DNA of 64,000 nucleotides. It comes from an uncultured Candidatus Peregrinibacteria bacterium (GTDB lineage Bacteria; Patescibacteriota; Gracilibacteria; Peribacterales; Peribacteraceae). Positions 1 through 64,000 of the stretch are shown piece after piece (position 1 is the first letter of the stretch; the number at the start of each line of letters is the position of its first letter). The stretch lies in contig CAIKAD010000003.1 of assembly GCA_903825315.1 (NCBI GenBank), positions 11,053 through 75,052 on the forward strand. The letters are read 5' to 3'. The position numbers and the translations under genes were made by a program. The notes under the pieces are model-generated. The model had not been told where the DNA came from, did no database searches, and saw only the letters and a program-made list of their open reading frames with translations.

Positions 1-24
1 CAAAAGAAAGGATACCGCAAAGAA

Positions 25-99
25 CAGGAATAACAGCAGTTCCTCCGCCTCTTCTGCATCCTCTCCATCATCTGCTTCCTTTACTTCTTCTGCAGAAGC
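25..99. repeat. partial low-complexity element (GCAGAAG-type arm) at window edge
   Basis: cctccgcctcttctgcatcctctccatcatctgcttcc...cttcttctgcagaag. It overlaps the rumA-like stop. Confidence 0.55.
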
Positions 100-1532
100 G
101 CCACCGTCTCAATATGCGCAGTATGCGGGAAGAGGTCGACGGGCTGGACCGTCCGCAACTCATATCCCGCCTTGAGAAACTCCGCCAAATCGCGCGCGAA
201 CGTAGATGTGTTGCACGAGACGTACACAATCTTATCGGGATTGTGGGCCACTACCGCTTCGCGCGCCGCGGGATGGAGACCGGGCCGCGGGGGATCGACC
301 ACAACAACAGAGAACTTGTATTTGCCGCCCGCCTTGAGTTGATGCTGCAGGACCTGCTCCGCCTTGCCCTTGTAGAAGCTTATATTGCCGATGCGGTTCT
401 TGCCGGCGCTCGTGAGCGCATCCTCAATGGCGGAGGGATGGCTTTCCACGCCCACTACTTTCTGGCAGAAACGAGCCAAGTATTGGCCAATCGTCCCCAT
501 ACCGCAGTACGCGTCGAGGACAGTGTCGCGCATCGTGAGTTCCGCAACATCGGCGATGGCGCGGTAGAGCTTTTCTGCACCAAGGGTATTGGTCTGGAAA
601 AAGGAAAAGGGAGAAATCTCAAAAGTGAGATCAAACAGGCGCTCGGTGATGGTGTTCTTGCCGTAGAGCGTGTGGACCTTGGGGAAGTCCGGCTTGTCGT
701 GAAGACCCATGTGCTCCACGAGCAGGAGGGATGCCAGTTGCGGGCGCCCAGCAAAGGAGCGGATGAACGTCTGGAAGAGAGGCTCCAGTTCCTTCTTCCT
801 CGCCTGCACGAGGAAACAGATCATCTGCTCACCCGTGTGTACGCCACGCCTGAGCAGCATCTGCCGCAACATGCCCTTCTGCGTCTTGGGATTATAGACC
901 GGCAGGTTCGTCTCCTGCATAAACCGCCGCACGGTGGAGAGGAGCATGGGGAGCTGCTCGTCGTAGAGATGGCACTCGGTGACGGGGAACACAGTGGACC
1001 ACTGGCCCGGCTTGTGCAGACCGATAGTAGGATTTTCGTCGAAGAAGATCCGGCGCCCGTTATTCTCCTCCGTCCGCATGGACTCATAACCGAACGAGAA
1101 CTCCATCTTGTTGCGGTAGTGGAACACCTGCGGGCTGGGGATGATCTTGAGGACGCGCCCCGGAAGGTTCTTACGCTCCTCTTCCCCGATAGGCGTGAGA
1201 TGAAGAAGCGTCTCGCGCACGATCTCCTCCTTATAAGCGATCTGCTTGTCGTACGGAATGTTCTGCCATACGCACCCACCGCAGTCGTGAAAATGGGGGC
1301 AGCGCGCGGAAATCTCCTCCTTGGCCTTGCGGACAACCTTCTTCACCTTGGCCTCGGCGTAAGAATCCTTGAGCTTGGTGATGACAATTTCCAGCATCTG
1401 GCCCGGTATGGAATCCGGTACAAAGACAGGAAGGGTGCCGACGTGGGTCATTCCGGAGCCGCCAAAGGTGAGCTTTTCTATGGTCACCTGGTGCGACTGT
1501 CCTGGAGTAACCGTCTGGGGGGGTGTTGACAT
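81..1532 (-). CDS. 23S rRNA (uracil-5-)-methyltransferase, RumA/RlmD family
   Basis: 483-aa ORF. Cys cluster CPHFHDCGGC typical of the RumA Fe-S site. SAM-MTase motifs VLDAYCGMGTIG, VYVSCN and FPHTAHIE. Confidence 0.85.
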   Translation of the reverse strand: MSTPPQTVTPGQSHQVTIEKLTFGGSGMTHVGTLPVFVPDSIPGQMLEIVITKLKDSYAEAKVKKVVRKAKEEISARCPHFHDCGGCVWQNIPYDKQIAYKEEIVRETLLHLTPIGEEERKNLPGRVLKIIPSPQVFHYRNKMEFSFGYESMRTEENNGRRIFFDENPTIGLHKPGQWSTVFPVTECHLYDEQLPMLLSTVRRFMQETNLPVYNPKTQKGMLRQMLLRRGVHTGEQMICFLVQARKKELEPLFQTFIRSFAGRPQLASLLLVEHMGLHDKPDFPKVHTLYGKNTITERLFDLTFEISPFSFFQTNTLGAEKLYRAIADVAELTMRDTVLDAYCGMGTIGQYLARFCQKVVGVESHPSAIEDALTSAGKNRIGNISFYKGKAEQVLQHQLKAGGKYKFSVVVVDPPRPGLHPAAREAVVAHNPDKIVYVSCNTSTFARDLAEFLKAGYELRTVQPVDLFPHTAHIETVALLQKK

Positions 1533-1574
1533 CTAACCTAAAATGTAGTAATAATATCACCTTTTTGCCCCGTC

Positions 1575-2423
1575 ATGAAAACCTCGTACCTCCTCCGTTT
1601 CTGGCTGATAACGATGCTTGCAACGGGAGCATTCCTGCCGCAGAGCGTAGCACAGAAGGCCCTCCCTGCAAGGGAAAACGGCCTCCAAATGGCAGCAGCG
1701 GGCACTTCGGAAAAGCCTATGAATACCGTCGTAACGGTGGTGACGGGCTCCTCTTCCTCCTCGAGCATTGCACCCCGTACGGCGGGCTCCGCCCTCCAGC
1801 CCGAGCAGGCAAAGGCTATAGAGGAGATCGCCACGTACCTCCCGACACAGTGCAAGGGCATCATCCGCAACCTCTACGTCCGTTACGACCACCCGGAGCA
1901 ACGGGGGTTGGGAGGTAAAACGACCGTCATCATCAGTGGGAACCTTCCTCTTACTGAATTCCGCGCAGTACTCGTTCACGAGGTACTGGGACACGCGATG
2001 GATCTGGGATGCCTCACCGGTACGCAGAGCAGCGGCCCCACCCCGTACAAGGACGGGGGAGACCAGATGTACCGGGACGACCCGAGCATCAACTTTTACC
2101 GGCTCTCCTGGGCCACGTCCAAAACGCGCCTCCCGGAGTCGCAGGACGGGGACTTTGTGAGCAGCTACGCGCGCACCGATGCCTTTGAAGACCTGGCCGA
2201 GACCGTCACCTTCTATATGTTCCAACGTGAGGAATTCCGTCGCATTGCCAAGCATAACGCTCTCCTCGCTGCCAAGCTCCGGTGGATCGAAACGGTCGCG
2301 TACCCATCGGCACAGAACTACGCGCTTGGCACCTACCAGTGGAACTCAACCGATATCCCATGGGACACAACCATGTTGCAGTATGTATGGTTGGGACCGG
2401 CGGTGGCGTCTGTTCAGGATTGA
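1575..2423 (+). CDS. secreted hypothetical protein with a single HExxH zinc-peptidase-like motif
   Basis: 282-aa ORF. Signal-like N-terminus MKTSYLLRFWLITMLATGAFLPQSVAQ. Motif VHEVLGH. No family recognised. Confidence 0.5.
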   Translation: MKTSYLLRFWLITMLATGAFLPQSVAQKALPARENGLQMAAAGTSEKPMNTVVTVVTGSSSSSSIAPRTAGSALQPEQAKAIEEIATYLPTQCKGIIRNLYVRYDHPEQRGLGGKTTVIISGNLPLTEFRAVLVHEVLGHAMDLGCLTGTQSSGPTPYKDGGDQMYRDDPSINFYRLSWATSKTRLPESQDGDFVSSYARTDAFEDLAETVTFYMFQREEFRRIAKHNALLAAKLRWIETVAYPSAQNYALGTYQWNSTDIPWDTTMLQYVWLGPAVASVQD

Positions 2424-2432
2424 GCAAGTGAT

Positions 2433-2516
2433 GAGTATTAGAGTATTCGAGCATGCGAATATCGGGATTCTAGACTGCCCCAATATTCCATTATTCCTAT
2501 ATTCCGATATTCTTTC
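2433..2516. repeat. low-complexity element (GAATATTC units)
   Basis: gagtattagagtattcgagcatgcgaatatcggg...ccaatattccattattcctatattccgatattc. Confidence 0.6.
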
Positions 2517-2519
2517 TCC

Positions 2520-3332
2520 GTGCGCCCCAAGACTGTCATCCTCCTCTGGCTCGCCACCGACGCCCTCCTCTTCCTCGCAAGCTACGTCTTCGCTTACTTC
2601 TGGCGTGTGGGGTGGATCCTTTCGTCGGACCTCCCTCTGCGTCACTTTGTGACCGTGGTGACACTCGCTATTCCTCTGTGGCTTATTGTTCTCGGCGCTT
2701 CGGGAATGTTCCGCCTCGCTCGCCCGCAAGGCAGCATGCGGCTCTTCTTCACGCTCACCTTCGCCAACGCCGTGGGCGCCGCTCTCGTGGTACTCGGCTT
2801 CTTCTTCCTGCACCAGCGCGTCTTCAGCCGCCTCCTCCTCATCGCCGCCTTCCTCGCCTCCACGCTCGTCCTCCGTGTATGGCACCTCCTCTATGAGCGC
2901 ATCGCACGCGCCGCGCTTTGGAAAGATCCTCCCGCCTTTCCCACGCTCATCGTGGGCGTCACGCGGGAATCCAAGAGACTGATTGAACTTCTGCAGAAAC
3001 GGAAGAACCCGCTCCGCCCCGTTGCCGTTCTGGATGGTAGGGGAACGGCGGAAAAGGACATCGCCGGCGTCCCGGTACTTGGCAAGTTGGATAAACTGGA
3101 ATGGACGTTGAACAACCGGAACATCACCCATCTCATCCAATGCAGTGACCTGGAACAGTCTCTCAATCTCCTCTCCGCATGCCGGCAGCATAACATCACC
3201 TACCTCCTGCTTCCTTCCGTGCTGGGCGTCATTGAACGGGATGAGCGCGTGGAATCCCTAGAGGGCTTGGCGGTCACTATGGTGCGTCCGGAGCGGGGGA
3301 TACCCGCTCTCCGTAGCCTTTTTACCGTATAG
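2520..3332 (+). CDS. N-terminal (membrane + nucleotide-binding-like) part of a WbaP/WcaJ-type polyprenyl glycosylphosphotransferase; catalytic domain absent
   Basis: 270-aa ORF with a GTG start. Four or five hydrophobic helices are followed by LIVGVTRESKRLIELL...VAVLDGRG...IAGVPVLG. The ORF stops where the sugar-transferase domain normally begins. Confidence 0.55.
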   Translation: MRPKTVILLWLATDALLFLASYVFAYFWRVGWILSSDLPLRHFVTVVTLAIPLWLIVLGASGMFRLARPQGSMRLFFTLTFANAVGAALVVLGFFFLHQRVFSRLLLIAAFLASTLVLRVWHLLYERIARAALWKDPPAFPTLIVGVTRESKRLIELLQKRKNPLRPVAVLDGRGTAEKDIAGVPVLGKLDKLEWTLNNRNITHLIQCSDLEQSLNLLSACRQHNITYLLLPSVLGVIERDERVESLEGLAVTMVRPERGIPALRSLFTV

Positions 3333-3420
3333 GAAGAATGTGGAACGAAAGAGGGCTGCTGGATGGTGTTTGCTGTGAAGCGGTTCCAGCCATCCCTCGT
3401 GGATGTGCTACCCTTCCTCC

Positions 3421-4386
3421 ATGCGAGCCTTCATATTAGCCGGCGGATTTGCTACGAGACTGTGGCCGCTCACGGAAAAGCGCGCCAAGCCGCTGCTGCC
3501 CCTGGCGGGCAAACCGATCCTCACGCATCTCGTCGAGCGCATTCCTGCAAACATCCCCGTCACCGTGAGCACCAACGCTGCATTTGCGGAGGGGTTTGAA
3601 GAGTGGAAAACATCCCTGCCAGGACGGGACATCTCGCTGGTGATTGAGGGAAGCCAGAAAGATGACCACAAGCTCGGCGCACTTGGTGCAACGGCGGAGT
3701 GGATCAAAAGGGAACGGATCGATGATGATCTTCTCCTTTTGACTGGTGACAATTACCTCGGCTTCCCGCTTTCGCGCTTCCTCGAAGCTGCACGCCCGGG
3801 CGTAGCAGTCCTCGCCGCATTCGACATCAAGAGCAAGGAACAGGCATCGCTCTTCGGAACAGTCATCGTGGATGAAAAGGAACCGACACGTATTGTCGGA
3901 TTCGAGGAGAAACCCCGAGAAGCAAAGACGACATTGGTCAGCACCGGCTGTTCCCTGCTTCCCAAACAGACGCTCCCCGTCCTCCTCGACCTTGCGCAGC
4001 GGAAGCCGGACAACGTGGGCGGCCTCTTTGAGGAGTTCCTGAACAAAGGATTGGAAGTGGACTGTTTTACTTTTACGGAGCCCTGGCTGGACATAGGGTC
4101 ATTCGGTTCGTACCTGGACGCGCACCGGCTCCTGGTGGGAAAGCAGTCGCTGTTCCATCCTGAGGCGACCATCCTGGACGGTTCTTGCGAAGGAAGCGTC
4201 GTCGTGGGAAAGGGGAGCAGGGTGGAATCCTGCGACTTGGAAGACTGCATCGTGTTCGAAAACTGCGTGTTGCGGAACTGCGTCCTGAGAAACTGCATCA
4301 TCGATGACCGCTGTGCATTGGACGGCATTGACCTTACCGACAAAATGCTGCGCGCTGGAACAATACTGAAACGCCAGCAATCGTAA
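3421..4386 (+). CDS. sugar-phosphate nucleotidyltransferase with C-terminal hexapeptide-repeat region
   Basis: MRAFILAGGFATRLWPLTEKRAKPLLPLAGKPIL is the NTP-transferase signature. The C-terminus has repetitive LbH-like segments. An in-frame ATG at 3403 is an alternative start. Confidence 0.8.
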   Translation: MRAFILAGGFATRLWPLTEKRAKPLLPLAGKPILTHLVERIPANIPVTVSTNAAFAEGFEEWKTSLPGRDISLVIEGSQKDDHKLGALGATAEWIKRERIDDDLLLLTGDNYLGFPLSRFLEAARPGVAVLAAFDIKSKEQASLFGTVIVDEKEPTRIVGFEEKPREAKTTLVSTGCSLLPKQTLPVLLDLAQRKPDNVGGLFEEFLNKGLEVDCFTFTEPWLDIGSFGSYLDAHRLLVGKQSLFHPEATILDGSCEGSVVVGKGSRVESCDLEDCIVFENCVLRNCVLRNCIIDDRCALDGIDLTDKMLRAGTILKRQQS

Positions 4387-4469
4387 CTAAAAAAATCTCT
4401 TTTGGAGCATGCGTTGTACGGACGTCCCGCCGGAACGTCCCTACGATCCTTCTCTATCCTTCTTCTTCA

Positions 4470-4498
4470 TTGCATGGTATGCATACATTCCCTACACT
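4470..4498 (+). promoter_or_regulatory. candidate promoter of the lipoprotein-secD operon, short leader
   Basis: TTGCAT-17 nt-TACACT, then 9 nt to the ATG at 4508. Confidence 0.4.
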
Positions 4499-4507
4499 CC
4501 TTCCACT

Positions 4508-5356
4508 ATGAAACGCCTCTACGCTTTTCCTGTAGTCCTGCTTCTGCTGACCGCCTGCGTGCAGGCGAACACAGGATACACATTGACCTTTGACCAGCAG
4601 GGACAGTCTCATAAACAGGAACTCATCGACACAGCCACACGCGTCATTTCGCGGCGCCTGCAACAACTGGAGCTGGAACTGCGCGGAAAGAAAGTGGAAC
4701 AGACGGCGGATGGTGCCGTCATACGGTTTGCTCTCGCCGACACATCAAAGCGTACATTCCTAGACCAGCAACTCTCAGCGTCCATTGATTTCCGCGTGAT
4801 GGTGGAAACCACCCAGGACAAGGCGGACATTTGGAATGATCAGGATGCCATCGGCTTCCGCGCAACGGGCATTACGGAAAAGAACGTCACTTGGGCAACA
4901 GCTACGCCGGCTCCGGTCTCGTCAGTGGGCGCAGCGGCAGGGAATAAGAAGGGGGGCGTCGTGACTATCGCGCTCGATACGGAAGGGCAAAAGCTCCTTG
5001 CCAAGACTATCCAGGAGAATGAAGGAAAGAGGATGGGCATCTTTGTGCGCGGAGCGCTCGTCACGTATAAGCGCATCGCCACTACCGATAAGCCGGAAGC
5101 CATCCCCATCGACGCCGTTCCTTCTTATGAGCTCGCCATCGTCTTTGCCGATGACGTCAATCTTGGCGCGCATGCTACGTTCACACCACTCACTCCTGCA
5201 GGAAACCAGACATCCAGCACAGGCGCCTCTCCATCATCTGCAGAACCATCAGTTTCCTCTACAGGTTCCACGACATCTTCCGTTGCTGCCTCTTCTGCCT
5301 CCGGCGCCATCCTTCCATCCTCTGGAACATCGTCATCCCTTATCACTAATCCCTAA
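4508..5356 (+). CDS. lipoprotein with SecD-periplasmic-domain-like segments and a Ser-rich tail
   Basis: Lipobox in MKRLYAFPVVLLLLTAC. RVISRRLQQLELE...AVIRFALAD and GIFVRGALV resemble SecD P1 motifs by eye. The ATG at 4508 is preferred over the ORF-track start at 4409. Confidence 0.5.
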   Translation: MKRLYAFPVVLLLLTACVQANTGYTLTFDQQGQSHKQELIDTATRVISRRLQQLELELRGKKVEQTADGAVIRFALADTSKRTFLDQQLSASIDFRVMVETTQDKADIWNDQDAIGFRATGITEKNVTWATATPAPVSSVGAAAGNKKGGVVTIALDTEGQKLLAKTIQENEGKRMGIFVRGALVTYKRIATTDKPEAIPIDAVPSYELAIVFADDVNLGAHATFTPLTPAGNQTSSTGASPSSAEPSVSSTGSTTSSVAASSASGAILPSSGTSSSLITNP

Positions 5357-5382
5357 TCTCTCATCCTTAGTCCCTCACTCCC

Positions 5383-7839
5383 ATGTCACGCTCCCGCCCT
5401 TTCTACTGGCCAGTTATCGCGGTTATCCTCGGCACTCTCATGGTGATCATCGCCCTTCCGCAGGAATGGAAAACTTGGGCGCCTGACATCATCAAACAAC
5501 CCGCGCTCCACCTGGGACTAGACCTGGTAGGGGGCACCCAGCTCGACTTCCGCATCTCCGAAGAGGAAATCCAGCAACAGTTGCGGCAGCTCGATAAGGA
5601 TATGGAGGACCTTAAGGCCAAGAATGCCCCCGCAGGCGACATGAATAAGCTGCAGGCGCAAAAGTTCAGCATCCAGACCCAACAGCAAAGTATCGTGGAA
5701 GCCATCCGCACCGTACTGGAACGCCGCATCAATGCGCTCGGCGTGAGCGAGGCAACCATCACACCGTCCTACATCGGCAACGAGAAGCACCTCCTCGTGG
5801 AATGCCCCGGCGTGGTGGATACGCAGGAATGCATCAAGGTGGTGGGCAAGACCATCCAGTTGGAATTCAAGGAGGAATTCACCCAACCGACCGAGTCTTT
5901 TAAGACCGACGTCCGCGCCAAGGCGGACGCCATGCTCCGACGCATCACCCAAAGCGGCTCCTCGCTCCAGAAGGAAGGACAGGACGTGGGTTCGCAACTG
6001 GGGATGGGTTATCAGGACCGGCTTCTGCTCTACAAGGACACCATCCCCAAAGGTCTCGAAAGCCTGTGGGGCAAGCAGCGGGGGAAAGTGTACAAGCTGG
6101 AGGGCAGTATCGATACCACGCAGCAGGACGAGAACGGCCAGCCGAAGCAGCAGACCATACCGGGCATCTTCCTTGCGGAAGTGACGCAGCCTCTCACCAT
6201 GACCGGACGGACGGTAACGGAAGCAGCCCGCGCCTTTGAGGTCCTGGGACAAACCGAAACGGGCGCCACCAACACCCCGCAGCAGAACGTCCCCATGAGC
6301 AGCATCAACCCCCTTATTGCCTCCGCGCTCACGTCCATGAAGGCAGGCGATCTTAAAGCCGTCTCGACGGGCACCGGCGCGGCGCACGTCCTCTTTTTGA
6401 GCGGCATCACAAAGGGAAAGGAGGAGATGGATCTGAGTCATATCCTCATCGCCTACAAGGGCGCCACAGAGGCGTCCGCTTCGGTCACGCGCACCAAGGA
6501 ACAGGCCCTTGCTCTCGCCAAGGAGATCAAAGCAAAGATCGATGGAGGAGCATCCTTCGCCGACCTCGCCAAGACACAGTCCGACGGCGCCACGTCCAAA
6601 GAAAAGGGCGGAAATCTGGGAGCAGTACAACGGGGAGAGTGGCCGCCGGCTTTTGACTCCGCCGCCTTCTCCCTTGCTTCCGGCAAGGTGAGCGATCCGG
6701 TGGAGACGCAGTACGGCTATCACATCATCCGCAGCAACGGCCCCAAGAAGACCAATCCCGACCTCGCCACATACAATGACCTTTCCCTCACGGGCCCCAA
6801 CGCCGAAGCCCGCGCCAACCTCCTCATCGGCCAGCTCAAGGGCGGCCAAGTACGCACACGGGAACAGGCTATGGAGGTTCGCACGGTGTTCTTCTCCCTT
6901 CTGCCTTCGGGCTGGAAGGACACCCCGCTCGACGGCAAGCACTTCCGCTCTGCCGCGGTCACCATGGATCCCACCACCAACATCCCCGTGGTGCAGATTC
7001 TCTTCGATGACGAGGGAGGCAAGCTGTTCCAGGAACTCACCAAGCGGAATATTCAGAAGCGCATCGCCATTTTCGTGGGCGGCCAGCTCGTCTCCGCACC
7101 TACCGTACAAACGGAAATTTCCGGCGGCTCCGCCGTGATTACGGGGAGCAACAGCTTTGACGAGGCGCGCCAGCTGGCACAGGACCTCAATACGGGCGCC
7201 ATTCCGGCCCCCATCTACCTCGTGGGGCAATACACGGTAGAAGCCACCCTCGGAGCAGCCGCACTCCTTACGTCGCTCCAAGCTGCCTTCATCGGCACGC
7301 TCATCCTCATGGTCTACATGCTCTTCATGTACCGCCTGCTGGGCCTCATGGCAGACATCGCGCTGGCCATGTACGCCATTATGCTCGCTGCCATCCTCAA
7401 GCTCCCGCTCCTCCTCTTCTCGTCCAACTACATCGTCCTCACGCTCGCCGGCATGGCGGGAATCATCCTGAGCATCGGTATGGCCGTGGACGCCAACGTG
7501 CTGGTATTTGAGCGCGTAAAAGAAGAACTGCGCAAAGGCAAGCTTGTGCGGACTGCTGTGGAAGCCAGCTTCAAGCATGCCTGGCCGGCTATCCGCGATA
7601 GCAACGTCTCCACGCTCATCACCTGCGGCATCCTCTTTATCATCGGAACGTCGATTATACGCGGGTTCGCCATCACGCTCAGTATGGGCGTGCTCCTCTC
7701 CATGCTCACGGCTGTTATCGTAACCCGCTGGCTCCTGCGCCATCTCGCCCGCACCCCGCTCGCCAATCGTCCCGAGCTCTTCTGCGGACAGAAGCTGAGT
7801 ACCGCAGAAGATGTCGGCATGGTGGAAACGTCTGTTTGA
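5383..7839 (+). CDS. secD: protein translocase subunit SecD with an inserted PpiC/parvulin-type PPIase domain
   Basis: N-terminal TM helix, then LDLVGGTQLDF and ERRINALGVSEATI. C-terminal six-TM SecD core (GMAVDANVLVFERVKEE). Residues ~349-453 (nt 6427-6741) form a complete parvulin motif set: SHILI...FADLAK..SDG.S...GGNLG...YGYHII. Confidence 0.9.
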   Translation: MSRSRPFYWPVIAVILGTLMVIIALPQEWKTWAPDIIKQPALHLGLDLVGGTQLDFRISEEEIQQQLRQLDKDMEDLKAKNAPAGDMNKLQAQKFSIQTQQQSIVEAIRTVLERRINALGVSEATITPSYIGNEKHLLVECPGVVDTQECIKVVGKTIQLEFKEEFTQPTESFKTDVRAKADAMLRRITQSGSSLQKEGQDVGSQLGMGYQDRLLLYKDTIPKGLESLWGKQRGKVYKLEGSIDTTQQDENGQPKQQTIPGIFLAEVTQPLTMTGRTVTEAARAFEVLGQTETGATNTPQQNVPMSSINPLIASALTSMKAGDLKAVSTGTGAAHVLFLSGITKGKEEMDLSHILIAYKGATEASASVTRTKEQALALAKEIKAKIDGGASFADLAKTQSDGATSKEKGGNLGAVQRGEWPPAFDSAAFSLASGKVSDPVETQYGYHIIRSNGPKKTNPDLATYNDLSLTGPNAEARANLLIGQLKGGQVRTREQAMEVRTVFFSLLPSGWKDTPLDGKHFRSAAVTMDPTTNIPVVQILFDDEGGKLFQELTKRNIQKRIAIFVGGQLVSAPTVQTEISGGSAVITGSNSFDEARQLAQDLNTGAIPAPIYLVGQYTVEATLGAAALLTSLQAAFIGTLILMVYMLFMYRLLGLMADIALAMYAIMLAAILKLPLLLFSSNYIVLTLAGMAGIILSIGMAVDANVLVFERVKEELRKGKLVRTAVEASFKHAWPAIRDSNVSTLITCGILFIIGTSIIRGFAITLSMGVLLSMLTAVIVTRWLLRHLARTPLANRPELFCGQKLSTAEDVGMVETSV

Positions 7840-7844
7840 TTTGG

Positions 7845-7917
7845 GAAGAGTATTGAAATAAGGGAATAACAGAGTAACAGGCCCCCTGTTATTCCGTTAT
7901 TCTGTTACTCTGTTCCT
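7845..7917. repeat. long hairpin (AATAACAG units)
   Basis: The stem is centred on taacagg-ccc-cctgtta (7875-7891). It extends to about 24 bp with a few mismatches. Confidence 0.75.
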
Positions 7918-7928
7918 CCCCATACCCT

Positions 7929-8315
7929 ATGGACCGCCTCCAGCTCACCGATATTGAACTACAGACGCACATCGGCGTTCCGGATGAGGAGCGCTCCCAG
8001 CCGCAGACAATCCTCGTAACTGTTAATCTCGGTCACGACGCGTCCGGCATTGCCGCCAAAGATGATCCGTCGGCAGGCATGGACTATCAGCGGCTCGTTG
8101 ACGGGATCCGGGATCTGGAAAAGACCGAACGGAAAACCATTGAGCGCCTCGCGGAAGACATCGCCGCATACATTCTGAAGATGACGGGAACGACGGATGT
8201 GACCGTGACCGTCCGCAAGCACCCTCCGATAGAAGGCGTAAGGGAAGCGGCGGTAACGATCTCACGCTATCGCATTGTCCAGCCGCCAAGAGGGGAGAGG
8301 ACGCTGATTGCCTGA
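7929..8315 (+). CDS. folB: dihydroneopterin aldolase
   Basis: 128-aa ORF with FolB-like sequence LQLTDIELQTHIGVPDEERSQPQTILVTVNL. Overlaps folK by 1 nt (TGATG). Confidence 0.8.
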   Translation: MDRLQLTDIELQTHIGVPDEERSQPQTILVTVNLGHDASGIAAKDDPSAGMDYQRLVDGIRDLEKTERKTIERLAEDIAAYILKMTGTTDVTVTVRKHPPIEGVREAAVTISRYRIVQPPRGERTLIA

Positions 8316-8860
8316 TGCACCGGAATGCCCGGCTTCCCTCTGTTCTCCTCACACCTCCTCCCGCTACGCTACAAACGGTGCCCCACGTCTTCCTCAGTCT
8401 CGGCTCCAACATCGACGCGGAACGGAACCTCCGAACCGCAGCCGTGCTCTTGCGCAAAGAATGGTTAGAAGTCCACTTCTCCTCCGTCTACCGGACGGCC
8501 GCAAGGGAAGTATCCGACCAGCCGGACTTCCTCAATGCCATTGCGCATATTCAAACAACGCAGAATCCTCAGGAAGTGGTACCAATCCTTCAATCCATCG
8601 AAAAACAACTCGGCAAAGCGCCCCCCTTCCGCTTCGGCCCCCGCACCATCGACCTCGATCTTCTCCTCTATGACAATCTTGTCCTCAATGACGAAATAAT
8701 AATCCCTCACCCCCGCATGCAAAGCAGACGATTCGTGCTGGAACCATTGTGTGAACTGATTGACCCCCACGCCAGGCATCCAACCCTCAAACAGACGTGG
8801 GAGAACCTGCTGGCTGAAACACTTGAGCAGGAGTGTAATCTGACGCCGATTCTTCTCTGA
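8315..8860 (+). CDS. folK: 2-amino-4-hydroxy-6-hydroxymethyldihydropteridine diphosphokinase
   Basis: HPPK motifs VFLSLGSNI, FGPRTIDLDLLLY, IPHPRM and RRFVLEPL. A GTG at 8378 is an alternative start. Confidence 0.85.
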   Translation: MHRNARLPSVLLTPPPATLQTVPHVFLSLGSNIDAERNLRTAAVLLRKEWLEVHFSSVYRTAAREVSDQPDFLNAIAHIQTTQNPQEVVPILQSIEKQLGKAPPFRFGPRTIDLDLLLYDNLVLNDEIIIPHPRMQSRRFVLEPLCELIDPHARHPTLKQTWENLLAETLEQECNLTPILL

Positions 8861-8892
8861 ATCCGATACAATCATCCTTTTCCCCCTGTCCT

Positions 8893-9510
8893 ATGAAACG
8901 ACGCTTGGTGCTCCTGCATTTCCTGCTCACGTTGGCATTCCCTCTCGCATCGTTCGCAGACGGGATGACTGTCTCCCTCGTCCCTGCCCCGTCCCGCACG
9001 GAACATATCTTGGGACGCCGGAATGCGCCGGTGACGGTAATCGTCTACAGTGATTTTGAGTGTCCGGCGTGCAAATTCCACCATGCTACTTTACGTAGAG
9101 TAATCCGGAAATACCGTACTAAAGTGAACGTGGTGTACCGAAACTTTCCCCTCCCTATGCATTCCTTTGCCCGGGATGCTGCTGTGGCGGGAGAATGCAT
9201 TGCCAAAGAAAAGGGGAACGCCGCTTACTGGCAATACATCTATCTGATCTACGAAAACGGTACGGCGAAATATGCTCAAATGGCAGATGCTATGGCTTTG
9301 TCTCCACAGGATCTGGAAGCATGCAGGAATGCGGGAGAGGCGGATACCATTGTGGATAGACAACTCGCAGAGGGAAAGGCTGCCGATATATGGGGAACTC
9401 CAACGAACTTCATCTACAGCCGGAAAACAGGCTCCATGGTCAAACTGGGAGTAGCGGCCCCAGATATGGAAAAACTCACCAGCCTCATTGATAAGCTGCT
9501 TGTGGAATAA
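8893..9510 (+). CDS. secreted DsbA-family thiol:disulfide oxidoreductase
   Basis: Signal peptide MKRRLVLLHFLLTLAFPLASFA. Thioredoxin active site FECPACKF. Confidence 0.7.
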   Translation: MKRRLVLLHFLLTLAFPLASFADGMTVSLVPAPSRTEHILGRRNAPVTVIVYSDFECPACKFHHATLRRVIRKYRTKVNVVYRNFPLPMHSFARDAAVAGECIAKEKGNAAYWQYIYLIYENGTAKYAQMADAMALSPQDLEACRNAGEADTIVDRQLAEGKAADIWGTPTNFIYSRKTGSMVKLGVAAPDMEKLTSLIDKLLVE

Positions 9511-9514
9511 GCGA

Positions 9515-10027
9515 TCACTCTTTGAGCCATTTTTGTCCCTTGTCACAACGTTTCGTCTTTTTGCCGCACCCGCAAGGACAGGGATCGTTGCGGCCAAGGT
9601 TAGGATATTTTTTGGGAATGATTCGATGGGCTTTCCCTGCTGCCGCATGCATTGTCGCCTGTTTCGCTTTAAAGCGCTGCATAGCGGCGAGGAGTGCCGT
9701 GGTGTCCGACGCTTTCAGACCTTCTAGCTCCTCCAGTAACGCATCAGCTTCGGGAGTGTCCGCTTGTGCCAATTGCTGAGGAGAAATCATGCCTTGGAGT
9801 GCTTGGTTCACGACATCAAGAATCTCCGGCGGCTCCTCTTTCCCATCCTTGTTCTTCCCCAGCTTGATTGCCTGGGTGATGACTCCCAACTTCCCCATGA
9901 CCGCCCGGTAGAACCTCACACCAAAGTATTGCCGTATAAGATTGAACAATCCCGAATCCTGAACATCTGTTTCCAGCGTCTGCCGGAGCTCCGCGGGTGA
10001 GAGATCCCGACGATCAAGGGGGTGCAT
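9515..10027 (-). CDS. hypothetical protein with C-terminal SEC-C metal-binding motif
   Basis: C-terminus RNDPCPCGCGKKTKRC. The ATG at 10027 (MHPLDRR...) is preferred over the upstream TTG. Confidence 0.5.
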   Translation of the reverse strand: MHPLDRRDLSPAELRQTLETDVQDSGLFNLIRQYFGVRFYRAVMGKLGVITQAIKLGKNKDGKEEPPEILDVVNQALQGMISPQQLAQADTPEADALLEELEGLKASDTTALLAAMQRFKAKQATMHAAAGKAHRIIPKKYPNLGRNDPCPCGCGKKTKRCDKGQKWLKE

Positions 10028-10139
10028 GGATATACATTCCTGATTTTCGCACAAATGTTTTCCTTCGAGAAGTGCCAAATTATTCAGAGAATAGCGAATT
10101 CATTGATATTCAGAGTAAAAAATACTACGCTCCCTCCCC

Positions 10140-10679
10140 ATGCAGGATCTCTTCCACACCCTCCTCAGCAAGATCGGCGAGGACCCCCGGCGGCCCGGCC
10201 TCAAGGGCACGCCGCGCCGCATGGAGGAATCCTTCAAGTTCCTCACGACGGGATATAGCCAGGACCTCAGGAAAATCGTCAACGGAGCGCTCTTCCCCGT
10301 GGACACGGAAGGAATGGTGATCGTGAAGGACATCGAATGCTACTCGCTCTGTGAGCACCACCTGCTCCCGTTCTACGGCAAAGCGCATATCGGCTATATT
10401 CCGGACAAGAAAGTGATTGGCCTTAGTAAGATCCCACGCATCGTGGACATGTTCGCACGGCGATTACAGGTACAGGAACGTATGGGCCAGCAGATTTGCG
10501 ACGCGCTGGAAGCAGTCCTCAAGCCAAAGGGAATAGGCATTGTCCTGGAGATGAACCATCTCTGCATGATGATGCGTGGCGTGGAGAAACAGCATAGTGT
10601 GGCAGTAACAAGCCACGTGAAGGGAAGTTTTAAGCGGGACGCACGCACCCGCGAGGAATTTCTGAGATTGATCAAGTAG
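10140..10679 (+). CDS. folE: GTP cyclohydrolase I
   Basis: [31 protein letters not shown] and [12 protein letters not shown] are canonical FolE motifs. Confidence 0.9.
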
Positions 10680-10774
10680 CAGAACATACCATCCAAGCGG
10701 GTCTCATCCTGCCTGCCCGGCGTAGCCTTGGCGAAGACGGGAGCTTGTCGAAGGATGACGCTGATCGGGAGGAG

Positions 10775-11494
10775 TTAAGCAGCCAGCGCCAATGCATCCG
10801 GATTCTTCGTAAGCATCTTCTTTTGGAATGCATGGAGATTACCACTCGTCATTAGCTCTTCGACGTCCTGCCACGATGTCTTGCGCATAAGGTCCAACAT
10901 GAGGTCGTGCCCCTGTCGATAGACTTTGTCCGGCTGCCCCGTGCGATGGAAATCCAGGCTCTTACCCATCTTTCTGTTTGCATAGGCCTCCGCCCAGCCT
11001 TCCTGCATAAGTTCCTGAATATCTCCATGCACTTTCTCACGAAGCTGCGGTAACACGAGGGTTCCCCTGAGCTCCCTGGCTTCTCCGTGGCCGTTCTCAT
11101 GGGCCACCACTATGCCCATCTCCTCCGCGCTCTTCTCATCCCTCACGGCCGCCACCATATTGCGATTGAGCGTCATGTTGTCCGTCCCTCCACTGAGGGT
11201 GTTTGTGCCGCCTACATTCGGGGCATGATTCTCCAGCCTCGCATGGCCCGCATCCTTCAAGGCCCGGCGGAATAAGACTTTCCGGTCCTCTAATTGACGC
11301 ATTAGCTCGGGGGAGAGCGTCTGCGCTCTGTCCGACCCCATGATGTCGCGGACGCGCTGCTCGTACTCGCGCTGAAAATCTTGCGCAGTGGATGCTTTCT
11401 CAGCCGCGCCCTGTGCGACTGCGTCTACCAGTTCCGTCTCGCGTGCCGATGCTGTAGTGGTTTCAGGTGTCATAGTGCACGCACTATCAGCCAA
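10775..11494 (-). CDS. hypothetical cytoplasmic protein with an HExxH motif
   Basis: 239-aa ORF with motif VVAHENGHGE. No signal peptide and no recognised family. Confidence 0.4.
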   Translation of the reverse strand: MADSACTMTPETTTASARETELVDAVAQGAAEKASTAQDFQREYEQRVRDIMGSDRAQTLSPELMRQLEDRKVLFRRALKDAGHARLENHAPNVGGTNTLSGGTDNMTLNRNMVAAVRDEKSAEEMGIVVAHENGHGEARELRGTLVLPQLREKVHGDIQELMQEGWAEAYANRKMGKSLDFHRTGQPDKVYRQGHDLMLDLMRKTSWQDVEELMTSGNLHAFQKKMLTKNPDALALAA

Positions 11495-11556
11495 TGCACG
11501 GATCGTCTCAAACGCGAGAGTATCCGAAGATAGGATATACCTATTTATTGGCTTCC

Positions 11557-11588
11557 ATAAAATAAAAACACGACGGTCTCAAAGTCGT
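11557..11588 (-). terminator. candidate intrinsic terminator after folA
   Basis: On the minus strand: ACGAC-9 nt-GUCGU, followed by GUUUUUAUUUUAU. Confidence 0.45.
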
Positions 11589-11598
11589 CTTCCGGCGG

Positions 11599-12096
11599 TT
11601 ATCTCTTCCGTTCGTAGAGGAGGAAGGTATACGCGTAGAGATGCTTGGGATCGGACTCATGCTCGTCCCGCTCCACTTCTGCCCATTCATGGGGATCGAG
11701 AACCGGGAAGAACGCATCGCCCTCGATGTCCGCATGGACGCGGGTAAGGTAGACGCGGTCGGCTAAGGGAAGCGCCTGCTTGTACGTGAGCGCCCCGCCG
11801 ATGACAAACGCTTCCTTGGCGCCGGTTTGCGCGTCCGCGTAGCCGATGGCGTCGGCAAGGGTCCCGACCACGGTGCAGCCGGGAATTTTGACGTGCGGCT
11901 GCTCACTGATGACAATGTTCTCGCGGTTGGGAAGGGGACGACCAATGGACTGGTACGTCATCCATCCCATAATAACCGGCTTGCCCTCCGTGATTTTGCG
12001 AAAATGCTGGAGATCATTGGGAAGATCCCACGGGAGCGCATTCTTGATACCGATAGCATTGTTTTCCGCTGCGGCTGCTATTAGGGAGAGTCTCAT
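11599..12096 (-). CDS. folA: dihydrofolate reductase
   Basis: [32 protein letters not shown]...[19 protein letters not shown]. 4-nt ATGA overlap with thyA. Confidence 0.9.
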
Positions 12097-13013
12097 ACGG
12101 CAATGGGGGCTTTGATGGGAGGATACGGGTCATATCCCTCAATCACAATATCCTCAAATGTGAACGCGTTGATGTCTTTGACGGCAGGATTCAGCTTTAA
12201 TGTAGGCAAAGGCCGCGGCTCCCGTGACCATTGCTCCTTCGCCTGATCCAGATGATTGAGATAGAGATGCGCATCGCCAAACGTATGGATAAAGTCGCCC
12301 ACCTCCAAGCCCGCCACCTGAGCGATCATGTGCGTGAGGAGCGAATAGGAAGCAATATTGAAGGGTACGCCGAGGAACACATCCGCGCTCCGCTGATAGA
12401 GCTGGCAGCTTAGCTTTCCGTCGAGCACATAGAATTGGTACAACGTATGGCAAAGCGGGGGAGCGGACTTCTTGTGCGAGGCGACGTCCGCCGCATTCCA
12501 GGCAGACACGAGGATGCGGCGGGAGTTGGGGTTTTTCTTGATCTGTTCGATAGCCATCCCCAACTGATCATAGGTCTTTCCGTCCGGCCCTTCCCATCTC
12601 CTCCACTGCTTGCCGTAGACGGGACCCAGATCTCCCCACTTCTTCGCAAATTCCGGATCATCCTTGATCTTCTGGATGTACGTTTTTTTCTCTTCCTTCC
12701 ACGCCTCCGAGTAGGTCGGAAACTTTTCGCTCAGCCCGTTCGCCTTAAGATAATCATCAAACGGCCACTCGTCCCAGATATGGACATCGTTATCCGCCAG
12801 ATACTTGATGTTCGTATCTCCTTTGAGGAACCACAGAAGCTCATGGAAAATCGCTTTGGTAGCCATCTTCTTCGTGGTGAGCAACGGGAACCCTTCTTGT
12901 AAAGGAATCCGCATCTGGTAGCCAAAAATGCTGATGGTTCCCACGCCGGTCCGGTCCTCCTTCTTCACGCCGTTCTCCTGAATGTGCCGGACGAGATCGA
13001 GGTACTGTTTCAT
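12093..13013 (-). CDS. thyA: thymidylate synthase (ThyA, long form)
   Basis: [35 protein letters not shown] and PPCH..YQFYV motifs. Confidence 0.95.
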
Positions 13014-13065
13014 GGGAAGGCAAGAGTAGCATCAGAGCTTGGTGGGAGCCATAGGGAAGCCATGG

Positions 13066-13176
13066 GAGGATGCAGAAGATACAAGAGATGCAGAAGAATC
13101 AGAGGAGCAAATATTCAACACTTTCTCTGGCACATTCTCTTCTGCATCCTCTGCATCCTCTGCTTCTTCTGCTTCC
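13066..13176. repeat. low-complexity inverted-repeat element (GCAGAAG/GATGCAG units)
   Basis: ggaggatgcagaagatacaagagatgcagaagaatcagaggag on the left, ctcttctgcatcctctgcatcctctgcttcttctgcttcc on the right. Confidence 0.75.
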
Positions 13177-13179
13177 TTC

Positions 13180-14643
13180 TCACTTACACTTCTCCGGCCT
13201 CCTTGCCAGAGCCGCCTTCATTGCCGCATAGGTATTCCCGTAATTATTATTTGCATTCCAGAACGTGAACCCGCAGAGACCATTGTCGTACACACCGTCG
13301 ATCTCGTCGCCGATGCCTTTGGCATCCAGGTTGTACGCCTGAAGCCAGGGACGCAGCTTCTGTGCCTGGTCGGGACCAAGGCGGTCCACATAGCCCTTGA
13401 GCGTGCGCCACACAAGGAAGTAAGGACGGGTGCGCGGACTCTTGCCGGGAATGTAGTACGAGTTCTGTGCAAACGTATCGGGATACGCCATGGGTGCAAT
13501 GATGTCCACATAAGGCGCCAGCTTCACAAAATCCTGCCCCAAGGGCTCCACATTGACATCAAAGTCCCAGCCGAGAATGGCATACGTACTAATGCCGATG
13601 CGTGCGACGGGATTAATGGTGTCACGGGTGTCCCGCGCCATCTGCAAAAATGTCACGAGACGGTCGGCTTTCTCTTGCCCGGTAAGACCGGTGTCCTGCG
13701 GGCGCACGGCTGTGGAGAAGCGAATGTAATCGAACAGGACCTCATCAATGCCACCCCGTAGTAGGCTCTCCAGAATCTCCCGATTGTACGTGAGCGTCGC
13801 CTCCTTTCCCGGATCCGCCCAGGCAAGACCCAAATCCGCCCCGGTCTTTACGTTCTTGATCCGCGCTCCCGGCACGGCATCCACGAAGAGCTTATCCTTG
13901 AGCGCAATAAACCTCCCAATAGTGTAGAGATTGCGTTCCTTTGCTGCGGCAATGACAATCGGAAGATCGTAGGAAGGAATGGCCGTGCCGATCTCGTTGG
14001 CCATGGGTGCTTCCGTCGCAAAGTAGACGTACGTCCCTTTCACATCGAAGACCACTGCGCTGCCGCCCGACGCCTTGATGCTGTCCAGCGTGTCGAGGAA
14101 AAACTTCTCCCGTTTGACACTGCCCGGAGAGAGATACACGCCGGTGACGTTGTCCGCACGGGGAATGGGGCCGGCACTGACCGTCGGGTGAGGAAGCATT
14201 TTCCCCAGCTGCAGGGCACCCTTCCCCTTGCCCGCCCGCACCGCACGACGGACAGCCTCAGGATCGAGCAGGGCACCGGAAGCAGAAAGCACACCGCCGG
14301 ACGAGGGAACGGCAAAGCGGAACCGTGAATGGGAAGCGGGGAGAGGGAAGAGGGCACGGGGAGGACTCTTCTGTGTACGCGAGATCACTGACGAAGAACT
14401 GAATTGCAGGAGAGACGCAGGAGCGTTCTTAAAGCGGAAAAAAGCCTCTGCCGTTGTCCCCCGCGAAAAGGCGAGAATGAAAGCAAACGCGCCGAACATC
14501 AGGAATGCGATGACAAAAAGACCACGGGAAACCGCGGAGCCTTGGCGAAGCTCTGAGCGAAGACGGACGCCCCCCTGCCGTGACGCCCGGGAAATCTTCA
14601 CGGGTGTGCGGGTGCGACGGGATGAGGAACGCTTCATGGCCAT
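13180..14643 (-). CDS. membrane-anchored putative glycoside-hydrolase-like protein (GHL/DUF4015-type, from memory)
   Basis: 487-aa ORF. Basic N-terminus plus one TM helix. TIM-barrel-like segment FDVKG..YF, GRFIALKD, DEVLFDYIRF. Confidence 0.55.
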   Translation of the reverse strand: MAMKRSSSRRTRTPVKISRASRQGGVRLRSELRQGSAVSRGLFVIAFLMFGAFAFILAFSRGTTAEAFFRFKNAPASLLQFSSSSVISRTQKSPPRALFPLPASHSRFRFAVPSSGGVLSASGALLDPEAVRRAVRAGKGKGALQLGKMLPHPTVSAGPIPRADNVTGVYLSPGSVKREKFFLDTLDSIKASGGSAVVFDVKGTYVYFATEAPMANEIGTAIPSYDLPIVIAAAKERNLYTIGRFIALKDKLFVDAVPGARIKNVKTGADLGLAWADPGKEATLTYNREILESLLRGGIDEVLFDYIRFSTAVRPQDTGLTGQEKADRLVTFLQMARDTRDTINPVARIGISTYAILGWDFDVNVEPLGQDFVKLAPYVDIIAPMAYPDTFAQNSYYIPGKSPRTRPYFLVWRTLKGYVDRLGPDQAQKLRPWLQAYNLDAKGIGDEIDGVYDNGLCGFTFWNANNNYGNTYAAMKAALARRPEKCK

Positions 14644-14721
14644 GCGGGTGGGCTCACTGTAAAGGAATTCCTGAGGCTGTGAATCTCGGACAGAAATTTC
14701 CTGTTGCCATCCTTGATGTAT

Positions 14722-14800
14722 GGAGTACTGGAATATTCGAATACTAGATTACCTTGAAATTGTGTACTTCGTCCTCATATTCCAATACTCACATACTCCA
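14722..14800. repeat. low-complexity inverted-repeat element (GAATATTC units)
   Basis: ggagtactggaatattcgaatactag on the left, ctcatattccaatactcacatactcc on the right. Confidence 0.7.
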
Positions 14801-14808
14801 AAATGCAC

Positions 14809-15588
14809 TCACGACTTCCTGCGGCCCGCATACCTCCACGCCATCTCAAAGATCTGCCGTTGCGTCTCCGCCACCTCCGGACTTTCGATGATCACGGCAA
14901 AGACTTCATCCAGTGAGCCGAAGGAACTCGCATTCAAACCGCTGCCAAACGAGCAGATAGCTACTTTGTGATCGTAAATGTTGATCTCATTGGTAAAGTC
15001 GAAGTCTCTGGCAAGTACCAGACGGATCTCGCGCATCCGCCCCCGGTCCTCGCCGTGGACCTTGCGACCCGCCGCGTCGTCCGGCGCGATACCCCGAAGA
15101 TGGATGCCGCGCTTGACGCGCTGCGTCACGTACTCCTCATCGTACTTCGGCCAAAAGGTACGCACAGCGGCAGAGTTGGCAAAGTTGAGGAGCTCCGTTC
15201 CAGCTGTAAGCGTGTCTTCGTACACACGCCGCACGCCTTCCCAACCCTCAAAGAAACGGACCTGCGGCTTGCGATATGCCCCGCCGCGCAAGGACTTGAG
15301 TTCGGGAAGCGACCGCTCCAATTGCTCAACATTCTTGCGCGCATCCAGCGCGAGTAAATCGGGCGCCACGGGCGCGTAGTACTTGCCCCGTACTTTCTTT
15401 TCCACGGTAAATTGCCCCCGACGCACCAGATCCTCAAGCGTGTTGTACACCGTGATACGGTTGAGCCCCGTGCCTTTGGCATACTGGGAAGCAGGGGCGG
15501 ATCCTACTTCGAGACCATGGAGATAGAGCGGGGCTTCCTTGTCGTCGAAACCGACGGACCGGAGAATGGAGAGGAGATCTCTTGCCAT
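14809..15588 (-). CDS. TrmB-family transcriptional regulator
   Basis: The ATG at 15588 gives MARDLLSILRSVGFDDKEAPLYLHGLEVGSAPASQYAKGTGLNRITVYNTLEDLVRRG, a winged-HTH TrmB N-terminus. The upstream ORF-track extension looks non-coding. Confidence 0.65.
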   Translation of the reverse strand: MARDLLSILRSVGFDDKEAPLYLHGLEVGSAPASQYAKGTGLNRITVYNTLEDLVRRGQFTVEKKVRGKYYAPVAPDLLALDARKNVEQLERSLPELKSLRGGAYRKPQVRFFEGWEGVRRVYEDTLTAGTELLNFANSAAVRTFWPKYDEEYVTQRVKRGIHLRGIAPDDAAGRKVHGEDRGRMREIRLVLARDFDFTNEINIYDHKVAICSFGSGLNASSFGSLDEVFAVIIESPEVAETQRQIFEMAWRYAGRRKS

Positions 15589-15596
15589 GCTACCGG

Positions 15597-15626
15597 AGTG
15601 TACCAATCTGTTCTTATTTTTGACAA
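15597..15626 (-). promoter_or_regulatory. candidate promoter of the TrmB-family gene, short leader
   Basis: Minus strand: TTGTCA-18 nt-TACACT, then 8 nt to the ATG at 15588. Confidence 0.35.
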
Positions 15627-15729
15627 CACAAGATACTGAACACTTAGCCGACATTGTCCCAAATGCACTCCTGGCAATAAGCGACACCTGTACGGTGCTG
15701 GTGCCAAGCAACCGCTTCAAAAGTAACGA

Positions 15730-16386
15730 TTACTTCCCCGCCTTTCCGAGATCCTTCCTCCCCAACGCATTTGATGACGGACACTCTTTCCGAAAGGGAC
15801 ATACCTCGCACGTACGGTTCCTCGCTGTGCAGATGTCGCGCCCGAAGCTGATGAAGAGGGGATTGAGCTCGCCCCACTTTTCCCGCGGCACGGCTTTCAT
15901 GAGGTCCAGTTCCACCTTCTCCGGTGACGTCCCTTTGGAAAGTCCCAGCCGACGCGCCACGCGGAACACGTGCGTGTCCACGGCAATTCCTTCGCGCTTG
16001 CCGTACGCAACGAAGAGGATGATAGACGCCGTTTTTCGGCCGACACCCGGTAACTGCATCAGTTCCTCCATCGTGTCCGGAACGCGCCCATGGAACTTCC
16101 TGATGATCATCCGCGAAAGCTCCTGCAGATATCGCGCCTTGGTATTGAAGTAACTGCACGTCCGGATGTCTGCAGCAATCTGACGGAGCGGTGCACGGGC
16201 AAAGTCCTCAGGCATCCGGTACTTCTTGAATAATGACTGCGTGATGATATTCACCCGCACGTCCGTGCACTGTGCGCTCAGGACCGTCGCCACGAGAAGC
16301 TGGAACGGCGACTGATGCGTCAGAAAACTTTTGGGGGGCGTATAGCTCTTCTCGAGTACGGCAATGATTCTATGAATCGTAATCAT
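15730..16386 (-). CDS. nth: endonuclease III
   Basis: HhH-GPD motif LPGVGRKTA. Fe-S cluster C-x6-C-x2-C-x5-C (CTARNRTCEVCPFRKEC). The ATG at 16386 is preferred. Confidence 0.9.
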   Translation of the reverse strand: MITIHRIIAVLEKSYTPPKSFLTHQSPFQLLVATVLSAQCTDVRVNIITQSLFKKYRMPEDFARAPLRQIAADIRTCSYFNTKARYLQELSRMIIRKFHGRVPDTMEELMQLPGVGRKTASIILFVAYGKREGIAVDTHVFRVARRLGLSKGTSPEKVELDLMKAVPREKWGELNPLFISFGRDICTARNRTCEVCPFRKECPSSNALGRKDLGKAGK

Positions 16387-16389
16387 GAG

Positions 16390-16483
16390 AGGAGTAACAG
16401 AATAACAGAGTAAGAGAATAACAGGGATCCTCTCCGAACCCAGAAACCTGTTATTCTGCTCTTCCCTTATTCCATTATTCCCT
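16390..16483. repeat. low-complexity inverted-repeat element (AATAACAG units)
   Basis: gagtaacagaataacagagtaagagaataacaggg on the left, cctgttattctgctcttcccttattccattattcc on the right. Confidence 0.7.
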
Positions 16484-16540
16484 ACAATGTGAAGTAAACT
16501 CGCTCGATCCATCGAATTCCTCCGCTATTCTATCGCCCCC

Positions 16541-17119
16541 ATGCCACTCCCCCCTTTCACCGTCTTCGATGTGGAAACCACCGGCCTCGAGCCGCGGAAG
16601 GGGCACCGGATCATTGAGATTGCCGGAGTACGAGTGGAGAACGGTTCTATACTCTCTCAGGGCACTTTCTCCTCTTTCGTAAACCCCGAGCGGGAAATTC
16701 CGTGGGAAGCACGCCAGGTAAACAAAATCAGTGATGAGGACGTCAAGGACGCCCCGACAATCGACGTAGTACTCCCCCAATTTCTGGACTTCGCCAAAGG
16801 CTCCATCCTCTTCGCGCATAATGCCAGTTTTGACCTGGGCTTCCTGGAAGCGGAGAAAGAGTTCTGCTGGGGCTACGTGGAACTGCCGGAGGTGCTCTGC
16901 ACGATGCGCCTGAGCCAAGGACTCTTCCCCACAGAGTTCCGGCACAACCTGGACGTGCTCGCGAAAAAGTTCAACCTGCCCCTCGCCGAGAACCGCCATC
17001 GCGCCCTGGACGACACTCTTCTTGCTGCACAGGCGCTCCTTAAGATGCTGGAGGCAGGAAAGGTATCGTCGATGGAAAAGCTGAGGAAACTGGCTGCAGT
17101 GAGGCAGTTAGTAAGCTGA
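16541..17119 (+). CDS. DnaQ/epsilon-like 3'-5' exonuclease
   Basis: ExoI FDVETTGL, ExoII AHNASFDLGFL, ExoIII HRALDD. Confidence 0.8.
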   Translation: MPLPPFTVFDVETTGLEPRKGHRIIEIAGVRVENGSILSQGTFSSFVNPEREIPWEARQVNKISDEDVKDAPTIDVVLPQFLDFAKGSILFAHNASFDLGFLEAEKEFCWGYVELPEVLCTMRLSQGLFPTEFRHNLDVLAKKFNLPLAENRHRALDDTLLAAQALLKMLEAGKVSSMEKLRKLAAVRQLVS

Positions 17120-17168
17120 GAGAAGATGCCAACGATTCATCGGTCCCTGATTGAGAAAATGACTCATA

Positions 17169-17672
17169 ATGCGCTATAATCAGGATTCCATGGCCGTCCT
17201 CCCCATCGTCACCGGCGAGAATAACCCGATCCTCCGTACAAAGACGCGAAAAGCGGGGGGTATAACAGAAGAGGTAAAGACCCTCATCGCGGATATGCGG
17301 GACACATTGGCACAAGCAAAGGGCCTCGGTCTCGCGGCCCCGCAGGTGGGAAGCAACCTCCGCGTCTGCCTGGTCACGCTGGATGAAAAGACTTTCCCCC
17401 TCATCAATCCCGAGATCATCAAACGGAGCGCGCGGACAACAGTGGACGAAGAGGGCTGCCTTAGCCTGCCCAAACTCTGGCTTCCCGTTGCACGCGCCGT
17501 AGAAATCACTATCCAATACATGGACGAAAAGGGAAAGGTAAAGGAACGGACACTGGAAGGTTTTGATGCGCGCGTGGTGCAGCATGAACTTGATCACTTG
17601 GATGGGGTGCTGATTGTGGATTACCAAGTAAAGAATCTGTTGGTAGTACAAAATCGAGCGCAGAAGAATTGA
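17169..17672 (+). CDS. def: peptide deformylase
   Basis: GLGLAAPQVG, EGCLSLP and QHELDHLDG motifs. Confidence 0.9.
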   Translation: MRYNQDSMAVLPIVTGENNPILRTKTRKAGGITEEVKTLIADMRDTLAQAKGLGLAAPQVGSNLRVCLVTLDEKTFPLINPEIIKRSARTTVDEEGCLSLPKLWLPVARAVEITIQYMDEKGKVKERTLEGFDARVVQHELDHLDGVLIVDYQVKNLLVVQNRAQKN

Positions 17673-17773
17673 TGCGTCTGAGAAAGCCATGGATTGCAGC
17701 CAGTAGTTTGAAGTACATCCATGAGGAAGAGCTGGCAGTCGCGGTTCGTCTGACACCACCTGCCACCTACAAC

Positions 17774-19891
17774 CTATTCCGAACGGGCAGAACTCGACGT
17801 CGCACCCAGATTAAAGAAGGACGGCGGAAGCGTTGTAAGATTGCTGCCCGGCTGTGCTGAGCGTGAGGAACTGGAAGCGGCAGGATTGGGTTGGGGACCG
17901 TAGTGCGGCGTAGTCCTGGTCATCTCCTCCACCATCTGCTGAACGAGCGACTGCACCATGCTCGTCGTAACTCCGATGGGAACGGGGACCGCCTTTTCTC
18001 GTCCTGTCTCGATGTCGTAGAGATCCGCCCCTCCGTCCGGGAGGGCGTAGGTGACGAAACGTCCTTCCGTATCGGCAAAACGCGGTTCCAATGCCGTGCC
18101 GTCCTCCAAGGGAATTTGTACGATGTCCCCCGTGCGATACCAGATGAAGAGTTCTGACTTTGGGAAACGCACACTGCGTCGCACCCGGTCTCCCTGCACT
18201 TCATCCGGACGAGCGCGGAACACCACCTTAAGTCCGTTGCGTGAAATGGCGTCCTCCGCGCCCGTATTCCCTACGGGAGCGACCGCCGCAATGAACGTCT
18301 TGGTACCCTTCTCTGCATCGATGAGCCACAACATACCCTGGCAATCGGAGCGGCAGAACCACTGATACTCACGCACGGCAATAAACCTCCCATCAGCAGA
18401 AACTGTCGGCTGGCCGTACGCGCCGTACTCCAACGATGGTGCAGGAAGGATATCGCGGCGCATCCGCAGCGTATCCAGGCTATAGAGCGTGGTAACCACG
18501 CCGTTCTCCGTGGCACCGTAGATGAGAATGCGCCCGTCGGGTGTAGAGCTAAGCACGGCACGGTCACCCCAAGTAGCCACACGCTCCTGCGCATTGCGTA
18601 ACTCGTCGAACCCCACGTTCCCCTGCGTTTCCGCGGAGAGCGGCGGTGTCACGTACACGCGACGGTCGGGCTCCATACCTCCGCCCACGATCCACAGCCG
18701 CCCATTCCAGGAAACCGCACTGTGGTTCTTGAGTTTCTGCGGCAACAGCCCCTCGTCGCTCCAGAGCCGGCCGTCGAGTGTTGAATAGCTTTGTCGGAGG
18801 GACCTTTCGCCGCCCTCCCCACCCAGCACCCACAGCCGCCCGTCATGTATCGTGCTCGCCGCGTCCTGGGATGGAGCAGGAAGCGTGCCTTCTTTTTGCC
18901 ATTCAACACCATCCGCTGTTGTATACAAATCGGGAGAGGCGGGTATGCCACCAAGGATCCACAGACGATCATGGAATATCTCCGCCATACCCAATGCGAA
19001 CGCGCGCGGTAAATCCATCTCTGCCTGCCACCGCTCCGTGATGGTATCGTAGCTATAGATGCTGCGGGATACCTTGCCTTGTTCATCCTGCCCCCCCAGC
19101 ACAAGAATCTTGCCACCAAACACTACAGCGCGATGGCCGTACAGCTTGCGCGGGAGAGACGTTTCCTGTTCCCATGTGATCCCGTCCGAAGAGGTGTAGA
19201 CAAGCGCCGAAGCTTTGCCCCACTGGTCGCGTCCACCAATCACCCAAATCTTGTTCTCGTAGACGACAGCAGCAAGCAGAGAGATACGCACAGGCATCGA
19301 GCTCTGCAGCTCCCAGTTCCGTCCGTCATGCATCGCATAGACGGCACTTGCCGCATCGCCATCACCCGCCGAGCCACCTACCACCCACAATGCATCGTGA
19401 AATGTGAGGACAGCGGCATTACCGGTCTCCCGGGGGAGAGAGGGGGCTTCCTCCCACTGATGCGCGGAAACGGAAGAAATGACTGTTCCGGATGACGATC
19501 CAGCCGGATGCTCCCCAGACTGTTCGGATGCCCTGGAAGAAGAAACTGTCTCGGTCGACACACAACGACAGTACGTGCACAAGGACTGGTCCGGACACGT
19601 TGCATGGGATGTGTAGCGGACGCTGGGATACTCACACTGCTCATTATTGCCTCTGAGTCCGTCCCCGCAGAGAGACGGTACACAAATGCCGTCTGCGCAT
19701 GTGGAAAGCTCGTCACAGTCGCGGTTTTGCCTACAGGTCTGCGTCCCCCATTGCTTGATACCGCGCAAAAGACCCGCATCCATTAGCACATCCGCCCACC
19801 CATCCAAAAAAGTCTGTGCGAGGACAATCGACAGCACCGAGACCAGGCCAGTGGCCGCGAAGAGCGCGATGGGACGCTTGCGGGAGCGCAT
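17774..19891 (-). CDS. large secreted or anchored protein: Cys-rich repeat + Kelch beta-propeller + second TolB-like propeller
   Basis: 705-aa ORF with an N-terminal TM/signal segment. LCGDGLRGNNEQCE is a Cys-rich repeat. About 6 Kelch-like units (W.VGG.. / W..LGG). C-terminal WD/TolB-like repeats. Confidence 0.6.
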   Translation of the reverse strand: MRSRKRPIALFAATGLVSVLSIVLAQTFLDGWADVLMDAGLLRGIKQWGTQTCRQNRDCDELSTCADGICVPSLCGDGLRGNNEQCEYPSVRYTSHATCPDQSLCTYCRCVSTETVSSSRASEQSGEHPAGSSSGTVISSVSAHQWEEAPSLPRETGNAAVLTFHDALWVVGGSAGDGDAASAVYAMHDGRNWELQSSMPVRISLLAAVVYENKIWVIGGRDQWGKASALVYTSSDGITWEQETSLPRKLYGHRAVVFGGKILVLGGQDEQGKVSRSIYSYDTITERWQAEMDLPRAFALGMAEIFHDRLWILGGIPASPDLYTTADGVEWQKEGTLPAPSQDAASTIHDGRLWVLGGEGGERSLRQSYSTLDGRLWSDEGLLPQKLKNHSAVSWNGRLWIVGGGMEPDRRVYVTPPLSAETQGNVGFDELRNAQERVATWGDRAVLSSTPDGRILIYGATENGVVTTLYSLDTLRMRRDILPAPSLEYGAYGQPTVSADGRFIAVREYQWFCRSDCQGMLWLIDAEKGTKTFIAAVAPVGNTGAEDAISRNGLKVVFRARPDEVQGDRVRRSVRFPKSELFIWYRTGDIVQIPLEDGTALEPRFADTEGRFVTYALPDGGADLYDIETGREKAVPVPIGVTTSMVQSLVQQMVEEMTRTTPHYGPQPNPAASSSSRSAQPGSNLTTLPPSFFNLGATSSSARSE

Positions 19892-20033
19892 CTAGTGAGA
19901 GAGTATGTGTTCTATTTTGATTATACCATAATTTACATTATTTGTTAATACTCCCTTTCCTCGCCGGAACGCAGCCCAACCGCAAGAAGACCGCCTGTAT
20001 CTTGTTTCGCGTATCTTGTATCTTCAAGAGGTC

Positions 20034-21461
20034 ATGCAGGAACTAGAAGCCATCATCGGATTGGAAGTCCACGCGCAGATGAATACCAAGACCAAAATGT
20101 TCTGCGGGTGCGACAATGACGCATTTGGAAAGGAACCCAACACCACCGTGTGTCCCATCTGCATGGGCCATCCGGGAACGCTGCCGGTACCCAATGCTGA
20201 GGCTATGGAAAAAGCTGTACGCACCAGCCTTGCGCTCCACTGCACGGTGAACCCGGCGAGCCATTTCGACCGCAAGCACTACTTCTATCCCGATCTGCCA
20301 GCGGGCTTCCAGATTTCCCAGTACGATTACCCGCTCGCATCCAAAGGAACAGTGGATTACGAAATGGAAGGGGAGAAACATACATGCCGGATCACCCGGT
20401 TACACGTGGAGAACGATGCCGGCAAGCTGACGCACCGCGGCGACCTTACGCTGTGCGATTACAACCGTGCGGGGACGCCGCTGATGGAGATTGTGACGGA
20501 GCCGGATCTCCGCAGCGCCGACGAAGCGGTAGCTTTTGCGGAGGAACTGCGCCGCATGCTCATCGCTGTGGGCTCCAGCGACGCGGACATGTTCAAGGGA
20601 ATGATGCGCTTCGACGCGTCCATCTCCCTGCGGGAGAAGGGGACGACCAAGCTCAACCCGCGCAGCGAAATCAAGAACCTCAACTCCTTTAAGGCACTCG
20701 AGCGCGCGCTGATATTTGAAGGAAACCGCCTCAAGGACATCTGGGAAGAAACCGGCGGCCCGCTCAAGCACGATATTACCGTCGGCTGGCTGGATGATGA
20801 AGGCCGCACACGCCTGCTCCGCGACAAGGAAACGGCAACGGATTACCGCTACTTCCCGGAACCGGACATCCCGCCGCTGCAGTTCTCCGGGGATGAAGTG
20901 GAAGAGATACGTAAGTCACTGCCCCGGATGCCCGCGGAATTGAAGGCTGACTATTTGGCGCTGGGATTGATGGATGCCGAAGCGGCCATGCTCGTGGACC
21001 AGCCGCTCCTCCGTGCACACTTTGACGCAGTAAAGGACGTCACGGGCGACGCCAAGCGTGCCTCCAGCCTTGTCCTTACACAGCTCGTGGGATTTTTGAA
21101 AGCGGCTGACAAGTCACCGGCAGAGGGACCGGGCACCGATCACCTCCGTGACCTCGCCGCCGCCATCCGGGCCGGCACCATCTCCGGCAACGCGGGAAAG
21201 GACGTACTGGAGAAGATGGTGGAAACGGGAAAATCCCCCAGGGAGATCATCGAAGCCGCCGGCATGAAGCAGATCTCGGATACAGGCGCGATTGAAAAGC
21301 TTGTGGACGAGGCCATCGCAGCGAACCCCAAGGCAATCGAGTCCTTTAAGGCGGGCAAGTCCGCCGCCCTCGGCGCCATCGTGGGATGGGTGATGAAGGA
21401 GAGTAAGGGCCAGGCGAACCCCAAAATGGTAAACGAAATCCTGATGAAGAAGATTGGCTAA
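20034..21461 (+). CDS. gatB: Asp/Glu-tRNA amidotransferase subunit B
   Basis: EAIIGLEVHAQMNTKTKMFCGC and CPICMGHPGTLP. C-terminal YqeY-like tail. The ATG at 20034 has AAGAGG upstream. Confidence 0.95.
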   Translation: MQELEAIIGLEVHAQMNTKTKMFCGCDNDAFGKEPNTTVCPICMGHPGTLPVPNAEAMEKAVRTSLALHCTVNPASHFDRKHYFYPDLPAGFQISQYDYPLASKGTVDYEMEGEKHTCRITRLHVENDAGKLTHRGDLTLCDYNRAGTPLMEIVTEPDLRSADEAVAFAEELRRMLIAVGSSDADMFKGMMRFDASISLREKGTTKLNPRSEIKNLNSFKALERALIFEGNRLKDIWEETGGPLKHDITVGWLDDEGRTRLLRDKETATDYRYFPEPDIPPLQFSGDEVEEIRKSLPRMPAELKADYLALGLMDAEAAMLVDQPLLRAHFDAVKDVTGDAKRASSLVLTQLVGFLKAADKSPAEGPGTDHLRDLAAAIRAGTISGNAGKDVLEKMVETGKSPREIIEAAGMKQISDTGAIEKLVDEAIAANPKAIESFKAGKSAALGAIVGWVMKESKGQANPKMVNEILMKKIG

Positions 21462-22150
21462 CTCTTATCCTGCTCGTGCCATCGGTTCATTTTCCGCATC
21501 CCTTCAAATTCCGGCTGCCAGTAAGCCGTGGCGGTACCTCCCGGAATTTCCACGACTCTGAACGCATTGCGCTCATAGAACACTTTCTCCGTCGCATTAC
21601 GAATCGTTGCCGTTATGGTTTCGGCATGCTCATAACCGATCGATGCTGTCACAAACTTTTTCAATTCATGGAGTAGGACGTGGTACATCAATGCACGGAA
21701 CCGGAACTCCGCATCCGCCACAATGGACCGGATACTGAGTTCGTTCATGGTCGTTGACCACAAGATATGACCCACAGCCGGTGCCTCCGCTTCCCATTTG
21801 AAAAATGTATACGCGAGATCCTGAGTCAGATGGTAACAGATGCCCTCCCCGTTCTCTTCACCCGGGCGGGAAGAACAATACCGTCCGGGAAGAATGCCTC
21901 TGCGAGGAGGTCGCGTAAACTCAGGGCCAAGGAAATGCTCTTCAATATCGCACTTGGTCAGTGGCGTATCGGAACCGCGTCGCTCCGCGCGAAGAATGTA
22001 GTGCAAATCTTTTCGAGTACGGAGAAGTAATCCGTACCTCCTCAGCCAAGCTTCTTCCCCGGTCTCCGTGTCCCAAATCCTGAGAAGCCGGGAGTCTTGA
22101 TGAAATTGCTCCATAGAAAGAGCGGTATTGTAGTGATGCAGCAGGGACAT
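21458..22150 (-). CDS. hypothetical protein, possible GNAT-like fold
   Basis: 230-aa ORF. Only the C-terminal RNATEKVFYERNAFRVVE resembles the GNAT alpha4/beta5 region. Its 3' end overlaps the gatB stop convergently. Confidence 0.35.
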   Translation of the reverse strand: MSLLHHYNTALSMEQFHQDSRLLRIWDTETGEEAWLRRYGLLLRTRKDLHYILRAERRGSDTPLTKCDIEEHFLGPEFTRPPRRGILPGRYCSSRPGEENGEGICYHLTQDLAYTFFKWEAEAPAVGHILWSTTMNELSIRSIVADAEFRFRALMYHVLLHELKKFVTASIGYEHAETITATIRNATEKVFYERNAFRVVEIPGGTATAYWQPEFEGMRKMNRWHEQDKS

Positions 22151-22195
22151 TCAAGCCCTCCCACTGCAACCACGAAACGAGAAACCAACAGCGGC

Positions 22196-22762
22196 TCATC
22201 CCGAAACTCTCTCCATATATTCCCCTGTCTCCGTATTCACTTTGATCTTCTCTCCTTCGTTGATGAAGAGGGGAACGGTGACCTGGAGGCCGGTATCGGT
22301 GGTCGCCGGCTTGCCGCCGCCCGTGGCCGTATCACCACGGACGCCGGGGATGGTCTCCTTGATGGTGAGGACGACCGTGGACGGCATCTGGATGCCGATG
22401 GGGTTGCCGTCGTAGACCAATGCGTCCACTTCCAACCCTTCCGAGAGGTAATCCTTGATGCCTTCAACCGTATCCGGCTGCAGCGTGAACTGATCGTAGT
22501 CATCCAAATTCATGAACGTGTAGCCGGAATCCGCAGTACCGTAGAGGAACTGAACTTTCTTAAAGCCCACATCCGCCTCCTCAATCTTCTCCGAGCCCTG
22601 AAAGTTTCTGGCCACCACGGCGCCCGTCTTGAGGTTCTTTAATTTGCACTGCATGTTGGCCTTGCTCTGGCTCTTCCTGCCGAACTGCGAGGAAACAACG
22701 ATGTACGGCTGTCCGTCGAGAGTGATAGCCCGGCCGGGCTTTAAATCCGTGATGGTATACAT
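22196..22762 (-). CDS. efp: elongation factor P
   Basis: MYTITDLKPGRAITLDGQPY..., GVRGDTATGGGKPAT and VPLFINEGEKIKVNTETGEY. The ATG at 22762 is preferred. Confidence 0.9.
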   Translation of the reverse strand: MYTITDLKPGRAITLDGQPYIVVSSQFGRKSQSKANMQCKLKNLKTGAVVARNFQGSEKIEEADVGFKKVQFLYGTADSGYTFMNLDDYDQFTLQPDTVEGIKDYLSEGLEVDALVYDGNPIGIQMPSTVVLTIKETIPGVRGDTATGGGKPATTDTGLQVTVPLFINEGEKIKVNTETGEYMERVSG

Positions 22763-22820
22763 AGCCCTTAGAGTTTGCGTATGAACCTGGGGGAAGTCAA
22801 GGATGCCCAAGTAGAGAAAT

Positions 22821-22890
22821 TTGAAGAAGGAATTTTGTATCAAGAATAGAAAGGATTCCTAATTCATAATTCTTGATTCCAGATTCTTCA
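22821..22890. repeat. low-complexity inverted-repeat element (AAGAAT units)
   Basis: caagaat...attcttg are exactly complementary. Flanked by gaagaaggaat / attccagattcttc. Confidence 0.6.
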
Positions 22891-24849
22891 TTGCCCCTGC
22901 ACATTCTCCCTCACCCTCTGAAACTCCGTCCGGACATATTGGGCCAAACCGTTCTCCGGAAGGAAGTGGTACAGCTCACGAAGAATGCGGCCGCGGTCCG
23001 GGTTACCCTCGATATTGTGGAATTCCACCAATAGCTGGTTGTAGCGCGACCGGGCCATCTTGTAACTGTAGATGCGATCATACATCTGCCGAACAATAGC
23101 CTGCACTTCCTCATCCGTAAGGGTTTTGACAACCGGTGCAGGAGCGACTTCCTGGGGCAGGTACGGGGAGAGTTCCAATGCAATCGTAGCGCCGGTTTCC
23201 GACTTGCCGCCCTGCTCCCGCACTGCATCGGCAAAAAGTGCAAGCGCGACTTCTGTCTCCTTGCGCACGGTACGATCGCTCGTAGGCCGCTGTGCGTTCT
23301 GAAGGGATGGAAGGATCTCCTTAAATCCGTCCACAGCGCCAAGGATATCTCCCTCCTGCGCGCGCTGCGTGAGGGACGCCAGAGTATCCACCACCATAGT
23401 CTTCTGGACGTCCTCCGGCTTTACAACGCTGCCGGGGATTTCGGCGCTGGTCTCCAGCACCATCTTCTTGAGCGCGTAGGACTCGTCGTCGGGCAGGGCC
23501 GCGGAGACGTCCGCCACCTCGCTCATCACCTGCTGCTGCACGAGGGACTGCACATCCTGGCCGGACCCCGACGCCACCGCAAGAAGCGTCTGCCTGTATT
23601 CGTCGAGGGAACGCTGCGCTGCCGCCTCGGCTCCGGCCCCCGTGCCCGTAGTGAGGAGAGCAGCAGCCTCATTGAGGCGCGTGCTCGCCAGGTCCAGGCG
23701 CTTCTGCGTCCGCGCTTCCTCGCCGAACGTAAAGAGCATGTCCACCGCTTCCGCCACGCGCTTGACCGGATAGATGGGGGACGTGGGAAGGATGCCCGCC
23801 ACTTCGGCGCGGCGCTGCTGCTGGAGAAGCGCAATCTCGCGCCGGTGCACCGCATCGCGCTGCAGGTTCTGGACCACCCACTGCTCGCTCTCATCATTGT
23901 CTGTGAGCTTCCGCACGCCGGAGAGCTGTGACCCGATTACGCGCACACCTTCACCCGCCATGAGTACCGCATCCTCCGCACGGCCTATATCCTGCACATG
24001 GGCAAGACGGTCCCACACTTGGATATCCACCCTCTTCTCGGTACGGGTGACAGAAACACTCCCCTCATTGAGGAGCAGATTGCCGGCGCCAAATGCGAGC
24101 CTCCAACCCTGCCCCACGGCACCCGGAATAAGTCCCTGCGCCCAGAGGGTTCCCTGCTGCAGGGAGAACGTGGCGTTGTCGGAAAGGGGTACGGGACGGT
24201 CGGCAATATCGTGAACGGCAAACGTGGTGCCGGGGCCCAAGCGCACCACACCGTCGTCATGAACGAGGAGCGAGGCGTATCCATCCTTCCCGGTCCGGAT
24301 CTGCACGGAGCCATGGAGCGTCAGCTCTTCCGTAACCGGCTGCCAGAGGCCGCCGAGGAGAACGGACACATCACCCTGCGTGGGAACGAGGAAGACGGAA
24401 GAGTCGGCACGGCTCGGTGCGGCGACAAAGAGGAGGGGACTGGCGCGCACGGCCATAAGCACAAGCGCGGCCGCAACGCTCCAGCGGAGGAGGCGCGGCA
24501 TAAAAGCGTAGGCAGGCTGGGGCTCCAACCGGTCGAGGAGCTTCCCCCGGAGCCAGGATTGCATGTGAGACGGCGGCGTGAGCGACGCACGCAGGCGATC
24601 CCACACTCCCACCCCTTCGGGAACAATTCTTCCCAGAACGTTCACCTTGAGCCGCTCACGAACCGCATCGGCGGGAGTGGCCTCCTCTAAAGCATCCCAA
24701 ATTGCCTTGGGAGCATGTATACGATTGATAATGCGTTGTTTGAGTTCTTTTTGAATATCGTGACTAACCTTAACGCCTTCCCTCGCCTCCAGGAGGAGAC
24801 GTTCCAAAGGATCCGTCTGGCCGGTTTTTCGGGGGAAGAAGAAGGTCAC
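22888..24849 (-). CDS. putative anti-sigma factor: single TM, FecR-like domain, long helical C-terminus
   Basis: 653-aa ORF immediately downstream of the ECF sigma gene. TM helix at ~aa 120-140. FecR-like segment GSVQIRTGKDGYASLLVHDDGVVRLGPGTTF. Confidence 0.55.
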   Translation of the reverse strand: MTFFFPRKTGQTDPLERLLLEAREGVKVSHDIQKELKQRIINRIHAPKAIWDALEEATPADAVRERLKVNVLGRIVPEGVGVWDRLRASLTPPSHMQSWLRGKLLDRLEPQPAYAFMPRLLRWSVAAALVLMAVRASPLLFVAAPSRADSSVFLVPTQGDVSVLLGGLWQPVTEELTLHGSVQIRTGKDGYASLLVHDDGVVRLGPGTTFAVHDIADRPVPLSDNATFSLQQGTLWAQGLIPGAVGQGWRLAFGAGNLLLNEGSVSVTRTEKRVDIQVWDRLAHVQDIGRAEDAVLMAGEGVRVIGSQLSGVRKLTDNDESEQWVVQNLQRDAVHRREIALLQQQRRAEVAGILPTSPIYPVKRVAEAVDMLFTFGEEARTQKRLDLASTRLNEAAALLTTGTGAGAEAAAQRSLDEYRQTLLAVASGSGQDVQSLVQQQVMSEVADVSAALPDDESYALKKMVLETSAEIPGSVVKPEDVQKTMVVDTLASLTQRAQEGDILGAVDGFKEILPSLQNAQRPTSDRTVRKETEVALALFADAVREQGGKSETGATIALELSPYLPQEVAPAPVVKTLTDEEVQAIVRQMYDRIYSYKMARSRYNQLLVEFHNIEGNPDRGRILRELYHFLPENGLAQYVRTEFQRVRENVQGQ

Positions 24850-24884
24850 TGTGCGCTACGAGAAACGGAAAAAAGGAGATTCTG

Positions 24885-25463
24885 TTACGAAATGGAAGAG
24901 CGATATTCGGCTGGTAAAGCTTCCTGAAACTTCTTTAGCGCGCGGAATTTGAGGATGCGCACCGCCCCCTCGCTCAGCCGCAGTGCCCGCGCCGTTTCCT
25001 TGTGGCTCAACCCTCCCATGAAGGAGAGGAGGAGGACCTCGCGATAGCGGCGGGGCAGTTGCCAGAGTGCACGGCGGACCGCACGGAGCATGTCTTTCTG
25101 TTTAGTGGACGTATCGGCATGGTTGAGCACGTCGGTATCCGGCAGATCTTCCGGAACCTCATCGAACGACCGCTGTGTGCGGTACGCGTCTACGATGGTG
25201 TGCCGTGCAATGCGAAAGAGCCACGCGCCAAACGGCACATCCTTCCTCGTCTTATAGTGGTGCAACTTCTCCCACGCTTTTACGAACACTTCACTCACAA
25301 GATCTTCCACAAGCTCCTCAGGCGCACGGAACGCTGTGTAGCGGTAGATGGGAAGGAAGAAGTGGTCATACACCTGTCCAAAGGCTTCGGTGTTCCCCTC
25401 CTGTGCCTTCGCCACGAGGGACCGGATCATCTCCTCCGCCAGCGGTTGCGGCGCTTCCATCAT
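24885..25463 (-). CDS. ECF-type RNA polymerase sigma-70 factor
   Basis: Region 2 (YRYTAFRAP..EDLVSEVFVKAW) and region 4 HTH (LSHKETARALRLSEGAVRILKFRALKK). Confidence 0.85.
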   Translation of the reverse strand: MMEAPQPLAEEMIRSLVAKAQEGNTEAFGQVYDHFFLPIYRYTAFRAPEELVEDLVSEVFVKAWEKLHHYKTRKDVPFGAWLFRIARHTIVDAYRTQRSFDEVPEDLPDTDVLNHADTSTKQKDMLRAVRRALWQLPRRYREVLLLSFMGGLSHKETARALRLSEGAVRILKFRALKKFQEALPAEYRSSIS

Positions 25464-25564
25464 AGAAAGTTATGACGAGGAGTGCGGAGTATAGCAGACC
25501 CAGCGATATCCTGTGGATTCTCTGGACCGTATTGCTAGCCATCCGCAAACCTACGATATTGACA

Positions 25565-25592
25565 ATTATAATATATAGTATGATTTTGTACA
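25565..25592 (-). promoter_or_regulatory. candidate promoter of the sigma/anti-sigma operon
   Basis: Minus strand: TGTACA, 16-nt spacer, perfect TATAAT, inside an AT-rich stretch. Confidence 0.3.
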
Positions 25593-25682
25593 TAGGTTCA
25601 CATCCAAGATTCAGGAGCAATGGAGCCAATGCAAGAGCACGACTCTCCACCGAACAATTTGAGGGGGCACGGAATCCGAATT

Positions 25683-27503
25683 TCACTCCCACTCGATCGT
25701 CCCCGGAGGCTTTGAAGTAAGGTCAAGGAACACCATATCGATCCCCGGAATGCTCAGGATACGTTCGGTCATGCGCCGGATGAGCGTTGCGGGAAGCGCC
25801 GCGGCGTTGGCGGTCATCGCCTCCTGAGATTCGACGGGGCGGAGGACGATCGAGTGCCTGCCCACCGTAGCTTTAGCGGAGGCGGGCCCGCCATCCCTGG
25901 TCCCGAACGGAAGGAGAACGACCGGGAACTGCCACACCGTTTCGTAAAGGTCTGTACGGCGGAGTTCTTCGTGGACTACCGCGTCCGCCTCGCGGAGCAA
26001 GTCAGCACGCTCACGTGTTATGGCGCCGGGCGTAAAGACGATGGATGGCGGCTCGGCATGCGAGGTACAGAACACGACGCGGTTGAACGCAGGAACCGTA
26101 TTGGGGATGGTGGTGGCCATCGAGCGGAACGCGTGTGGGACGTTAAAGGTATCTTCAGATGCAGAGAAGAGCGCTACTGCGTGACGGTACGTGCGACCGT
26201 CTCCCTGCACACCCACGGAACGGACAGGAAGCACAAGATGCGGAATTGCAACGGAGCCCTTCTCTTTGGGCAAATTAGGCTCCTCCGCGCACAGAATCCG
26301 CACGCCCAGCCCCGGCCCGGGGAACGGGTGCCGCCACACGAGGTCGTGCGGCAGGCCCAGCTCCTCGCCAAGCTTGCGCACTTCGTCCTTATACAGATCC
26401 TTGAGCGGTTCAATGACGAGCCCCGCATCGATCATGTCCTGCACCGCCTGGACGCGGTTGTGGTGCGTCTTGATGTGGTCCGCGTGCTTGGTGCCACCTG
26501 TCTCGATGGTATCCGGATAAATCGTCCCCTGGCCGAGCATCCATCCGTCTTCCACCTTCAAATGCATTTCTTCGCTGACGCGCTTCTGGACTTTGAGGAA
26601 CAGATCACCGATACGCTTCCGCTTCTCCTCAGGATCATAGACACCCTTCAGAGCCGCAAAGAACTCATCCGAGGCATCTTCTATCCGGAGGTTGGTGATC
26701 TGGAGCGGCTCAAACGCCTCCTGGATGCCAACCACTTCGTTCTTCCTCATTAACCCCGTGTCCACAAGGAGGCCTTGCACGCGGCCCCTCCCCAGCACCT
26801 CATTCAGTAAGGTGAAGGCGACGGTGGAATCGACGCCGCCGGACACGAGCATGAACACTTTCCGATCCTTCACTTCTTCCCGGATCTGCCTGCCGATTTC
26901 CTTCGCATAACTTTCGATAGACCATGGCGCCGGCTTACACAAATCCACAAAACGTTTGAGCATTTCCATGCCATGCTGCGTGTGCGTGACCTCCAAATGG
27001 AACTGCACACCAAAGATGCGCCGCTCCTCGTTCCACATGGAAGCGATGTTGCAGGTATCCGAGCTTGCAGTGCAGATGAATCCAGCAGGAAGGACCTTCA
27101 CTTCGTCACCGTGCGACATCCACACGCCGTACATCTTCGGAAGGCCAGAGAAGAGGGGGGACTGCGGTTGCGTAATGGTGATGTCCGCATGGCCGTATTC
27201 TTTGATCTTCCCCGGCTTCACTTCCCCGCCAAGCGTGTGCGCAATCAACTGATGACCGTAGCAGATGCCAAGGACGGGGACTCCAAGATCGAAGATTACC
27301 GGATCGATCTGCGGGCTGCCTTGCTCATACACACTCTGCGGTCCGCCGGAGAGGATGATGCCAGCCGCGCCCGTAAGCTCCTTCGCCGATGTTTCGGCAA
27401 CGCGGATCTCCGAGAATGCCCCCAGCCGGCGCACGCGGTTACCGATTAAATGGGCGTATTGCCCTCCGCAATCGAGGATGACGATGGAACCTTTTCGAAC
27501 CAT
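25683..27503 (-). CDS. guaA: GMP synthase (glutamine-hydrolysing), long form
   Basis: GATase motif LGICYGHQL, ATP-PPase motif SGGVDSTV, C-terminal KPPGTIEWE. Confidence 0.9.
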   Translation of the reverse strand: MVRKGSIVILDCGGQYAHLIGNRVRRLGAFSEIRVAETSAKELTGAAGIILSGGPQSVYEQGSPQIDPVIFDLGVPVLGICYGHQLIAHTLGGEVKPGKIKEYGHADITITQPQSPLFSGLPKMYGVWMSHGDEVKVLPAGFICTASSDTCNIASMWNEERRIFGVQFHLEVTHTQHGMEMLKRFVDLCKPAPWSIESYAKEIGRQIREEVKDRKVFMLVSGGVDSTVAFTLLNEVLGRGRVQGLLVDTGLMRKNEVVGIQEAFEPLQITNLRIEDASDEFFAALKGVYDPEEKRKRIGDLFLKVQKRVSEEMHLKVEDGWMLGQGTIYPDTIETGGTKHADHIKTHHNRVQAVQDMIDAGLVIEPLKDLYKDEVRKLGEELGLPHDLVWRHPFPGPGLGVRILCAEEPNLPKEKGSVAIPHLVLPVRSVGVQGDGRTYRHAVALFSASEDTFNVPHAFRSMATTIPNTVPAFNRVVFCTSHAEPPSIVFTPGAITRERADLLREADAVVHEELRRTDLYETVWQFPVVLLPFGTRDGGPASAKATVGRHSIVLRPVESQEAMTANAAALPATLIRRMTERILSIPGIDMVFLDLTSKPPGTIEWE

Positions 27504-27521
27504 GGCTGTAGGATAGCATGC

Positions 27522-28928
27522 CTACGCGCCCTTGCGGGAAGGACATACAGGCTGGCAAATGCCCATAAGCAGCCATCCGGAGTAAGCCACCGACGCATCC
27601 TCCCAGGCGTGCAGGAACAATGCCGCAATGCTGACGCCCAGGAAAAAGAGGGCTGTAAAGACGCGAGATCTCGCGTCTTGCTCGCTGGCTAACCCCAACC
27701 GCCGCAGTACGAGCATCGTCAATGCCACGAACAGGGCGAACCCGATCCATCCGAGCTCCACGCCGATCTGCAGATACCAGTTCTCCGGAAGGAACGGACA
27801 GTTGCACGGATGATCCAGCGGCTGGACCTGGTTGGTGCCGAGGAACACGCACAGTTCCGGCTGGCTCTTTGCCCAGGAGGGATCGTCCTGCGGTCGGAGG
27901 AACACGCACGGCTCGCGTCCGCGGTTGGTCGCCGGTCCCGCGGAGCCCAGACCCTGCCCCAGCGGATGACGGACCATTTGGCCGATCGCCTGGAGCGGGC
28001 GCGTGAGGTGCCCGCGGCTGCTCGAAAGACGGAAGAAGACGGACGGGAAGAGTGCTGTGGCGGCGATACCCACCACGATCATCAATGCGACAGTGCCAAT
28101 GATCGCACGCTTAAACATCCGCCTTGGGAGAACCCGCGCGAGTGTGACCATCACCATCACAAACGCCGCAATCCACGCCGCACGGGAGAAAGTGAGAAAC
28201 AGCGCTGCACCCAAAAGAAGAAACAGGTACATCCACCAACCACCGAACACCCCTCGAATTCCCCGGTTTCCTCGGATTCTTCGGATTCCTTCGTACAATA
28301 CGACACTCAACGGCAGAAGCAGCCACACCCCCAGCTGATTAGGTCCGCTCATTGTCGATTGGACGCGCCGCACCCAGCTTTCTCCAATCTGTTGGTACGG
28401 TGCCAGAGGCTGGTTGGGTATATAGAGGGAATGAAGATCGGAGTAGCCCAACCACACAAAGAACTTCAATGGCAATAAGAAACTGACGATCCCAATTGCC
28501 GCAATGACTCCGCCGACAATCAGAATAATTTTCGGGAGAAAAGACTTGAACCATTCCGACCACGGCACACGACGGAGAATCAGAAAGGCGATCAGCGGAA
28601 TACAGTCATACCGCGCACCAAGAATGAACTCACCCAGCGGCCGCGGCGCAATCAGGAACTGAACAACAACTGATAGAACGACAAGACTGATGATCAACCC
28701 ATCCAATAGATCGATATGACGAAACAACGCCTGAAGGGTCGGCAAGAGTTCAATGATGGCAATCAGTAAGATCAGTGCGAGAAGAGCTTCTTTCCACAGT
28801 GCTAAAACAGTCAGCGGCGCATGACCGGGACCCAGAATAATGCGCGTCCCCGCCGTAACGAGAAGCGCATGAAAGGGGAGGAGTCCCAGCAGGAGGAGCG
28901 TCAGATATTCGCGAAGCTTTTGAAGCAT
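27522..28928 (-). CDS. O-antigen ligase / Wzy-like polytopic membrane protein
   Basis: 468-aa ORF with 10 or more hydrophobic helices. Wzy_C-like segment LFLTFSRAAWIAAFV. Confidence 0.6.
   Translation of the reverse strand: MLQKLREYLTLLLLGLLPFHALLVTAGTRIILGPGHAPLTVLALWKEALLALILLIAIIELLPTLQALFRHIDLLDGLIISLVVLSVVVQFLIAPRPLGEFILGARYDCIPLIAFLILRRVPWSEWFKSFLPKIILIVGGVIAAIGIVSFLLPLKFFVWLGYSDLHSLYIPNQPLAPYQQIGESWVRRVQSTMSGPNQLGVWLLLPLSVVLYEGIRRIRGNRGIRGVFGGWWMYLFLLLGAALFLTFSRAAWIAAFVMVMVTLARVLPRRMFKRAIIGTVALMIVVGIAATALFPSVFFRLSSSRGHLTRPLQAIGQMVRHPLGQGLGSAGPATNRGREPCVFLRPQDDPSWAKSQPELCVFLGTNQVQPLDHPCNCPFLPENWYLQIGVELGWIGFALFVALTMLVLRRLGLASEQDARSRVFTALFFLGVSIAALFLHAWEDASVAYSGWLLMGICQPVCPSRKGA
28251..28296. 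repeat. TTCCTCGGATT-type repeat embedded in the ligase CDS
   Basis: ccctcgaattccccggtttcctcggattcttcggattccttcg encodes the loop YEGIRRIRGNRGIRG. The same units occur in the spacer at 42371-42420. Confidence 0.6.
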
Positions 28929-28930
28929 TG

Positions 28931-29043
28931 GAGAAGAATTTGGAATCCGGAATGTAGAATTTTGAGAGCCATTACTACGCTTTTCATGATTGATAATTAC
29001 TCATTCCAAATTCAACATTCAAGATACTAGATTCCAAGTCTTG
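28931..29043. repeat. low-complexity inverted-repeat element (GAATTTGGAAT units)
   Basis: gaatttggaatccggaatgtagaatttt on the left, cattccaaattcaacattc on the right. Confidence 0.6.
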
Positions 29044-30358
29044 CCCCCTCATCCCTAAACACTTCCCCTTTCTTCAACACCTTATCGACATAGTCGATCG
29101 ACCTCTTACTCACGTCCTTGCCATAGATATTGGTGGCCTTGCGCATCTCCGCATTGTCCCACGCGTACTCAACGATCCGCTTTATGCCGGTAGCGTCCAC
29201 CGGCGGTGCAATAAGATTGCCGCCGGCCATCGCCGCCTCACTGCGATCGGACCCAAACCGGAGCGTCACACACGGCACGTCGAGGATATTCATCTCCTCC
29301 TGCATGGAACCGGAGTCCGTGGCGCACACGGAAGCCTTGCACATGGCAGCAATCACATCCACGTACTGCGGCCACACAGGCGAATAGATAAAGTTCTTGT
29401 GCTTCTCGGCCAGGTCCTCCACTTCCGCCTTGAGCCCCAGCCGCAGGAATGCGGCCTCCGTCTGAAAGAGCGAAATGAGAAGTACGCCGCGCCCCTCCTC
29501 GATGAGCGACTTCATCGCGCCGTAAATGGCAAGGAAACGCTTATCTGAGGCGCAGTTCTCGCGACGGTGAATGCAGAACCGCACAAAGTTCCCCTCGGCG
29601 AGCCGCGGATACCTGCTGAAAATCTCACTGTCTCCCGCACGGCTCACCGCCTCCATCGTGGCATCCGCCACCGAATTGCCCACAACACCGATGCGATCCT
29701 CGGGGAAGCCTTCACTGAGCAGGAATTCACGGTCCAGTTCTACAGGCGCCAAATGGATACCTGTGCCCGCCTCGCTGCAGCGCGTATTGAACTGCTCAGG
29801 ATAGGGCTCCAGGCTGCCTCGCTCCCAGTTCTTCCGGTCCATGAGGTACTGCCGCCATCCTGCCATGTCCCACGCAGCCGACGTCTGCAGGCTGAAATCG
29901 GACGCATACCGCGGCGTGAGCGTCCGGATGCCGGCTTCCACATGCACAGATGCAAATCCGTGGCAAAACCCGGCGTTGGATGCAGCCATGGCTGTGGTGG
30001 TATCGCCGTGGACGTAAGGGATCACGGTCTTTCCGCGCTCCTTCAGTTCCCCCAAAATCCATCCGAGTCGCCCGATGATCTGGCTCACCACCTCGTACAT
30101 CGATCCACGGACGTTAAGGTTAAAATCCGGCTCCACGCCGAACTCCTTGAGCATCCCACCGCTCAGGTTGTCCGAGTAGTGCTGCCCGGTGTGGCCCAGT
30201 AGGACCAGGTGCCCGCGCTTCTGCAGCTCCTTGTACATCGGCACCTGCTTGATGATATCGGGCTTGGTTGCAATCATGATCAAATGCACCCGCCGCTCCT
30301 TGCGGGAGCCCATGTCATCGAAAAATGTAGGTGAACGGAAGGTGACTTCTTTCATCAA
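29027..30358 (-). CDS. UDP-N-acetylglucosamine 2-epimerase (non-hydrolysing, WecB/MnaA family)
   Basis: IATKPDIIKQVPMYKEL..HTGQHYSDNLSGGMLKEFG and HVEAGIRT motifs. An ATG at 30313 is an alternative start. Confidence 0.8.
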   Translation of the reverse strand: MMKEVTFRSPTFFDDMGSRKERRVHLIMIATKPDIIKQVPMYKELQKRGHLVLLGHTGQHYSDNLSGGMLKEFGVEPDFNLNVRGSMYEVVSQIIGRLGWILGELKERGKTVIPYVHGDTTTAMAASNAGFCHGFASVHVEAGIRTLTPRYASDFSLQTSAAWDMAGWRQYLMDRKNWERGSLEPYPEQFNTRCSEAGTGIHLAPVELDREFLLSEGFPEDRIGVVGNSVADATMEAVSRAGDSEIFSRYPRLAEGNFVRFCIHRRENCASDKRFLAIYGAMKSLIEEGRGVLLISLFQTEAAFLRLGLKAEVEDLAEKHKNFIYSPVWPQYVDVIAAMCKASVCATDSGSMQEEMNILDVPCVTLRFGSDRSEAAMAGGNLIAPPVDATGIKRIVEYAWDNAEMRKATNIYGKDVSKRSIDYVDKVLKKGEVFRDEGARLGI

Positions 30359-30428
30359 AGAAAGAATAGCTGGGACTAGCCAGGAAAGGAACCCTATGCA
30401 GGATGCTCACAAAAAAGCGGCAGAGCGA

Positions 30429-31034
30429 TTACTTCCGCCGCAGCGATGCCACCCATTCAATGAACTTGCCCATAAAATGATCCTGCGCCTGACGCTGCTC
30501 CTGCGTGAGCGTGTTCACGATCTCATCTACTTTTAACTGGATATCAACCCCCTCCCACCGCTCCAAAAGCTTTGCGGAACGGAAGGGATGTTCACCATCC
30601 CAGTCCTCAGGGAACGTCCAGAACCCGTACGGTTGAAGCGGGGGATCCCATGTGAGATCCACGTCGATCCATTCGTCCTTGCTGTTCTTAACCTGTGCAA
30701 AGGTATGGTTTTGCGGCCAATGATGATCTTCGAGAAACTCCCTGAGCTCCTTTGGATACTGAATCTCCTCCTCGTGCCAATGGAAGGTGCTCACAACCGG
30801 TCGCGCTTCCATGCCGAGCTGCCGGCATCCTTCCAAAAAGACACGGTGTTTCCCGCGGCACGTCCCCATACCTTTCTGCAACACCTCAGGGATAAGCCGT
30901 GCCTCTCCCCATGGAATAGCGGCAACCGCATGCGCGAGCTCAATGAGCGCAATATCCGGTTCCAATCCTACGATGTCATTCTGCGCAAGGAATCCTGCGA
31001 CAAGATCGGCATCCTGATGAGGGGAGTGGGACAT
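30429..31034 (-). CDS. transglutaminase-like cysteine-protease-fold protein
   Basis: GTCRGKHRVFLEGCR...HTFAQV...DVDLTWD gives Cys-His-Asp spacing typical of the transglutaminase core. Confidence 0.55.
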   Translation of the reverse strand: MSHSPHQDADLVAGFLAQNDIVGLEPDIALIELAHAVAAIPWGEARLIPEVLQKGMGTCRGKHRVFLEGCRQLGMEARPVVSTFHWHEEEIQYPKELREFLEDHHWPQNHTFAQVKNSKDEWIDVDLTWDPPLQPYGFWTFPEDWDGEHPFRSAKLLERWEGVDIQLKVDEIVNTLTQEQRQAQDHFMGKFIEWVASLRRK

Positions 31035-31048
31035 GAGATGGAAAGAAT

Positions 31049-31717
31049 TCAGATACGGCCTTCACTGACCTTCGTCTCTTTGAGGGATGCGCCTTGCGTG
31101 ACAATGCCGGGGACTTCCAGGATTTCTTTCTGGATGACCTTGCCCCCTTCGACCTGATACACGTACGGCGTACAGAGACCGATCTCCAGTGTAGCCGCCT
31201 CCTCGCCGCTCAGCTTGTCGAACTCCTTGATCATCGGGCGAAGGCTGTTGCCGTGCGCCGCGATGATCACTGTTTCGCCCTTCTCCACGAACGGCAGAAT
31301 GTACTGGTGGAAAAACGGCGCCACCCGCCGCTCGCAGTCCTCATGGCTCTCGCCGTTGGGCGGACGCGTGGACCAGCTCCTGCGCCACAACTGCACCTGC
31401 TCCTCGCCGTACTTCTGGGCTGTCTCCGCTTTATTGAGCCCCTGCAGGTCGCCGTAGTGGCGCTCGTTGAGCGCGGAATCAAACGTGACCGGGTTCTTCT
31501 CCTGCCCCAGCGTCTTAAGGATAATATCCAGCGTCTCCGAAGCGCGGACGAGGCGCGAGGTGAAAGCGCGATCAATTTGATACTTCTTCAGCACGCCACC
31601 AACCGCGGCTGCATCCTTCCTCCCCCGCTCAGTGAGAGGCTGGTCGGCCCAACCGGTGAAGCGATTTTCCAGATTCCACTGTGACTGTCCGTGACGGATC
31701 AAAATGAGGGTACCCAT
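31049..31717 (-). CDS. gpmA: 2,3-bisphosphoglycerate-dependent phosphoglycerate mutase
   Basis: LILIRHGQSQWNLENRFTGW and AAHGNSLR motifs. Confidence 0.9.
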   Translation of the reverse strand: MGTLILIRHGQSQWNLENRFTGWADQPLTERGRKDAAAVGGVLKKYQIDRAFTSRLVRASETLDIILKTLGQEKNPVTFDSALNERHYGDLQGLNKAETAQKYGEEQVQLWRRSWSTRPPNGESHEDCERRVAPFFHQYILPFVEKGETVIIAAHGNSLRPMIKEFDKLSGEEAATLEIGLCTPYVYQVEGGKVIQKEILEVPGIVTQGASLKETKVSEGRI

Positions 31718-31757
31718 GTGGGGAGAATATCAGAGCGGGTGCGAATTTTCCTCCGTC

Positions 31758-31846
31758 AAAAATTCCAATGTTCAATGAACAATGATCAAAACGCTTCGTT
31801 CCCGGGATCGTTTTGGATCATTGGAATTTTGATAATTGGTCATTCT
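31758..31846. repeat. hairpin element, CCAATGATCA/TTGGTCATT family, conserved-loop subtype
   Basis: aaaattccaatg...aatgatcaaaacg CTTCGTTCCCGGGAT cgttttggatcattggaatttt. Confidence 0.75.
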
Positions 31847-31905
31847 GTAAGCAGATTTGTGTATGGAGATGAGAAAAGCAATGAATAGCATAAACTCTAA
31901 TAATA

Positions 31906-31914
31906 TGGTATAAT
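31906..31914 (+). promoter_or_regulatory. extended -10 promoter element (TGgTATAAT)
   Basis: TGGTATAAT lies 12 nt upstream of the ATG at 31927. Confidence 0.45.
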
Positions 31915-31926
31915 GTCAGTACAAAA

Positions 31927-32271
31927 ATGCACATCAGTCTCCTCTCTAAAAAGGGCTACCGCATCACGATGTTCTGGGCACTTCTGCTCTCAACACTGAT
32001 CGTGAGTATTTCAGCAACCCTTGCGCGGGCAACACTCACGCTGAGCGGGGCGCTCGTGGAAAAGCCGGACATCGCGATTTATCTGCTCATGGAACAGCAA
32101 GAAGTGGGGCGTACGGAGCTCCTGCGCGACGACAAAACCATTCGCGATTACCTTGCAGAGACCAAAGACGGCCCCAAGCTCGTCCGCCTCAAGCGCGGAC
32201 CCAACCAGTGGTATATCGAAATGGAGGAAAGTCTCCATGAAGATGAAACGGGGAGCGGATCAGGGATATAG
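31927..32271 (+). CDS. hypothetical small membrane/secreted protein
   Basis: 114-aa ORF with hydrophobic segment MFWALLLSTLIVSISATLA. No family recognised. Confidence 0.35.
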   Translation: MHISLLSKKGYRITMFWALLLSTLIVSISATLARATLTLSGALVEKPDIAIYLLMEQQEVGRTELLRDDKTIRDYLAETKDGPKLVRLKRGPNQWYIEMEESLHEDETGSGSGI

Positions 32272-32285
32272 GTACGACTGGAGAG

Positions 32286-32362
32286 ATCAATGACCAAGTA
32301 AACAATGATCAAAACGCCCCTGCTGAGGATCGTTTTGGGATTTTGGAAAATTGGTTCATTCT
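32286..32362. repeat. hairpin element, same family, CCCTGCTG-loop subtype
   Basis: caatgatcaaaacg CCCCTGCTGAGGAT cgttttggg. Confidence 0.7.
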
Positions 32363-32363
32363 C

Positions 32364-33131
32364 TCAAGAGAGAGGTTCCGATTTCCCATACCGCACTACC
32401 AGCGACGGAAAAACGAGAACAGCATTCAGAATGCGCCGCGCGCGCCACGGCTCCCGCACAAGACGCCACGCCCACTCGCATCCGAGTTTCTGGACGATCT
32501 GCGGCGCACGCTTCTGGACACCGGTAAGAAAGTCGAACGCGCCGCCCACGCCCATCGCCACTTTGACGCTCGTGAGGGACGGGAGGTAGCGCCTGATCCA
32601 CAGCTCCTGCGCAGGCGAGCCGAACGCTACAAAGAGGACGGAAGGATTGGACGCATTGATGCGCGCAATGATTTCCCGCACGTCGCTTTCCCGCGGTGAC
32701 CCGGCATAGGTGCCGGCAATCTTGAGGCGCGCGTTCCGCTCCTTAAGGCGCAGCGCTGCTTTTTCCGCCACGCCCGGTTTTGCACCAAGGAGAAAAACAG
32801 GATGGTCCGGCGTTAGGACGCGGCACAGCTCCTGCATGGTATCCACGCCCGTCACCCTGTGGGGGAGTGACTGCCTGGTGAGTCGCGCCATCCAGAGCAG
32901 CCCCGCACCGTCCGGCAGATTGAGGCTCGACGACTGCAAAATGCGCCGGAACTCGCGGTTGCGAACGGCCTCCACCAGCATCTCGCTGTTGGGGGTAACC
33001 ACCTGATGCTGGCGATGGCTCTCCAGAAAATGAAGAACCCTCATCACCGCAGCATCCATGGTGAGGGAATCGATGGGAATCCCCAGTAGTGTGACTTTGC
33101 CCGCAGAATCATCGGAAGAATGGGCCACCAT
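32364..33131 (-). CDS. WecG/TagA/CpsF-family glycosyltransferase (ManNAc transferase-like)
   Basis: LLGIPIDSLTMDAAV, VVTPNSEMLVEA, LPDGAGLLW and GVGGAFDF motifs. Confidence 0.8.
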   Translation of the reverse strand: MVAHSSDDSAGKVTLLGIPIDSLTMDAAVMRVLHFLESHRQHQVVTPNSEMLVEAVRNREFRRILQSSSLNLPDGAGLLWMARLTRQSLPHRVTGVDTMQELCRVLTPDHPVFLLGAKPGVAEKAALRLKERNARLKIAGTYAGSPRESDVREIIARINASNPSVLFVAFGSPAQELWIRRYLPSLTSVKVAMGVGGAFDFLTGVQKRAPQIVQKLGCEWAWRLVREPWRARRILNAVLVFPSLVVRYGKSEPLS

Positions 33132-33159
33132 TCACAGCATAGCACTATGTCACCTTCAT

Positions 33160-33232
33160 CCCATATTCCCATCCCCCAATACGCCACTACTCGCATATTC
33201 GAATATTCCAATATTCTGATACTCTGTTACTC
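33160..33232. repeat. low-complexity element (GAATATTC units)
   Basis: catattccc...gcatattcgaatattccaatattctgatactc. Confidence 0.6.
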
Positions 33233-33239
33233 TTTCGTC

Positions 33240-33983
33240 GTGCACAAGCTTTTCCGTCTCGCCTCGGCCGTTCTCCTCCTGACAGCCCTTACAGGCTGCG
33301 CGCCACGGCCTCAGAGCTCCACGGACCGGACGGCGGATTTTCTGGCGCTCCTCAATCCCAATGAGCTCACCCCGGTCTCTTCTGCCTCATCACGCTCCAT
33401 TGCGACCAGCAGGACGCCTCCGGTGCCAGCGACCGTTCAGGTTTCCTCATCCACCAACCCCCCCGCTCAATCCCAGGACATCGAAAGCACCCTCAATGAA
33501 GGATCGAAGGATGCGCCGCTCGAACTCCTTGTCTTCACCAATCACTCCTGCGCCTACTGCCGCCAGTTTGAAGATGAGATCATGCCAAAATTGCGGGAGG
33601 CCTTCGTTACCAAAGGGAATGTGATGATCCGTACGGCGATCCTGCCCATCCGCAAATACCCCATGTCCACCACCGAAACGCTCTCCCTCTTCTGTGCGCG
33701 CGAACAGGGGAAGGGCGCCGAATTGCATCGCGCGCTCTTCACGTTGCCGCAGCATAACCTTGCCTCCATCATGGAAGCTGCGGCCCAATGGAAGATGGAC
33801 ACGCAGAAATTCGCCATGTGCCTCTCCTCCCAGCCCGCCCTCACATTTGCCAATGCGCAGAAGGATCTGGCGGAAAGCATGCAGGTTACCCTTGTCCCAA
33901 CGCTGGTTCTCAATGGCGAGAAGCAGCCCGGTCTCCAGCGCTACGCGGACCTGCGCGGATGGATCGAAAGTAAGATGAAGTGA
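33240..33983 (+). CDS. DsbA-like thioredoxin-fold lipoprotein
   Basis: The GTG at 33240 gives (M)HKLFRLASAVLLLTALTGC, which contains a lipobox. Active site SCAYCRQF. The upstream ORF-track extension runs through a repeat element. Confidence 0.65.
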   Translation: MHKLFRLASAVLLLTALTGCAPRPQSSTDRTADFLALLNPNELTPVSSASSRSIATSRTPPVPATVQVSSSTNPPAQSQDIESTLNEGSKDAPLELLVFTNHSCAYCRQFEDEIMPKLREAFVTKGNVMIRTAILPIRKYPMSTTETLSLFCAREQGKGAELHRALFTLPQHNLASIMEAAAQWKMDTQKFAMCLSSQPALTFANAQKDLAESMQVTLVPTLVLNGEKQPGLQRYADLRGWIESKMK

Positions 33984-33997
33984 TGTATATACATTGT

Positions 33998-34270
33998 TTA
34001 TACAGATCGCGTGATGCGGACGAGCTTCCTCCGGTTCCCCCCGCCGCTCAGGAGTTCTATCTGTGAAGAATGAACATCGAATTCTTCGGCAAGAAAGCAG
34101 ACGAGCTCTTCATTCGCCTTACCCTCTTCTGCAGGGGCGGCGAGATCGATTTTGACACTGCCGTCGTCCATCACATTCTTGATCATCGTCCTGGGTGCAT
34201 TGGGGCGGGCGCGGATGGAGAGTGTGACAAAACCCTCACGCTGGAGCTGGCTGACAAATGTATCTAGCAC
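33998..34270 (-). CDS. DUF167/YggU-family protein
   Basis: FVTLSIRARPNAPR...IDLAAPAEEGKANEELVCFLAEEF...IELLSGGGNRRKLVRI. A GTG at 34270 gives the usual ~90-aa length. The ORF-track start at 34435 crosses a terminator hairpin. Confidence 0.6.
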   Translation of the reverse strand: MLDTFVSQLQREGFVTLSIRARPNAPRTMIKNVMDDGSVKIDLAAPAEEGKANEELVCFLAEEFDVHSSQIELLSGGGNRRKLVRITRSV

Positions 34271-34287
34271 AGGAACAGTGTAGCAGC

Positions 34288-34317
34288 CAAAAGGTGCCCC
34301 CGCGCAGAGGCGGGGGC
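34288..34317 (-). terminator. intrinsic terminator
   Basis: Minus strand: GCCCCCGC-CUCUGC-GCGGGGGC (perfect 8-bp stem), then ACCUUUUGG. It lies 12 nt after the stop of the 34330-34527 ORF. Confidence 0.7.
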
Positions 34318-34329
34318 GACGATTGAACG

Positions 34330-34527
34330 TCAGGAAGCGCGTATGCGTCGGGAAGTATAACTGTTCCGGCGCATCATTCGGTCTTGAGAGAGCTTCCTGT
34401 AGCCTGGCAGCACCGCTTGCCACGCCGGTTGCCACTCCGGTTGCAGCCGTCGCCGTGAAGGTGCAATAGCCTCAGCGACAGGCCACAGAATGAGCGGGCA
34501 GAGCAGTGATAAGGCGAGCGATCCCAT
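34330..34527 (-). CDS. small secreted/membrane protein (65 aa)
   Basis: Perfect SD AAAGGAGG lies 4 nt upstream of the ATG. Signal-like MGSLALSLLCPLILWPVAEA. It has its own terminator. Confidence 0.5.
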   Translation of the reverse strand: MGSLALSLLCPLILWPVAEAIAPSRRRLQPEWQPAWQAVLPGYRKLSQDRMMRRNSYTSRRIRAS

Positions 34528-34608
34528 GGTACCTCCTTTGGACGAGTGCTCTCAGGAAGGAACAACCGTTTTAGGAAGAGTAGCAGTGGGTTCCTGCCTT
34601 TCAAGGCC

Positions 34609-35274
34609 TCATTGCAGCTGTTCCCGACGCCATTTCTCAATCTCCGCATGGTTTCCGGAGAGAAGGACGGATGGAACCTTTGTGCCCCGGAATTCCTCTG
34701 GACGCGTGTAGTGCGGATACTCCTTTTTACGACCCAGGGATTCCGAAAAGCTCTCCTGCGATGCGGATTCTTCCTTGCCGAGAACGCCGGGAATTTGCCG
34801 CGCCACCGCATCGACAAGGACCATGGCAGGCAATTCGCCGCCGGTGAGGACGTAATCGCCGATACTCATCTCTTCATCAATCCATCCGTCGATCACGCGC
34901 TGGTCAATGCCTTCGTAGCGGCCGCAGAGAAGGAGGAGCCAGGGCTTTTTCGCCAGACGCTCGGCCTTGGCCTGCTTGAGCTTTCTTCCTCGCGGGGAAA
35001 AATAGATGCGATGCGGCTTGCGGCGGGGGAAATCCTTCCGTCCAAGCTCCGTGACTTTCTCGATGGCCGTAACGAGCACGTCCGCGCGCATAACCATTCC
35101 TGCCCCACCGCCATACGGCGAATCATCCACCTGATGGTAATTCCCCAAACCGAATTCCCGCAGATCGTGAAATTTGATCGTCAGGAGTCCTTCCCCCTGC
35201 GCACGCGCGAGAATGCTCTCGGTAAGAGGGCCCTGGAACATCACCGGAAACAGTGTGAGGATATCGACGCGCAT
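34609..35274 (-). CDS. trmD: tRNA (guanine37-N1)-methyltransferase
   Basis: MRVDILTLFPVMF, DDSPYGGGAGMVM, LLCGRYEGIDQRV and GDYVLTGGELPA motifs. Confidence 0.9.
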   Translation of the reverse strand: MRVDILTLFPVMFQGPLTESILARAQGEGLLTIKFHDLREFGLGNYHQVDDSPYGGGAGMVMRADVLVTAIEKVTELGRKDFPRRKPHRIYFSPRGRKLKQAKAERLAKKPWLLLLCGRYEGIDQRVIDGWIDEEMSIGDYVLTGGELPAMVLVDAVARQIPGVLGKEESASQESFSESLGRKKEYPHYTRPEEFRGTKVPSVLLSGNHAEIEKWRREQLQ

Positions 35275-35358
35275 GCGAGGATTGTAGCGGAATTTGGTGG
35301 GGGTTCCGAGGCATCGTAGAACGTCCATTATGGCTTTGGACTGCGTTTATTCAAACCA

Positions 35359-36249
35359 TTATATGAACGCCTTCATATACTCTGACACGTCGTACAGCCG
35401 CACCTCCTCCGCCGGCGTCGTCTCCCTGCCCTGCCGCGGTTTGAGCTCCTCATAGAAAGAAGGCACATCCTCATTCTGGTACAGAATGCCCGTGGCAATC
35501 TTCCCCGACGTGTCGACGGCGAGGGCACGGGCCTTAGCGACATCCTTCGCGTCATGGTTGATCGTTGCAACGTCGTAGCACTTCTCCAGAAGATACTCAT
35601 GCGTGGCAAAGTGGTTGTAGCTGGGACACGCCTGAAGGACATCAACAAACGCAAAACCGCGATGCGCCACGGCCTTTTTGAGGACTTCCGTAAGTTGAGG
35701 GATGTTGCCGGAAAACGCGCGGGCCACAAAGGTGGGCTCGAGGGAGAATATGAAGTCCATGGAGGGAAGCGTGCGTTCGGGAATGCCGTTGGGGCTTGTG
35801 TTCATCTTCTGCCCGCGCGGCGTAAGGGCGCTTGCCTGGCCGGTGGTAAGTCCGAAGTTGGCATTGTTGTGCAGAATGAACGTGATGGGATAGTTGCTGC
35901 GCACGGCGTGAACGAGATGGCTCACACCTTCGGAAAAGCTTGCGCCGTCCCCGCCCACGGCAATCACAGGAACCTTGGGATTGGCGATCTTGGCGCCTGC
36001 GGCAAAGGGAATCACCCGGCCGTGCAGGCCATGCGCCCTGTATCCGCCGATTTTGTCCGCCATGTTGCCGTGGCAACCGACGTCGTAACAGAGGAGGATC
36101 TCCCACGGCTGAATCTTCATCTCCACCAACGCGCTTCGGAGTGCCGTCCAGATACCGTAGTTACCACACCCGTCACACCACGTGCACTGCACTTCGGATG
36201 CGTAGTCCTTCATGCTCACGATGCCGTTGCTGTCGAAAGGAATAGCCAT
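35359..36249 (-). CDS. 2-oxoacid:ferredoxin oxidoreductase, beta (TPP-binding) subunit
   Basis: WCDGCGNYGI and GGDGASFSEGVSHLVHAVRSNYPITFILHNN motifs. Confidence 0.85.
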   Translation of the reverse strand: MAIPFDSNGIVSMKDYASEVQCTWCDGCGNYGIWTALRSALVEMKIQPWEILLCYDVGCHGNMADKIGGYRAHGLHGRVIPFAAGAKIANPKVPVIAVGGDGASFSEGVSHLVHAVRSNYPITFILHNNANFGLTTGQASALTPRGQKMNTSPNGIPERTLPSMDFIFSLEPTFVARAFSGNIPQLTEVLKKAVAHRGFAFVDVLQACPSYNHFATHEYLLEKCYDVATINHDAKDVAKARALAVDTSGKIATGILYQNEDVPSFYEELKPRQGRETTPAEEVRLYDVSEYMKAFI

Positions 36250-36251
36250 GA

Positions 36252-38060
36252 TCAGCGGGAACGGGTGGAACGGGATTTGGATGCAACAGTCTTTGTACCG
36301 GGCACGTCAGAGGTAAGGATCGTGACAATCCTCTCACGCAATTCATCATAATAGAACGGGCGGCCATCGTATTTGAGGATCCTATCGGTGATTGCCAGGC
36401 CGCACTCCATCCTGATCAACTGCCCCAGTTGCCCCTGGTGGTTCACCTCGATGAGAACAGTCCGCTTCGCCTTTTCTGCGAGTGCCATCAACCGCCCGGT
36501 TTTGAGCGGCCAAAGGTACGCGTAGTGGAGGAAACCAACCTTCTTCCCTTCGAGTGCTGGATCCCTCAGAAGATCCTCTATCAAGGTCTTATTGCTCCCC
36601 CAACTCACCAGCAGGATTTCCGGATCCTGCGCACCCAGAAGCTCCGGCTCCGGTAGGGACTTCTGTAGCGCTTCCATCTTTCGCAGGCGCTTCTCTGTTT
36701 GTTGAAGCGCATTCTCCGCGCCCTCAATGGAATCACCCTGGCCGTTATGCTCGTCACCCTGCGCACAGAAAACCGGCGCCTTCGTCCCCGGCAGCCAGCG
36801 CTTGGAAACGCCCTCAGAAACAGAGGGATCATACCGATCCGATGACTTCAGTTTGGAAAGTTCGGCGGGATCGGTGACGAGCTTGCCGCGCCTGAGCGCC
36901 GTGCCGGACTGGTCGTACGGCGCCTGGGTGTAGAGCGCTTCGCCAAGGTGCTTATCGGAAAGGTAAATGACGGAAAGCTGGAACTCCTCCGCAATATTGA
37001 ACGCCTCCGCCATCAGGTGGAACGCATCCCCGCCGTCTCCCGCCGCCATCACACAACGCGGAAACTCGCCGTGCGCCATGTGCACGGCCATGAGCAGGTC
37101 GGCCTGCGCCGTCCACGTAGGAAGCCCTGTTCCGGGGCCCGGCCGCTGTGCCAGCACGAATACCGTAGGATTTTCCAGAATTCCATTGAGGGACAGCGTC
37201 TCGCCCATCAGATCGAATCCGCCGCCGGACGTGGCCGTAAGTGAGCGGGCGCCCATAAGCATTCCGCCGCTGACCATTTGAGCCGCCGTGATCTCGTCCT
37301 CCGCCTGCTTGATTGCCATACCGGTCTGGTTCTGCAGCTCTGCAATATACGAAAGAAGGGGACTCGACGGCGTCATGGGATAACCTGCGTAAAAACGCAC
37401 GCCGGCATGGACGGCGCCCAAGCCCATCGCCTGGCTACCCGTGAGGAGCATCTGCTTCTTCCACTGCTCCTGCGCAGGTGGGAGCGCGACGCTGACATCC
37501 CCGACGTTCGGATCAGAAAAATCAAATCCTTCATCGATACACCGCATGTTCAGCTCAAGGAGATCCTTCTTCTTCGCAAAGCGCTCCCCCACGAATGTCT
37601 TCAATTCATTCCGGTCCTTCGCCAGTACTTTCCATACGAATGCGGCAATGAGAACGTTCGCCAAGATCGGCTTGGCCTTGAGCTTCTGCAAAATGGCATC
37701 GACGGGAAGCAGTACAACGCGGATCTTCCGCTCTTTGAGGAGCACCTCATCCTCCGGCGTAAACTTCCATCCCGCCGTAGAGTGGATGAGGACACCGCCA
37801 TCTTTGAGATCACGGAGATTCTGCTGCAGGCCGTGATGATTGAGTGATACGAGGACCTCCGCCTTCCGTTCGCTGCTTCCCACACGTTCATCACTCACAT
37901 CAATCTGGTAACTCGCATGTCCTCCTTTGATAAGTGACGGGTACTCGCGGTATCCGAACACGCAATAACCGCTGCGCTTGAGACCCTTGGCCAGAACTTC
38001 CCCGATGGAATTGATGCCCTGACCGGAAGCGCCGACGATCTTAAGGACAACGCGCGTCAT
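36252..38060 (-). CDS. 2-oxoacid:ferredoxin oxidoreductase, fused gamma-alpha subunit
   Basis: 602-aa ORF. N-terminal gamma-like GASGQGINSIGEVLAK, then alpha-domain YAGYPMTPSS. Confidence 0.85.
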   Translation of the reverse strand: MTRVVLKIVGASGQGINSIGEVLAKGLKRSGYCVFGYREYPSLIKGGHASYQIDVSDERVGSSERKAEVLVSLNHHGLQQNLRDLKDGGVLIHSTAGWKFTPEDEVLLKERKIRVVLLPVDAILQKLKAKPILANVLIAAFVWKVLAKDRNELKTFVGERFAKKKDLLELNMRCIDEGFDFSDPNVGDVSVALPPAQEQWKKQMLLTGSQAMGLGAVHAGVRFYAGYPMTPSSPLLSYIAELQNQTGMAIKQAEDEITAAQMVSGGMLMGARSLTATSGGGFDLMGETLSLNGILENPTVFVLAQRPGPGTGLPTWTAQADLLMAVHMAHGEFPRCVMAAGDGGDAFHLMAEAFNIAEEFQLSVIYLSDKHLGEALYTQAPYDQSGTALRRGKLVTDPAELSKLKSSDRYDPSVSEGVSKRWLPGTKAPVFCAQGDEHNGQGDSIEGAENALQQTEKRLRKMEALQKSLPEPELLGAQDPEILLVSWGSNKTLIEDLLRDPALEGKKVGFLHYAYLWPLKTGRLMALAEKAKRTVLIEVNHQGQLGQLIRMECGLAITDRILKYDGRPFYYDELRERIVTILTSDVPGTKTVASKSRSTRSR

Positions 38061-38112
38061 TCAGGGGGGATTTTGACGGAAAACGAAGTGGAACGAAAGA
38101 GAGGAAATGGCA

Positions 38113-38224
38113 GAAAATCCCAATGATCAACTATCAATTCTCAAAACGCTTCGTCGCCCGGACCGTTATTGATCATTGAAGATTGACAATTAATCATTCG
38201 ATATGTCGGCATTTGGTCATTCTC
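38113..38224. repeat. hairpin element, CCAATGATCA/TTGGTCATT family, conserved-loop subtype
   Basis: cccaatgatcaa...tcaaaacg CTTCGTCGCCCGGAC cgttattgatcattg...ttggtcattc. Confidence 0.7.
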
Positions 38225-38241
38225 ACGTAACGTTCTAAGCT
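38213..38241 (+). promoter_or_regulatory. candidate promoter, short leader
   Basis: TTGGTC-17 nt-TAAGCT, then 6 nt to the ATG at 38248. The -35 hexamer is part of the repeat arm. Confidence 0.3.
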
Positions 38242-38247
38242 TTCTCC

Positions 38248-39225
38248 ATGCCGGGATCAGTCAGCATCCTCATTCCCACCTACCAGCCGAACACAGCCTT
38301 CCTTCGGGAAGCAGTCCAATCGGTGCTCGCACAGACGCACACGAACTGGCAACTCCTCATTCACGATGACGCGTCGGATGTGGATGTCATGGACGGCATC
38401 GCACCTTTTCTATTGGATCCCCGGATTCGCGCGGAGCGGAACATCATTCGTCTGGGAATCGGCGGAAACTGGAATGCCTGCCTTCAACAGGCTTCGGGGG
38501 ATTACGTCGCCTTCCTCTTCCAAGATGATGTGTGGCATCCGGAGTATCTCAAGGAAGCAGTGGCAGCATTGGAACGGGAACCGCGCGTGGGACTTGTTGC
38601 CTCCTTTCATGCGTACCAAACGGACGGGAGCGCCGAGGCGGCAACATTTCTCAAGACCGCCGGCTTCGATGCTGTGCAGGAAACACGGCGCCATGCCATG
38701 CAACCGGGACAATGTGACGGCAGGGTATTTTTGAAGATGTGGACCGGGCGCGGCCTGCATCCCAACCTCATCGGTGAGCCGAGCTTTGTGGTGCTGCGGA
38801 AATCCGTTGTGGACAAGGTTGGCTTCTTCCGCGAAGACATGCCGCAAGGATTGGATCTGGAATACTGGACGCGCGCTCTCCTGGCGAGCGACCTCTTTAC
38901 CATCACCCGGGAATCCGGTTTCTTCCGCGTCCATCCTTCCGCTGCAAGCATGCAAAACGACCAAACCGGCGCCGGCCTCACCGACCGTTTGCGCTGCATC
39001 GAGTCGTTGATGTCAGCATCCACGACACCACGCGATCTCAAGGATATCGCGCGCCAAACCTTCTCCTTCCAGCTCTCCATGATGTTCCGCAAAGCGCGCA
39101 AGCGTCGGGAAGAGGGGAAGAGCATGGGGAAGGGGAACGCTCGATCGGTCTTGCCGATCCTCTTGCATCATCCACTTCTGACTCTTCAATCACTCGTAAT
39201 GTCCGGGCAGAAGAATCAGGAATAG
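38248..39225 (+). CDS. family-2 glycosyltransferase
   Basis: VSILIPTYQPN....AVQSVLAQTHTNWQLLIHDDASD. Confidence 0.75.
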   Translation: MPGSVSILIPTYQPNTAFLREAVQSVLAQTHTNWQLLIHDDASDVDVMDGIAPFLLDPRIRAERNIIRLGIGGNWNACLQQASGDYVAFLFQDDVWHPEYLKEAVAALEREPRVGLVASFHAYQTDGSAEAATFLKTAGFDAVQETRRHAMQPGQCDGRVFLKMWTGRGLHPNLIGEPSFVVLRKSVVDKVGFFREDMPQGLDLEYWTRALLASDLFTITRESGFFRVHPSAASMQNDQTGAGLTDRLRCIESLMSASTTPRDLKDIARQTFSFQLSMMFRKARKRREEGKSMGKGNARSVLPILLHHPLLTLQSLVMSGQKNQE

Positions 39226-39306
39226 TGAATCATGAATCAAGAACGTCGCTTGATCCGATTCTTCATTCTTACTTCTACATTCTTTATTCCTAATACCTGA
39301 TTCTTC
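39210..39306. repeat. low-complexity inverted-repeat element (AAGAATC units)
   Basis: The outer arms agaagaatcagg / cctgattcttc are exactly complementary. The inner part carries gaatcatgaatcaagaa / attcttcattctt units. Confidence 0.7.
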
Positions 39307-39315
39307 GGCCTCCAT

Positions 39316-39344
39316 TTGATAAACCATCATCAACATGCTATTAC
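39316..39344 (+). promoter_or_regulatory. candidate promoter
   Basis: TTGATA-17 nt-TATTAC. This argues against the ORF-track ATG at 39316 as the start. Confidence 0.3.
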
Positions 39345-39372
39345 TGCAAATGAGCTCCTACCCCCACCGTAC

Positions 39373-40350
39373 ATGAAACTGCGCAAACTCATCGAACTCG
39401 CCGTGGATAACGCAATGGATGTTGACCCGCGCGGGCGGAAATCCATCGAAAAGCAACTCAAGAAACTCAAGGACAAATTCGACAAAATGGAGGGGAAGGA
39501 CAAGGAATACTTCGATACCGAACGCCTGTGGAACCCGTACCCGGACTCCCGCATTATTGCTGGAACTGGGGATGAGGATATCGAGACAGTAATGGTCGGC
39601 ATCGACATCGAGACGCCAGAAATCCTCCTGGCGGACCGCTTGCGAGAGCGCGGCAAAAAGATCGACTGCATTTTGATCCACCATCCGGAGGGACGGGCAC
39701 TCGCAGACCTGGACAAGGCAATGGGCCTGCAAGTGGAAGTAATGACGGCAGTGGGCGTGCCTGTGAACCACGCGGAGGGACAGCTGCGGCCACGTATGGA
39801 CCGCATCTGGCGCGCCATCCATGCCGACAACCTCTTCCGCACGGAACGCGCGGCGGAACTACTGGGATTTCCCGCGGTCTGCTGCCATACCGTAGCAGAC
39901 AACCTCGTGTGGAATTTCGTCGAGAAGAACATCTGCAAAAAGGAATTTGATTCCCTTGATGACATCGTCAACGCACTCCGCGAAATCCCAGAGTACGCAC
40001 ACTACGCCAAGAAGGGGAATCCCCCTATCATCGTGAACGGTTCCGGGAGCAACCGCCCCGGCAAAGTCGTCGCCACGGAGTTCACGGGCGGGACCAACGG
40101 TCCGGAGGAGTTTCTGGCCGAGCAGTCACGCGCCGGCGTGGGGACCATCCTCTCCATGCACGTCACCGAGAAGACGCTCGACGAGGCCAAGAAGCACAAC
40201 GTGAATATGATCCAGTGCAGCCATATGGCCTCGGATGCCATCGGCATCAACCTGCTGCTCGATGAACTCTCCAAAGCCGAAAAGAATCTGAGCGTGATTG
40301 AGGCGGCTGGTTTTATCCGCATAAAGCGGAGCAGTAAGCGCTCCCGTTAA
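39373..40350 (+). CDS. NIF3 (DUF34)-like dinuclear-metal-centre protein
   Basis: CILIHHPEG and C-terminal CSHMASD resemble the NIF3 HHP and GHY.SE metal-ligand motifs. The call was made by eye. Confidence 0.5.
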   Translation: MKLRKLIELAVDNAMDVDPRGRKSIEKQLKKLKDKFDKMEGKDKEYFDTERLWNPYPDSRIIAGTGDEDIETVMVGIDIETPEILLADRLRERGKKIDCILIHHPEGRALADLDKAMGLQVEVMTAVGVPVNHAEGQLRPRMDRIWRAIHADNLFRTERAAELLGFPAVCCHTVADNLVWNFVEKNICKKEFDSLDDIVNALREIPEYAHYAKKGNPPIIVNGSGSNRPGKVVATEFTGGTNGPEEFLAEQSRAGVGTILSMHVTEKTLDEAKKHNVNMIQCSHMASDAIGINLLLDELSKAEKNLSVIEAAGFIRIKRSSKRSR

Positions 40351-40398
40351 TCCCGATCCTCTGGCTCCCGCTTGCCTTTCTGAGTAGAATTGCGCTCC

Positions 40399-41268
40399 AT
40401 GGCAAAGCAGAACACCTACGCGCCGGTCCGGATCCTGCAGGAATCGTGGGAATACCTGCGCAAGCAGCCAGTGTTGAGCTGGGTTCTCGTGTGGCTCCTC
40501 ATTCTCCCCACCGTCCTGTCGTCGTGGGTGGACCGCGTCTGGAAGGCGCAGCGGGGATTTGTCCCAGGCAACGCACTGCACTTTGAGCCACTGGACCTGT
40601 TCTACCTCTCCCTCTCCATCTTCTTCGCCCTCCTCACACTGTGGGGCGTGAGCGCTGTGCTGCTCGTAGGCAAGCGCATGGTAGTACGCCGCGCGGGAAG
40701 GACCCGCTCTTCCTTCCGGCGCGTTATCCTCGACGCTCTACCCATGGTCTTCCCGCTCCTCCTCACCTCCATCCTCCAGCAGTGCCTCGTGTTCTACCGC
40801 GCACTGCTCTACATCATCCCAGTGGGAATGGCGTTCTATGTCATCCACCGCGCCCTCCTGGGCCCTGCCGACGCAGCGCGCGCAGCCTTTCTGTCACTTC
40901 TCATTCTCTCACCCCTCCTCATTCCCGCGGTCGTGTACTGGCTGCGGACCATCCTCTTCCCCGCCGTATTCGGCTGCGAGGAGAAGGCATACCGCGAGGC
41001 ACTCCAACGGAGCAGCGCACTCATACGCGGGCGTTTCGGCCCGGTAGTGCTCACCATCCTTGCCCTCGCACTCCTCACCTTCCTTCCTGCCATAATCATT
41101 TCGTGGGTCACTGCTCTTCTTACGCCCGCTGGCCCTGTGCTGTTGCCCTACGCTATGGATATCATCCATGCCGCCCTCTCATCCACCGCGCTCCTGATGT
41201 TCATCCTGGCCATGACCGGACTGTACGGGAGGCTCAAAGAGAATGCGCCGAAGCATGTGGAGGTTTGA
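40399..41268 (+). CDS. polytopic membrane protein, unknown function
   Basis: About 6 hydrophobic helices. ATG at 40399 (MAKQNTY...). Confidence 0.5.
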   Translation: MAKQNTYAPVRILQESWEYLRKQPVLSWVLVWLLILPTVLSSWVDRVWKAQRGFVPGNALHFEPLDLFYLSLSIFFALLTLWGVSAVLLVGKRMVVRRAGRTRSSFRRVILDALPMVFPLLLTSILQQCLVFYRALLYIIPVGMAFYVIHRALLGPADAARAAFLSLLILSPLLIPAVVYWLRTILFPAVFGCEEKAYREALQRSSALIRGRFGPVVLTILALALLTFLPAIIISWVTALLTPAGPVLLPYAMDIIHAALSSTALLMFILAMTGLYGRLKENAPKHVEV

Positions 41269-41270
41269 TA

Positions 41271-41358
41271 CAATGAACCAATAGTCCAAAATCCCAATTC
41301 CCAAAATGACCCTGCTGTCATTCGTTTTGGTCATTGATAATTGGTCATTGGTCATTCG
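41271..41358. repeat. hairpin element, same family, CCCTGCTG-loop subtype
   Basis: ccaaaatcccaattcccaaaatga CCCTGCTG tcattcgttttggtcattgataattggtcattggtcatt. Confidence 0.7.
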
Positions 41359-41361
41359 TCC

Positions 41362-41565
41362 TCACAACGTCTTGGATGTGTAGTCGTTGAGCACCGAAGT
41401 CAAACCCTTAATGACAACCTGGGGAGGCATGTCGTGCGCGGAGTAGGTGATGCCGAACTCATCGTCGCTCTTCGGCCATCCGAAGACAATGAACCCGGGG
41501 CGCCCGAGTTCCCGGAGAAACGCTTCGCACTTCTGCTGGATTTCCTGCTCACTGTCGTCAGTCAT
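41362..41565 (-). CDS. small hypothetical protein (67 aa)
   Basis: ATG at 41565 (MTDDSEQEIQQK...). Downstream of rplT on the same strand. No family recognised. Confidence 0.35.
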   Translation of the reverse strand: MTDDSEQEIQQKCEAFLRELGRPGFIVFGWPKSDDEFGITYSAHDMPPQVVIKGLTSVLNDYTSKTL

Positions 41566-41710
41566 GGAAGATGGGGGATGTCTGTTCAGGATACGCGATG
41601 GGTGCGTGATACTCCACGAAATTCCGGAGGAATCCGAGGGTATCCACGAAGCCAAAGAACACTTGCAACGTTCGTTCCCGTCTCCAAAGAACTACCCCCA
41701 TCGTTTTCCT

Positions 41711-42052
41711 TCACTTCACCTCAGCCAACACCTTTGCAAAAGCAACCGGATCGTGGATCGCCAGCTCGCTCAGCACCTTGCGATTGAGAAGAATGTTCTT
41801 GGTCTTGAGACCTTTGATAAAGGCGGAGTAACTCACACCCTGTGCGCGGAGAGCTGCGTTGAGGCGGATGATCCACAGGCCGCGGAAATCGCGCTTCTTA
41901 AGGCGGCGGTCCTTGTAGGAGTTTACACCGGCGCGGATAACGGCTTCGTTGGCCTTGATGAACGTGGCGCTCCGCATCCCGCGGTAGCCCTTGGCGAGCT
42001 TGCGGATCTTCTTGTGCCGACGATGACGGACGATACCGCGTTTAACGCGCAT
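41711..42052 (-). CDS. rplT: 50S ribosomal protein L20
   Basis: [25 protein letters not shown]... is canonical L20. Confidence 0.95.
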
Positions 42053-42067
42053 GGTTCAGGTGTGAAT

Positions 42068-42262
42068 TTAAAGCGAAGGAAGGAGTGCAACCAGCGCCCG
42101 CTCGTTGGTGGAATGCGCAACGACAGTGCGGTTGATCCGCTTCTGGCGCTTGTTCTTCTGCATGAGAAGGTGGTTGCGGCTGTGGCGCTTGAACGCAAAC
42201 TTGCCGCTGCCGGTCTTCCAGACCCGCTTCTTGGCGCCGCTGTGGGACTTAAGCTTAGGCAT
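42068..42262 (-). CDS. rpmI: 50S ribosomal protein L35
   Basis: MPKLKSHSGAKKRVWKTGSGKFAFKRHSRNHL. Confidence 0.9.
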   Translation of the reverse strand: MPKLKSHSGAKKRVWKTGSGKFAFKRHSRNHLLMQKNKRQKRINRTVVAHSTNERALVALLPSL

Positions 42263-42331
42263 TGACGCGGTAGTATAGCCATTTTCTGGTCTAAAGCAAA
42301 ACAATTTTTGCGTCTGGGAAAGTAGCCGAGG

Positions 42332-42425
42332 GTACCCAAATAACCGATGAAAATGAAGATACTCTGAAAATTCCTCGGATTCCTTGGTTTCTTCGGATTT
42401 CTCGGTTTCCCCTTCGGGTTACCCT
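42332..42425. repeat. low-complexity element (TTCCTCGGATT units)
   Basis: ttcctcggattccttggtttcttcggatttctcggtttccccttcggg, between infC and rpmI. Confidence 0.6.
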
Positions 42426-42432
42426 GAACTCC

Positions 42433-42975
42433 CTATCGCTTTGGCCTCAGGATCGCAATGAACGAATCGCCCTGCCGTTTGACGTCCTGCTCAACTTCGG
42501 AAACATCGGCCAAGCTGCGAAGAATTCCCTTAAGCTTCTGAATCGCAAAGTCCTTATTGGCCAGCTCCCTTCCGCGCAGACGCACGGAGAACTTGACCAG
42601 GTGGCGCTCGGTAAAGAACTCGCGCGCGCGCTCCGCAAGACGGTCGATGTCATGCTTGTCGGTGCGGAACCCGAAGCGGAGCATTTTGACTTCCACCTGC
42701 TTACTGTGAGAGCGCTGCTTCTTCTCCTTCTTCTGGAGCTGGTAGAGGTAGTGTCCAAATTCCCCGATCTTCACGACGGGGGGCTGTGCCTTGGGTGATA
42801 CTTCGATGAGGTCGAGCTCCTGTTCCTTGGCACGCGCAAGAGCGGTTTCTACGGGAAGGACTTCCGTGATGCCATCTTCCGTGACCAGCATCACCGGGGA
42901 AACACGGATCTGCTCATTGATGCGCGGTCGGCGCTCCTGCTTGGCATGGGGGACATATCGCGATCGTTGTCTCAG
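42433..42975 (-). CDS. infC: translation initiation factor IF-3, non-ATG start
   Basis: The conserved N-terminal RINEQIRVSPV is encoded upstream of the first ATG/GTG (42894). The frame stays open up to the TAG at 43006-43008. Candidate starts are CTG at 42975 and ATC at 43002. Confidence 0.85.
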   Translation of the reverse strand: MRQRSRYVPHAKQERRPRINEQIRVSPVMLVTEDGITEVLPVETALARAKEQELDLIEVSPKAQPPVVKIGEFGHYLYQLQKKEKKQRSHSKQVEVKMLRFGFRTDKHDIDRLAERAREFFTERHLVKFSVRLRGRELANKDFAIQKLKGILRSLADVSEVEQDVKRQGDSFIAILRPKR

Positions 42976-43002
42976 ACGGGGAGAGGGGAAAAGGCATCGG
43001 AT

Positions 43003-43030
43003 ACTCTAAAGTAAGCTGTATCAGTGTCAA
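43003..43030 (-). promoter_or_regulatory. candidate infC operon promoter
   Basis: Minus strand: perfect TTGACA, 16-nt spacer, TAGAGT. Confidence 0.35.
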
Positions 43031-43153
43031 GGAGCCGACACTCCTATCCGGAAAGCTATCCGTCGTCAGTCATGAGCGATCCGACAATTTTTCTTCAGTG
43101 AATTGATGGTTGTAAAACTGACAGCTGACCACTGACCAGGCACCCCCCACACA

Positions 43154-44038
43154 TCACTCGCGGCCATACGCTTCAAGCGTAACCGTTAACTTCGCCCAAC
43201 CGTCAGCCCCGTCCTCCTGTTTAAGGGACGTGATGGAAAGGTAGGGAAGCGGCCACATCTTCTGGTCCTGCAGATAGTGCCCCACGCTGCCACGAGCAAG
43301 CGCAGATCCCTCCCACACAAGATCCGATTGCTCAAAGCGCCGCAGGAACAATACGATGGTATCCGATGGAAAGGATTGACGGAGCTTCTCCTCCGCGGTT
43401 CCCGGTTGGCGGAGATAGGAGAAAAGATCGGTGGAGAGAAACTCCTTGAGCGCCCCCACCTGCTCCGGGTCACCCTCTTCGGAAGCATGAAGGAGGATGT
43501 CACGGTCGTCAGCGGAGAGGACGTCGTCCAGCGTAAGGAGCCCAGCAATGTCGAGGAGGCGGAAAAAATCCTTGTACCCCTCGCCCTTGAGCTGAAGCGA
43601 GAACGAGAGGGAGCGCTTGGTAAGCGGTGCACTCGCGACGGTAACAGTGGTGGAATCTCCCGTGGCGATAGGGGACACATCCTTTGCGGTCCCTTCCTTG
43701 CTCCACAGTTCAAACGCCCCGGAGAGCATGGAGATAGCACGCCCCACGTCATCGCCGTGCGGAAGGACGAAGAGGCGCAACTGCTCTTCCTCGGTACCTC
43801 CATCCAGCGACGCGCGCATTCTGGATGTCTCCACCTGTTTCTGGAGGATGCCCTCCCGCTGTTCCAGCTGCGTGGTTTCCTGCACGAGCGGCAACCCCTG
43901 ATCGCGCACTGCTGCCAGGGCCTTGCCGTGCTCCTGGATCAGCACGCCCGAGTAGGAGAGCATCAGGCATCCCACCGTGAGCAGGAGCGTAGCTGCCATG
44001 TAGGTAATGGGCCGGTCGGAAACGGAGATATCGGACAT
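43154..44038 (-). CDS. bitopic membrane protein, unknown function
   Basis: 294-aa ORF. One N-terminal TM helix, a coiled-coil-like segment, then a globular C-terminus. 1-nt TGATG overlap with the upstream gene. Confidence 0.45.
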   Translation of the reverse strand: MSDISVSDRPITYMAATLLLTVGCLMLSYSGVLIQEHGKALAAVRDQGLPLVQETTQLEQREGILQKQVETSRMRASLDGGTEEEQLRLFVLPHGDDVGRAISMLSGAFELWSKEGTAKDVSPIATGDSTTVTVASAPLTKRSLSFSLQLKGEGYKDFFRLLDIAGLLTLDDVLSADDRDILLHASEEGDPEQVGALKEFLSTDLFSYLRQPGTAEEKLRQSFPSDTIVLFLRRFEQSDLVWEGSALARGSVGHYLQDQKMWPLPYLSITSLKQEDGADGWAKLTVTLEAYGRE

Positions 44039-44703
44039 CAGTTGAGACGCAGGACGATACGGAAGGGGGAGTGGACGCCTACGACGGGATCATCCTTGCG
44101 GGTGTAGAGCGGGGGTGTTACGGAAGCGGTGAAGGAAAAATTTTTGCACCCCTCCGTGAACTCCGAGAGCAGCGTGAGGCTGCGCGGTCCCACGTTGCGC
44201 ACGTCTCCTTCCAGCACCAACGTCCCCTGCTCCAGGGTGATGGCATTGAGGTGGATGGCATCGTCGACAGGGGAGAGTGACTTTGCCGAATGGATGACCT
44301 CCTCGCGCATGGCGATGAACGAGCTGGGAGTGCGGCGCTCCGCCTTGAGCGCGTCGTACGCAGGATCATTGAGCGGCAAGACGGATGTATCGCGCTCCAG
44401 CTCCAACGTGGCTACCTGCGCTGCGAGTTGCGCTTTGTATGTGAGGAGCGAGCGCGCATCGCGCTCCACGCCAGCCACCTTCACCTGCGTAAAGAGCGGC
44501 AGGAAAAGCGTAATGGAAAGCAGAAGAAGAGCTGTGAGAACCGCCGCAAATATGAAAAGCGGTATGGAAACACTATGCAGAATCATGCGTAGCCGCGGCA
44601 TAGCCGTAGGCGAAGACGGACACGTTTCGGCAGAGCCGGACGGTTCAGAGCCACCGACAGGTGGCCCTAGCGCGGGCACAGAAGGAGGAACGGTGTCTGG
44701 CAT
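44038..44703 (-). CDS. bitopic membrane protein, unknown function
   Basis: 221-aa ORF. Pro/Ser-rich N-terminus, one TM helix, a coiled-coil-like segment, then a small C-terminal domain. Confidence 0.45.
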   Translation of the reverse strand: MPDTVPPSVPALGPPVGGSEPSGSAETCPSSPTAMPRLRMILHSVSIPLFIFAAVLTALLLLSITLFLPLFTQVKVAGVERDARSLLTYKAQLAAQVATLELERDTSVLPLNDPAYDALKAERRTPSSFIAMREEVIHSAKSLSPVDDAIHLNAITLEQGTLVLEGDVRNVGPRSLTLLSEFTEGCKNFSFTASVTPPLYTRKDDPVVGVHSPFRIVLRLN

Positions 44704-44775
44704 GTGTTTTCTTGATAGTATAGCGGAAAATGATGATTTGGTGAAGGTGGGGAATCTTGACAGCCTGAAGATGTA

Positions 44776-44898
44776 GAGGAAACGAAGGAATCAGAGGATG
44801 CAGAAGAGAAATCCCTCAGGAATACGATAAATGACCTCTCCTCTGCTTCTTCTGCATCATTTGCTTCTTCTGCGTCTTTTGCCTCCTCTGCATCCTCC
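44776..44898. repeat. low-complexity inverted-repeat element (GCAGAAG/GATGCAG units)
   Basis: ggaatcagaggatgcagaagag on the left. ctctgcttcttctgcatcatttgcttcttctgcg...cctctgcatcctcc on the right. Confidence 0.7.
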
Positions 44899-44958
44899 CA
44901 AGTCCTATCACTATCACCACCGAACCTGTACCATAACCCCAGTCCTTACTCCGTTCCT

Positions 44959-46045
44959 GTGGAAGAACTCCTCCAGAAAATCACCGAGCTTCAGTCCGCC
45001 GTGAATACGGGGAAGGACTCACTTTGAGGCGAGAAACGTGCCAACACAGATCGCGGAGTTGGAGCGCCAGACATTGGAGCCCAGTTTTTGGAATGACCAG
45101 AAGGCGGCACAGGGCGTTTTTGCCAAGTTGAAGGGGTTCAAGAAGCTGTGGGATCCGGTCTCGGAACTGGCACAGGGCCTCCAGGAACTTTGGGAGCTTA
45201 CACAGCATGCCGAGCCTGGCGATGTCCCCAGCCTCGAAGAGGAATACCGGCGGTACCAAGAGTTGTGGAAAGGAACAGAAGTGCAGCTCTACCTCGGTGG
45301 AGAGTTCGACCTGGGAAATTGCTATCTGACGATCAGCAGCGGCGCCGGCGGAACAGAAGCGCAGGACTGGGCATCGATGCTTGTGCGCATGTACCTGCGC
45401 TACTGCGAACGGAAAGGATGGAACGCCAACCTCATGGAAAAAACGGACGGCCAGGAGGCGGGCATCAAGACCGCTACGTTCCACGTGGCCGGTGAAATGG
45501 CGTACGGGAACTTGAAGTGTGAGCGCGGGACGCATCGGCTCGTGCGGCTCTCCCCCTTCAACGCCAAGAACCTCCGCCAGACAAGCTTTGCCCTCGTGGA
45601 AGCGCTGCCGGAGATTGAGGAGACGGACGAGATCGACATCAACCCCAACGATCTGCGCATCGATACCTACCGCAGCGGGGGAGCGGGCGGACAGAACGTG
45701 AACAAGGTGGAGACGGCTGTGCGCATCACACATCTTCCCTCAGGGATAGTGGTCGCCTGCCAGACGGAACGCAGCCAACTCCAGAACCGCCAACGGGCGA
45801 TGAACCTCCTGCGCGCCAAGCTCCTGGAGAAGCAGAGAAGGGAAGAAATGGAACAGAAGGCGGAGCTCAAAGGCGCCACGCAGTCCGCAGACTTCGGTCA
45901 GCAGATCCGCAGCTACGTCCTCCATCCGTACCAGATGGTCAAAGACCTGCGAACGGACACGGAGACGAGTGACACGACAGGCGTTCTCGATGGCGACATC
46001 CAGCAGTTCGTGGATGCGGAGCTAAAGAGGGAAGCCCGGGAATAG
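44959..46045 (+). CDS. prfB: peptide chain release factor 2, requires programmed +1 frameshift at 45022-45028
   Basis: Frame 0 runs from GTG 44959 ([22 protein letters not shown]) to CTT TGA at 45022-45027. The +1 frame continues as [13 protein letters not shown].... SPF and GGQ motifs are present. Confidence 0.9.
45008..45028 (+). other. RF2 recoding site
   Basis: GGGGAAGG (SD-like), 6 nt, then CUU UGA G. Confidence 0.8.
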
Positions 46046-46058
46046 TACGGATAACAAA

Positions 46059-46083
46059 AATGGCACCTCATGGAGGCACCATT
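46059..46083. terminator. imperfect hairpin shared by convergent prfB and the histone-fold ORF
   Basis: aatggCAcctc-atg-gaggCAccatt. The stem has a 2-nt internal mismatch. A-run on one side, U-poor on the other. Confidence 0.4.
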
Positions 46084-46108
46084 CTCGTTGTCAGGTTAAA
46101 CCGGACGA

Positions 46109-46279
46109 TTAAAGATCGTACGGGCGGACCGTTACGCGGCCGTTGTCCTTGGCGCGCTTGACGGCCAGGGCCAATGCCTTCTCGAGGGACGCGGATGCGG
46201 CCTCCGGGAAATCGCCGGCCGTCATCATGCCCTGCTTCTTGAGGTAGTCCTTGATCGCAGATGCTACGACGTAACTCAT
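46109..46279 (-). CDS. 56-aa histone-fold DNA-binding protein (bacterial singlet-histone / DUF1931-like)
   Basis: Not in the ORF track because it is under 60 aa. Sequence MSYVVASAIKDYLKKQGMMTAGDFPEAASASLEKALALAVKRAKDNGRVTVRPYDL. It has GC3-rich codons like its neighbours and a GR.TV...D signature. It displaces the Arg/Pro-rich 95-aa ORF in another frame. Confidence 0.6.
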   Translation of the reverse strand: MSYVVASAIKDYLKKQGMMTAGDFPEAASASLEKALALAVKRAKDNGRVTVRPYDL

Positions 46280-46309
46280 AGGAATGGGGTAAAAGGGTAA
46301 AACAGAGCG

Positions 46310-46337
46310 ATTGTAGGGGCGACTTTGGCCTCTGCAA
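46310..46337 (-). promoter_or_regulatory. candidate promoter of the histone-fold ORF
   Basis: Minus strand: TTGCAG-16 nt-TACAAT, about 30 nt upstream of the ATG. Confidence 0.3.
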
Positions 46338-46602
46338 GTGCATTTTCCTCAACAAATCGCCAATTGCACAAAGAGAGGATACGACTATGAATATCTTACT
46401 TTTACTCTATATAAAGCCAAAATGTCCTATTTTCCAGGCCTGAATTTTAGATTTTTAAGTACTATTTTAAATATTTAGTCAATGAATGAAGACCTGCTAC
46501 GCAGATGGCAGCGCCACGTAATCGCGAGCAGCCACGTAAAGCTCGCTTCGCTCGCCACGTGGCTCGTCAAATCGCTTCTTGCTTCGCTGCGAGCGATTGT
46601 AC

Positions 46603-46723
46603 TGGCGGTGGGAGAGGCCGGCTTCGCCTTCGGCTACGCCGCGCCATGAGCGCTATAACATGAACAAACCGCAAGCCAATCGCAGCGTAGTTCGCAAACG
46701 AAGCCGGATGGCGGTGGGAGAGG
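46603..46723. repeat. 15-nt direct repeat (tRNA-Ser 3' end) flanking a 91-bp mini-palindrome
   Basis: tggcggtgggagagg occurs at 46603-46617 and 46709-46723. The insert 46618-46708 has 9-bp termini ccggcttcg / cgaagccgg. Confidence 0.8.
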
Positions 46724-46799
46724 GATTCGAACCCTCGAACCCCTTTTGGGGGTTACGCGATTTCGAGTCGCGCGCCTTCGACCACTCGGCCATCCCACC
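46709..46799 (-). tRNA. tRNA-Ser (anticodon CGA), CCA encoded
   Basis: The 91-nt cloverleaf was read manually. Acceptor GGTGGGA/TCCCACC. Anticodon stem CGCGA/TCGCG with loop CTCGAAA. Long variable arm CCCC-CAAAA-GGGG. T arm GAGGG-TTCGAAT-CCCTC. Discriminator G followed by CCA. Confidence 0.9.
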
Positions 46800-46888
46800 G
46801 GAAAAAGTGTATCACGAGATTGCGGGAGACAGAACGTCAACACGGGCTCGCACGCAAAAAGGAGTGCTTCCGTGTACAGTGACCGCCG

Positions 46889-47998
46889 ATGCGCCTGCGT
46901 TTCCTCATTCCATGCGTCGGATTCTGCCTCACCCTCGCGGCATGCGGGCAGCAGCCCGAAGCACGGCAGAAGAACCTCCCACAGGAGCCCGTCGTCCGTT
47001 CCGTTCACATCTCGGCTGGCACGGTGGAAACGCCGCCGGAAGACCTGGCGTTTCTCGACCGCTACCAGGTGACGGACCGCAACCTCCTCGGTTTTGTGGA
47101 ACTCACGCCCGCCCCGGCAGAGCGACTCGTGCGCGCCATGTGGTATATGCCCGACGAACGGCAGCCCATGCTAGGCAGCGCCAGCGTGATCCTCACCCCC
47201 AATGCCTTCCTCACCCGCTTCATCCTGTCGAACCCGGAAGACTGGAAGCCCACCCCGCTCCTCCTGCGCGTTACGGTGTCCAAACCCCGAAGCAAGAAGA
47301 CGGTTCTCGGAAGCGGAAGCGTCCAGGTGTACATGGGAATGGACGACGCGGCGGTCACCCAGTACACAAGCGAATACAACGACTGGGTGCGGCGCATGAC
47401 GGAAGGGGAGGAAGCACTGCAACCGGAAGGCGCGCAGGAACGGGAGCTCCTCACGATTGCACAGGAGTACCTGCGGGCACCATCGCCTATCCTCGCGCTG
47501 CGGGTGGACCTCAACGGCGATGCCGTGCAGGACGACCTCTTCCTCGACACGCGCGGCGAGCCGCCCTTCCGCCGCTCCCGCGATCCGGCCATTCTCCTCA
47601 CCGCGCGAGTACGGCAATTCGTAGCGCTCAACGAAAAGGGCGTCGCTCTGCTGCTCCTGCGCGAAGAGGGAAACGGAAGCGGCCGCGTGCTTCGCACCCA
47701 GAGCTGGCCCCTCGGGGCTCCGCTCCCCTCCGCCTCCACCCCCATCACGCTCACCGTCTCCCCGTCGCTGCGCTTCTCCCTCTCGTGGCCGGAACGGAGC
47801 AGGACATGCTCCATCATCGTCGTCCCCCGGGAGAAAGGCTTCCAACAGGAAGCCACCACCGCCTGTGAAGATCCATCCAAGCCCGAAGTACCACCGCAGC
47901 CTTCCAATATGGAGCAGCTCCTCAAGCTTCTTACGTCAGAAATCGTCATGGTGCTGCAGAAGCCCATGAATTTGTTGGGTTCTGTTCTCCCTGAATGA
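46889..47998 (+). CDS. lipoprotein, unknown function
   Basis: MRLRFLIPCVGFCLTLAAC contains a lipobox. 369 aa with normal composition, preferred over the overlapping Arg-rich 429-aa ORF. Confidence 0.55.
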   Translation: MRLRFLIPCVGFCLTLAACGQQPEARQKNLPQEPVVRSVHISAGTVETPPEDLAFLDRYQVTDRNLLGFVELTPAPAERLVRAMWYMPDERQPMLGSASVILTPNAFLTRFILSNPEDWKPTPLLLRVTVSKPRSKKTVLGSGSVQVYMGMDDAAVTQYTSEYNDWVRRMTEGEEALQPEGAQERELLTIAQEYLRAPSPILALRVDLNGDAVQDDLFLDTRGEPPFRRSRDPAILLTARVRQFVALNEKGVALLLLREEGNGSGRVLRTQSWPLGAPLPSASTPITLTVSPSLRFSLSWPERSRTCSIIVVPREKGFQQEATTACEDPSKPEVPPQPSNMEQLLKLLTSEIVMVLQKPMNLLGSVLPE

Positions 47999-48007
47999 AC
48001 AACTGAC

Positions 48008-48099
48008 GAATTGAAAATTGAAAATGAGAAATGGAAAATTCTGAAAGCTATTGAAATCCCGAATGACTTCCATCATTTTCAATTTTTCATTTCCCATTC
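48008..48099. repeat. low-complexity inverted-repeat element (TGAAAAT/GGAAAAT units)
   Basis: ttgaaaattgaaaatgagaaatggaaaat on the left, catcattttcaatttttcatttcccattc on the right. Confidence 0.7.
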
Positions 48100-49069
48100 A
48101 CAAAAGATTCCCTGTTCTCTTCGGGGGATCAATCTTCGGGACATCCAATGCTTTATAGATATCCTCCTCTTCTTTGCTCGCGATCACTCTGTCTCCCTCA
48201 AACAACCCATACTCATTCAACTTCCAGCCTTTTTGGATCGCCTTCTTGCGGAGCGTGATGTTGTGTTCCTTGTCTCCCGTAAAGTAGAGGAGCGCCGCGC
48301 CCCACTGGTCCGGCTGGACAAAGCGGACGTCCACGCGGAGGCCGGACTTCAAATCGAACGAGACTTTGGTGCCGCCGTGTGCAACCACCCGAACAACGAT
48401 GGGTAAAGCGGCAACGGCGTCCGCCACCTTCTGCGTATCCCTGCCGATTACCACAATATCCACATCACCCACCGTCTCTTTGTGCCTCCGGAACGACCCC
48501 GCGGCCTCCACACGTTCTACGCCCGGGATGCTCTCGAGAGTCTTCAAAAGCTTCGCGACATCATCTTCAACATCCTTGCGCGGAAACCGGCGCGAGCGCG
48601 ACTGCACGTTGCGCGCGTTCTCCAGAATCTTCTTCTCCATGAGCTCGGAGAAGCGGGGGAGCGTGCGGAGCTTTCCCGCTTCGGCTGCCTTGATAAGGTC
48701 GGCGACCGTCTGGATGCCCAGTTCCTTCTGGAGGACCCGCGCTCGCCGGGGGCCGAGGTCATCAATCATCAACAGATCCGGCGAGATGCCGCCCTGCTGC
48801 GCGAGGAGATCATCGAGTGCCTTGATTCTCCCCGTCTCGCGATACTCCAGAATCTTCCCCGCAATCGCCTCGCCAATGCCGGGCAGTTCCATCAATTCCT
48901 TCTCGCTCTTGAAGGTCGAAACATCCTGCGGCAGATCCTCGATCACTTTAGCCGCCTTAAAGTACGCAGCCGGTTTAAACTGCACACCCTGCTCCTGCAA
49001 GAGAACACCGATCTGACGGAGGAGCATCCCGATCCCCTTATTTTCCGCCTTCTGCTCATTCTTTGCCAT
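48098..49069 (-). CDS. family X (Pol beta-like) DNA polymerase core, no PHP domain
   Basis: HhH motifs LPGIGEAIAGKI. Nucleotidyltransferase motif GSFRRHKETVGDVDIVV. The ORF ends at the ...IDPPKR linker, where bacterial PolX normally continues into a PHP domain. Confidence 0.75.
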   Translation of the reverse strand: MAKNEQKAENKGIGMLLRQIGVLLQEQGVQFKPAAYFKAAKVIEDLPQDVSTFKSEKELMELPGIGEAIAGKILEYRETGRIKALDDLLAQQGGISPDLLMIDDLGPRRARVLQKELGIQTVADLIKAAEAGKLRTLPRFSELMEKKILENARNVQSRSRRFPRKDVEDDVAKLLKTLESIPGVERVEAAGSFRRHKETVGDVDIVVIGRDTQKVADAVAALPIVVRVVAHGGTKVSFDLKSGLRVDVRFVQPDQWGAALLYFTGDKEHNITLRKKAIQKGWKLNEYGLFEGDRVIASKEEEDIYKALDVPKIDPPKRTGNLL

Positions 49070-49136
49070 GGGAAAAGTATAGCAGTTGAGAAGCGTGATC
49101 TTCTACAAGCAGCAATTGATCTGGCTCTAATAGAAG

Positions 49137-49174
49137 CCGGTCCCCTGAATCTCAGGGGATGAGAAGGGGACCGG
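49137..49174 (-). terminator. terminator-like hairpin with two alternative pairings
   Basis: CCGGTCCCCT...AGGGGACCGG forms a 10-bp outer stem. TCCCCTGA-atc-TCAGGGGA forms an alternative inner stem. Located downstream of the 49201-49395 ORF. Confidence 0.5.
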
Positions 49175-49200
49175 CGAAGTTGGCAGAAAAGGTACATGCG

Positions 49201-49395
49201 TCACTGTTTGCGAACGAGGTTCTCGCCACGAATGAGACTCTCGCCATCAAAGATGACATCACCCTTATCCACGCAGAGGTGCCGACTGGCGCGCTTCCGT
49301 TTCACCTTGCCCTGGCAATGAGGGCAGATGAGCTGCACATTTCCGTGCATCCGTTCCGACGAGGACTCCCGCTCGCGTGCATCCACGATACTCAT
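49201..49395 (-). CDS. small hypothetical protein (64 aa) with one CxxC
   Basis: The ATG at 49395 has AAGGA 9 nt upstream. Sequence MSIVDARE...LICPHCQGKVKRK.... Followed by a hairpin. No family recognised. Confidence 0.35.
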   Translation of the reverse strand: MSIVDARERESSSERMHGNVQLICPHCQGKVKRKRASRHLCVDKGDVIFDGESLIRGENLVRKQ

Positions 49396-50313
49396 GCTGC
49401 GCATTCCTTATACAGGCTGCCAACGATAGTGCCTCCCTTTTATGCAAGGACTTTCTATCCAAGAAAGCCAAGAGACACATCAATTGCTACGACGATAGGA
49501 AAGATCAACTACGAGAAACCCGCTTCGGGGGTCGCGAAATATCTTGATGATGTTATATGTATAATTGTCAATATGTCAAGTATGGATACGTACTGCTAAA
49601 CAAGAAACGCTTACGGAAGCGCAAATATCCCCCTTAGCATCAACATCCCACACAATACCTATGGGCAACGAAGAATACCGAGAGGTACAGAATGGCTGCG
49701 ACTGAATCTGATCTCCAAGGGAGAGCCCTCGACGCACACGAGGCGCGCCGAGGGCAGGGGGGGCGGAAGGAGCTAGTAGCCCCTTTTGTGGTGCATGTTC
49801 CGATGGCTCTTGTGATTCTCGGGATTTACCGGCACTCCGCATTTGGAGCACCGATTACCGGGAAAGTTGATGACCACTTTCGTGGTAACTACCACGGCAC
49901 CAGGTGAACCGCCATTCCTGTTCCTGTCGCGGCGCTGCCGCCGCTGAAAACCGTTTAACGATTTGTGGACGGACACGCAACAGCTCCTTTCGTATTACAA
50001 CAAGGGGGGAGAACAGGTTCATACGCAGAGAACATTGATGGCAAAGACCGCAGAAGGCTCTACATCTACCGTAGGAAAAAAACCTCACCACCGGAAAGTA
50101 CATTCGCTTGTAGATTTTAAAGATAATCTTTTATATCTGTCAATGGTGGCGATGTATCGATACACAGGTACGCCATGGGAAGAGGTCCATTCATTCTTTC
50201 GAAAGACCCCCTTCCATCATCAATGGCACGAAACTTTCTCTGCCTACGCACGTTTCCGCTGCATTGCTCCTGCCGGTAAGGGCAGGGAAGGCAAAGTGGT
50301 TGGAGAAAGGGGA

Positions 50314-51567
50314 TCAGGTGCCCTCCTGCCAGCTACTGAGGTACTTCTTCTGTTCCTCGGTGAGTTCGTCGATCGCAATACCCATCACCTCCAGCTGCGT
50401 CGTGGAAATGAAGTCATCGATCTCCCGCGGAAGCGTGATGACGGTGGGCTTCATGTTTCCCCTGTTCTTCACGAGATACTCACATGCGAGCACCTGGCCG
50501 CAGAAACTGAGGCTCATGACTTCGCTGGGATGCCCTTCTGCCGACGCGAGATTAACCAGCCGCCCTTCGCCGGCAACATACAGAACACGGCCGGACGGCA
50601 TCTTGTATTCGTCAAGGTAATGACGCACGCGACGCTTGGACTTGGCTGTTTTTTCCAGATCCACAAGATCAATTTCGCAGTCGAAATGGCCGGAGTTGGC
50701 GAGCACGGCCCCATCCTTCATCTTCTCCATGTGTTTCACAGTGAGCACGTGGATATCGCCTGTAACGGTGACAAAAATATCGCCCCAGCAGGCGGCATCT
50801 TCCATCTTCATCACCAAATGGCCGTCCATGGCGGCCTGCATCGCCTTGAAGGGATCAACTTCGGTCACTATCACCCGTGCCCCCAACCCCTTCGCGCGCA
50901 TCGATACGCCCTTGCCGCAACTCCCATACCCGGCAACGACGACTGTTTTTCCCGCCACGAGGATATTCGTGGAGCGGAGGATGCCGTCGAACGTGGACTG
51001 GCCCGTGCCGTAGTAGTTATCGAAGAGGTGCTTGGTCTTGTTGTCGTTCACCGCGATCATTGGGCACTTGAGCACGCCATCCCGCTCCATCGCACGCAAC
51101 CGGATAATGCCGGTAGTCGTCTCCTCGCACCCGCCGATCAGGCCGGACAACAGTTCCGGATGCTTGGTATGCAGGAGCGTGACAAGATCACACCCGTCAT
51201 CGATAGTAATGTGTGGCTTGGTCTTTAATACTTCCTCAAGGTACGTGTAGTAGTCCTCCTTCGATTCGCCTTTGTACGCCCACACCTGCACGTCCTTCTC
51301 CTCCGCAAGAGCGGCAGCCACATCATCCTGCGTGCTGAGGGGATTGCACCCGGTGATGGCCACCTTCGCCCCGCCTGCAACAAGAGTCTTGACCAGTATG
51401 CCTGTCTCCTTGGTCACGTGCAGCGCCATGCCGATGGTGAGCCCTTGGAAGGGCTTCTCTCTGGCAAAACGCTCACCAAGCTTGAGCAGCGCACCCATGC
51501 GCTTTTCGGCAATTTCGAGATTGAGGCGGCCTTGCGCCGCTAAAGAGGGATCTTTGACGGAAGACAT
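50314..51567 (-). CDS. ahcY: adenosylhomocysteinase
   Basis: 417-aa ORF with CNPLSTQDDVAAAL, GYGSCGKG and HFDCEID motifs. Confidence 0.95.
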   Translation of the reverse strand: MSSVKDPSLAAQGRLNLEIAEKRMGALLKLGERFAREKPFQGLTIGMALHVTKETGILVKTLVAGGAKVAITGCNPLSTQDDVAAALAEEKDVQVWAYKGESKEDYYTYLEEVLKTKPHITIDDGCDLVTLLHTKHPELLSGLIGGCEETTTGIIRLRAMERDGVLKCPMIAVNDNKTKHLFDNYYGTGQSTFDGILRSTNILVAGKTVVVAGYGSCGKGVSMRAKGLGARVIVTEVDPFKAMQAAMDGHLVMKMEDAACWGDIFVTVTGDIHVLTVKHMEKMKDGAVLANSGHFDCEIDLVDLEKTAKSKRRVRHYLDEYKMPSGRVLYVAGEGRLVNLASAEGHPSEVMSLSFCGQVLACEYLVKNRGNMKPTVITLPREIDDFISTTQLEVMGIAIDELTEEQKKYLSSWQEGT

Positions 51568-51578
51568 GGAACGAGTGT

Positions 51579-51670
51579 AATGGAAAATGAGAAATTGGAA
51601 ATTGAAAATGACAGAAACAACTCAAGAAACAATCATAACTTCCAAATTTTCCATTTTGCATTTTCAATGT
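51579..51670. repeat. low-complexity inverted-repeat element (GGAAAAT/TGAAAAT units)
   Basis: aatggaaaatgagaaattggaaattgaaaatga on the left, ccaaattttccattttgcattttcaatg on the right. Confidence 0.7.
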
Positions 51671-51705
51671 TCATGCGTCAACGCAACAAAGAATCAGACA
51701 ACTGA

Positions 51706-52653
51706 TCAGGGCAACGCAGGGAGCGCCTCCCCATACGCCGTCTCCGCACGGCTGAGGACATCATTCAAATCGAGCTTATCGAGAAGCGTCCCTTCCTGTT
51801 CCACGACAAAGGACGCAACCGAGGCGCCGAGCATACCGCATTGCTTCAAACCCCATTTGGCAGACATCCCCGTAAGGAAGCCTGCGCGGAACGCATCACC
51901 AGCCCCCGTGGGGTTCATGACCTTCTCGGGCTTGCATGCAGGCAACACGATCTGCCCCTTGGAATTGTAGATCGTAAAACCATCCTCCGCCTGCGTGATG
52001 ATGAGGAACGGCGCATGCTCCAGGAGTTGCTCGATACTGAACGATGTTCGCTTGGAAATCAGACTCCACTCGTACGCATTGGCGATGACGCCGGCAGACT
52101 TGTCGATGGCACGCACGAGCTCTTCTTCGGAAAGCGCCATCACTTGCTGACCAGGATCGAAAAGGTAGGGGACTGCGTACTGCTGGCACCATGCCACCGC
52201 CTGCACCATCACACGCGCATCGCGCGGACTGATGATACCCACGCCCACATCGTCGCGTTCCTCGGAAAGGTCAGGGAAACTCCCCGCCGCATCCGCGCCG
52301 GGATGGAAGAACGTAATCTGGTGTTCACCGGAGTCGGTGGCAACAATGGCCGTGGCTGTCACATGGGCCCTCTGCACTTCCACCCGGTTCGTGGCAATGC
52401 CCTTCTCCTCGAGCAAAGCCGTGTACGCACCACCGTCATTCCCTACCGTGCCTACGAGCAGAGGGTCTTGGTTGAGCAGCTTGAGGTTCCACGCAATATT
52501 TGCCCCCGTGCCGCCGTGGTGCCTGGCAAACCGACTCGTGACGAATGCCATGCTCAGTTCATCGAGATGCGCGGGATCGATGGCTTCCGGAAAGGAGCCG
52601 TCGTACTGGAGGAGGAGGTCGTAGGCGATGGAGCCAGATACTAAGATCTTCAT
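51706..52653 (-). CDS. PfkB-family ribokinase-like kinase (adenosine-kinase-like by context)
   Basis: MKILVSGSIAYD and GGTGANIAW. C-terminal NPTGAGDAFRAGFL is the PfkB signature. The ATG at 52653 is preferred over the ORF-track start inside the repeat. Confidence 0.75.
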   Translation of the reverse strand: MKILVSGSIAYDLLLQYDGSFPEAIDPAHLDELSMAFVTSRFARHHGGTGANIAWNLKLLNQDPLLVGTVGNDGGAYTALLEEKGIATNRVEVQRAHVTATAIVATDSGEHQITFFHPGADAAGSFPDLSEERDDVGVGIISPRDARVMVQAVAWCQQYAVPYLFDPGQQVMALSEEELVRAIDKSAGVIANAYEWSLISKRTSFSIEQLLEHAPFLIITQAEDGFTIYNSKGQIVLPACKPEKVMNPTGAGDAFRAGFLTGMSAKWGLKQCGMLGASVASFVVEQEGTLLDKLDLNDVLSRAETAYGEALPALP

Positions 52654-52662
52654 GCAACGGAG

Positions 52663-52691
52663 AGTGTGCCTGTTATTTGTGCGTCTGGCAA
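52663..52691 (-). promoter_or_regulatory. candidate promoter (kinase side)
   Basis: Minus strand: TTGCCA-17 nt-CACACT, then 9 nt to the ATG. The same boxes occur in cassette copy 2. Confidence 0.4.
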
Positions 52692-52820
52692 AGGATGCAA
52701 AGGTTGCAGAAGATGCAGAAGAGGCAGAGGAATGATGATACATCGCTTCGAAAGCAGGGTGATGACTATTCCTCTGCATCCTCTGCTACCCCTGCATCTT
52801 CTGTATCTTTCCTGTGGTCG

Positions 52821-52849
52821 CTGACAACCTCCCACACACCCGCTACACT
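52821..52849 (+). promoter_or_regulatory. candidate promoter (ugd side)
   Basis: CTGACA-17 nt-TACACT, then 6 nt to the ATG at 52856. The same boxes occur in cassette copy 2. Confidence 0.4.
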
Positions 52850-52855
52850 CACAGC

Positions 52856-54178
52856 ATGAAGATCGCCGTCGTCGGAACCGGCTACGTAGGATTAGTCAGC
52901 GCCGCTTGCTTTGCGGAACTGGGCCACACAGTCACCGGCGTGGATATCGACGAAAAGAAAATCGCCATCCTCAAGGGGGGCAAGAGCACGATCTATGAAC
53001 CGGAGCTGGAGGAGCTGATTCAAAGGGGGCTCCAGAGCGGACACCTCTCCTTTACGACGGACCTGCAGAGCGTATTGCCCAATGTGGAAATCGTCTTCTC
53101 CGCAGTAGCGACGCCACCGGGCGAGGGCTACAAGGCCGACCTGCGCGCCGTATTCACCGTGGCCGAGACCGTGGCAAAGAACGCAACGCGGGGTCTTCTC
53201 TTCGTGAACAAGTCCACCGTACCCGTGGGCACCGGACAGAAGTGTGAGGAAACCATCACGCAGATTCTCAAGGATCGTGGCGCGCCATTCTCCATCCCCG
53301 TCGTCAGCAACCCGGAATTTTTGCGGGAAGGACTCGCCGTTCCGGACACGCTCATGCCGGACCGGATCGTCGTCGGTATCAATGCGAACGAGAAAGCACG
53401 GGAAATGATGGAAGAACTCTACAGGCCCTTGACCCGTGTAGGGCGCCCCCTCCTCTTTATGAGCCGCGAGAGCGCGGAAATTGTGAAATACGCCAGTAAC
53501 TCCTTCCTCGCCACCAAGATCAGCTTCATCAACATGCTCACGGAATTCGCAGAAATGACGGGCGCCAACATCCGCCACATCGCCGCAGGCCTGGGGCTCG
53601 ATAACCGCATCGGACCCAAATTCCTCCATGCGGGCATCGGCTACGGCGGCAGCTGCTTCCCCAAGGACGTCAAAGCTCTTCTTCAGACCGCCAAGGAGTA
53701 CGGCGTTGCGTTCGACATTATCGAGGCGACTGACGCCATCAACACGCGCCAGCGCTTCCGCTTCTTCGACAAAGTGCTCAAGGCGCTTCCCAAGAAGGCG
53801 ACTGTCGCGCTGTGGGGATTGAGTTTTAAGCCACGGACGGACGACATGCGCGAAGCGCCGAGCCTCGACTTCATTCCGCTTCTCTTAAAAGCCGGCCACT
53901 CCGTCAACGCATTCGACCCCGCAGCGATCGAGAATACCAAAAAGTTCTTCCCGCGCGAGATCACCTACGCGTCATCTCCGATGGAAGCCGCGACCGGAGC
54001 CGATACTGTCGTGGTCCTGACGGAGTGGGACATGTTCCGGGGGCAGGACCTGAAGGAACTGAAGAAGGTCATGAAGGGAAAGAATTTGTTTGATGGACGG
54101 AATGTGTACGAGCCATCAGAAGTAAGAGAGGCAGGACTGACGTATCATGGAATTGGAATCGGGGGATCCGAATGCTAA
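52856..54178 (+). CDS. ugd: UDP-glucose 6-dehydrogenase
   Basis: MKIAVVGTGYVGLVSAACFAELGH and GGSCFPKD motifs. Confidence 0.9.
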   Translation: MKIAVVGTGYVGLVSAACFAELGHTVTGVDIDEKKIAILKGGKSTIYEPELEELIQRGLQSGHLSFTTDLQSVLPNVEIVFSAVATPPGEGYKADLRAVFTVAETVAKNATRGLLFVNKSTVPVGTGQKCEETITQILKDRGAPFSIPVVSNPEFLREGLAVPDTLMPDRIVVGINANEKAREMMEELYRPLTRVGRPLLFMSRESAEIVKYASNSFLATKISFINMLTEFAEMTGANIRHIAAGLGLDNRIGPKFLHAGIGYGGSCFPKDVKALLQTAKEYGVAFDIIEATDAINTRQRFRFFDKVLKALPKKATVALWGLSFKPRTDDMREAPSLDFIPLLLKAGHSVNAFDPAAIENTKKFFPREITYASSPMEAATGADTVVVLTEWDMFRGQDLKELKKVMKGKNLFDGRNVYEPSEVREAGLTYHGIGIGGSEC

Positions 54179-54262
54179 ATGCACAATTTGAAATACGAAA
54201 TAAGCCGAAGATTTAACTGACATTTTGCATTTTGCGTGTCTCATTTTCCATTTACTCATTCC
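54176..54262. repeat. low-complexity element (GAAAT/CATTTT units)
   Basis: caatttgaaatacgaaataag on the left, cattttgcattttgcgtgtctcattttccatttactcattcc on the right. Confidence 0.6.
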
Positions 54263-54289
54263 TCTCATAACAGGCACAATCTCAGACGT

Positions 54290-55237
54290 ATGAAAATTCT
54301 CCTCACTGGCGCGGCCGGCTTCATAGGCTTCCACACTGCGCAACAGCTTCTCGCCCGCGGCGACGAGGTGATAGGCCTCGATAACTTTTCCCCGTACTAC
54401 GATCCGAAATTGAAAGAGGCACGGGCGGCGCAGCTGGAAGGAAAGAATGGATTCCAGATGATCCGTGCGGACATTCTGGACCGGGACGCAGTAAGCAAGG
54501 CAATGAAGGGATGCGACCGGGTGTGCCATCTCGCCGCGCTCGCCGGCGTGCGCTACGCCTTTGACCATCCCGACGAGTACATCGACATCAACATCCGGGG
54601 ATTCTTTAATGTATTGGATGAAGCGCGCAAGCAGGAGATTGCGGGGATGACCTATGCCTCCTCGAGCTCAGTGTACGGCGGCAACACTAAAATGCCGCTC
54701 GCCGAGACGGACCGCACCGATAACCAGCTCTCACTCTACGGCATGAACAAGAAGGACAACGAGCTGATGGCGCACGCGTACCACTCGCTCTACGGCCTTC
54801 CGGTTACCGGACTCCGGTTCTTTACGGTGTACGGCCCGTGGGGGCGGCCGGACATGGCACTCTTCCTCTTTACGGACGCCATCCTCCACAACCGCACACT
54901 CCAGATCTACGGTCAGGGAAAGATGCAACGCGACTTCACGTTTGTGGACGACATCGTCTCCGGCATCGTCGCGTCTATCGACAAGAACTTTCCTGAGGAA
55001 GTCTTCAATCTGGGCTGCGGCCGCACAGAGGAGTTGATGGACTATGTCGCCGCCGTGGAGAAGGCTTGCGGCAGGGAAGGGAAGAAGGAGTTCCTCCCCA
55101 TGCAGCCGGGTGACGTGGTGCGCACGGAAGCGGACATTGCCAAGGCAAAGAAGATGCTCGGCTTTGACCCCAAAACGCAGATCAAGGAAGGCGTGCCACG
55201 GTTCGTCGAGTGGTATAGGAAATACTACGGACTCTAA
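54290..55237 (+). CDS. UDP-glucuronate 4-epimerase-like SDR
   Basis: MKILLTGAAGFIG and YGMNKKDNE (YxxxK). RFFTVYGPWGRPDMA is typical of the GAE/LpsL/Cap1J group. Confidence 0.8.
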   Translation: MKILLTGAAGFIGFHTAQQLLARGDEVIGLDNFSPYYDPKLKEARAAQLEGKNGFQMIRADILDRDAVSKAMKGCDRVCHLAALAGVRYAFDHPDEYIDINIRGFFNVLDEARKQEIAGMTYASSSSVYGGNTKMPLAETDRTDNQLSLYGMNKKDNELMAHAYHSLYGLPVTGLRFFTVYGPWGRPDMALFLFTDAILHNRTLQIYGQGKMQRDFTFVDDIVSGIVASIDKNFPEEVFNLGCGRTEELMDYVAAVEKACGREGKKEFLPMQPGDVVRTEADIAKAKKMLGFDPKTQIKEGVPRFVEWYRKYYGL

Positions 55238-55242
55238 AAATA

Positions 55243-55326
55243 GCCAATTGTCCAAAATCCCAATGACCAAAAACGGTCCGGGGGACGAAGTGTTTTGGTT
55301 GTTGAACAATTGGTCATTGGTCATTT
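55243..55326. repeat. hairpin element, CCAATGA/TTGGTCATT family, conserved-loop subtype (inverted orientation)
   Basis: ccaattgtccaaaatcccaatgaccaaaaacg GTCCGGGGGACGAAG tgttttggttgttgaacaattggtcattggtcatt. The right arm encodes the last codons of the GT-C gene. Confidence 0.75.
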
Positions 55327-56516
55327 TCCCTCACCCACACCTCCGTCGGAAGATTGGGCAGCGTGACCCAGCCATCCCGCTTCTTCATGTCGTCACACTG
55401 ATCCAGGCAGACCACGGCTTGCGCATTGGTGAGTAAGGAAGGATGGAACCTCAGGACAGGGAAGGAACTCTCGTACTGCCAGTCATGCCCGAATGATCCG
55501 GCGATAAGGACGGTGCCCGTCTTACCCTGGAGCGCAATCGACTGCATCACGGCGCGGGACGCACCAGGCTTAAGGGACGGCGGAAAAAGCCCAACGCAGA
55601 GGACGGTAATGAGCGCGACGGGGCCGAGGACGGAGACAGGACTACTCCATGCGCGCCGAAGAAAGAGGACCATCCCCGCAACTAAGAGCGGCGTGAAGAG
55701 GATGGCGTAGTACATCCGGAAGGAGACGTAGAGGAACGCCGCAACGAGAGCCAAGCTCAGGAACATCGCCCACTGGCGATCCAGAGCCATGCCCACAATG
55801 CCCACAATTCCGATGAGGATGCTCCCGCCCACGCACCACGCCTGAAAAAGGGAGAGAGCCTTGTCCATGGGCGTAAGGGACGTATTGAGCGCGCCTGCGT
55901 TGACAAAGCTGGCCAAAATCGCGGGTTCCGCAATGCCGAAGAGAAGTGCGAGCGGAAGCGGTGCGAGAACATACAACGCTTTCTGCCACCACGGGAAACG
56001 GAGCGGGAGGAAGAGCGCGACGACGATGGGAAAGTAGAGGACGGCCTGGTACGCAGTGAGGAGCGAGACAAGCCACAGAAGCCCCGCTCCAAACGCTTGC
56101 CACGGCCCCCAGTTCTCGGGATTGCGTCGCGCTTCAAAGAGCAGCGCGAGAAAAAGGAGACCCTCCAGCGCCGTAAGGGGTGCCATCATCACCGAGCCTG
56201 CTTGCAGCACCACCGCGGCACAGAGGAGCCAAGCCGCCATCGTGGTAACGCGCTGATCGCGGGAGAGTTCACGCGCCATCCACCACACAATCCACGCCGC
56301 CTGCACCACAAGCGTGGCAAAGATGACGCGCCACAGGAGTTCCTGGTACGGGAAGCGCGATGTGAGCGCGATGAGGGACCGCGCGAGCGGCGGATGCGGG
56401 TACGGAATATTGAGGAGGTACTTCGCCTCGTCTGTGCGGACTCCGCCGATGGCCTGCACCCACGCAAGGAGCAGCGCATACAACTCGAAAAGAATGGCGT
56501 ACATCAGCTTCCGCAT
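55314..56516 (-). CDS. GT-C-fold membrane glycosyltransferase (ArnT/PMT-like, GT39/GT83-type)
   Basis: 400-aa polytopic ORF. First-loop motif RTDEAKYLLNIPYPHPPL. Confidence 0.6.
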   Translation of the reverse strand: MRKLMYAILFELYALLLAWVQAIGGVRTDEAKYLLNIPYPHPPLARSLIALTSRFPYQELLWRVIFATLVVQAAWIVWWMARELSRDQRVTTMAAWLLCAAVVLQAGSVMMAPLTALEGLLFLALLFEARRNPENWGPWQAFGAGLLWLVSLLTAYQAVLYFPIVVALFLPLRFPWWQKALYVLAPLPLALLFGIAEPAILASFVNAGALNTSLTPMDKALSLFQAWCVGGSILIGIVGIVGMALDRQWAMFLSLALVAAFLYVSFRMYYAILFTPLLVAGMVLFLRRAWSSPVSVLGPVALITVLCVGLFPPSLKPGASRAVMQSIALQGKTGTVLIAGSFGHDWQYESSFPVLRFHPSLLTNAQAVVCLDQCDDMKKRDGWVTLPNLPTEVWVRENDQ

Positions 56517-56812
56517 GGGTGCAGTTCGGAAGTGGCAAACGTAAAGGCGAAGCAGGCGGGAGGATCGGGATTGCGGCGGTGTTCACGATGGAGGAACGCC
56601 AGACCATCGGTGGTCACTTCCCGGATTTCCATATCCGAGAGATTCCATCCCTGAGACGTGGAGACCTGCTGCAAGGCAACATTCGCCTTGTCCCGTACGG
56701 ATGCATCCAAGTACAGCGGACGTATCCGCCACGCACGCACCGCCTGCGGCCCCGCGAGAGCAAGGATCAGCACAAGGAAGAGGAGGGCCGGAACGCGGGA
56801 AGGACGATGCAT
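56504..56812 (-). CDS. small secreted protein
   Basis: The ATG at 56812 gives MHRPSRVPALLFLVLILALAGPQAVRA. It overlaps the upstream GT2 stop by 1 nt (TGATG) and the downstream GT-C start by 13 nt. Confidence 0.4.
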   Translation of the reverse strand: MHRPSRVPALLFLVLILALAGPQAVRAWRIRPLYLDASVRDKANVALQQVSTSQGWNLSDMEIREVTTDGLAFLHREHRRNPDPPACFAFTFATSELHPCGS

Positions 56813-57519
56813 CAGACTGACCGGGTGAAAATACGCCGCACGGCTGCGCCGAGGAGCGATGCCAGGAACTGCCATTGTACGCGCAGCGACAACTTGCTCG
56901 CTCCCGCCGTGCGCGTGCGGAACGTATACGGGACTTCCGCAGCCGGCGTACGCGCCGGGACGCGAAGGAGGATATCAAAAAGAATCTTGAACCCTTTGGG
57001 ATGCAGGGTTGGAGCAATAGCTTCAAAGACTTTTCGGTCCACCGCGAAGAAACCACTCATGGGATCTCTGACCTTCACGCGGCACAGCGCAATGGAAAGG
57101 CGCGTGGCCACGCGACTGAGCACATGGCGGCGCTCGTCCCACTCACCCACGCTGCCACCCGGAACGTAGCGCGAACCGACCGCGATGCCACTCTTCTCTT
57201 TCACGATCCGATACATCTCGGGGAGGATACGCAAGTCATGCTGGCCATCGGCATCGGCTGCGGCGAGCACATCACCACGCGCCACAGCAAAGCCCTCCAT
57301 CACCGCCGTCGAAAGCCCCCGCCGTCCCACGCGTCGGATCACCCGAACGCGCAGGTCGGTACCGGAGAGCCTTTCCGCCACCCGCCACGTGTGGTCCGGC
57401 GAATCATCATCCACCACAATAATCTCGTACGGCAGGTCCTTGAGAATCTCCGCCAATTCCGGAAGGACGCGCGGCAGGTTCTCAGCCTCGTTGTACGTGG
57501 GCAGGACTAGCGAAAGCAT
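56812..57519 (-). CDS. polyprenyl-phosphate glycosyltransferase (DPM1/Ppm1/ArnC-like GT2)
   Basis: MLSLVLPTYNEAENL, IIVVDDDSPD and DADGQHD motifs. Confidence 0.8.
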   Translation of the reverse strand: MLSLVLPTYNEAENLPRVLPELAEILKDLPYEIIVVDDDSPDHTWRVAERLSGTDLRVRVIRRVGRRGLSTAVMEGFAVARGDVLAAADADGQHDLRILPEMYRIVKEKSGIAVGSRYVPGGSVGEWDERRHVLSRVATRLSIALCRVKVRDPMSGFFAVDRKVFEAIAPTLHPKGFKILFDILLRVPARTPAAEVPYTFRTRTAGASKLSLRVQWQFLASLLGAAVRRIFTRSV

Positions 57520-57528
57520 ACTGTTGAT

Positions 57529-57558
57529 AGTGTAGCGGGTGGGGAGGGAGGTTGTCAG
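57529..57558 (-). promoter_or_regulatory. candidate promoter (GT2 side)
   Basis: Minus strand: CTGACA-18 nt-TACACT, then 9 nt to the ATG at 57519. Confidence 0.4.
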
Positions 57559-57696
57559 TGACCGCTGGAAAGATGCAGAAGATGCAGGGGTAGCAAAGGA
57601 TGCAGAGGAATGGTCATCACCCTGCTTCCGAAGCGATTTACCATCATTCCTCTGATTCTCCTGCATCTTCTGCATCTATTGATCCCCCTGCATCCT

Positions 57697-57725
57697 TTGC
57701 CAGATCCATCCTCCACAGGCACACT
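57697..57725 (+). promoter_or_regulatory. candidate promoter (SDR side)
   Basis: TTGCCA-17 nt-CACACT, then 8 nt to the ATG at 57734. Confidence 0.4.
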
Positions 57726-57733
57726 GTCCGTGC

Positions 57734-58651
57734 ATGAAAATCCTCGTGACAGGATCATCGGGAACCATTGGCACGCGCCTCTGCGAGACGCTCCTTGAGC
57801 ATGGGGACGAGGTAATCGGAATCGACTGGGTGGCCAACAAGTGGAACGAGAACGTGGAAGCGGTCACGCGCCACATTGATTTGCGGGACGAAGTAGAGGT
57901 GGCAAACCTCGACCTCCCCAAGGATATTGATGCCGTGGTGCACCTGGCCGCCAATGCCCGTGTGTACGAGCTCGTGGAACACCCGGACCGCGCCCGCGAC
58001 AACTTCGTGACGCTCTTCAACGCGCTGGAGATGGCGCGGACCACGGGGATCCCGCGTTTCCTCTTCGCTTCCTCACGCGAAGGATATGGGAACATCCAGG
58101 CAAAGCAGTACACGGAAGACCTCGTACGCGTGGAGAACTGCGAAAGCCCCTACACCGCGAGCAAGGTGGGCGGCGAAGCATTGGTGGAGGCCTATACGCG
58201 CTGCTACGGAATCGACCACGTGATCTTCCGCTTCAGTAATGTCTACGGAATGTACGATGACTCGGTGCGCGTGGTGCCACTCTTCATCCGCAAAGCACGC
58301 AAGAATGAGCCGCTCATGGTGTACGGCAAGGAGAAATGCCTCGACTTCACATACATCGACGATGCCATCGACGGCATCCTCAAAGCCCTGGATAACTTTG
58401 AGCACGCCAAGAACGGCACGTACAACGTCGCATACGGCGAAGGAACGACCATCGTTCACCTCGCAGAGCGCGTCAAGAAACTACTCGGAAGCTCCTCCCC
58501 GCTCGAAGTCGGTGTGCCGCGCACAGGGGAAGTGGTCCGTTACGTGGCAAACATCACCAAGGCCAAGGAAACCTTCGGCTACGAACCCCGGGTACCGTTT
58601 GAAGAGGGGATCGAGAAGGCGGTGGCGTGGTACGAGGAACATAAGGTCTGA
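57734..58651 (+). CDS. NAD-dependent epimerase/dehydratase (SDR)
   Basis: MKILVTGSSGTIG and YTASKVGGE (YxxxK). Confidence 0.75.
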   Translation: MKILVTGSSGTIGTRLCETLLEHGDEVIGIDWVANKWNENVEAVTRHIDLRDEVEVANLDLPKDIDAVVHLAANARVYELVEHPDRARDNFVTLFNALEMARTTGIPRFLFASSREGYGNIQAKQYTEDLVRVENCESPYTASKVGGEALVEAYTRCYGIDHVIFRFSNVYGMYDDSVRVVPLFIRKARKNEPLMVYGKEKCLDFTYIDDAIDGILKALDNFEHAKNGTYNVAYGEGTTIVHLAERVKKLLGSSSPLEVGVPRTGEVVRYVANITKAKETFGYEPRVPFEEGIEKAVAWYEEHKV

Positions 58652-58685
58652 GAAAGGCCATTGTGTATAGACATTTGTATATACA

Positions 58686-58771
58686 GAAAAGAATCATGAA
58701 TACAGAATCAAGAATCAAGATATTCATTATTCTTAATTCCTAATTCTTAATTCTTCTTATTCTCCTCGTGA
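58686..58771. repeat. low-complexity inverted-repeat element (AAGAATC units)
   Basis: gaatcatgaatacagaatcaagaatcaaga on the left, attcttaattcctaattcttaattcttcttattc on the right. It overlaps the 3' end of the FAD gene. Confidence 0.7.
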
Positions 58772-60315
58772 TATTCCTCCTCCAAATTCACCTCCCACAG
58801 GTTGGATTTGTCCGTGCGCCCCGCCACGATGTTGTCCACCGCGAGCATGGCCGTAAGCATGGAGTGATCCTGATTGTTGTAACGGTGCATACCGTTCCGT
58901 CCGATTAAAAAGAGATTGGAAATACCATCCACGTACTCCCGCACGACCGGCAATTGATGATAACTGCCGAAATAACCGGGATACGCCTTGGGAACACGCA
59001 GAACGCACGCGTCCAGTACATCTTGCCGACGGGCAAAGCCGATCTTCTCCATTTCGGACACACCGAGCTCAATCATGTCCTTGTCCGGCTTCACCCAGAG
59101 GTCACCGCCCTCATAATCGAAAAACTCCAGGCCGATCCATACGCTGTTCTTGCGGTCCGCCACCATGTAAGGGCTCCAGTTATTAAAAATCTGTATGCGC
59201 CCCACGCGCACATCGCGCTCCTGCACGTAAATCCAGTTATCAGGGACGTTCTCCTTTACGCTCTTCCCCTCGCGGACGGAGAGCTTTTGAAGAAGCAAAC
59301 CGACGGTAAGAAAATCGCGGTACTGCAGACCTTCGGCCACCTCGATGACAGAGGAGGGTGGCTGCGGATGGACCATACCGATGAGCTGCTTGATGGGCGC
59401 TGAGGAGAAGAAGAAGTCGCACGCCATGTCTTCCGTTTTGCCGCTATCGACATGCTCAAGCGTAACGCCGGTAACTTTGCCGTCCTCAATCTTGATGCCC
59501 GACACGCGCGTCTTCATGCGGACTTCTCCCCCGCGGGCTTTCACGTCGCCCGCCACCGTTTCCCACAGCTGGCCGGGGCCGTACTTGGGATAGTAGAAAC
59601 GGGTGATGAGGCTCGTCTCGCGCGCCTCCTGTTGCTTCTTAAAATCGCTGGAAAGCAGGTCCTTGATCGCGTGTACCACAGCACGCCTGAGGGAAAGGCC
59701 TTTAACGCGCTGCGCGCCCCAGTCCGAGCGGATCTGCGAGCAAGGCATGCCCCACACTTTCTCCGTGTAAGCCTCGAAAAACATTTTGTAGAGCCGCTCC
59801 CCGAAACGATTGATGTAGAACGCGTCGAGCATGGATTCATCCTTCCGCGGGAAGACCTGCGCCCTGATGTAGCTGAGACCGATGAGAAACGTATTGATGA
59901 TTCCAAGCCGCCATGCCACACGGAGCGTGATACTGAGGGGATACGGGAAGAAGTTGCGCTGGAAAAAGATGCGGCTCAGCCGTGGCCGCTGCAGCATCAC
60001 CCGCTCCTCCTTTTCGGGATCGGGTCCGCCGGGCGCGTAGTCGATCTCATGCTTCTTCTCCACATTGTCCGCCGCGGGATACCCCTGCAGCGGAAGAATG
60101 GAGAACCACCACTGCATCACACGGTCGCTCTTGCTAAAGAAGCGGTGCCCGCCAATGTCGATACGGTTACCCTTGTAGTTAAACGTCTGCGCGATGCCGC
60201 CGATCATGTCGGTCTGTTCGCAGACAATGGGCACGATATCCGTCCGCTGCAGCAATTCGTAAGCCGCAGTCAGTCCTGCGGGCCCGGCACCGGCAATAAC
60301 CGCAACGCGTTTCAT
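58747..60315 (-). CDS. FAD-dependent oxidoreductase (UDP-galactopyranose-mutase/amine-oxidase-like Rossmann fold)
   Basis: [21 protein letters not shown]...GGIA...IDIGGHRFF. Confidence 0.6.
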
Positions 60316-60387
60316 GCCGTGGCACTATAAGAGAGGATGCCGTTGAATGCCAATGGATTGGACATGGAGACGCAGGATATTGCGTCA

Positions 60388-61674
60388 TCACGCCGAGGCG
60401 CCAAGCCATCCCAGATCACGTAGGATCCGCTTCCACTCAGCCATGGAACGAGGCATTCCGAGGAGCATCCACGACAAGAGGGCAAGGATATCCACCATGA
60501 ACGGAACGAAGAAGATCGAATAGTCCATAAAATACGTGCCCCGACCCCAGAGCCAGATGTAGAAAAATGACAGATGGAACAATGCGAGAACAAGAGGGAG
60601 AAGCAGGCGATGTCGCGCCACGAACGGGAGCGAGGCGAGCGTGAGGAGGAGGACGGACGTCTCCATATAAAAGTGATCCATGTGGTCCAGGGCGGCCGCC
60701 AAACTGAACGCGATGAGCGCGGTCAGTGCAATGGCACGAGCCAGGCAAATATCCTTCCAATTCTCCCGCGGGTAGAGGAGCGCAAAGACGCCAAACGCCA
60801 CGAGCAGCGGCGAGGTGTGCATGATGTTTCCGGGTCCTGTTTTACCAGGATCGGGGAAGTAGTAGTTGTGCACCGAGAACATCATCTGCAAGCCATGCGC
60901 GGCGTTGAGCGGCATGCGCCACCACAAGAAGACGTTCGACTGGTCCAGATTGGCATGTGATCCCACGATGACATGGCCCACCTGTGCATATTGCAGCGCG
61001 ACGTACAGAACGGGGATCGGAAGCGCAAAGAGAATCTGAACCCAGCCCTTGGACCACCACGATACGCGGCTGGATCGTTTCCAAAATGCGAACCGCACCC
61101 ACCAGCCCTGAGCGTGTCGATTGGCATCGTTGGTGCGGGACGGATGCCAGAGTAGGAATAGGGGGAAAAGCGCAATCGAGAACGGTTTGGTGATCACGGA
61201 GAAGGCCCACGGGAGGAACGCCCACGCTGAACCCCGCGCTCGCAACCACAGCGTGAGAAGGATGAGGAGCGTAAAGGACGGGAACGTAAAACCGCGAAAG
61301 GCGATGAACGTGAGATAAGGCGAGAGCGCAATGACGTAAGAGAAGAGCACGGCCTGGAACCGATCTTTCAGCAAAGCCTGAGCGGCAGCATATCCAGCCA
61401 GAGGCAGGAGCAACGCGCAGAGAAGTTGAACATAGATGTTCGTGAGTGGCGAATGCGTGAGGAGGTAGAGAGGTAGGGCAAGGAAGGAGGCACCCTGGAA
61501 CCCGGGAATGGAAAGGTCCAAACGCCCGGATGCCAATGTCTCGATGAACTTCTGATAATGGAAATGATCATCCTGCGGGGAGATTTGCGTCCGCAGGAAC
61601 ACCATGCCGAGAAGCAGCGTGAGAAGGACAATGTGGAAAGCCGGTGCACGCAAGAGACGCCGTATGAATTGCAT
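60388..61674 (-). CDS. polytopic membrane protein, putative GT-C-like glycosyltransferase
   Basis: The ATG at 61674 gives MQFIRRLL.... About 11 hydrophobic helices and an early DDHFHY loop. The ORF-track N-terminal extension overlaps the upstream GT2 gene. Confidence 0.45.
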   Translation of the reverse strand: MQFIRRLLRAPAFHIVLLTLLLGMVFLRTQISPQDDHFHYQKFIETLASGRLDLSIPGFQGASFLALPLYLLTHSPLTNIYVQLLCALLLPLAGYAAAQALLKDRFQAVLFSYVIALSPYLTFIAFRGFTFPSFTLLILLTLWLRARGSAWAFLPWAFSVITKPFSIALFPLFLLWHPSRTNDANRHAQGWWVRFAFWKRSSRVSWWSKGWVQILFALPIPVLYVALQYAQVGHVIVGSHANLDQSNVFLWWRMPLNAAHGLQMMFSVHNYYFPDPGKTGPGNIMHTSPLLVAFGVFALLYPRENWKDICLARAIALTALIAFSLAAALDHMDHFYMETSVLLLTLASLPFVARHRLLLPLVLALFHLSFFYIWLWGRGTYFMDYSIFFVPFMVDILALLSWMLLGMPRSMAEWKRILRDLGWLGASA

Positions 61675-61678
61675 GGGA

Positions 61679-62422
61679 TCAGGCGGAATGAGTTGTCTGG
61701 ACGGAAGCGGACGAACGGCCGAACCGGATGCGCAACACGGAGAGGAACGCTTCGGAAATCTCCTTGAAGGAGAGGTTTGATTGGCCGCGGCGCCGGTTGA
61801 TGAAGAGCGTAGGCACTTCGCCCACCGTGAGCCTCTTGCGATACAACTGGTACGCCACTTCCGAAAGAACCACATAGCCTTTAGCAACGATACGATCCAT
61901 CTCCAGCGCTTCCACGGCGGAGCGGCGGTAGGCGCGGAAGCCGTTGGTGTAATCGTAGATGGGAATGCGGAGAATGGCGCGGGCGTAGCGGTTGGCAAGC
62001 GCGCTGAATATCGTGCGCCGCCAACCCCAACCGCGGATCTCACTCTTCCTGAGGTACCGCGATCCCACCACCCAGTCATACTGCGCAAGTGCCGCGAGGA
62101 GAGACGGAATCTCTTCCGGACGATGCGAGAAATCCGCGTCCATCTCCATCAGCGCCTGATAATCCCGTTCCAAACCGAACGTCAGTCCCGCCAGAACTGC
62201 GGAGCCTCTCCCCCCCTTGCCCGCTCTCTCGATAAGATGCAACCGGTTGAGATATGTTCCCTGCAGTTCCCGCACAATCTGCGCCGTACCATCCGGTGAC
62301 CCGTCATCCACAACGAGAACGTCCAGGGCAGGGGAGAGTGAGAGGTCGGCCTCAATCAACGACGCGATGTTCTCGCGCTCGTTGAAGCTGGGGATGATGA
62401 CCAGCGTGTGCGGTAGGTCCAT
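61679..62422 (-). CDS. polyprenyl-phosphate glycosyltransferase (DPM1-like GT2)
   Basis: LVIIPSFNEREN, VLVVDDGSPDGT, EMDADFSH and GSRY motifs. Confidence 0.8.
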   Translation of the reverse strand: MDLPHTLVIIPSFNERENIASLIEADLSLSPALDVLVVDDGSPDGTAQIVRELQGTYLNRLHLIERAGKGGRGSAVLAGLTFGLERDYQALMEMDADFSHRPEEIPSLLAALAQYDWVVGSRYLRKSEIRGWGWRRTIFSALANRYARAILRIPIYDYTNGFRAYRRSAVEALEMDRIVAKGYVVLSEVAYQLYRKRLTVGEVPTLFINRRRGQSNLSFKEISEAFLSVLRIRFGRSSASVQTTHSA

Positions 62423-62432
62423 GGAAAGAATC

Positions 62433-63344
62433 CTACCGTTGTGCGTTGTACCAGTCGAGCGTCCTCTTCAAGCCTTCCCCCAGCGGTGTCCATGCCATAC
62501 CGTTCAGAGATGGATGAGGTAACGGGAATTCCAATGCCAGCTTTCCTTCCGGCTTGGAATCGTCGAAGCGCAACTCTTTGCCCTGTGCAACGAGATCACG
62601 GATCTGCTCTGCGAGCTTTTTGACCGTCACGGTCTCCGGGGAAGCCAGATACTGAATGCCGGACGCTTCGGCTTCCGCAAGGACGATCAGCGCGCGTACG
62701 ACGTCTTCAACGTACAGGAACGACCGCTTCGCCTTGCCGCTCCCCCACACATCAATAATCTCCGATTCCTTCGCCTTGACCATGAGAGACGGAATGACGT
62801 TCCCCTCCAGACTGAAGAGATCCCGCGGGCCGTAGATGCCAACGGGCCGGACAGTAAGAAGAGGGAAGTGGTACTGCCGTGACGCAGTGAGCCAGATCAT
62901 CTCGCTTGCCGCCTTGCCAAGTGCATATCCATCGGTCTCCGATGCTTCGGATACGGAGAGAAGTGATAGCGGCTCCGGCACCGTTGCGCTGCTCACGAAG
63001 GTGACGGGAATCGGCTTCTGGGTGACAGATGCCGACAATGCGAGGGACATGCGGATATTGTCCGCGGCAATCTCTCCGGCAAGCCGGCGATGCTCCGCCA
63101 CGTTCTTCCGCCGTGAGGCGAGATGGAAGAGTCGATCCGCACCATCGAGAAGCTTCTGGCAGAAATTTGGATCACGCAGGTCGCCATCCAGAAATTCGAT
63201 GCCAGCGACGTTCTTCAGAAACCCCTGGTCACCCTTGAAGACCGGCACACGGACTACGGCACCACGCCGAAGAAGTTCCTCCACGAGAAAACTTCCCATG
63301 AATCCCGATCCGCCCGTCACGACGATACGTTCATCGGTGAACAT
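62433..63344 (-). CDS. NAD-dependent epimerase/reductase (SDR), possibly acting on the Gmd product
   Basis: VVTGGSGFMGSFL and YALGKAASE. Sits directly downstream of gmd. Confidence 0.65.
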   Translation of the reverse strand: MFTDERIVVTGGSGFMGSFLVEELLRRGAVVRVPVFKGDQGFLKNVAGIEFLDGDLRDPNFCQKLLDGADRLFHLASRRKNVAEHRRLAGEIAADNIRMSLALSASVTQKPIPVTFVSSATVPEPLSLLSVSEASETDGYALGKAASEMIWLTASRQYHFPLLTVRPVGIYGPRDLFSLEGNVIPSLMVKAKESEIIDVWGSGKAKRSFLYVEDVVRALIVLAEAEASGIQYLASPETVTVKKLAEQIRDLVAQGKELRFDDSKPEGKLALEFPLPHPSLNGMAWTPLGEGLKRTLDWYNAQR

Positions 63345-63347
63345 GAA

Positions 63348-64000
63348 TCAGGGGACGGAAGCGAACCGCTTGCTTCCCTTGCGCATCGGCAGGGAAGAGG
63401 AGACATCGGAACGGAAGGAGACGCCTTCGTGCGCACAATCCGCCCCCAGCATGATCGCTGCCAACTCGGAAAGCGATGTCTTGGCTTCCCAATCGAGGAT
63501 CCGCTTGGCCTTGGACGGATCTCCGATGAGCAGATCCACTTCCGCCGGGCGCCGGTAGCGCGTATCCACAGCCACAATCACCTTGCCGGAGCGCTTGTCG
63601 ACATAGTGCTCCGACGTGTCGTTCCCCTCGCGGACGAAGGGAATGCCGAGGTGCTGGAGACAGAGCTCCAGGAACTCGCGCACCGCAGCCGTGCGACCCG
63701 TGGCGAGGACGTAATCATCTGCCTTCTCCTGCTGCAGCATGCGCCACATTCCTTCCACGTACTCCGGCGCATAGCCCCAGTCGCGCTTGGCATCCAGGTT
63801 TCCAAGATACAAACACTCCTGCTTCCCGGCGAGGATGCGCGCGAGCGTCATGGTGATCTTGCGCGTGACGAAGTTCTCGCCCCGCCGCGGCGACTCGTGG
63901 TTAAACAGAATCCCGTTGACCGCGAACATCCCGTACGCCTCGCGGTAGTTGCGTGTCATGTGGAACGCGTACGCCTTGGCGCAGCCATAGGGGCTGCGGG
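63348..64000 (-). CDS. gmd: GDP-mannose 4,6-dehydratase (5' end beyond window)
   Basis: [48 protein letters not shown]. The frame stays open to the window edge. Confidence 0.9.

Follow-up and report, generated by a model that had tools for sequence, protein, structure and literature searches.

We analyzed a 64-kb stretch (the window; 57% G+C) of a Candidatus Peribacteraceae (CPR) genome, together with one syntenic region in relatives. About half of the gene gaps in the window hold tandem-repeat hairpins, whose function is putative. Approximately 21 of the 43 spacers of 40 to 300 nt carry an element, and 13 pass a strict hairpin test; the statement of a first-pass annotation that most spacers do so was therefore too high. 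Elements are mostly 70 to 120 nt long and, as that annotation held, more AT-rich than their surroundings (G+C of 0.27 to 0.53, versus 0.57 for the window). The plan is an array of approximately 3 to 6 degenerate units of 7, 8, or 9 nt, a center of approximately 30 nt, and a reverse-complement array, and these periods were verified in the arms of the window elements. By gene context, elements were found in approximately 5 of 8 convergent, 9 of 27 tandem, and 6 to 7 of 9 divergent spacers (Table 1).

Table 1. Elements of the window, their settings, and test results (WC, Watson-Crick)
Position	Element	Setting	Arm pairing	RNA fold	Further observations
25..99	right (pyrimidine) arm of GATGCAG-family element, rest cut off by window start	overlaps stop of tRNA U5-methyltransferase gene 81-1532(-)			BLASTN 87% over 39 nt to 13137-13175, 84% to 52690-52732
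2433..2516	GAATATTC 8-nt unit hairpin (8-nt array)		z 2.4	-22.5 kcal/mol, z -3.4, matched by 0/200 shuffles	right arm ends in -10-like box GATATTCT, 7 nt before GTG at 2520
7845..7917	AATAACAG 8-nt unit hairpin	secDF/folB spacer, tandem genes	21/26 WC pairs, z 5.8	-27 kcal/mol, z -5.5	inner stem scored terminator-like on both strands
13066..13177	GATGCAGAA 9-nt unit hairpin	from DUF4015 gene stop to thyA promoter	32/39 WC pairs, z 7.6	-44.8 kcal/mol, z -5.4	arm pairing equally good after 9-nt register shifts (I2, I8, I15, I18)
14713..14801	GGAATACT/GAATATTC 8-nt unit hairpin		z 4.8-5.4	z -3.1	
16390..16483	AATAACAG 8-nt unit hairpin	divergent HhH-GPD/RNase T spacer	26/35 WC pairs, z 8.0	-30.4 kcal/mol, z -5.4	left arm adjoins likely HhH-GPD start at 16386
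22821..22892	AAGAATC 7-nt unit hairpin	from DUF5667 gene stop to EF-P promoter	z 3.6-6.0	z -1.7	
28931..29043	GGAATnT/AAGAATC-type 7-nt unit hairpin		30/39 WC pairs, z 5.5-6.9	z -2.5	
31752..31846	family B (CAATGATCA) copy 1	divergent spacer	z 5.1		nhmmer E 6e-27; conserved asymmetric center CAAAACGCTTCGT..CCGGGA.CGTTTTG
32285..32362	diverged member of family B with weak hairpin	convergent spacer	z 1.9-3.1	z -2.6	nhmmer E 2e-7
33159..33235	one-sided array of ~nine 8-nt pyrimidine-rich units (nATAyTCy), period 8	directly upstream of GTG at 33240	complementary arm absent; hairpin z 0.1-2.4		units resemble -10 box
38108..38214	family B copy 2	divergent spacer	z 4.3-4.5	z -1.2	nhmmer E 1.5e-24; 78% identity over 87 nt to 31759-31845
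39206..39310	AAGAATC 7-nt unit hairpin	overlaps GT2 gene stop	28/33 WC pairs, z 9.7	-30.8 kcal/mol, z -4.8	
41271..41361	diverged family B member with TTGGTCA 7-nt units		z 5.0-7.3	z -3.5	nhmmer E 6e-9
41618..41645	first-pass listing, unsupported		best stem of spacer z 1.5		no array
42342..42425	array of 9-nt units (CCGAGGAAT type), largely one-sided, period 9	8 nt after infC stop on sense (-) strand; infC/rpmI on its flanks	hairpin z 0.6-2.2	z -1.2	
44776..44898	GATGCAG-family hairpin	divergent spacer, upstream of prfA-like RF-1	z 3.6	-42.1 kcal/mol, z -3.7	70% identity over 107 nt to 13069-13175
48008..48103	TTGAAAAT 7-nt unit hairpin	fills convergent spacer	z 5.4-5.8	z -2.6	
51565..51675	TGGAAAAT 7-nt unit hairpin		z 5.3-7.9	z -0.8, despite arm pairing	73% identity over 97 nt to 48004-48098
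52645..52860	-10 box, GATGCAG hairpin 52689-52812, -10 box	entire ~215-nt divergent spacer	z 6.4-9.9	core -52.9 kcal/mol, z -5.5	
54170..54264	weak ATTTTGC/ATTTTCC element, pyrimidine array alone clear		z 1.7-2.6	z -0.7	
55237..55333	family B copy 3, inverted versus copy 1	convergent spacer	z 3.2-4.6	z -1.9	nhmmer E 4e-26, minus strand
57515..57745	second, inverted copy of 215-nt spacer cassette		z 8.5		
58686..58771	AAGAATC/TAATTCT 7-nt unit hairpin	fills convergent spacer	z 3.6-3.7	z -1.15	

Complementarity of the arms

Folding of 20 elements gave a single end-to-end hairpin in every case. Compared with dinucleotide shuffles, 10 of the 20 reached a z of -3 or lower (range, -0.7 to -5.5), and for 7 none of 200 shuffles folded as well. 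We also applied an arm-wise test, in which a Watson-Crick-only stem alignment is compared with shuffles that keep the composition of each half, to 22 loci, leaving out the cut-off element at 25-99 and the unsupported 41618-41645. The z values ranged from 1.7 to 9.7; 16 of the 22 loci reached 3.5 or more and 6 failed, so that at most loci shuffled sequence did not equal the real complementarity. Whole spacers folded with their coding flanks had a modest energy excess over dinucleotide shuffles (mean z of -1.07, versus +0.03 for CDS controls). The 25 spacers of a 50-kb control from Escherichia coli held 6 hairpins, all of them with nonperiodic arms. At mismatches on the sense strand, there was no excess of G·U over A·C (135 versus 129 and 39 versus 46; at consensus level, 5 versus 4); therefore, selection on RNA pairing is undetectable.

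All-versus-all BLASTN of 50 spacers recovered the unit families that the first-pass annotation had named, and its sequences, coordinates, and AT-richness were correct. Five of its loci are nevertheless weak or one-sided, and a further one, 41618-41645, is unsupported. Those given as two-arm elements at 33160-33232 and 42332-42425 are, respectively, a one-sided pyrimidine-rich 8-nt array and an essentially one-sided 9-nt array; 32286-32362 and 54176-54262 are weak in both tests, and 2433-2516 holds up on folding but is weak arm-wise.

Arrays, units, and polarity

Across 72 Peribacteria loci, we found 236 tandem arrays in 842 spacers versus 22 in 754 CDS segments, an approximately 10-fold spacer enrichment. 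The period was 7 nt in 127 arrays, 8 nt in 48, and 9 nt in 40. Where two arrays of the same unit share a spacer, they are inverted (25 pairs, with a median gap of 32 nt) and never direct; 61% of arrays are solitary and have no complementary partner. The 127 heptamer arrays comprise 91 distinct heptamers, and no 6-mer recurrence beyond shuffles was seen among units. Unit similarity is 0.762 between arms and 0.766 within an arm, and a shift of register leaves the pairing of the arms just as good. Because of these two observations, we conclude that both arms draw on one unit pool.

Whichever strand is read, the purine-rich array usually comes first: the purine-to-pyrimidine order occurred 50 times and the opposite order 11 times, a strong bias but not the rule that had been described. 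The purine arm is 0.7 to 0.85 purine, compared with a background of 0.48 after stops. Arrays adjacent to starts, solitary or paired, are pyrimidine-rich on the sense strand, and pyrimidine richness upstream of starts is seen even in spacers that lack elements (0.42).

Families and turnover

Elements are present in approximately 50 of the 72 Peribacteria loci and are thus not confined to the window. In orthologous spacers the architecture recurs with other units, which supports the description of a variable unit within a conserved architecture: 21 of 59 Def|RNaseT spacers have the hairpin architecture with differing units, and 22 of 57 EFP|DUF5667 spacers have a hairpin with units other than the AAGAATC of the window. 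The spacer orthologous to 16390-16483 holds a TTGAAAAT element in L001 and no element in L002, and many orthologous spacers lack any hairpin. In these comparisons, the elements do not look like drifted terminators restricted to convergent gene pairs. Even between genomes that are 91 to 94% identical, elements are present or absent or fully replaced, while nearby non-element spacers are conserved. Copies of the TAGCTTCAT type occupy two sites in L013 and neither in L012 (91% identical), and one copy in L060 is missing from L059 (94% identical). Elements that are missing from a 94%-identical sister genome already have degenerate units and therefore reflect copy-in or loss rather than birth as perfect arrays on the spot; for this reason, a mobility mechanism beyond those recognized may exist. 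Perfect young arrays also exist, and arrays break MAG assemblies; slippage appears to be in progress in them.

Copying within the genome is illustrated by family B, with three 95-nt copies that have sharp ends and a conserved asymmetric center and lie in unrelated spacers in both orientations. The cassettes at 52645-52860 and, inverted, 57515-57745 align with 83% mean column identity. Both lie at sugar-metabolism gene pairs, and their flanking genes are not paralogous (a pfkB kinase versus an epimerase, with homology limited to MKILVxGS). Units are shared twice as often inside one genome as they are across genomes (P = 0.003).

Interpretation of the elements

Our preferred reading, to which we assign a probability of roughly 0.42, is that the elements may be non-coding, fast-turnover, foldback-type tandem-repeat hairpins that originate by slippage and copying and have a putative barrier effect. 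In the Peribacteria loci, they lie a median of 1 nt from stops versus 34 nt from starts and occupy the freely variable part of the spacer, from the stop codon to the promoter of the next gene. That promoter is a -10 box at a distance of 6 to 9 nt from the start codon, an arrangement that implies leaderless transcripts; the -10 motif is most frequent 6 nt ahead of start codons (146 cases versus approximately 15 background). Judged from sequence patterns, replication slippage would make and resize the arrays, and fold-back (intrastrand template-switch) copying would make the complementary arm. Small genome-specific families would spread by copying from spacer to spacer, and elements would be lost through hairpin-prone deletion; a dedicated transposase is not evident among the window proteins scanned. 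The long AT-rich hairpin could form in single-stranded DNA or in RNA from either strand and would probably separate independently promoted genes, as a barrier in both directions or as a 3'-end hairpin, and the unit sequence itself would carry no specific information.

It is possible, although we consider it unlikely, that the elements serve as dedicated terminators, bidirectional and factor-independent, or stabilize mRNA 3' ends, with a hairpin selected after each stop codon and tandem-unit arms as the way in which such stems lengthen quickly. The position of the elements, which adjoin stop codons and leave the promoter free, favors this explanation. Their overlap with stop codons is real; the overlap with first codons that had also been noted is mostly an artifact of over-long ORF calls (EF-P and HhH-GPD have shorter N termini in relatives). 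Across the lineage, the share of spacers with a hairpin is 35% for convergent, 21% for tandem, and 9% for divergent gene pairs (for periodic hairpins, 11%, 13%, and 5%), and elements are 2 to 3 times rarer in divergent spacers. Owing to this rarity and the stop adjacency, a link to gene 3' ends cannot be dismissed, and the first-pass argument that elements in all gene contexts are not simply terminators is sound as to their occurrence in convergent, tandem, and divergent spacers only. In the window, however, elements are no less frequent in divergent spacers, where no gene has its 3' end, than in the others. The operon-internal Sigma|DUF5667 spacer had hairpins in 0 of 58 cases, versus 36 to 39% of genomes in neighboring spacers, which speaks for this explanation. 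The polarity would fit the A-tract/stem/T-tract layout of bidirectional terminators, and the window shows no enrichment of canonical terminator-like sites (17 versus 18.1 expected and 19 versus 20.3 expected), which leaves the niche open; the canonical terminators of relatives likewise exchange stems and keep their flanks. In contrast, the element stems are AT-rich and imperfect, with large centers and no U-tract, unlike known intrinsic terminators. The lack of a sense-strand G·U signature, the solitary arrays, and the many orthologous spacers without a hairpin also argue against this explanation.

We regard as rather improbable the idea that these are non-autonomous mobile elements of the MITE or REPIN kind, moved by an enzyme encoded elsewhere in the genome, with the tandem units as its subterminal binding sites, an arrangement like that of Tn7, Mu, and the Foldback elements of eukaryotes. 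The family B copies, the presence/absence pairs L013/L012 and L060/L059, the degenerate units of new copies, which imply copy-in, and the extragenic location at gene ends, as for REPs, would all be explained. However, neither a target-site duplication nor a clean empty site was found in the family B alignment or the close-relative spacer comparisons. No transposase or Y1 domain was detected in the 40 window proteins scanned, and the family B core pattern had no match in the metagenome contigs searched. The families are tiny and the heptamers highly diverse; hundreds of families, with matching enzymes, would be needed in genomes that are likely small (approximately 1.25 Mb in the only Peribacteria species with published complete genomes [PMC4736985]). 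Solitary arrays and perfect young arrays instead indicate local slippage.

Less probable still are DNA-level signals, i.e., arrays of promoter-like (-10/UP) boxes, regulator or nucleoid-protein sites, or tracts prone to cruciform or R-loop formation, by which adjacent promoters would be tuned, perhaps with phase variation through unit copy number. Start-adjacent pyrimidine arms often consist of -10-like units (nATAyTCy), and the last such unit is the sole candidate -10 box in several genes (2479-2519, 33159-33239, 16386-16425, and L013/L028 Def). The sense-strand pyrimidine richness of start-adjacent arrays, the reuse of an entire promoter-plus-hairpin cassette at two sugar-metabolism gene pairs, and the absent G·U signal also fit action at the DNA level. 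Convergent spacers, which are promoterless, nevertheless carry elements as often as tandem ones; a few regulators would not suffice for unit sequences of such diversity, centers of approximately 30 nt disfavor cruciform extrusion, and periods of 7 to 9 nt do not match the helical repeat.

A compositional artifact, in which AT-rich, purine/pyrimidine-skewed spacers are complementary by chance, is very improbable and already largely refuted: the modest whole-spacer energies, the six loci that fail arm-wise, and the pyrimidine richness upstream of element-free starts speak for it, but the 16 loci that beat arm-composition-preserving shuffles, the exclusively inverted same-unit pairs, the enrichment over CDS, the E. 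coli control, and the purine content of the purine arm, far from background, speak against it.

The closest published analogue is the inverted GGGAATC heptamer arrays of Xanthomonas, with 70 to 75 inverted pairs per genome, whose placement and strand bias with respect to stop and start codons match those of the Peribacteria elements (PMC4692102); the earlier assertion that no described family has this design was thus too strong. The hairpin elements are a lineage-wide feature, typical of the class Peribacteria, and they probably have a terminator or insulator effect.

Results

According to the first-pass annotation, most spacers hold AT-rich elements in which an array of degenerate, purine-rich 6- to 9-nt units is followed, across a short unique center, by the complementary units. 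The listed sequences matched this description, with a G+C content of 0.27 to 0.53 against 57% for the window, and all are noncoding and 70 to 215 nt long. Repeat finding gave arms of 30 to 43 nt that are 72 to 90% complementary. Each of the 20 elements folded gave a single end-to-end hairpin (-11 to -53 kcal/mol); compared with dinucleotide shuffles, 10 had z scores of -3 or lower, 7 were matched by no shuffle, and 7 were weak, with an absolute z score below 2. Because purine-rich and pyrimidine-rich halves pair partly through composition, a further scoring admitted only Watson-Crick pairs and used shuffles in which each half kept its composition. The proposed complementarity held in this arm-wise test at 16 of 22 loci (z ≥ 3.5), and the rest fell below the threshold. 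Arm-wise scores were low at 2433, 32286, 33160, 42332, and 54176; the arrays at 33160 and 42332 are one-sided, and the element at 2433 passes the fold test despite its arm-wise score (fold z of -3.4, equaled by no shuffle). The stretch at 41618-41645 was unsupported as an element. At 13066-13177, several registers, offset by shifts of 9 nt, pair equally well. Whole spacers with their coding flanks showed a modest excess of fold energy (mean z of -1.07, versus +0.03 for CDS controls). The feature was present in about 21 of 43 spacers of 40 to 300 nt, so that "most" was an overstatement, and all-versus-all BLASTN of the spacers recovered the unit families that had been named. The same pipeline applied to 50 kb of Escherichia coli found 6 hairpins in 25 spacers, none with periodic arms.

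The window GatB protein matches Candidatus Peribacteraceae/Peregrinibacteria proteins, the best being 100% identical and the next 87% and 81%. Genes were mapped with a self-trained codon-usage caller, whose output agrees with the public annotation of this contig. A Pfam scan of 40 window proteins showed ordinary housekeeping and envelope-sugar genes, and one tRNA-Ser was the sole Rfam or ARAGORN match. In a SecD/SecF-type translocase subunit, the periplasmic region contains an inserted peptidyl-prolyl isomerase (rotamase) domain of the PPIC type, an architecture also found in the related locus L002. A stretch of 909 nt has neither a gene call nor an Rfam match; it contains two sigma-70-like promoters, both on the minus strand. 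Coordinates are collected in the table.

Coordinates of features in the window and in relatives' loci (L numbers)
Feature	Sequence	Coordinates	Strand	Remark
Acidic-reading 9-nt array	Window	13137-13177	-	
Acidic-reading 9-nt array	Window	42370-42412	-	
Acidic-reading 9-nt array	L001	11429-11470		
Acidic-reading 9-nt array	L002	11465-11525		
-10-like box example	Window	3403		
-10-like box example	Window	10140		
-10-like box example	Window	12093-13013	-	
-10-like box example	Window	16541		
-10-like box example	Window	25683-27503	-	
-10-like box example	Window	48098-49069	-	Family X DNA polymerase gene
Over-long ORF	Window	15730-16512	-	
Over-long ORF	Window	22196-22843	-	
Over-long ORF	Window	33120-33983	+	
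Over-long ORF	Window	51706-52779	-	
Over-long ORF	Window	56812-57675	-	
Family B copy	Window	31752-31846		95-nt family
Family B copy	Window	38108-38199		95-nt family
Family B copy	Window	55237-55333		95-nt family; inverted
Divergent spacer of 215 nt	Window	52645-52860		Inverted copies, 83-88% identity
Divergent spacer of 215 nt	Window	57515-57745		Inverted copies, 83-88% identity
SecD/SecF-type subunit	Window	5383-7839	+	PPIC-type insertion
Gene-free stretch	Window	49405-50313		909 nt
Sigma-70-like promoter	Window	50143-50114	-	Inside gene-free stretch
Sigma-70-like promoter	Window	49579-49550	-	Inside gene-free stretch
N run within array	L001/L003	3746-4111		
N run within array	L008	11518-11732		
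Classical bidirectional terminator	L012	~4680-4715		Aligned in L013 and L028
Near-invariant stretch	L012	11922-12705		Also in L013 and L028

The comparison set comprised contigs from two relatives, to which we added 80 gatB-centered loci from Peribacteria/Peregrinibacteria. The elements extend beyond the window: in 72 loci, 144 of 734 spacers held a significant hairpin, 82 of these with periodic arms, and occupancy ranged from none in some genomes to half of the spacers in others. Example genomes of 43 to 65% G+C showed the same design with wholly different units. Tandem arrays were about 10 times as common in spacers (236 in 842) than in CDS segments (22 in 754), with periods of 7 (127 arrays, the commonest), 8 (48 arrays), and 9 nt (40 arrays). 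Where two arrays of the same unit shared a spacer, all 25 pairs were inverted, none was direct, and the median distance between the two arrays was 32 nt; 41 more arrays had a significant complementary partner, and about 60% of arrays were solitary. The purine arm came first in 50 hairpins and second in 11, and 21 were neutral. The 127 heptamer arrays comprised 91 distinct heptamers, and the window alone holds at least seven unit types in 64 kb, the majority AT-rich and without G-tracts. Long tandem arrays, for example, (GAGTTATG)n, contain N runs that mark assembly gaps, and arrays can reach lengths that break short-read MAG assemblies.

Periodic hairpins lie a median of 1 nt from stop codons (interquartile range, -5 to 11) and 34 nt from start codons, and the latter gap holds the promoter. 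In a tandem spacer, the element therefore follows the stop codon, and the promoter comes between it and the start codon. A -10-like (t)GCTAnnCT box ends 6 to 9 nt before the start codons of window genes, and in loci L003 to L082 the motif TAnnnT ended exactly 6 nt before starts in 146 cases, against a background of about 15 per position. This placement points to Peribacteria mRNAs with little or no leader, consistent with the classification of Candidatus P. riflensis as Shine-Dalgarno scarce (PMC10783764). Across the loci, purine-rich arrays occur on the sense strand just 3' of stops, and arrays adjoining starts, solitary and paired alike, are pyrimidine rich on the sense strand; several of the pyrimidine arms are built from -10-like units that lead directly into the real -10 box. 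Element-free spacers showed mild pyrimidine richness before starts (0.42) and were near neutral after stops (0.48). Start-codon calls across the loci were too imprecise to relate downstream promoter motifs to the presence of an element. Longest-ORF starts carry some genes through hairpin arms, and public annotation shares some of these starts; relatives and the position of the -10 box indicate that the true N termini are shorter.

The placement of the elements makes it plausible that they act as two-way transcription barriers or 3'-end hairpins. Besides their position, the operon-internal spacer between Sigma and DUF5667 was occupied in 0 of 58 cases, in keeping with such a role, as is the lack of canonical terminators in the window, where a pattern scan found terminator-like sites no more often than in shuffles. 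Across the loci, hairpin occupancy was highest in convergent spacers (35%), followed by tandem (21%) and divergent (9%) spacers; for periodic hairpins, the respective values were 11%, 13%, and 5%. Within the window, however, six or seven of the nine divergent spacers carry an element, so that the lineage-level depletion does not hold there, and this occupancy speaks against a barrier. The elements have no short G+C-rich stem with a loop of 3 to 8 nt and a U-tract: their arms of 20 to 40 nt have a G+C content of 0.27 to 0.5 and are 72 to 85% paired, their center is about 30 nt, and they have no T-run. Selection at the RNA level would be expected to favor G·U over A·C wobbles on the transcribed strand, and three versions of a sense-versus-antisense test were null (135:129, 39:46, and 5:4), which also counts against a barrier; nonperiodic hairpins were null too, indicating that the test is low in power.

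Relatives carry classical terminators composed of an A-tract, a GC stem, and a T-tract. At one such bidirectional terminator, aligned in L012, L013, and L028 (genomes 85 to 91% identical), the A-tract and T-tract are kept and the G+C-rich stem is wholly different in each. Whole-stem replacement is thus not confined to tandem-repeat hairpins. In the same three loci, a stretch of about 700 nt that lies downstream of gatB is near invariant between the otherwise diverged genomes; we found no credible ORF and no Rfam match in this stretch, which may be an undescribed structured RNA.

Comparison of orthologous spacers showed that architecture is retained and sequence is not. The units in the thyA-DUF4015 spacer are GATGCAGAA in the window, AAGCACC in L001, and GAGGAAACC in L002, and the divergent HhH-GPD-RNase T spacer is occupied in the window and, by a different element, in L001 but is element-free in L002. 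Some spacers were recurrently occupied across loci (Def-RNaseT, 21 of 59; EFP-DUF5667, 22 of 57). In the sister pairs L012/L013 (91% identical) and L059/L060 (94%), elements were present or absent or fully replaced, even with polarity reversed, and nearby element-free spacers aligned well. L013 and L060 each contain several TAGCTTCAT-type copies that are missing from their close sisters. Some elements missing from a close sister have units that are already degenerate; such elements were either copied into the spacer or lost, not freshly formed there. At one empty site, the 15 nt present resemble the center of the sister genome's element. The only other assembly with this DNA is 100% identical, and no strain-level polymorphism was seen.

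Elements also resemble each other within the genome. Families in the 64-kb window have two to five copies of 67 to 88% identity, and units are shared twice as often inside one genome as across genomes (P = 0.003). Three copies of the small family B align end to end, nonpalindromic center included, and two more copies are more diverged; relatives gave no convincing copy, and its core pattern had 0 matches in metagenome contigs. Each copy of the 215-nt cassette carries the hairpin along with both -10 boxes and includes the initial three or four codons (ATGAAGATC). Both are flanked by sugar-metabolism genes (pfkB kinase/UDP-glucose dehydrogenase versus glycosyltransferase-like/NAD-epimerase); these are not paralogous, and segmental duplication was rejected for this repeat at 52.6 and 57.5 kb. 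Such copies could suggest transposase-dependent mobile elements of the MITE or REPIN kind, a reading that we consider quite improbable. No direct repeats adjoin the three family B copies, and filled and empty sites in the two sister pairs showed replacement, with no clean insertion and no target duplication. The Pfam scan of the 40 proteins detected neither a transposase nor a Y1 (RAYT) domain, and very many families would be required.

Other explanations were rejected. A small shared unit repertoire, expected of sequence-specific binders, fails since hexamers recur across genomes no more often than shuffled units do; CsrA (GGA) or G-quadruplex motifs suit one unit family at most; and a cyanobacterial origin (STRR/HIP1) is contradicted by 0 HIP1 sites in the window and by proteins that place it in Peribacteraceae. 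A coding explanation was dismissed because 7- and 8-nt periods dominate, although 9-nt arrays resemble acidic peptide tails. Right after stops, 9-nt purine arrays do give acidic low-complexity peptides in one frame (e.g., KEAEEAEDAEDAEE), and in L002 part of such an array falls within a longer GatB ORF; some 9-nt arrays may move into and out of C-terminal coding tails.

Discussion

The elements are real and lineage-wide, and they represent an apparently unreported form of an intergenic repeat type that is known from bacteria but unexplained. Their nearest counterparts in the literature are the Xanthomonas GGGAATC arrays (GGGGAYT in Nostoc), which are about 90% intergenic, typically have about four copies, and include "tandemly inverted" pairs, with 70 to 75 cases per genome of two arrays facing each other on opposite strands (Rehm et al. 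2015, PMC4692102). The purine/G-rich array of Xanthomonas lies on the sense strand within 50 nt after stops and, ahead of starts, on the antisense strand; these arrays are underrepresented between divergent genes, and their function is unexplained (PMC4692102). Peribacteria elements share the intergenic tandem 7-nt units, the inverted facing pairs, and, across the loci, the strand bias at stops and starts and the depletion between divergent genes, the last being absent inside the window. In Xanthomonas, however, each genome has one G-rich unit, read as a G-quadruplex former, and 83% of arrays keep their position when two species are compared (PMC4692102). Peribacteria instead have many, mostly AT-rich unit types and no single G-rich unit capable of forming a G-quadruplex, 8- and 9-nt periods occur frequently as well, and elements are replaced between genomes merely 6 to 9% diverged. 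We found no literature description of the elements for this phylum, and the Candidatus Peribacter genome paper is silent on intergenic repeats (PMC4736985). Given the Xanthomonas inverted arrays, the earlier statement that no described family with this design is known went too far.

Several other systems resemble the elements in part. Cyanobacterial STRR are heptamer tandem arrays in noncoding DNA. Like STRR and the intergenic TAACTGA repeats of Beggiatoaceae, the elements comprise short heptamer arrays that are noncoding, genome-wide, and typical of the lineage; both of those systems differ in having few fixed units per genome and in being nearly always direct, without a complementary partner (169 direct sets and one indirect set in Beggiatoaceae; PMC4679880). 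With bidirectional intrinsic terminators, the elements share a position right after stops, a hairpin on both strands, a polarity that is A/purine rich at the 5' end and T/pyrimidine rich at the 3' end, and a stem sequence free to evolve while the architecture is kept; unlike these, they occur in divergent spacers and lack a G·U signature and a U-tract. REP, BIME, and REPIN sequences are extragenic imperfect palindromes that form hairpins of 70 to 110 nt at gene 3' ends and are mobilized by RAYT without target duplication. A genome may hold several species-specific REP families; the copies of a family are near identical and number in the tens to hundreds, and each family has a cognate RAYT gene and a conserved tetranucleotide for recognition. 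They are an analogue in behavior, as extragenic 3'-end hairpins of several families without target duplication, but their arms are not tandem repeats, and their copy number, tetranucleotide, and RAYT were not seen in the window. Eukaryotic Foldback (FB) transposons have inverted terminal arms of short tandem subrepeats, variable in number, around a variable center; they span hundreds to thousands of base pairs, make 9-bp target duplications, and in some copies encode a transposase. They are an analogue in design, with no homology implied, and the elements are far shorter, noncoding, and without target duplications or a transposase-encoding master copy.

The reading that best accounts for the data is that the elements are tandem-repeat hairpins of the foldback type. 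Under this reading, slippage would generate and resize arrays, fold-back copying would supply the complementary arm, and elements would now and then be copied from spacer to spacer, would be readily deleted, and would be tolerated solely between a stop codon and the following promoter. From perfect arrays and the assembly gaps within arrays, we infer that slippage is probably ongoing. Unit similarity between arms (0.762) is close to that within arms (0.766), so that the two arms share a common set of unit variants and pairing is not register specific. The pyrimidine richness of start-adjacent arrays and their -10-like units suggest that the pyrimidine array may be primary and the purine arm its fold-back copy. 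A more far-reaching version, to which we give roughly one chance in five, is a "hairpin-writing" mutational regime in Peribacteria, in which slippage and fold-back template switching keep writing, copying, and erasing hairpins in all free spacers; these would form a transposase-free prokaryotic foldback class, co-opted by the cell as its chief barriers to transcription in both directions between leaderless genes. Such a regime could be favored by a reduced repair set, and the family X (Pol beta-like) DNA polymerase encoded in the window of this small CPR genome may be relevant to gap filling or slippage-prone repair.

In practice, the elements break MAG assemblies, inflate ORF calls at gene starts, and could be used as strain markers. 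They generalize the Xanthomonas inverted heptamer arrays, and a sequence-specific (G-quadruplex) explanation is unnecessary for the architecture. Bacteria of the candidate phyla radiation (CPR) have tiny, streamlined genomes, and despite this, about half of the scarce noncoding DNA here is devoted to hairpins. If the elements are mutational by-products, they point to an unusually active slippage and template-switch regime, in which regulatory-looking structure arises and vanishes within a few percent of sequence divergence. If they are terminators or insulators, they would reveal what sets the boundaries of transcription units in a lineage that is uncultured, Shine-Dalgarno poor, devoid of classical terminators, and apparently leaderless.

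What the first reader, a model, noticed from the sequence alone, without database searches (positions are those of the whole stretch)
6427..6741. SecD carries a complete parvulin (PpiC-type) PPIase domain in its periplasmic region
Between the conserved SecD P1 motifs (ERRINALGV... upstream, IAIFVGGQLVSAPTVQTEISGG... downstream) there is a ~330-aa insertion.

The last ~105 aa of the insertion match the rotamase signature throughout: SHILIAYKG...GASFADLAKTQSDGATSKEKGGNLGAVQRGEWPPAFDSAAF.L..G.VS.PV.T.YGYHII.

Foldases such as PrsA, PpiD and SurA normally act as separate proteins at the translocon exit. A covalent SecD-parvulin fusion would couple the SecD pulling domain to prolyl isomerase or chaperone activity. 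No secF follows; folB is next.
Basis: partly seen in the sequence, partly recalled or inferred. Interest (0 to 1): 0.6.

Follow-up and report, generated by a model that had tools for sequence, protein, structure and literature searches.

The report
SecD export motor with built-in foldase
The only SecD protein-export subunit of this small Peribacteraceae (Candidate Phyla Radiation) bacterium carries a parvulin prolyl-isomerase module inside its outward-facing domain; the fusion is real, is shared by many related lineages, and I found no paper that describes it.

Summary
The ORF at 5383-7839 (+) encodes an 818-aa SecD. It scores above NCBI's SecD cut-off and is the only SecD in a 99.6%-complete 1.29-Mb genome.

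About 330 extra residues sit between the P1-base strand (LEFKEE) and the P1 head. Residues 346-453 (nt 6418-6741) are a full parvulin domain: Pfam Rotamase_3 E 4.6e-28, and the model superposes on Pin1 at 1.6 A. Residues 170-272 are a second, degenerate parvulin, seen only by profile-profile chaining. Residues 276-345 and 454-512 are unassigned. No PrsA/SurA-type helical chaperone domain was found.

The fusion is not a chimera. The identical protein lies on at least 10 contigs from several runs.

The same layout occurs in every sampled genome of its GTDB family (code f1; close protein hits are labelled Peribacteraceae), in several other families of its class, and as a two-parvulin form in other Patescibacteria groups. 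That is roughly 12% of 401 sampled genomes.

SecF is encoded elsewhere, next to the trigger factor gene. In the 12 f1 genomes of the phylum sample the embedded parvulin is the only one detected.

The function is inferred, not shown: a foldase or holdase tethered at the translocon exit.

Literature searches found no description. Earlier runs of this scan noted the same fusion in five other genomes.

The parts
5383..7839 (+). secD ORF, 818 aa plus stop. It is the only SecD in the genome.
   Evidence: TIGR01129 secD scores 331.6 bits against a cut-off of 244.4. PF02355 hits only this ORF and SecF in the whole genome.
5404..5553 (+). N-terminal transmembrane helix (about residues 8-25) and the SecD/SecF GG-motif region (residues 42-57).
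   Evidence: The AF2 model has helix 9-24. The weak Sec_GG hit covers residues 42-57. GLDLVGGTQLDF is invariant in alignment A1.
5554..5697 (+). Helical hairpin, residues 58-105. It is longer than in unfused Patescibacteria SecDs and poorly conserved.
   Evidence: AF2 helices 61-79 and 84-118. Mean pairwise identity is 0.41. Comparison with L089 and L090.
5698..5874 (+). P1 base, N-terminal part (SecD_1st), residues 106-164, ending in the strand IQLEFKEE.
   Evidence: PF21760 E 3.7e-13. Mean pairwise identity is 0.88.
5890..6198 (+). Degenerate parvulin-like domain, residues about 170-272, with an added beta-hairpin. It lacks the His/Asp catalytic signature.
   Evidence: A chain of HHalign comparisons. 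Ours against domain 1 of related SecDF-type proteins: probability 94%, E 1.3e-7. That domain against domain 1 of the two-parvulin form: 97.6%. That domain against the intact parvulin: 98.6-98.8%. A direct comparison with the intact parvulin is not significant.
6208..6417 (+). Unassigned alpha/beta segment, residues 276-345. It is confidently modelled, possibly a parvulin remnant, and absent from the related SecDF-type proteins.
   Evidence: pLDDT 85-92. There is only a weak in-register HHalign hit to the C-terminal half of the parvulin (P 0.03-0.08). Foldseek against PDB gives no match for residues 165-345 (best E 0.37). The segment is missing from L036 by inspection of its printed sequence.
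6418..6741 (+). Intact parvulin (PpiC-type) PPIase domain, residues 346-453.
   Evidence: PF13616 E 4.6e-28 and PF00639 E 3.4e-23. The best PDB sequence hits are PrsA of Bacillus (6vj4, E 1e-19). Foldseek gives rmsd 1.6 A over 111 columns to the Pin1 PPIase domain. In 40 homologues, S352, H353, D401, G410, F424 and G445 are invariant, T442 is T or S in all 40, and H447 is present in 39 of 40.
6742..6918 (+). Linker from the parvulin to the P1 head, residues 454-512 (strand-helix-strand).
   Evidence: AF2 elements E461-470, H474-486 and E491-505. There is a weak similarity of residues 467-489 to parvulin helix 1 (P 8e-4, probability 24%).
6919..7209 (+). P1 head subdomain, residues 513-609.
   Evidence: PF22599 E 4.9e-27, profile positions 18-114. 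Mean pairwise identity is 0.78.
7231..7752 (+). C-terminal transmembrane bundle (TM2-6) with the invariant motif GMAVDANVLVFER, residues 617-790.
   Evidence: PF02355 E 7.5e-10. AF2 helices 625-790. D703, E710 and R711 are invariant.
4508..5356 (+). Upstream lipoprotein gene (MKRLYAFPVVLLLLTAC...) with a segment resembling the SecD P1 head. It is conserved directly upstream of secD in relatives. Its link to SecD function is untested.
   Evidence: BLASTP: 37% identity over 71 aa to SecD residues 536-606, E 3e-7. PF22599 E 3e-4, below the cut-off. In 7 related loci the tblastn match starts in an upstream frame whose P1-head-like sequence matches the query.

Best explanation
This gene encodes the cell's single SecD, the proton-driven partner of SecF that pulls exported proteins out of the SecYEG channel. 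A roughly 330-residue module has been inserted at the junction between the base and the mobile head of its extracytoplasmic P1 domain.

The module contains, in order:
- a degenerate parvulin-like domain;
- an unassigned alpha/beta segment;
- an intact parvulin (PpiC/PrsA-type) prolyl-isomerase domain;
- a short linker.

Shown here:
- the architecture and the confident fold of the module;
- near-invariance of the parvulin signature residues;
- conservation of the fusion across many Candidate Phyla Radiation lineages;
- a separately encoded SecF;
- no other parvulin and no PrsA/SurA/PpiD-type chaperone domain in this genome.

Inferred:
- The module acts as a foldase or holdase held permanently at the translocon exit. 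It would bind unfolded chains as SecD's head captures them, and probably catalyse prolyl cis/trans isomerisation.
- It would thereby do covalently what free PpiD, SurA and PrsA-like lipoproteins do by docking on SecD/SecDF in E. coli and Mycoplasma.
- In Peribacteraceae it appears to have replaced a free parvulin foldase.
For: Architecture: Pfam and NCBIfam hits. The AF2 model has pLDDT 80-94 across residues 165-512. Foldseek matches SecDF (5yhf, 3aqp; E about 1e-13) and the Pin1 PPIase domain (rmsd 1.6 A).

Insertion site: comparison with unfused SecDs. In all 10 related fused proteins scanned, the P1_head match starts at profile position 17-20.

Purifying selection on the signature: H353 and D401 are invariant, T442 is T or S in all 40, and H447 is present in 39 of 40. 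The domain as a whole is only 54% identical on average.

Not an artefact: the identical protein lies on at least 10 contigs from several runs.

Distribution: 22 of 22 other genomes of its GTDB family, and parts of at least 11 other families of the class. About 35 further genomes in about 19 families carry the two-parvulin form in a 401-genome phylum sample. Pfam confirms records labelled Uhr-, Magasanik-, Falkow- and Buchananbacteria.

Genome inventory: one parvulin only. No SurA_N-type domain. SecF sits next to tig. All 12 f1 genomes of the phylum sample (own genome included) have exactly one parvulin match, inside SecD.

Precedent for the partnership:
- SurA binds the holo-translocon, with SecDF periplasmic domains proposed as the recruiters (PMC9987972).
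- PrsA-like parvulin lipoproteins form a folding chamber over SecDF-SecYEG in M. pneumoniae (bioRxiv 10.1101/2025.04.25.650208; 10.1101/2024.09.05.611430).
Against: There is no functional data: no expression, activity or interaction evidence for any member.

The canonical catalytic Cys/Asp position (the Asp of Bacillus PrsA in the alignments) is Gly402 in 34 of 40 homologues. The invariant Asp401 sits one residue earlier. Full PPIase activity is therefore not assured.

The genome also encodes a cyclophilin lipoprotein, so the embedded parvulin is not the only extracytoplasmic PPIase.

Lineages with the two-parvulin form usually keep a free ~350-aa parvulin protein as well. The fusion therefore does not always replace free foldases.

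The geometry of the module relative to the SecY exit is unknown. The whole-protein model has pTM of only 0.42.
Confidence: 0.7

Rival explanations
1. The embedded parvulin is catalytically dead or very weak. The whole module then serves only as a substrate-binding (holdase) surface or a structural extension of the P1 head, like the inactive parvulin domains of PpiD and SurA P1.
For: Gly402 occupies the canonical Cys/Asp position in 34 of 40 homologues. The neighbouring domain (residues 170-272) is clearly a degenerate parvulin, which shows that this lineage tolerates loss of catalysis. From established knowledge, chaperone function of SurA and PpiD does not need PPIase activity.
Against: H353 and D401 are invariant, T442 is T or S in all 40, and H447 is present in 39 of 40, while the rest of the domain varies. 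According to bioRxiv 10.1101/2024.09.05.611430, an Asp one residue away from the Pin1 C113 position occurs in active parvulins. Four homologues have Asp at both positions. By inspection of the L065 sequence printed, the two-parvulin form has Glu at the canonical position.
Confidence: 0.22
2. The fusion is an assembly or gene-calling artefact: a chimera of a secD gene with a prsA-like gene.
For: The genome is a metagenome-type assembly of 5 contigs.
Against: The identical 818-aa protein, with the same neighbours, lies on at least 10 contigs from several independent runs. There are more than 120 protein clusters with the same domain order at 57-74% identity. The fusion is present in all sampled genomes of the family, including single-contig genomes. 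There is no composition break across 5.4-7.8 kb. The insertion is in frame on both sides within one ORF.
Confidence: 0.01
3. The module has a job unrelated to general secretion, for example cell-surface attachment or host contact in an episymbiotic lifestyle, or regulation (gating) of the SecDF proton cycle.
For: Many CPR bacteria are thought to be episymbionts. The non-parvulin parts (residues 276-345 and 454-512) have no recognisable relatives and evolve fast (identity 0.43-0.50).
Against: The only recognisable domains are foldase domains. The insertion site is the hinge next to the substrate-capturing head. The nearest sequence relatives of the parvulin domain are PrsA foldases. Free parvulin foldases are documented partners of SecD (PMC9643414; 10.1101/2025.04.25.650208).
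Confidence: 0.07

Closest known systems
Canonical SecD/SecDF (Thermus thermophilus SecDF, PDB 3AQP/5XAN/5YHF; E. coli SecD in the holo-translocon model 5MG3)
   Same: It has an N-terminal TM helix, a P1 base and head, five C-terminal TM helices and the GMAVDANVLVFER motif. It scores above the TIGR01129 cut-off. A SecF partner is present in the genome. These structures are the top Foldseek hits.
   Different: About 330 extra residues (a degenerate parvulin, an unassigned segment, an intact parvulin and a linker) lie between the last N-terminal base strand and the head. Unfused Patescibacteria SecDs have about 20-30 residues there.
PrsA (Bacillus lipoprotein foldase; PDB 6VJ4, 1ZK6, 4WO7)
   Same: It is the closest sequence relative of the intact parvulin domain (E 1e-19 to 1e-14). 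It is extracytoplasmic, membrane-tethered and acts on proteins leaving SecYEG.
   Different: PrsA has a helical N/C chaperone domain around the parvulin, a lipid anchor, and forms dimers. Here no such helical domain was found, and the anchor is SecD itself.
SurA and PpiD of E. coli
   Same: They combine inactive and active parvulin domains (SurA P1/P2; PpiD inactive). They physically associate with SecD/SecDF and the translocon (PMC9643414, PMC9987972).
   Different: They are separate proteins with SurA_N-type chaperone domains that dock non-covalently. Here the parvulins are part of the SecD chain.
Mycoplasma pneumoniae 'dome' complex (Mpn444/Mpn436/Mpn489 PrsA-like lipoproteins over SecDF-SecYEG)
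   Same: It occurs in a genome-reduced bacterium in which parvulin-domain foldases are integral to the Sec translocon and meet the emerging substrate (bioRxiv 10.1101/2025.04.25.650208; 10.1101/2024.09.05.611430).
   Different: It is a multi-protein chamber of large lipoproteins, not a domain insertion into SecD, and the sequences are unrelated outside the parvulin fold.

Membership tests
SecD (TIGR01129 / Pfam SecD_1st + SecDF_P1_head + SecD_SecF_C) | Scores above the curated cut-off of the SecD equivalog model. | tested here: met
   TIGR01129 scores 331.6 bits against a cut-off of 244.4, in 2 stretches split by the insertion.
SecD (TIGR01129 / Pfam SecD_1st + SecDF_P1_head + SecD_SecF_C) | Topology: TM1, a large extracytoplasmic P1 domain with base and head, then five TM helices. 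| tested here: met
   Pfam domains. AF2 secondary structure. Foldseek hits to 5yhf and 3aqp, E about 1e-13.
SecD (TIGR01129 / Pfam SecD_1st + SecDF_P1_head + SecD_SecF_C) | A SecF partner is encoded in the same genome. | tested here: met
   L001:1018-2085 scores 229.7 bits on TIGR00966 against a cut-off of 160. It is not adjacent to secD.
SecD (TIGR01129 / Pfam SecD_1st + SecDF_P1_head + SecD_SecF_C) | Conserved membrane-embedded Asp of the proton path (TM4 of T. thermophilus SecDF). | not tested
   D703 in GMAVDANVLVFER is invariant in 40 homologues. Its equivalence to the T. thermophilus residue rests on my recall of the motif, not on an alignment made here.
Parvulin / PpiC-type PPIase (PF00639, PF13616) | Scores above the Pfam gathering thresholds. 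| tested here: met
   PF13616 scores 98.5 bits against 22.5. PF00639 scores 82.9 bits against 21.7.
Parvulin / PpiC-type PPIase (PF00639, PF13616) | Parvulin fold. | tested here: met
   Foldseek: rmsd 1.6 A over 111 columns, TM-score (normalised to the target) 0.85-0.88, against Pin1 PPIase domains.
Parvulin / PpiC-type PPIase (PF00639, PF13616) | Catalytic His - Cys/Asp - Ser/Thr - His set. | tested here: inconclusive
   H353 (40 of 40), T442 (37 T, 3 S) and H447 (39 of 40) are present. The canonical Cys/Asp position is G402 in 34 of 40, with the invariant D401 one residue earlier.
Parvulin / PpiC-type PPIase (PF00639, PF13616) | Prolyl cis/trans isomerase activity. | not testable with these tools
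   This needs an enzyme assay.
PrsA/SurA/PpiD-type foldases (helical chaperone domain plus parvulin) | A SurA_N / trigger-factor-like helical chaperone domain flanking the parvulin. | tested here: not met
   SecD has no such Pfam hit. PF13624 and PF13623 have no hit in the genome. The model of residues 165-345 has no PDB match (best E 0.37) and is mixed alpha/beta rather than all-helical.
PrsA/SurA/PpiD-type foldases (helical chaperone domain plus parvulin) | An independent protein with its own signal peptide, lipid anchor or TM anchor. | tested here: not met
   The module is internal to the SecD ORF.
PrsA/SurA/PpiD-type foldases (helical chaperone domain plus parvulin) | Tandem inactive and active parvulin domains (as in SurA). 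| tested here: met
   The HHalign chain identifies residues 170-272 as a degenerate parvulin upstream of the intact one.

The most novel reading that the evidence does not exclude
The proton-driven swing of SecD's P1 head is mechanically coupled to the embedded foldase module. One polypeptide would then both pull the emerging chain and pass it straight to its own parvulin/holdase. This would be a minimal 'pull-and-fold' machine that replaced free PrsA/PpiD/SurA in Peribacteraceae. It would also be a covalent counterpart, evolved independently, of the Mycoplasma translocon 'dome'.
Probability: 0.3. Interest if true: 0.75.

Novelty: new variant of a known kind. Interest (0 to 1): 0.58.

Why it matters
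How proteins leaving SecYEG are handed from the SecDF motor to extracytoplasmic chaperones is still open. Current evidence is cross-links, low-resolution maps and models for PpiD, SurA and the Mycoplasma dome.

A natural, conserved, covalent SecD-parvulin fusion argues like a 'Rosetta stone': it suggests the SecD P1 head and parvulin foldases work on the same substrate at the same place. It also offers a single-chain system for structural and biochemical study of that hand-over.

It further shows how genome-reduced CPR bacteria economise on envelope proteostasis. Finally, public annotation ('protein translocase subunit SecD') hides the extra domains.

Tried and rejected
- **Read-coverage test of the chimera idea.** I used independent assemblies of the identical protein instead.
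- **PrsA/SurA-type chaperone domain in residues 165-345.** Rejected. There is no Pfam hit, no Foldseek match for a confident stand-alone model, and no SurA_N families in the genome.
- **Direct profile comparison of residues 165-345 with the intact parvulin, or with domain 1 of the two-parvulin form.** Not significant (probability <2%). The link appears only through the intermediate SecDF-type group. Residues 276-345 remain unassigned.
- **'The embedded parvulin is the only extracytoplasmic PPIase.'** Rejected. A cyclophilin lipoprotein exists.
- **'Fusion always replaces free parvulins.'** Rejected for the two-parvulin lineages, which mostly keep a free ~350-aa parvulin protein.
- **Single origin of all fused forms.** A core-SecD tree (insertion excluded) groups the Peribacteraceae-type and SecDF-type forms (96/83). 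The two-parvulin forms are left unresolved among unfused SecDs. One gain followed by losses is neither shown nor excluded.
- **Occurrence outside Patescibacteria.** Not established. A few records labelled Gammaproteobacteria, Bdellovibrionales or Bathyarchaeia carry it, but these are metagenome bins whose labels I did not verify.
- **Literature.** Seven full-text searches found no description of the fusion.
Full report
**What is there**

The window holds one long ORF on the + strand, 5383-7839, encoding 818 aa. Pfam finds, in order:
- SecD_1st at residues 106-164;
- Rotamase_3 at 341-451 (E 4.6e-28), with Rotamase at 353-450 (E 3.4e-23);
- SecDF_P1_head at 513-609, matching profile positions 18-114;
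- SecD_SecF_C at 617-788.

NCBIfam's SecD equivalog model is passed at 331.6 bits against a cut-off of 244.4. The match comes in two stretches, and weaker PrsA-model hits fall at residues 343-459.

Two unfused Patescibacteria SecDs of 445 and 434 aa have only about 20-30 residues between the base strand 'L(D/E)FR(R/E)E' and the first head strand. Here about 348 residues lie between LEFKEE and TPLDGKHF. The '~330-aa insertion' is therefore correct. It sits at the connection between the P1 base and the mobile P1 head.

**It is real**

- Base composition shows no break across the gene.
- The identical 818-aa protein occurs on at least 10 contigs from several independent runs or assemblies (ERR4194174, ERR4194106, ERZ1426820, ERZ1426664). 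Each has the same neighbours: an NTP-transferase gene, a 315-aa ORF, secD, folB, folK and a thioredoxin-like gene.
- More than 120 protein clusters at 57-74% identity have the same Pfam set. Sources name them only 'protein translocase subunit SecD' of Peribacteraceae, Peribacteria or Peregrinibacteria.

**Anatomy of the insertion**

An AlphaFold2 model built on 40 homologues has pLDDT 80-94 over residues 165-512. The inter-domain arrangement is uncertain (pTM 0.42). Foldseek against PDB returns SecDF structures (5yhf, 3aqp; E about 1e-13). It also returns parvulin domains: Pin1 PPIase at rmsd 1.6 A over 111 columns, and PrsA.

By sequence, the closest solved relatives of the parvulin domain are Bacillus PrsA proteins (6vj4 E 1e-19; 1zk6 E 1.2e-14).

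Across 40 homologues the signature residues are nearly fixed, although the domain averages only 54% pairwise identity:
- S352, H353, D401, G410, F424 and G445 are invariant;
- T442 is T or S in all 40;
- H447 is present in 39 of 40.

One caveat applies. In the alignments, the position aligned with the catalytic Asp of PrsA is Gly402, in 34 of 40 homologues. The invariant Asp401 lies one residue earlier. A preprint on Mycoplasma parvulin lipoproteins notes that an Asp shifted by one residue occurs in active parvulins (10.1101/2024.09.05.611430). Catalytic competence is therefore likely but not assured.

The 180 residues before the parvulin were modelled alone with loci-derived homologues (A2, pLDDT 87). 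They gave no PDB match (best E 0.37). They are therefore not a PrsA/SurA-type helical chaperone domain. No SurA_N-type family is found anywhere in the genome either.

Profile-profile comparison resolves part of this region. Relatives in other Patescibacteria groups carry two adjacent parvulin domains, and the first is degenerate (98.6-98.8% HHalign probability to intact parvulins). A third group of SecDF-fused proteins of about 1,020-1,150 aa has an intermediate first domain. Our residues 170-272 match that intermediate at 94% probability (E 1.3e-7). The intermediate in turn matches both the degenerate domain (97.6%) and our intact parvulin (93.9%). Residues 170-272 are thus a strongly degenerate parvulin with an added beta-hairpin.

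Residues 276-345 are absent from the SecDF-type proteins, judged by eye against the L036 sequence. Together with residues 454-512 they remain unassigned. They give only weak, in-register hints of parvulin ancestry.

**Genome context**

The genome (1.29 Mb, 5 contigs, 99.6% complete) has only two SecD/SecF-family hits: this gene and a SecF on another contig. The SecF scores 229.7 bits on TIGR00966 and is followed by the trigger factor gene.

The PPIase inventory is small:
- The embedded parvulin is the only parvulin domain in the genome.
- The only FKBP hit is trigger factor.
- There is one cyclophilin, and it is a lipoprotein (lipobox LVSC).

The cell therefore has a second extracytoplasmic PPIase, but no free PrsA, PpiD or SurA.

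**Distribution**

In a 201-genome sample of the class, a contiguous parvulin-plus-head match is present in all 22 other genomes of the family. It is also present in parts of at least 11 further families.

In a 401-genome sample of the phylum, the Peribacteraceae form is confined to that family. A query from a record labelled Uhrbacteria finds the two-parvulin form contiguous with the head in about 35 more genomes of about 19 families. Together that is roughly 12% of the sample.

Pfam on 10 loci confirmed the same domain order in every case, with the same P1_head entry point at profile position 17-20. The loci included records labelled Uhr-, Magasanik-, Falkow- and Buchananbacteria.

Parvulin counts differ between the forms:
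- All 12 f1 genomes of the phylum sample (own genome included) have exactly one parvulin match, inside SecD.
- Two-parvulin lineages usually also keep a free ~350-aa parvulin protein.
- 216 of 401 genomes have no parvulin at all.

A tree of the SecD core, with the insertion left out, groups the Peribacteraceae-type and SecDF-type forms (96/83). The two-parvulin forms stay unresolved among unfused SecDs. A single gain with later losses is possible but not shown.

**How it most likely works**

From established knowledge, SecDF uses the proton motive force to swing the P1 head, which captures and pulls the emerging chain.

Free parvulin foldases are documented partners of this machine:
- SurA binds the holo-translocon, with SecDF periplasmic domains proposed as recruiters (PMC9987972).
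- In M. pneumoniae, PrsA-like parvulin lipoproteins form a chamber over SecDF-SecYEG, with substrate density on the active parvulin (10.1101/2025.04.25.650208; 10.1101/2024.09.05.611430).

The fusion places a parvulin pair at the base-head hinge of SecD. The most economical reading is a permanently tethered foldase or holdase that receives chains from the head.

This is inference. Nothing here shows activity, substrate contact or geometry. The main rival is a non-catalytic binding role.

**Novelty**

Both parts are well known. The combination exists in public databases under the plain name SecD. Seven full-text searches found no paper that describes it.

Earlier notes of this scan recorded the same fusion in five other genomes. 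One follow-up reached the same conclusion. I re-derived the points independently.

I class this as a new variant of a known kind, of moderate-to-good interest to the Sec and chaperone field.

Noticed in passing
window 4508-5356 (+): A lipoprotein gene lies 26 nt upstream of secD (MKRLYAFPVVLLLLTAC..., with a Ser-rich tail). One segment resembles the SecD P1 head (37% identity over 71 aa, E 3e-7; weak PF22599 and TIGR01129 hits). In 7 related Peribacteraceae loci the tblastn match starts in an upstream frame with P1-head-like sequence. It looks like a free P1-like paralogue. Its function is unknown.
   Followed up: partly
L001:1018-3464 (G000:C2, about 260.4-262.9 kb): secF is unlinked from secD. 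It sits directly upstream of the trigger factor gene tig, so an export-motor subunit is paired with the ribosome-associated chaperone.
   Followed up: partly
L085:1477-2244 (-) (G000:C5): The genome's single cyclophilin is a lipoprotein (lipobox LVSC followed by a Ser/Pro-rich linker). It is therefore a second extracytoplasmic PPIase besides the SecD-embedded parvulin.
   Followed up: partly
window 8893-9510 (+): A signal-peptide protein with a CPAC motif and Thioredoxin_4 / weak DSBA hits lies three genes downstream of secD, after folB and folK. It is another envelope folding factor in the neighbourhood.
   Followed up: no
window 5554-5697 (+): SecD has a second, smaller extra element. It is a poorly conserved helical hairpin (residues 58-105) between the GG motif and the P1 base, longer than in unfused Patescibacteria SecDs.
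   Followed up: no
proteins P0127, P0129, P0130, P0132 and others: Many 340-415-aa proteins in the representative library match the parvulin part of the query in three separate stretches. They may be free proteins with three tandem parvulin domains. Their origin and role were not examined.
   Followed up: no
L032-L063 (e.g. L036:3001-5208 and downstream): Related records labelled Peregrinibacteria or Gracilibacteria encode SecD-SecF fusions of about 1,020-1,150 aa. They also carry a degenerate and an intact parvulin in P1, and some extra sequence between the head and TM2.
   Followed up: partly
L108 (G075) and L109 (G133): Two SecDs of the same class (623 and 631 aa) have about 350 residues before the P1 head, but my HMMs detect no parvulin in them. 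L109 groups with the fused clade. This may be an insertion degenerated beyond recognition, or a different insert.
   Followed up: no
L045, L050, L058, L059, L068, L071 and others: Some metagenome bins labelled Gammaproteobacteria, Bdellovibrionales or Bathyarchaeia carry fused SecDs of the Patescibacteria type. The labels are probably binning or taxonomy-mapping errors, but this was not checked.
   Followed up: no

What the first reader, a model, noticed from the sequence alone, without database searches (positions are those of the whole stretch)
31788..31814. Hairpin family with variable stems but a conserved 27-nt apical core
Three elements share the core AAAACRCTTCGTYSCCCGGRMYCGTTWT:
- 31788-31814: AAAACGCTTCGTTCCCGGGATCGTTTT.
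- 38143-38169: AAAACGCTTCGTCGCCCGGACCGTTAT.
- Reverse complement of 55268-55296: AAAACACTTCGTCCCCCGGACCGTTTT.

Two others share a second core with CCCTGCTG: 32310-32336 and 41303-41328.

The reverse complement of the 41303-41328 core (ACAGCAGGGTCAT) resembles the centre of the duplicated cassettes (AAAGCAGGGTGAT, preceded by CGCTTCG). This links the families.

A conserved loop on top of divergent stems is what a sequence-specific protein site (for example a REP/RAYT-type hairpin) or a small structured RNA would look like. A plain terminator would not show it.
Basis: seen in the sequence. Interest (0 to 1): 0.6.

Follow-up and report, generated by a model that had tools for sequence, protein, structure and literature searches.

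The report
Mobile heptamer-armed hairpin repeat family
The "conserved cores" are the variable tips of about 60 scattered 100-base hairpin repeats with conserved 7-base-repeat arms, most likely gene-less miniatures of a small four-helix-bundle gene cassette that occurs in many bacterial phyla and spreads by an unknown route.

Summary
The three 27-nt "cores" exist. They are the apical loops of 93-110-nt imperfect palindromes whose arms each hold about five AATGAYC-type heptamers. This 1.29-Mb Peribacteria-like (CPR) genome has 64 such loci: 52 are full length and 5 lie in the window.

Stems are conserved (pairwise identity 0.72-0.82) and loops vary (0.38). At least two unrelated loop types exist: 11 copies with CGCTTCGT..GACCG and about 16 with CCCTGYT.

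I found no compensatory changes, no strand or gene-context bias, no Rfam match and no terminator signature.

Copies are insertions. The 93 nt at window 41269-41361 fill a gap between two stop codons that abut (TGA|TCA) in a congener. There is no target duplication.

The genome has no RAYT, DDE, TnpB or RT gene. One copy carries an Avd-like four-helix-bundle gene (TIGR02436/PF05635) in its loop, and all 7 such genes lie between tandem-repeat arms. Protein clade and repeat word are inherited together, in Peribacteria and in one Bacteroidota genome. The same inner stem occurs in more than 115 contigs from at least 7 phyla.

Best reading: a REPIN/MITE-like selfish miniature of that cassette, with the mobilisation mechanism unknown. 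The scan noted this layout earlier on other DNA.

The parts
31759..31845 (.). Copy 1 of the heptamer-armed palindrome. Arms AAAATTCCAATGTTCAATGAACAATGATCAAAACG / CGTTTTGGATCATTGGAATTTTGATAATTGGTCATTC, with a class-I loop. It lies in a divergent spacer.
   Evidence: D12; 75.4 bits. The orthologous spacer is only 54 nt in G004 and 44 nt in G005, with no hairpin.
31788..31814 (+). It comprises the last 6 bp of the inner stem (AAAACG/CGTTTT) plus the 15-nt class-I apical loop CTTCGTTCCCGGGAT.
32273..32364 (.). Copy 2, with a class-II loop (CGCCCCTGCTGAGGATCG). It fills the convergent spacer between the 114-aa ORF and the WecG-family gene.
   Evidence: 55.9 bits. All five congeners carry a tandem-repeat hairpin here, but of different repeat words.
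38109..38222 (.). Copy 3, with a class-I loop (CGCTTCGTCGCCCGGACCG) and more degenerate arms. It lies in the divergent spacer between the POR alpha-subunit gene and the GT2 gene.
   Evidence: 46.9 bits. Every congener has a hairpin of another word family in this spacer.
41269..41361 (.). Copy 4, with a class-II loop inverted relative to the arm asymmetry (ACCCTGCTGTCATT). It is exactly the 93 nt between stop codons TGA (41266-41268) and TCA (41362-41364).
   Evidence: 74.5 bits. Empty sites: the two stops abut in G004 (0 nt); spacers are 1 nt in G002 and G003, 5 nt in G001 and 12 nt in G005. G006 has a different-word hairpin at the same junction.
55238..55336 (.). Copy 5, with a class-I loop on the minus strand (CACTTCGTCCCCCGGACCG). 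It starts immediately after the TAA stop at 55235-55237.
   Evidence: I11; 79 bits.

Best explanation
SHOWN:
- The cores are the tips of a family of about 60 dispersed imperfect palindromes of 93-110 nt.
- Architecture: outer stem AATGACCAATT/AATTGGTCATT, an asymmetric internal loop, inner stem CAATGACCAAAACG/CGTTTTGGTCATTG, and a 12-20-nt apical loop. Each arm is about five tandem heptamers of the AATGAYC/CCAAnnn type.
- The arms define the family. The loops are subfamily tags (class I, class II and others) inherited from a few master copies.
- Copies are gained and lost as whole units in intergenic DNA, in either orientation and in any gene context, without target-site duplication.
- One copy has a 126-aa Avd-like four-helix-bundle gene (TIGR02436/PF05635) in place of the short loop.
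- All seven such genes in the genome lie between inverted tandem-repeat arms.
- Protein clade and repeat word are co-inherited across genomes and phyla.

INFERRED:
- The short hairpins are ORF-less miniatures of these hairpin-bounded cassettes. The relationship is the one between a MITE and its IS, or a REPIN and its RAYT.
- They spread either with help in trans from the cognate four-helix-bundle protein binding its repeat word, or through host recombination or replication at hairpins.
- When transcribed they would form long double-stranded RNA that RNase III could cut, as in rRNA intervening sequences.
- Nothing found here indicates selection on an RNA function.
For: Family and architecture:
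- nhmmer finds 64 loci, 52 of them at least 80 nt.
- Model R1 gives 92 strand-hits of up to 92 bits in the own genome.

Stems more conserved than loops.

No sign of RNA-level selection:
- No covariation.
- No bias by gene context.
- No bias of orientation relative to transcription, 9 against 11.
- No terminator or promoter signal.
- No Rfam match.

Insertion behaviour:
- Exact empty site TGA|TCA in G004, and 1-12-nt spacers in four more congeners, against 93 nt in G000.
- Spacer 1 is filled only in G000.
- Copy number among 40 relatives is patchy, 0-33.
- 0 of 40 copies have a flanking direct repeat of 2 nt or more; the control gives 3.5.

No canonical mobility gene: Y1_Tnp, DDE_Tnp_1, rve, TnpB and RVT_1 are all absent at 99.6% completeness.

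Cassette link:
- There are 7 PF05635 genes, each between inverted arms whose repeat word matches one of the ORF-less hairpin families.
- C1:271104-271481 lies between half-hits of this family and scores 50.1 bits on TIGR02436.
- The same layout appears in Planctomycetota, Desulfobacterota, Bacteroidota and a named Peribacteria genome.

Co-inheritance of protein and word:
- A clade with 100/97 support joins the G000 protein with proteins whose arms are AATGACC (G045), CAATGACC (Lewinellaceae G043) and CCAAGCA or CAAGAAA.
- Orthologues in G006 and G013 have AATGACC arms. Those in G018, G019 and G028 have CCAAnnn arms.

Co-occurrence of hairpins and this protein clade in 40 relatives: 11/5/3/21, Fisher p = 4.9e-4.

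Cross-phylum spread:
- 65 of 109 have complementary flanks, against 11 after shuffling.

RNase III is encoded.
Against: - Only 1 of about 60 copies carries the gene, and its arms are diverged (22-27 bits). The gene could therefore be a passenger that landed in a hairpin rather than the source of the family.
- Four-helix-bundle/Avd-like proteins have no known transposition chemistry.
- Five relatives have a few hairpins without the protein. Three have the protein without hairpins detectable by the model.
- The co-occurrence test is not corrected for phylogeny.
- At least five other hairpin word families in this genome have no four-helix-bundle partner.
- Two of four spacers examined carry some hairpin in every congener. 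This could mean host selection for a hairpin at those sites.
- There are no transcript data.
Confidence: 0.6

Rival explanations
1. REP/REPIN elements mobilised by a RAYT (IS200/IS605-like tyrosine transposase).
For: It is a dispersed, intergenic, hairpin-forming family of about 100 nt inserted without target duplication. REPINs are likewise doublets that form long hairpins (PMC3116915).
Against: No Y1_Tnp match in a 99.6%-complete genome, while the control genomes do ring. The consensus has no GTAG or CGTC tag (the defining feature is given in PMC3733652). The arms are tandem heptamers, not a 20-40-bp REP pair.
Confidence: 0.04
2. A host-selected RNA element: a bidirectional terminator, insulator, mRNA-stabilising hairpin or RNase III processing site. 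The family would spread because hairpins are useful between genes.
For: Two of four spacers examined carry a hairpin of some family in every congener. Many copies fill the whole spacer next to stop codons. RNase III is present. rRNA intervening sequences with similar stems are cut by RNase III (PMC4990558).
Against: No covariation and no orientation bias. The share of copies in divergent spacers equals the background share. There is no G+C-rich stem plus T-run. Five congeners have 0-12-nt spacers where G000 has the element. Copies sit inside the rplK region between co-directional housekeeping genes.
Confidence: 0.15
3. A classical MITE derived from a DDE-type insertion sequence that has since been lost or is unassembled.
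For: Terminal inverted arms, small size, many copies, presence/absence polymorphism.
Against: No DDE_Tnp_1, rve or TnpB gene. No target-site duplication at 40 copies or at the exact empty site. The arms are tandem heptamers along their full length rather than short terminal repeats.
Confidence: 0.06
4. An array of binding sites for a chromosomal or regulatory protein, acting at the DNA level. The heptamer word would be the functional unit, as speculated for cyanobacterial heptamer repeats.
For: The same word is conserved across phyla. Nostoc has GAC(C/T)AAT x8 upstream of recO with effects on reporter expression (10.1101/2022.06.06.494920). Stems are equally conserved within and between loop classes.
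Against: Presence/absence among congeners, and replacement by unrelated words at the same spacer, argue against a fixed site-specific role. There is no positional relation to promoters or start codons.
Confidence: 0.1
5. Independent local birth by replication slippage and palindrome formation, with no movement.
For: Heptamer repeats are the class most prone to slippage (Mrazek 2007, as cited in PMC4679880). The G004 empty site reads ATGATCA, which resembles the word.
Against: About 60 copies share the same arm order, the same asymmetric internal loop, and 15-nt loops in 11 and about 16 copies. That requires copying from masters.
Confidence: 0.03

Closest known systems
REPINs / REP sequences with RAYT transposases (Bertels & Rainey 2011, PMC3116915; Di Nocera 2013, PMC3733652)
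   Same: A dispersed intergenic family of about 100 nt that forms a long hairpin. It is non-autonomous, inserts without target duplication, has several subfamilies per genome, and is linked to one small gene that is itself flanked by the repeats.
   Different: There is no RAYT gene and no GTAG/CGTC tag. The arms are tandem 7-nt words. The linked gene is a four-helix-bundle protein, not a tyrosine transposase.
ORF-bearing 23S rRNA intervening sequences (Leptospira, Coxiella; PMC4990558) and 23S_rRNA_IVP-bearing rRNA insertions of CPR bacteria (10.1101/2024.02.27.582315)
   Same: A long stem of inverted repeats enclosing a PF05635/S23p gene. They are regarded as selfish, possibly mobile, elements of unknown mechanism. 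The stem is an RNase III substrate.
   Different: The elements here lie in ordinary intergenic spacers, not in rRNA helices. Nearly all copies lack the ORF. The stems are made of tandem heptamers. RNase III cutting was not tested.
Cyanobacterial STRR / heptamer repeats (for example GAC(C/T)AAT x8 upstream of Nostoc recO, 10.1101/2022.06.06.494920) and TAACTGA repeats of Beggiatoaceae, Cyanobacteria and Bacteroidetes (PMC4679880)
   Same: Intergenic tandem heptamers with a patchy cross-phylum distribution, which suggests horizontal spread with no known mechanism. The Nostoc word GACCAAT/GATCAAT is the same as the word here.
   Different: Those are described mainly as direct arrays near start codons. 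Here two inverted arrays form a discrete hairpin unit with a defined loop, and the unit is inserted as a whole. No link to four-helix-bundle genes is reported in those papers.
MITEs (miniature inverted-repeat transposable elements)
   Same: A short non-coding derivative with the same inverted ends as a gene-bearing element. High copy number and presence/absence polymorphism.
   Different: No transposase, no target-site duplication.
Avd of diversity-generating retroelements (PF05635-like; PMC10053308)
   Same: The cassette protein belongs to the same four-helix-bundle superfamily. Its only PDB match by sequence is 2RLD, deposited with 5 chains.
   Different: The genome has no reverse transcriptase and no template or variable repeats. 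This is not a DGR.

Membership tests
REP/REPIN-RAYT | A RAYT (Y1_Tnp, PF01797) gene in the genome, flanked by the repeats | tested here: not met
   0 matches at 99.64% completeness; 6 of 14 control genomes ring.
REP/REPIN-RAYT | A 20-40-bp palindromic unit with an unpaired GTAG or CGTC tag at one end (PMC3733652) | tested here: not met
   The consensus of 27 copies has no conserved terminal GTAG/CGTC. The unit is a 93-110-nt array of heptamers.
REP/REPIN-RAYT | Inverted doublet forming a long hairpin, dispersed in extragenic space | tested here: met
MITE | Terminal inverted repeats, size under about 300 bp, many copies | tested here: met
MITE | Target-site duplication | tested here: not met
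   Exact empty site TGA|TCA against TGA-93 nt-TCA. 0 of 40 copies have a flanking direct repeat of 2 nt or more.
MITE | A parent IS with a transposase and the same ends | tested here: not met
   No DDE_Tnp_1, rve, TnpB or Y1_Tnp. The only ORF-bearing relative encodes a four-helix-bundle protein.
Four-helix-bundle (PF05635/TIGR02436) hairpin cassette / rRNA IVS | A long stem of inverted repeats around the insert | tested here: met
Four-helix-bundle (PF05635/TIGR02436) hairpin cassette / rRNA IVS | A PF05635/TIGR02436 ORF in the loop | tested here: not met
   None of the five window copies has an ORF; their loops are 12-20 nt. Only C1:271104-271481 has one. The window copies are therefore at most ORF-less derivatives.
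Four-helix-bundle (PF05635/TIGR02436) hairpin cassette / rRNA IVS | Location in 23S rRNA helix 25/45 and excision by RNase III | tested here: not met
   All copies lie in spacers between protein-coding genes. Excision cannot be tested with these tools; an RNase III gene is present.
STRR / long simple-sequence heptamer repeats | Tandem heptanucleotide units in intergenic DNA | tested here: met
   The word GAC(C/T)AAT is the same as in Nostoc.
Structured RNA family (sRNA or cis-regulatory) | Compensatory base changes that keep the helices | tested here: not met
   covariation score 0.095 against 0.090 in shuffles (149 of 500 shuffles are at least as high).
Structured RNA family (sRNA or cis-regulatory) | Match to a curated Rfam model | tested here: not met
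Intrinsic terminator | A G+C-rich stem followed by a T-run, at 3' ends of transcription units | tested here: not met
   none of the elements is flagged. Context equals background, including divergent spacers.

The most novel reading that the evidence does not exclude
Hairpins with tandem-repeat arms, together with Avd-like four-helix-bundle genes, form a previously undescribed pan-bacterial class of mobile element.

In this reading each protein clade recognises its own 7-9-nt word, possibly as a pentamer reading the roughly five words of an arm. It then drives copying or retention of both the gene-bearing cassettes and their ORF-less miniatures.

This would explain the cyanobacterial STRR heptamers, the TAACTGA-type repeats and the ORF-bearing rRNA intervening sequences as facets of one system.
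Probability: 0.3. Interest if true: 0.85.

Novelty: new variant of a known kind. Interest (0 to 1): 0.6.

Why it matters
Small dispersed palindromes (REP, MITE, STRR) are common in bacteria, but for many of them the means of spread is unknown.

Here a tiny, transposase-free CPR genome carries hundreds of such hairpins. One family shares its 7-base word with elements in at least seven phyla and with the classic Nostoc heptamer. The only gene that travels with the word is an Avd-like four-helix-bundle protein.

That turns two old puzzles into a testable protein-and-word hypothesis: what STRR-type repeats are, and what the 'S23p' proteins of rRNA intervening sequences do.

For genome annotation, it also explains many phantom ORFs and the AT-rich spacers in CPR genomes.

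Tried and rejected
- RNAalifold on the 27-copy alignment slipped register among the heptamers and gave a meaningless 7-pair structure. I specified the helices by hand instead.
- An ungapped and a strict-scoring palindrome census missed most elements. Softer scoring with a shuffle control worked.
- A BLAST self-search for long-range inverted arms found only one cassette.
- k-mer enrichment in the loops of the other hairpin families showed no shared loop motif.
- The CGCTTCG / GCAGGGT 'link' between families is within chance once copies by descent are counted once.
- A loop-only pattern searched in 40 relatives was swamped by coding-sequence background and is uninformative.
- A metagenome scan with a 20-mer from the neighbouring ORF returned only chance hits, so no strain-level empty sites were obtained.
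- A viral-contig scan for the inner stem returned 0 hits.
- A literature search by heptamer strings returned only primer noise.
- The orthologous site of the gene-bearing cassette lacks it in G006 and G001, but the neighbourhood differs too much to define boundaries.
- A DGR or retro-mobility reading was rejected because there is no reverse transcriptase.

Full report
**1. What is at the coordinates**

There are small errors. The 55268 copy starts at 55270. The 28-letter consensus is one letter longer than the 27-nt copies, so it matches only one copy ungapped.

Read in context, each 'core' is the tip of a much longer imperfect palindrome. An example is AAAATTCCAATGTTCAATGAACAATGATCAAAACG-[CTTCGTTCCCGGGAT]-CGTTTTGGATCATTGGAATTTTGATAATTGGTCATTC at 31759-31845. 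The arms are runs of about five heptamers of the AATGACC/AATGATC type; read from the CCAA, the words are of the CCAAnnn type.

**2. Family size**

The window is G000:C3:11053-75052 in a 1.29-Mb, five-contig genome of 55-58% G+C that is 99.6% complete.
- An nhmmer profile finds 64 loci, of which 52 are at least 80 nt.
- Five loci are in the window (31759-31845, 32273-32364, 38109-38222, 41269-41361, 55238-55336) and a sixth lies just beyond its end.
- Each folds into an outer stem (AATGACCAATT/AATTGGTCATT), an asymmetric internal loop, an inner stem (CAATGACCAAAACG/CGTTTTGGTCATTG) and an apical loop of 12-20 nt.
- The POR genes of the window match a contig titled Candidatus Peribacteria bacterium RIFCSPHIGHO2_01_FULL_51_35 collinearly at 67-74% nucleotide identity. 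The organism is therefore a Peribacteria-like CPR bacterium, as earlier notes of the scan said.

**3. Conserved loop or conserved stem?**

In an alignment of 27 oriented full-length copies (A2), mean pairwise identity is as follows:

| Comparison | Inner stem | Outer stem | Apical loop |
|---|---|---|---|
| All 27 copies | 0.82 | 0.72 | 0.38 |
| Within class I | 0.875 | 0.876 | 0.77 |
| Class I vs class II | 0.85 | 0.755 | 0.30 |

- Loops fall into class I (CGCTTCGTCCNCNNGACCG), with 11 copies genome-wide against 0 for the reversed control.
- Class II (CG-YCCCTGYT...) has about 16 copies. About 22 loops belong to neither class.
- In a few copies the loop is inverted relative to the arm asymmetry. 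Examples are window 41303, C2:180212, C5:170125 and C2:65527. Recombination between inverted arms would produce this.
- The proposed link to the duplicated 9-mer cassettes at 52.7/57.6 kb rests on CGCTTCG plus a 9-of-10 match. CGCTTCG is in hairpin apexes 11 times against 2.1 expected, but from only two independent lineages. I do not regard the link as shown.

**4. Is it a structured RNA or a terminator?**

- With the helices specified by hand, 84.7% of cells pair against 84.4% in column shuffles, and the covariation score is 0.095 against 0.090. The pairing is what a palindromic master sequence gives, and later mutations are not compensated.
- Orientation relative to flanking co-directional genes is 9 same against 11 opposite.
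- Copies occur in convergent, tandem and divergent spacers in background proportions.
- None is flagged as terminator-like or promoter-like above the shuffle level.
- No Rfam family matches.
- Copies flank ordinary housekeeping genes such as rplK, nusB, rpiB and dus.

**5. Are the copies mobile?**

The model R1 built from A2 scores up to 92 bits in the own genome but at most 53 bits in 40 relatives. Hits there are patchy: 5 of 7 congeners, with 0-33 strand-hits per genome. Relatives carry related CCAA-type hairpins with their own loop types.

Four orthologous spacers were compared across congeners:
- **Window 31721-31921.** The element is in G000 only. The spacer is 54 nt in G004 and 44 nt in G005.
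- **Window 41269-41361.** In G000 the 93 nt lie exactly between the stop codons of two convergent genes. In G004 the stops abut as TGA|TCA. G002 and G003 have 1 nt, G001 has 5 nt and G005 has 12 nt. G006 has a hairpin of an unrelated word at the same junction.
- **Window 32272-32363 and 38061-38247.** Every congener carries a tandem-repeat hairpin, but of different word families.

No target-site duplication is seen at the exact empty site or at 40 copies, of which 0 have a flanking repeat of 2 nt or more against 3.5 in the control. The elements are therefore gained, lost and replaced as units.

**6. What could move them?**

The genome has no Y1_Tnp/RAYT, DDE_Tnp_1, rve, TnpB or reverse-transcriptase match, while control genomes ring in each search.

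Following a lead from earlier notes of this scan, I searched for PF05635.
- There are seven genes. Each lies between inverted arms of short tandem repeats.
- Each arm word corresponds to one of the ORF-less hairpin families of the genome: GATGCAGAA, GAAACCGAG, GAGTAACA, TCGTTTYTCG, CATTGTT, CCAAGCA and AATGAYC.
- The AATGAYC one is C1:271104-271481. Its arms are the two half-hits of the nhmmer profile.
- Its product scores 50.1 bits on TIGR02436, 'four helix bundle protein'. Its only PDB match by sequence is 2RLD, an entry with five chains.
- PF05635 is regarded as Avd-like (PMC10053308).

**7. Beyond this genome**

By my own calculation about 3-5 are expected by chance.
- The hits come from Desulfobacterota, Planctomycetota, Bacteroidota, Chloroflexota, Omnitrophota, Nitrospirota and Peribacteria, often with several per genome.
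- 65 of 109 have complementary flanks beyond the pattern, against 11 after shuffling. The flanks are again CCAA-type heptamers, and the loops are lineage-specific.
- In five of those genomes most PF05635 genes also lie between inverted tandem-repeat arms. In a Lewinellaceae genome one of them has CAATGACC arms.
- A maximum-likelihood tree of 29 such proteins has a clade with 100/97 support. It unites the G000 AATGAYC-armed protein with its CCAAGCA-armed paralogue, two proteins from the Peribacteria genome G045 (arms AATGACC and CAAGAAA), and the Lewinellaceae CAATGACC-armed protein.
- Other sister pairs between the two Peribacteria also share similar words.
- Orthologues in relatives have AATGACC arms (G006, G013) or CCAAnnn arms (G018, G019, G028).
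- Among 40 relatives, presence of model-detectable hairpins and presence of this protein clade co-occur: 11 both, 5 hairpins only, 3 protein only, 21 neither. Fisher p = 4.9e-4, not corrected for shared ancestry.
- All four hairpin-rich relatives (11-33 hits) have the protein.

**8. Interpretation**

Shown:
- A dispersed, unit-wise inserted palindrome family with conserved arms and variable loops.
- No canonical mobility gene in the genome.
- A physical and phylogenetic link between this arm word and one clade of four-helix-bundle genes, extending across phyla.

Inferred:
- The short hairpins are ORF-less miniatures of the gene-bearing cassettes.
- The protein, or host processes acting on hairpins, accounts for their spread.
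- Transcripts through them would be RNase III substrates, as shown for the Coxiella intervening sequence, whose 28-bp stem of inverted repeats is cut by RNase III (PMC4990558). An RNase III gene is present here.
- That about five words per arm match a pentameric protein is speculation.

**9. Comparison with what is known**

- The behaviour is closest to REPINs (PMC3116915), but the defining RAYT and GTAG/CGTC tag (PMC3733652) are absent.
- The layout is that of ORF-bearing rRNA intervening sequences (PMC4990558; for CPR, 10.1101/2024.02.27.582315), but outside rRNA and mostly without the ORF.
- The words are those of cyanobacterial heptamer repeats; GAC(C/T)AAT occurs eight times upstream of Nostoc recO (10.1101/2022.06.06.494920).
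- The patchy cross-phylum spread with 'no mechanism evident' parallels the TAACTGA repeats (PMC4679880).
- In the searchable literature only eight papers mention PF05635, TIGR02436 or the IVS protein (seven were listed, two read). Neither paper I read describes tandem-repeat arms or ORF-less copies.
- Earlier notes of this scan had already described the same cassette layout in this and other genomes. The phenomenon is therefore not new to the scan.
  - the ORF-less family itself;
  - the exact empty site;
  - the match between protein clade and repeat word;
  - the co-occurrence test;
  - the cross-phylum word.

**10. Limits**

- Gene calls for the context statistics are my own crude ORF model.
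- The co-occurrence test ignores phylogeny.
- The cross-phylum scan was ascertained on the stem, so it cannot by itself show that loops are never conserved. The loops it returned do differ by lineage.

Noticed in passing
window 25-99, 7848-7928, 13057-13191, 16391-16482, 39206-39310, 44767-44903, 48012-48058, 51565-51673, 52680-52810, 57560-57700: At least five further families of intergenic hairpins built from other tandem words: GATGCAGAA 9-mers, GTTATTCY 8-mers, AAGAATCA, AATGGAAAAT and GAAACCGAG. Genome-wide, about 110 AT-rich palindromes lie outside the heptamer family.
   Followed up: partly
G000 C1:64804-64949, C1:121298-121450, C1:318959-319135, C1:305302-305491, C4:29164-29348 (outside the window): A separate G+C-rich palindrome family of 150-190 nt (CCGCCCTCACCCCTACCCC...GGGGTAGGGATGAGGGCGG) with nested GGGGGAAGGGG stems. 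It is unrelated to the tandem-word hairpins.
   Followed up: no
window 41303-41328; G000 C2:180212, C5:170125, C2:65527, C1:39794: In several copies the apical loop is inverted relative to the asymmetric arms. Flip-flop recombination between the inverted arms would produce this.
   Followed up: partly
G000 C4:42823-43424 and C5:228935-229195: Composite cassettes. One reads arm - four-helix-bundle gene - second copy of the same arm - short loop (TTCCTTCGCCCTGAGCGAG) - opposite arm. The other reads arm - gene - arm - 57 nt (containing ACGCTTCGAGG) - duplicate arm. They look like recombination products between a gene-bearing hairpin and an ORF-less one.
   Followed up: no
G000 C2:176881-180312 (outside the window): Five heptamer hairpins within 3.4 kb, one in each spacer around rplK (L11) and a dus gene. 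They sit inside what is usually a co-transcribed ribosomal-protein region.
   Followed up: no
G006:C6:51230-51640 (L248): At the same stop-to-stop junction where G000 has copy 4, G006 has a 270-nt insert with a GTACGGG-type 8-mer hairpin. This is an independent insertion of another family at the same point.
   Followed up: partly
window 31900-31926: A TATAAT-like box 12-15 nt upstream of the ATG of the 114-aa ORF is kept in G000, G004, G005 and G001 (GGTATAATG / GATATAATA / GCTATAATG / GCTATACTG). This suggests a very short leader or leaderless mRNA.
   Followed up: no
G004 empty site, L243 (G004:C1:1335250-1335420): The abutting stop codons read CATGATCACA. This contains ATGATCA, nearly the AATGATC word of the element inserted there in G000. 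It may be microhomology or target preference, but there is only one case.
   Followed up: no
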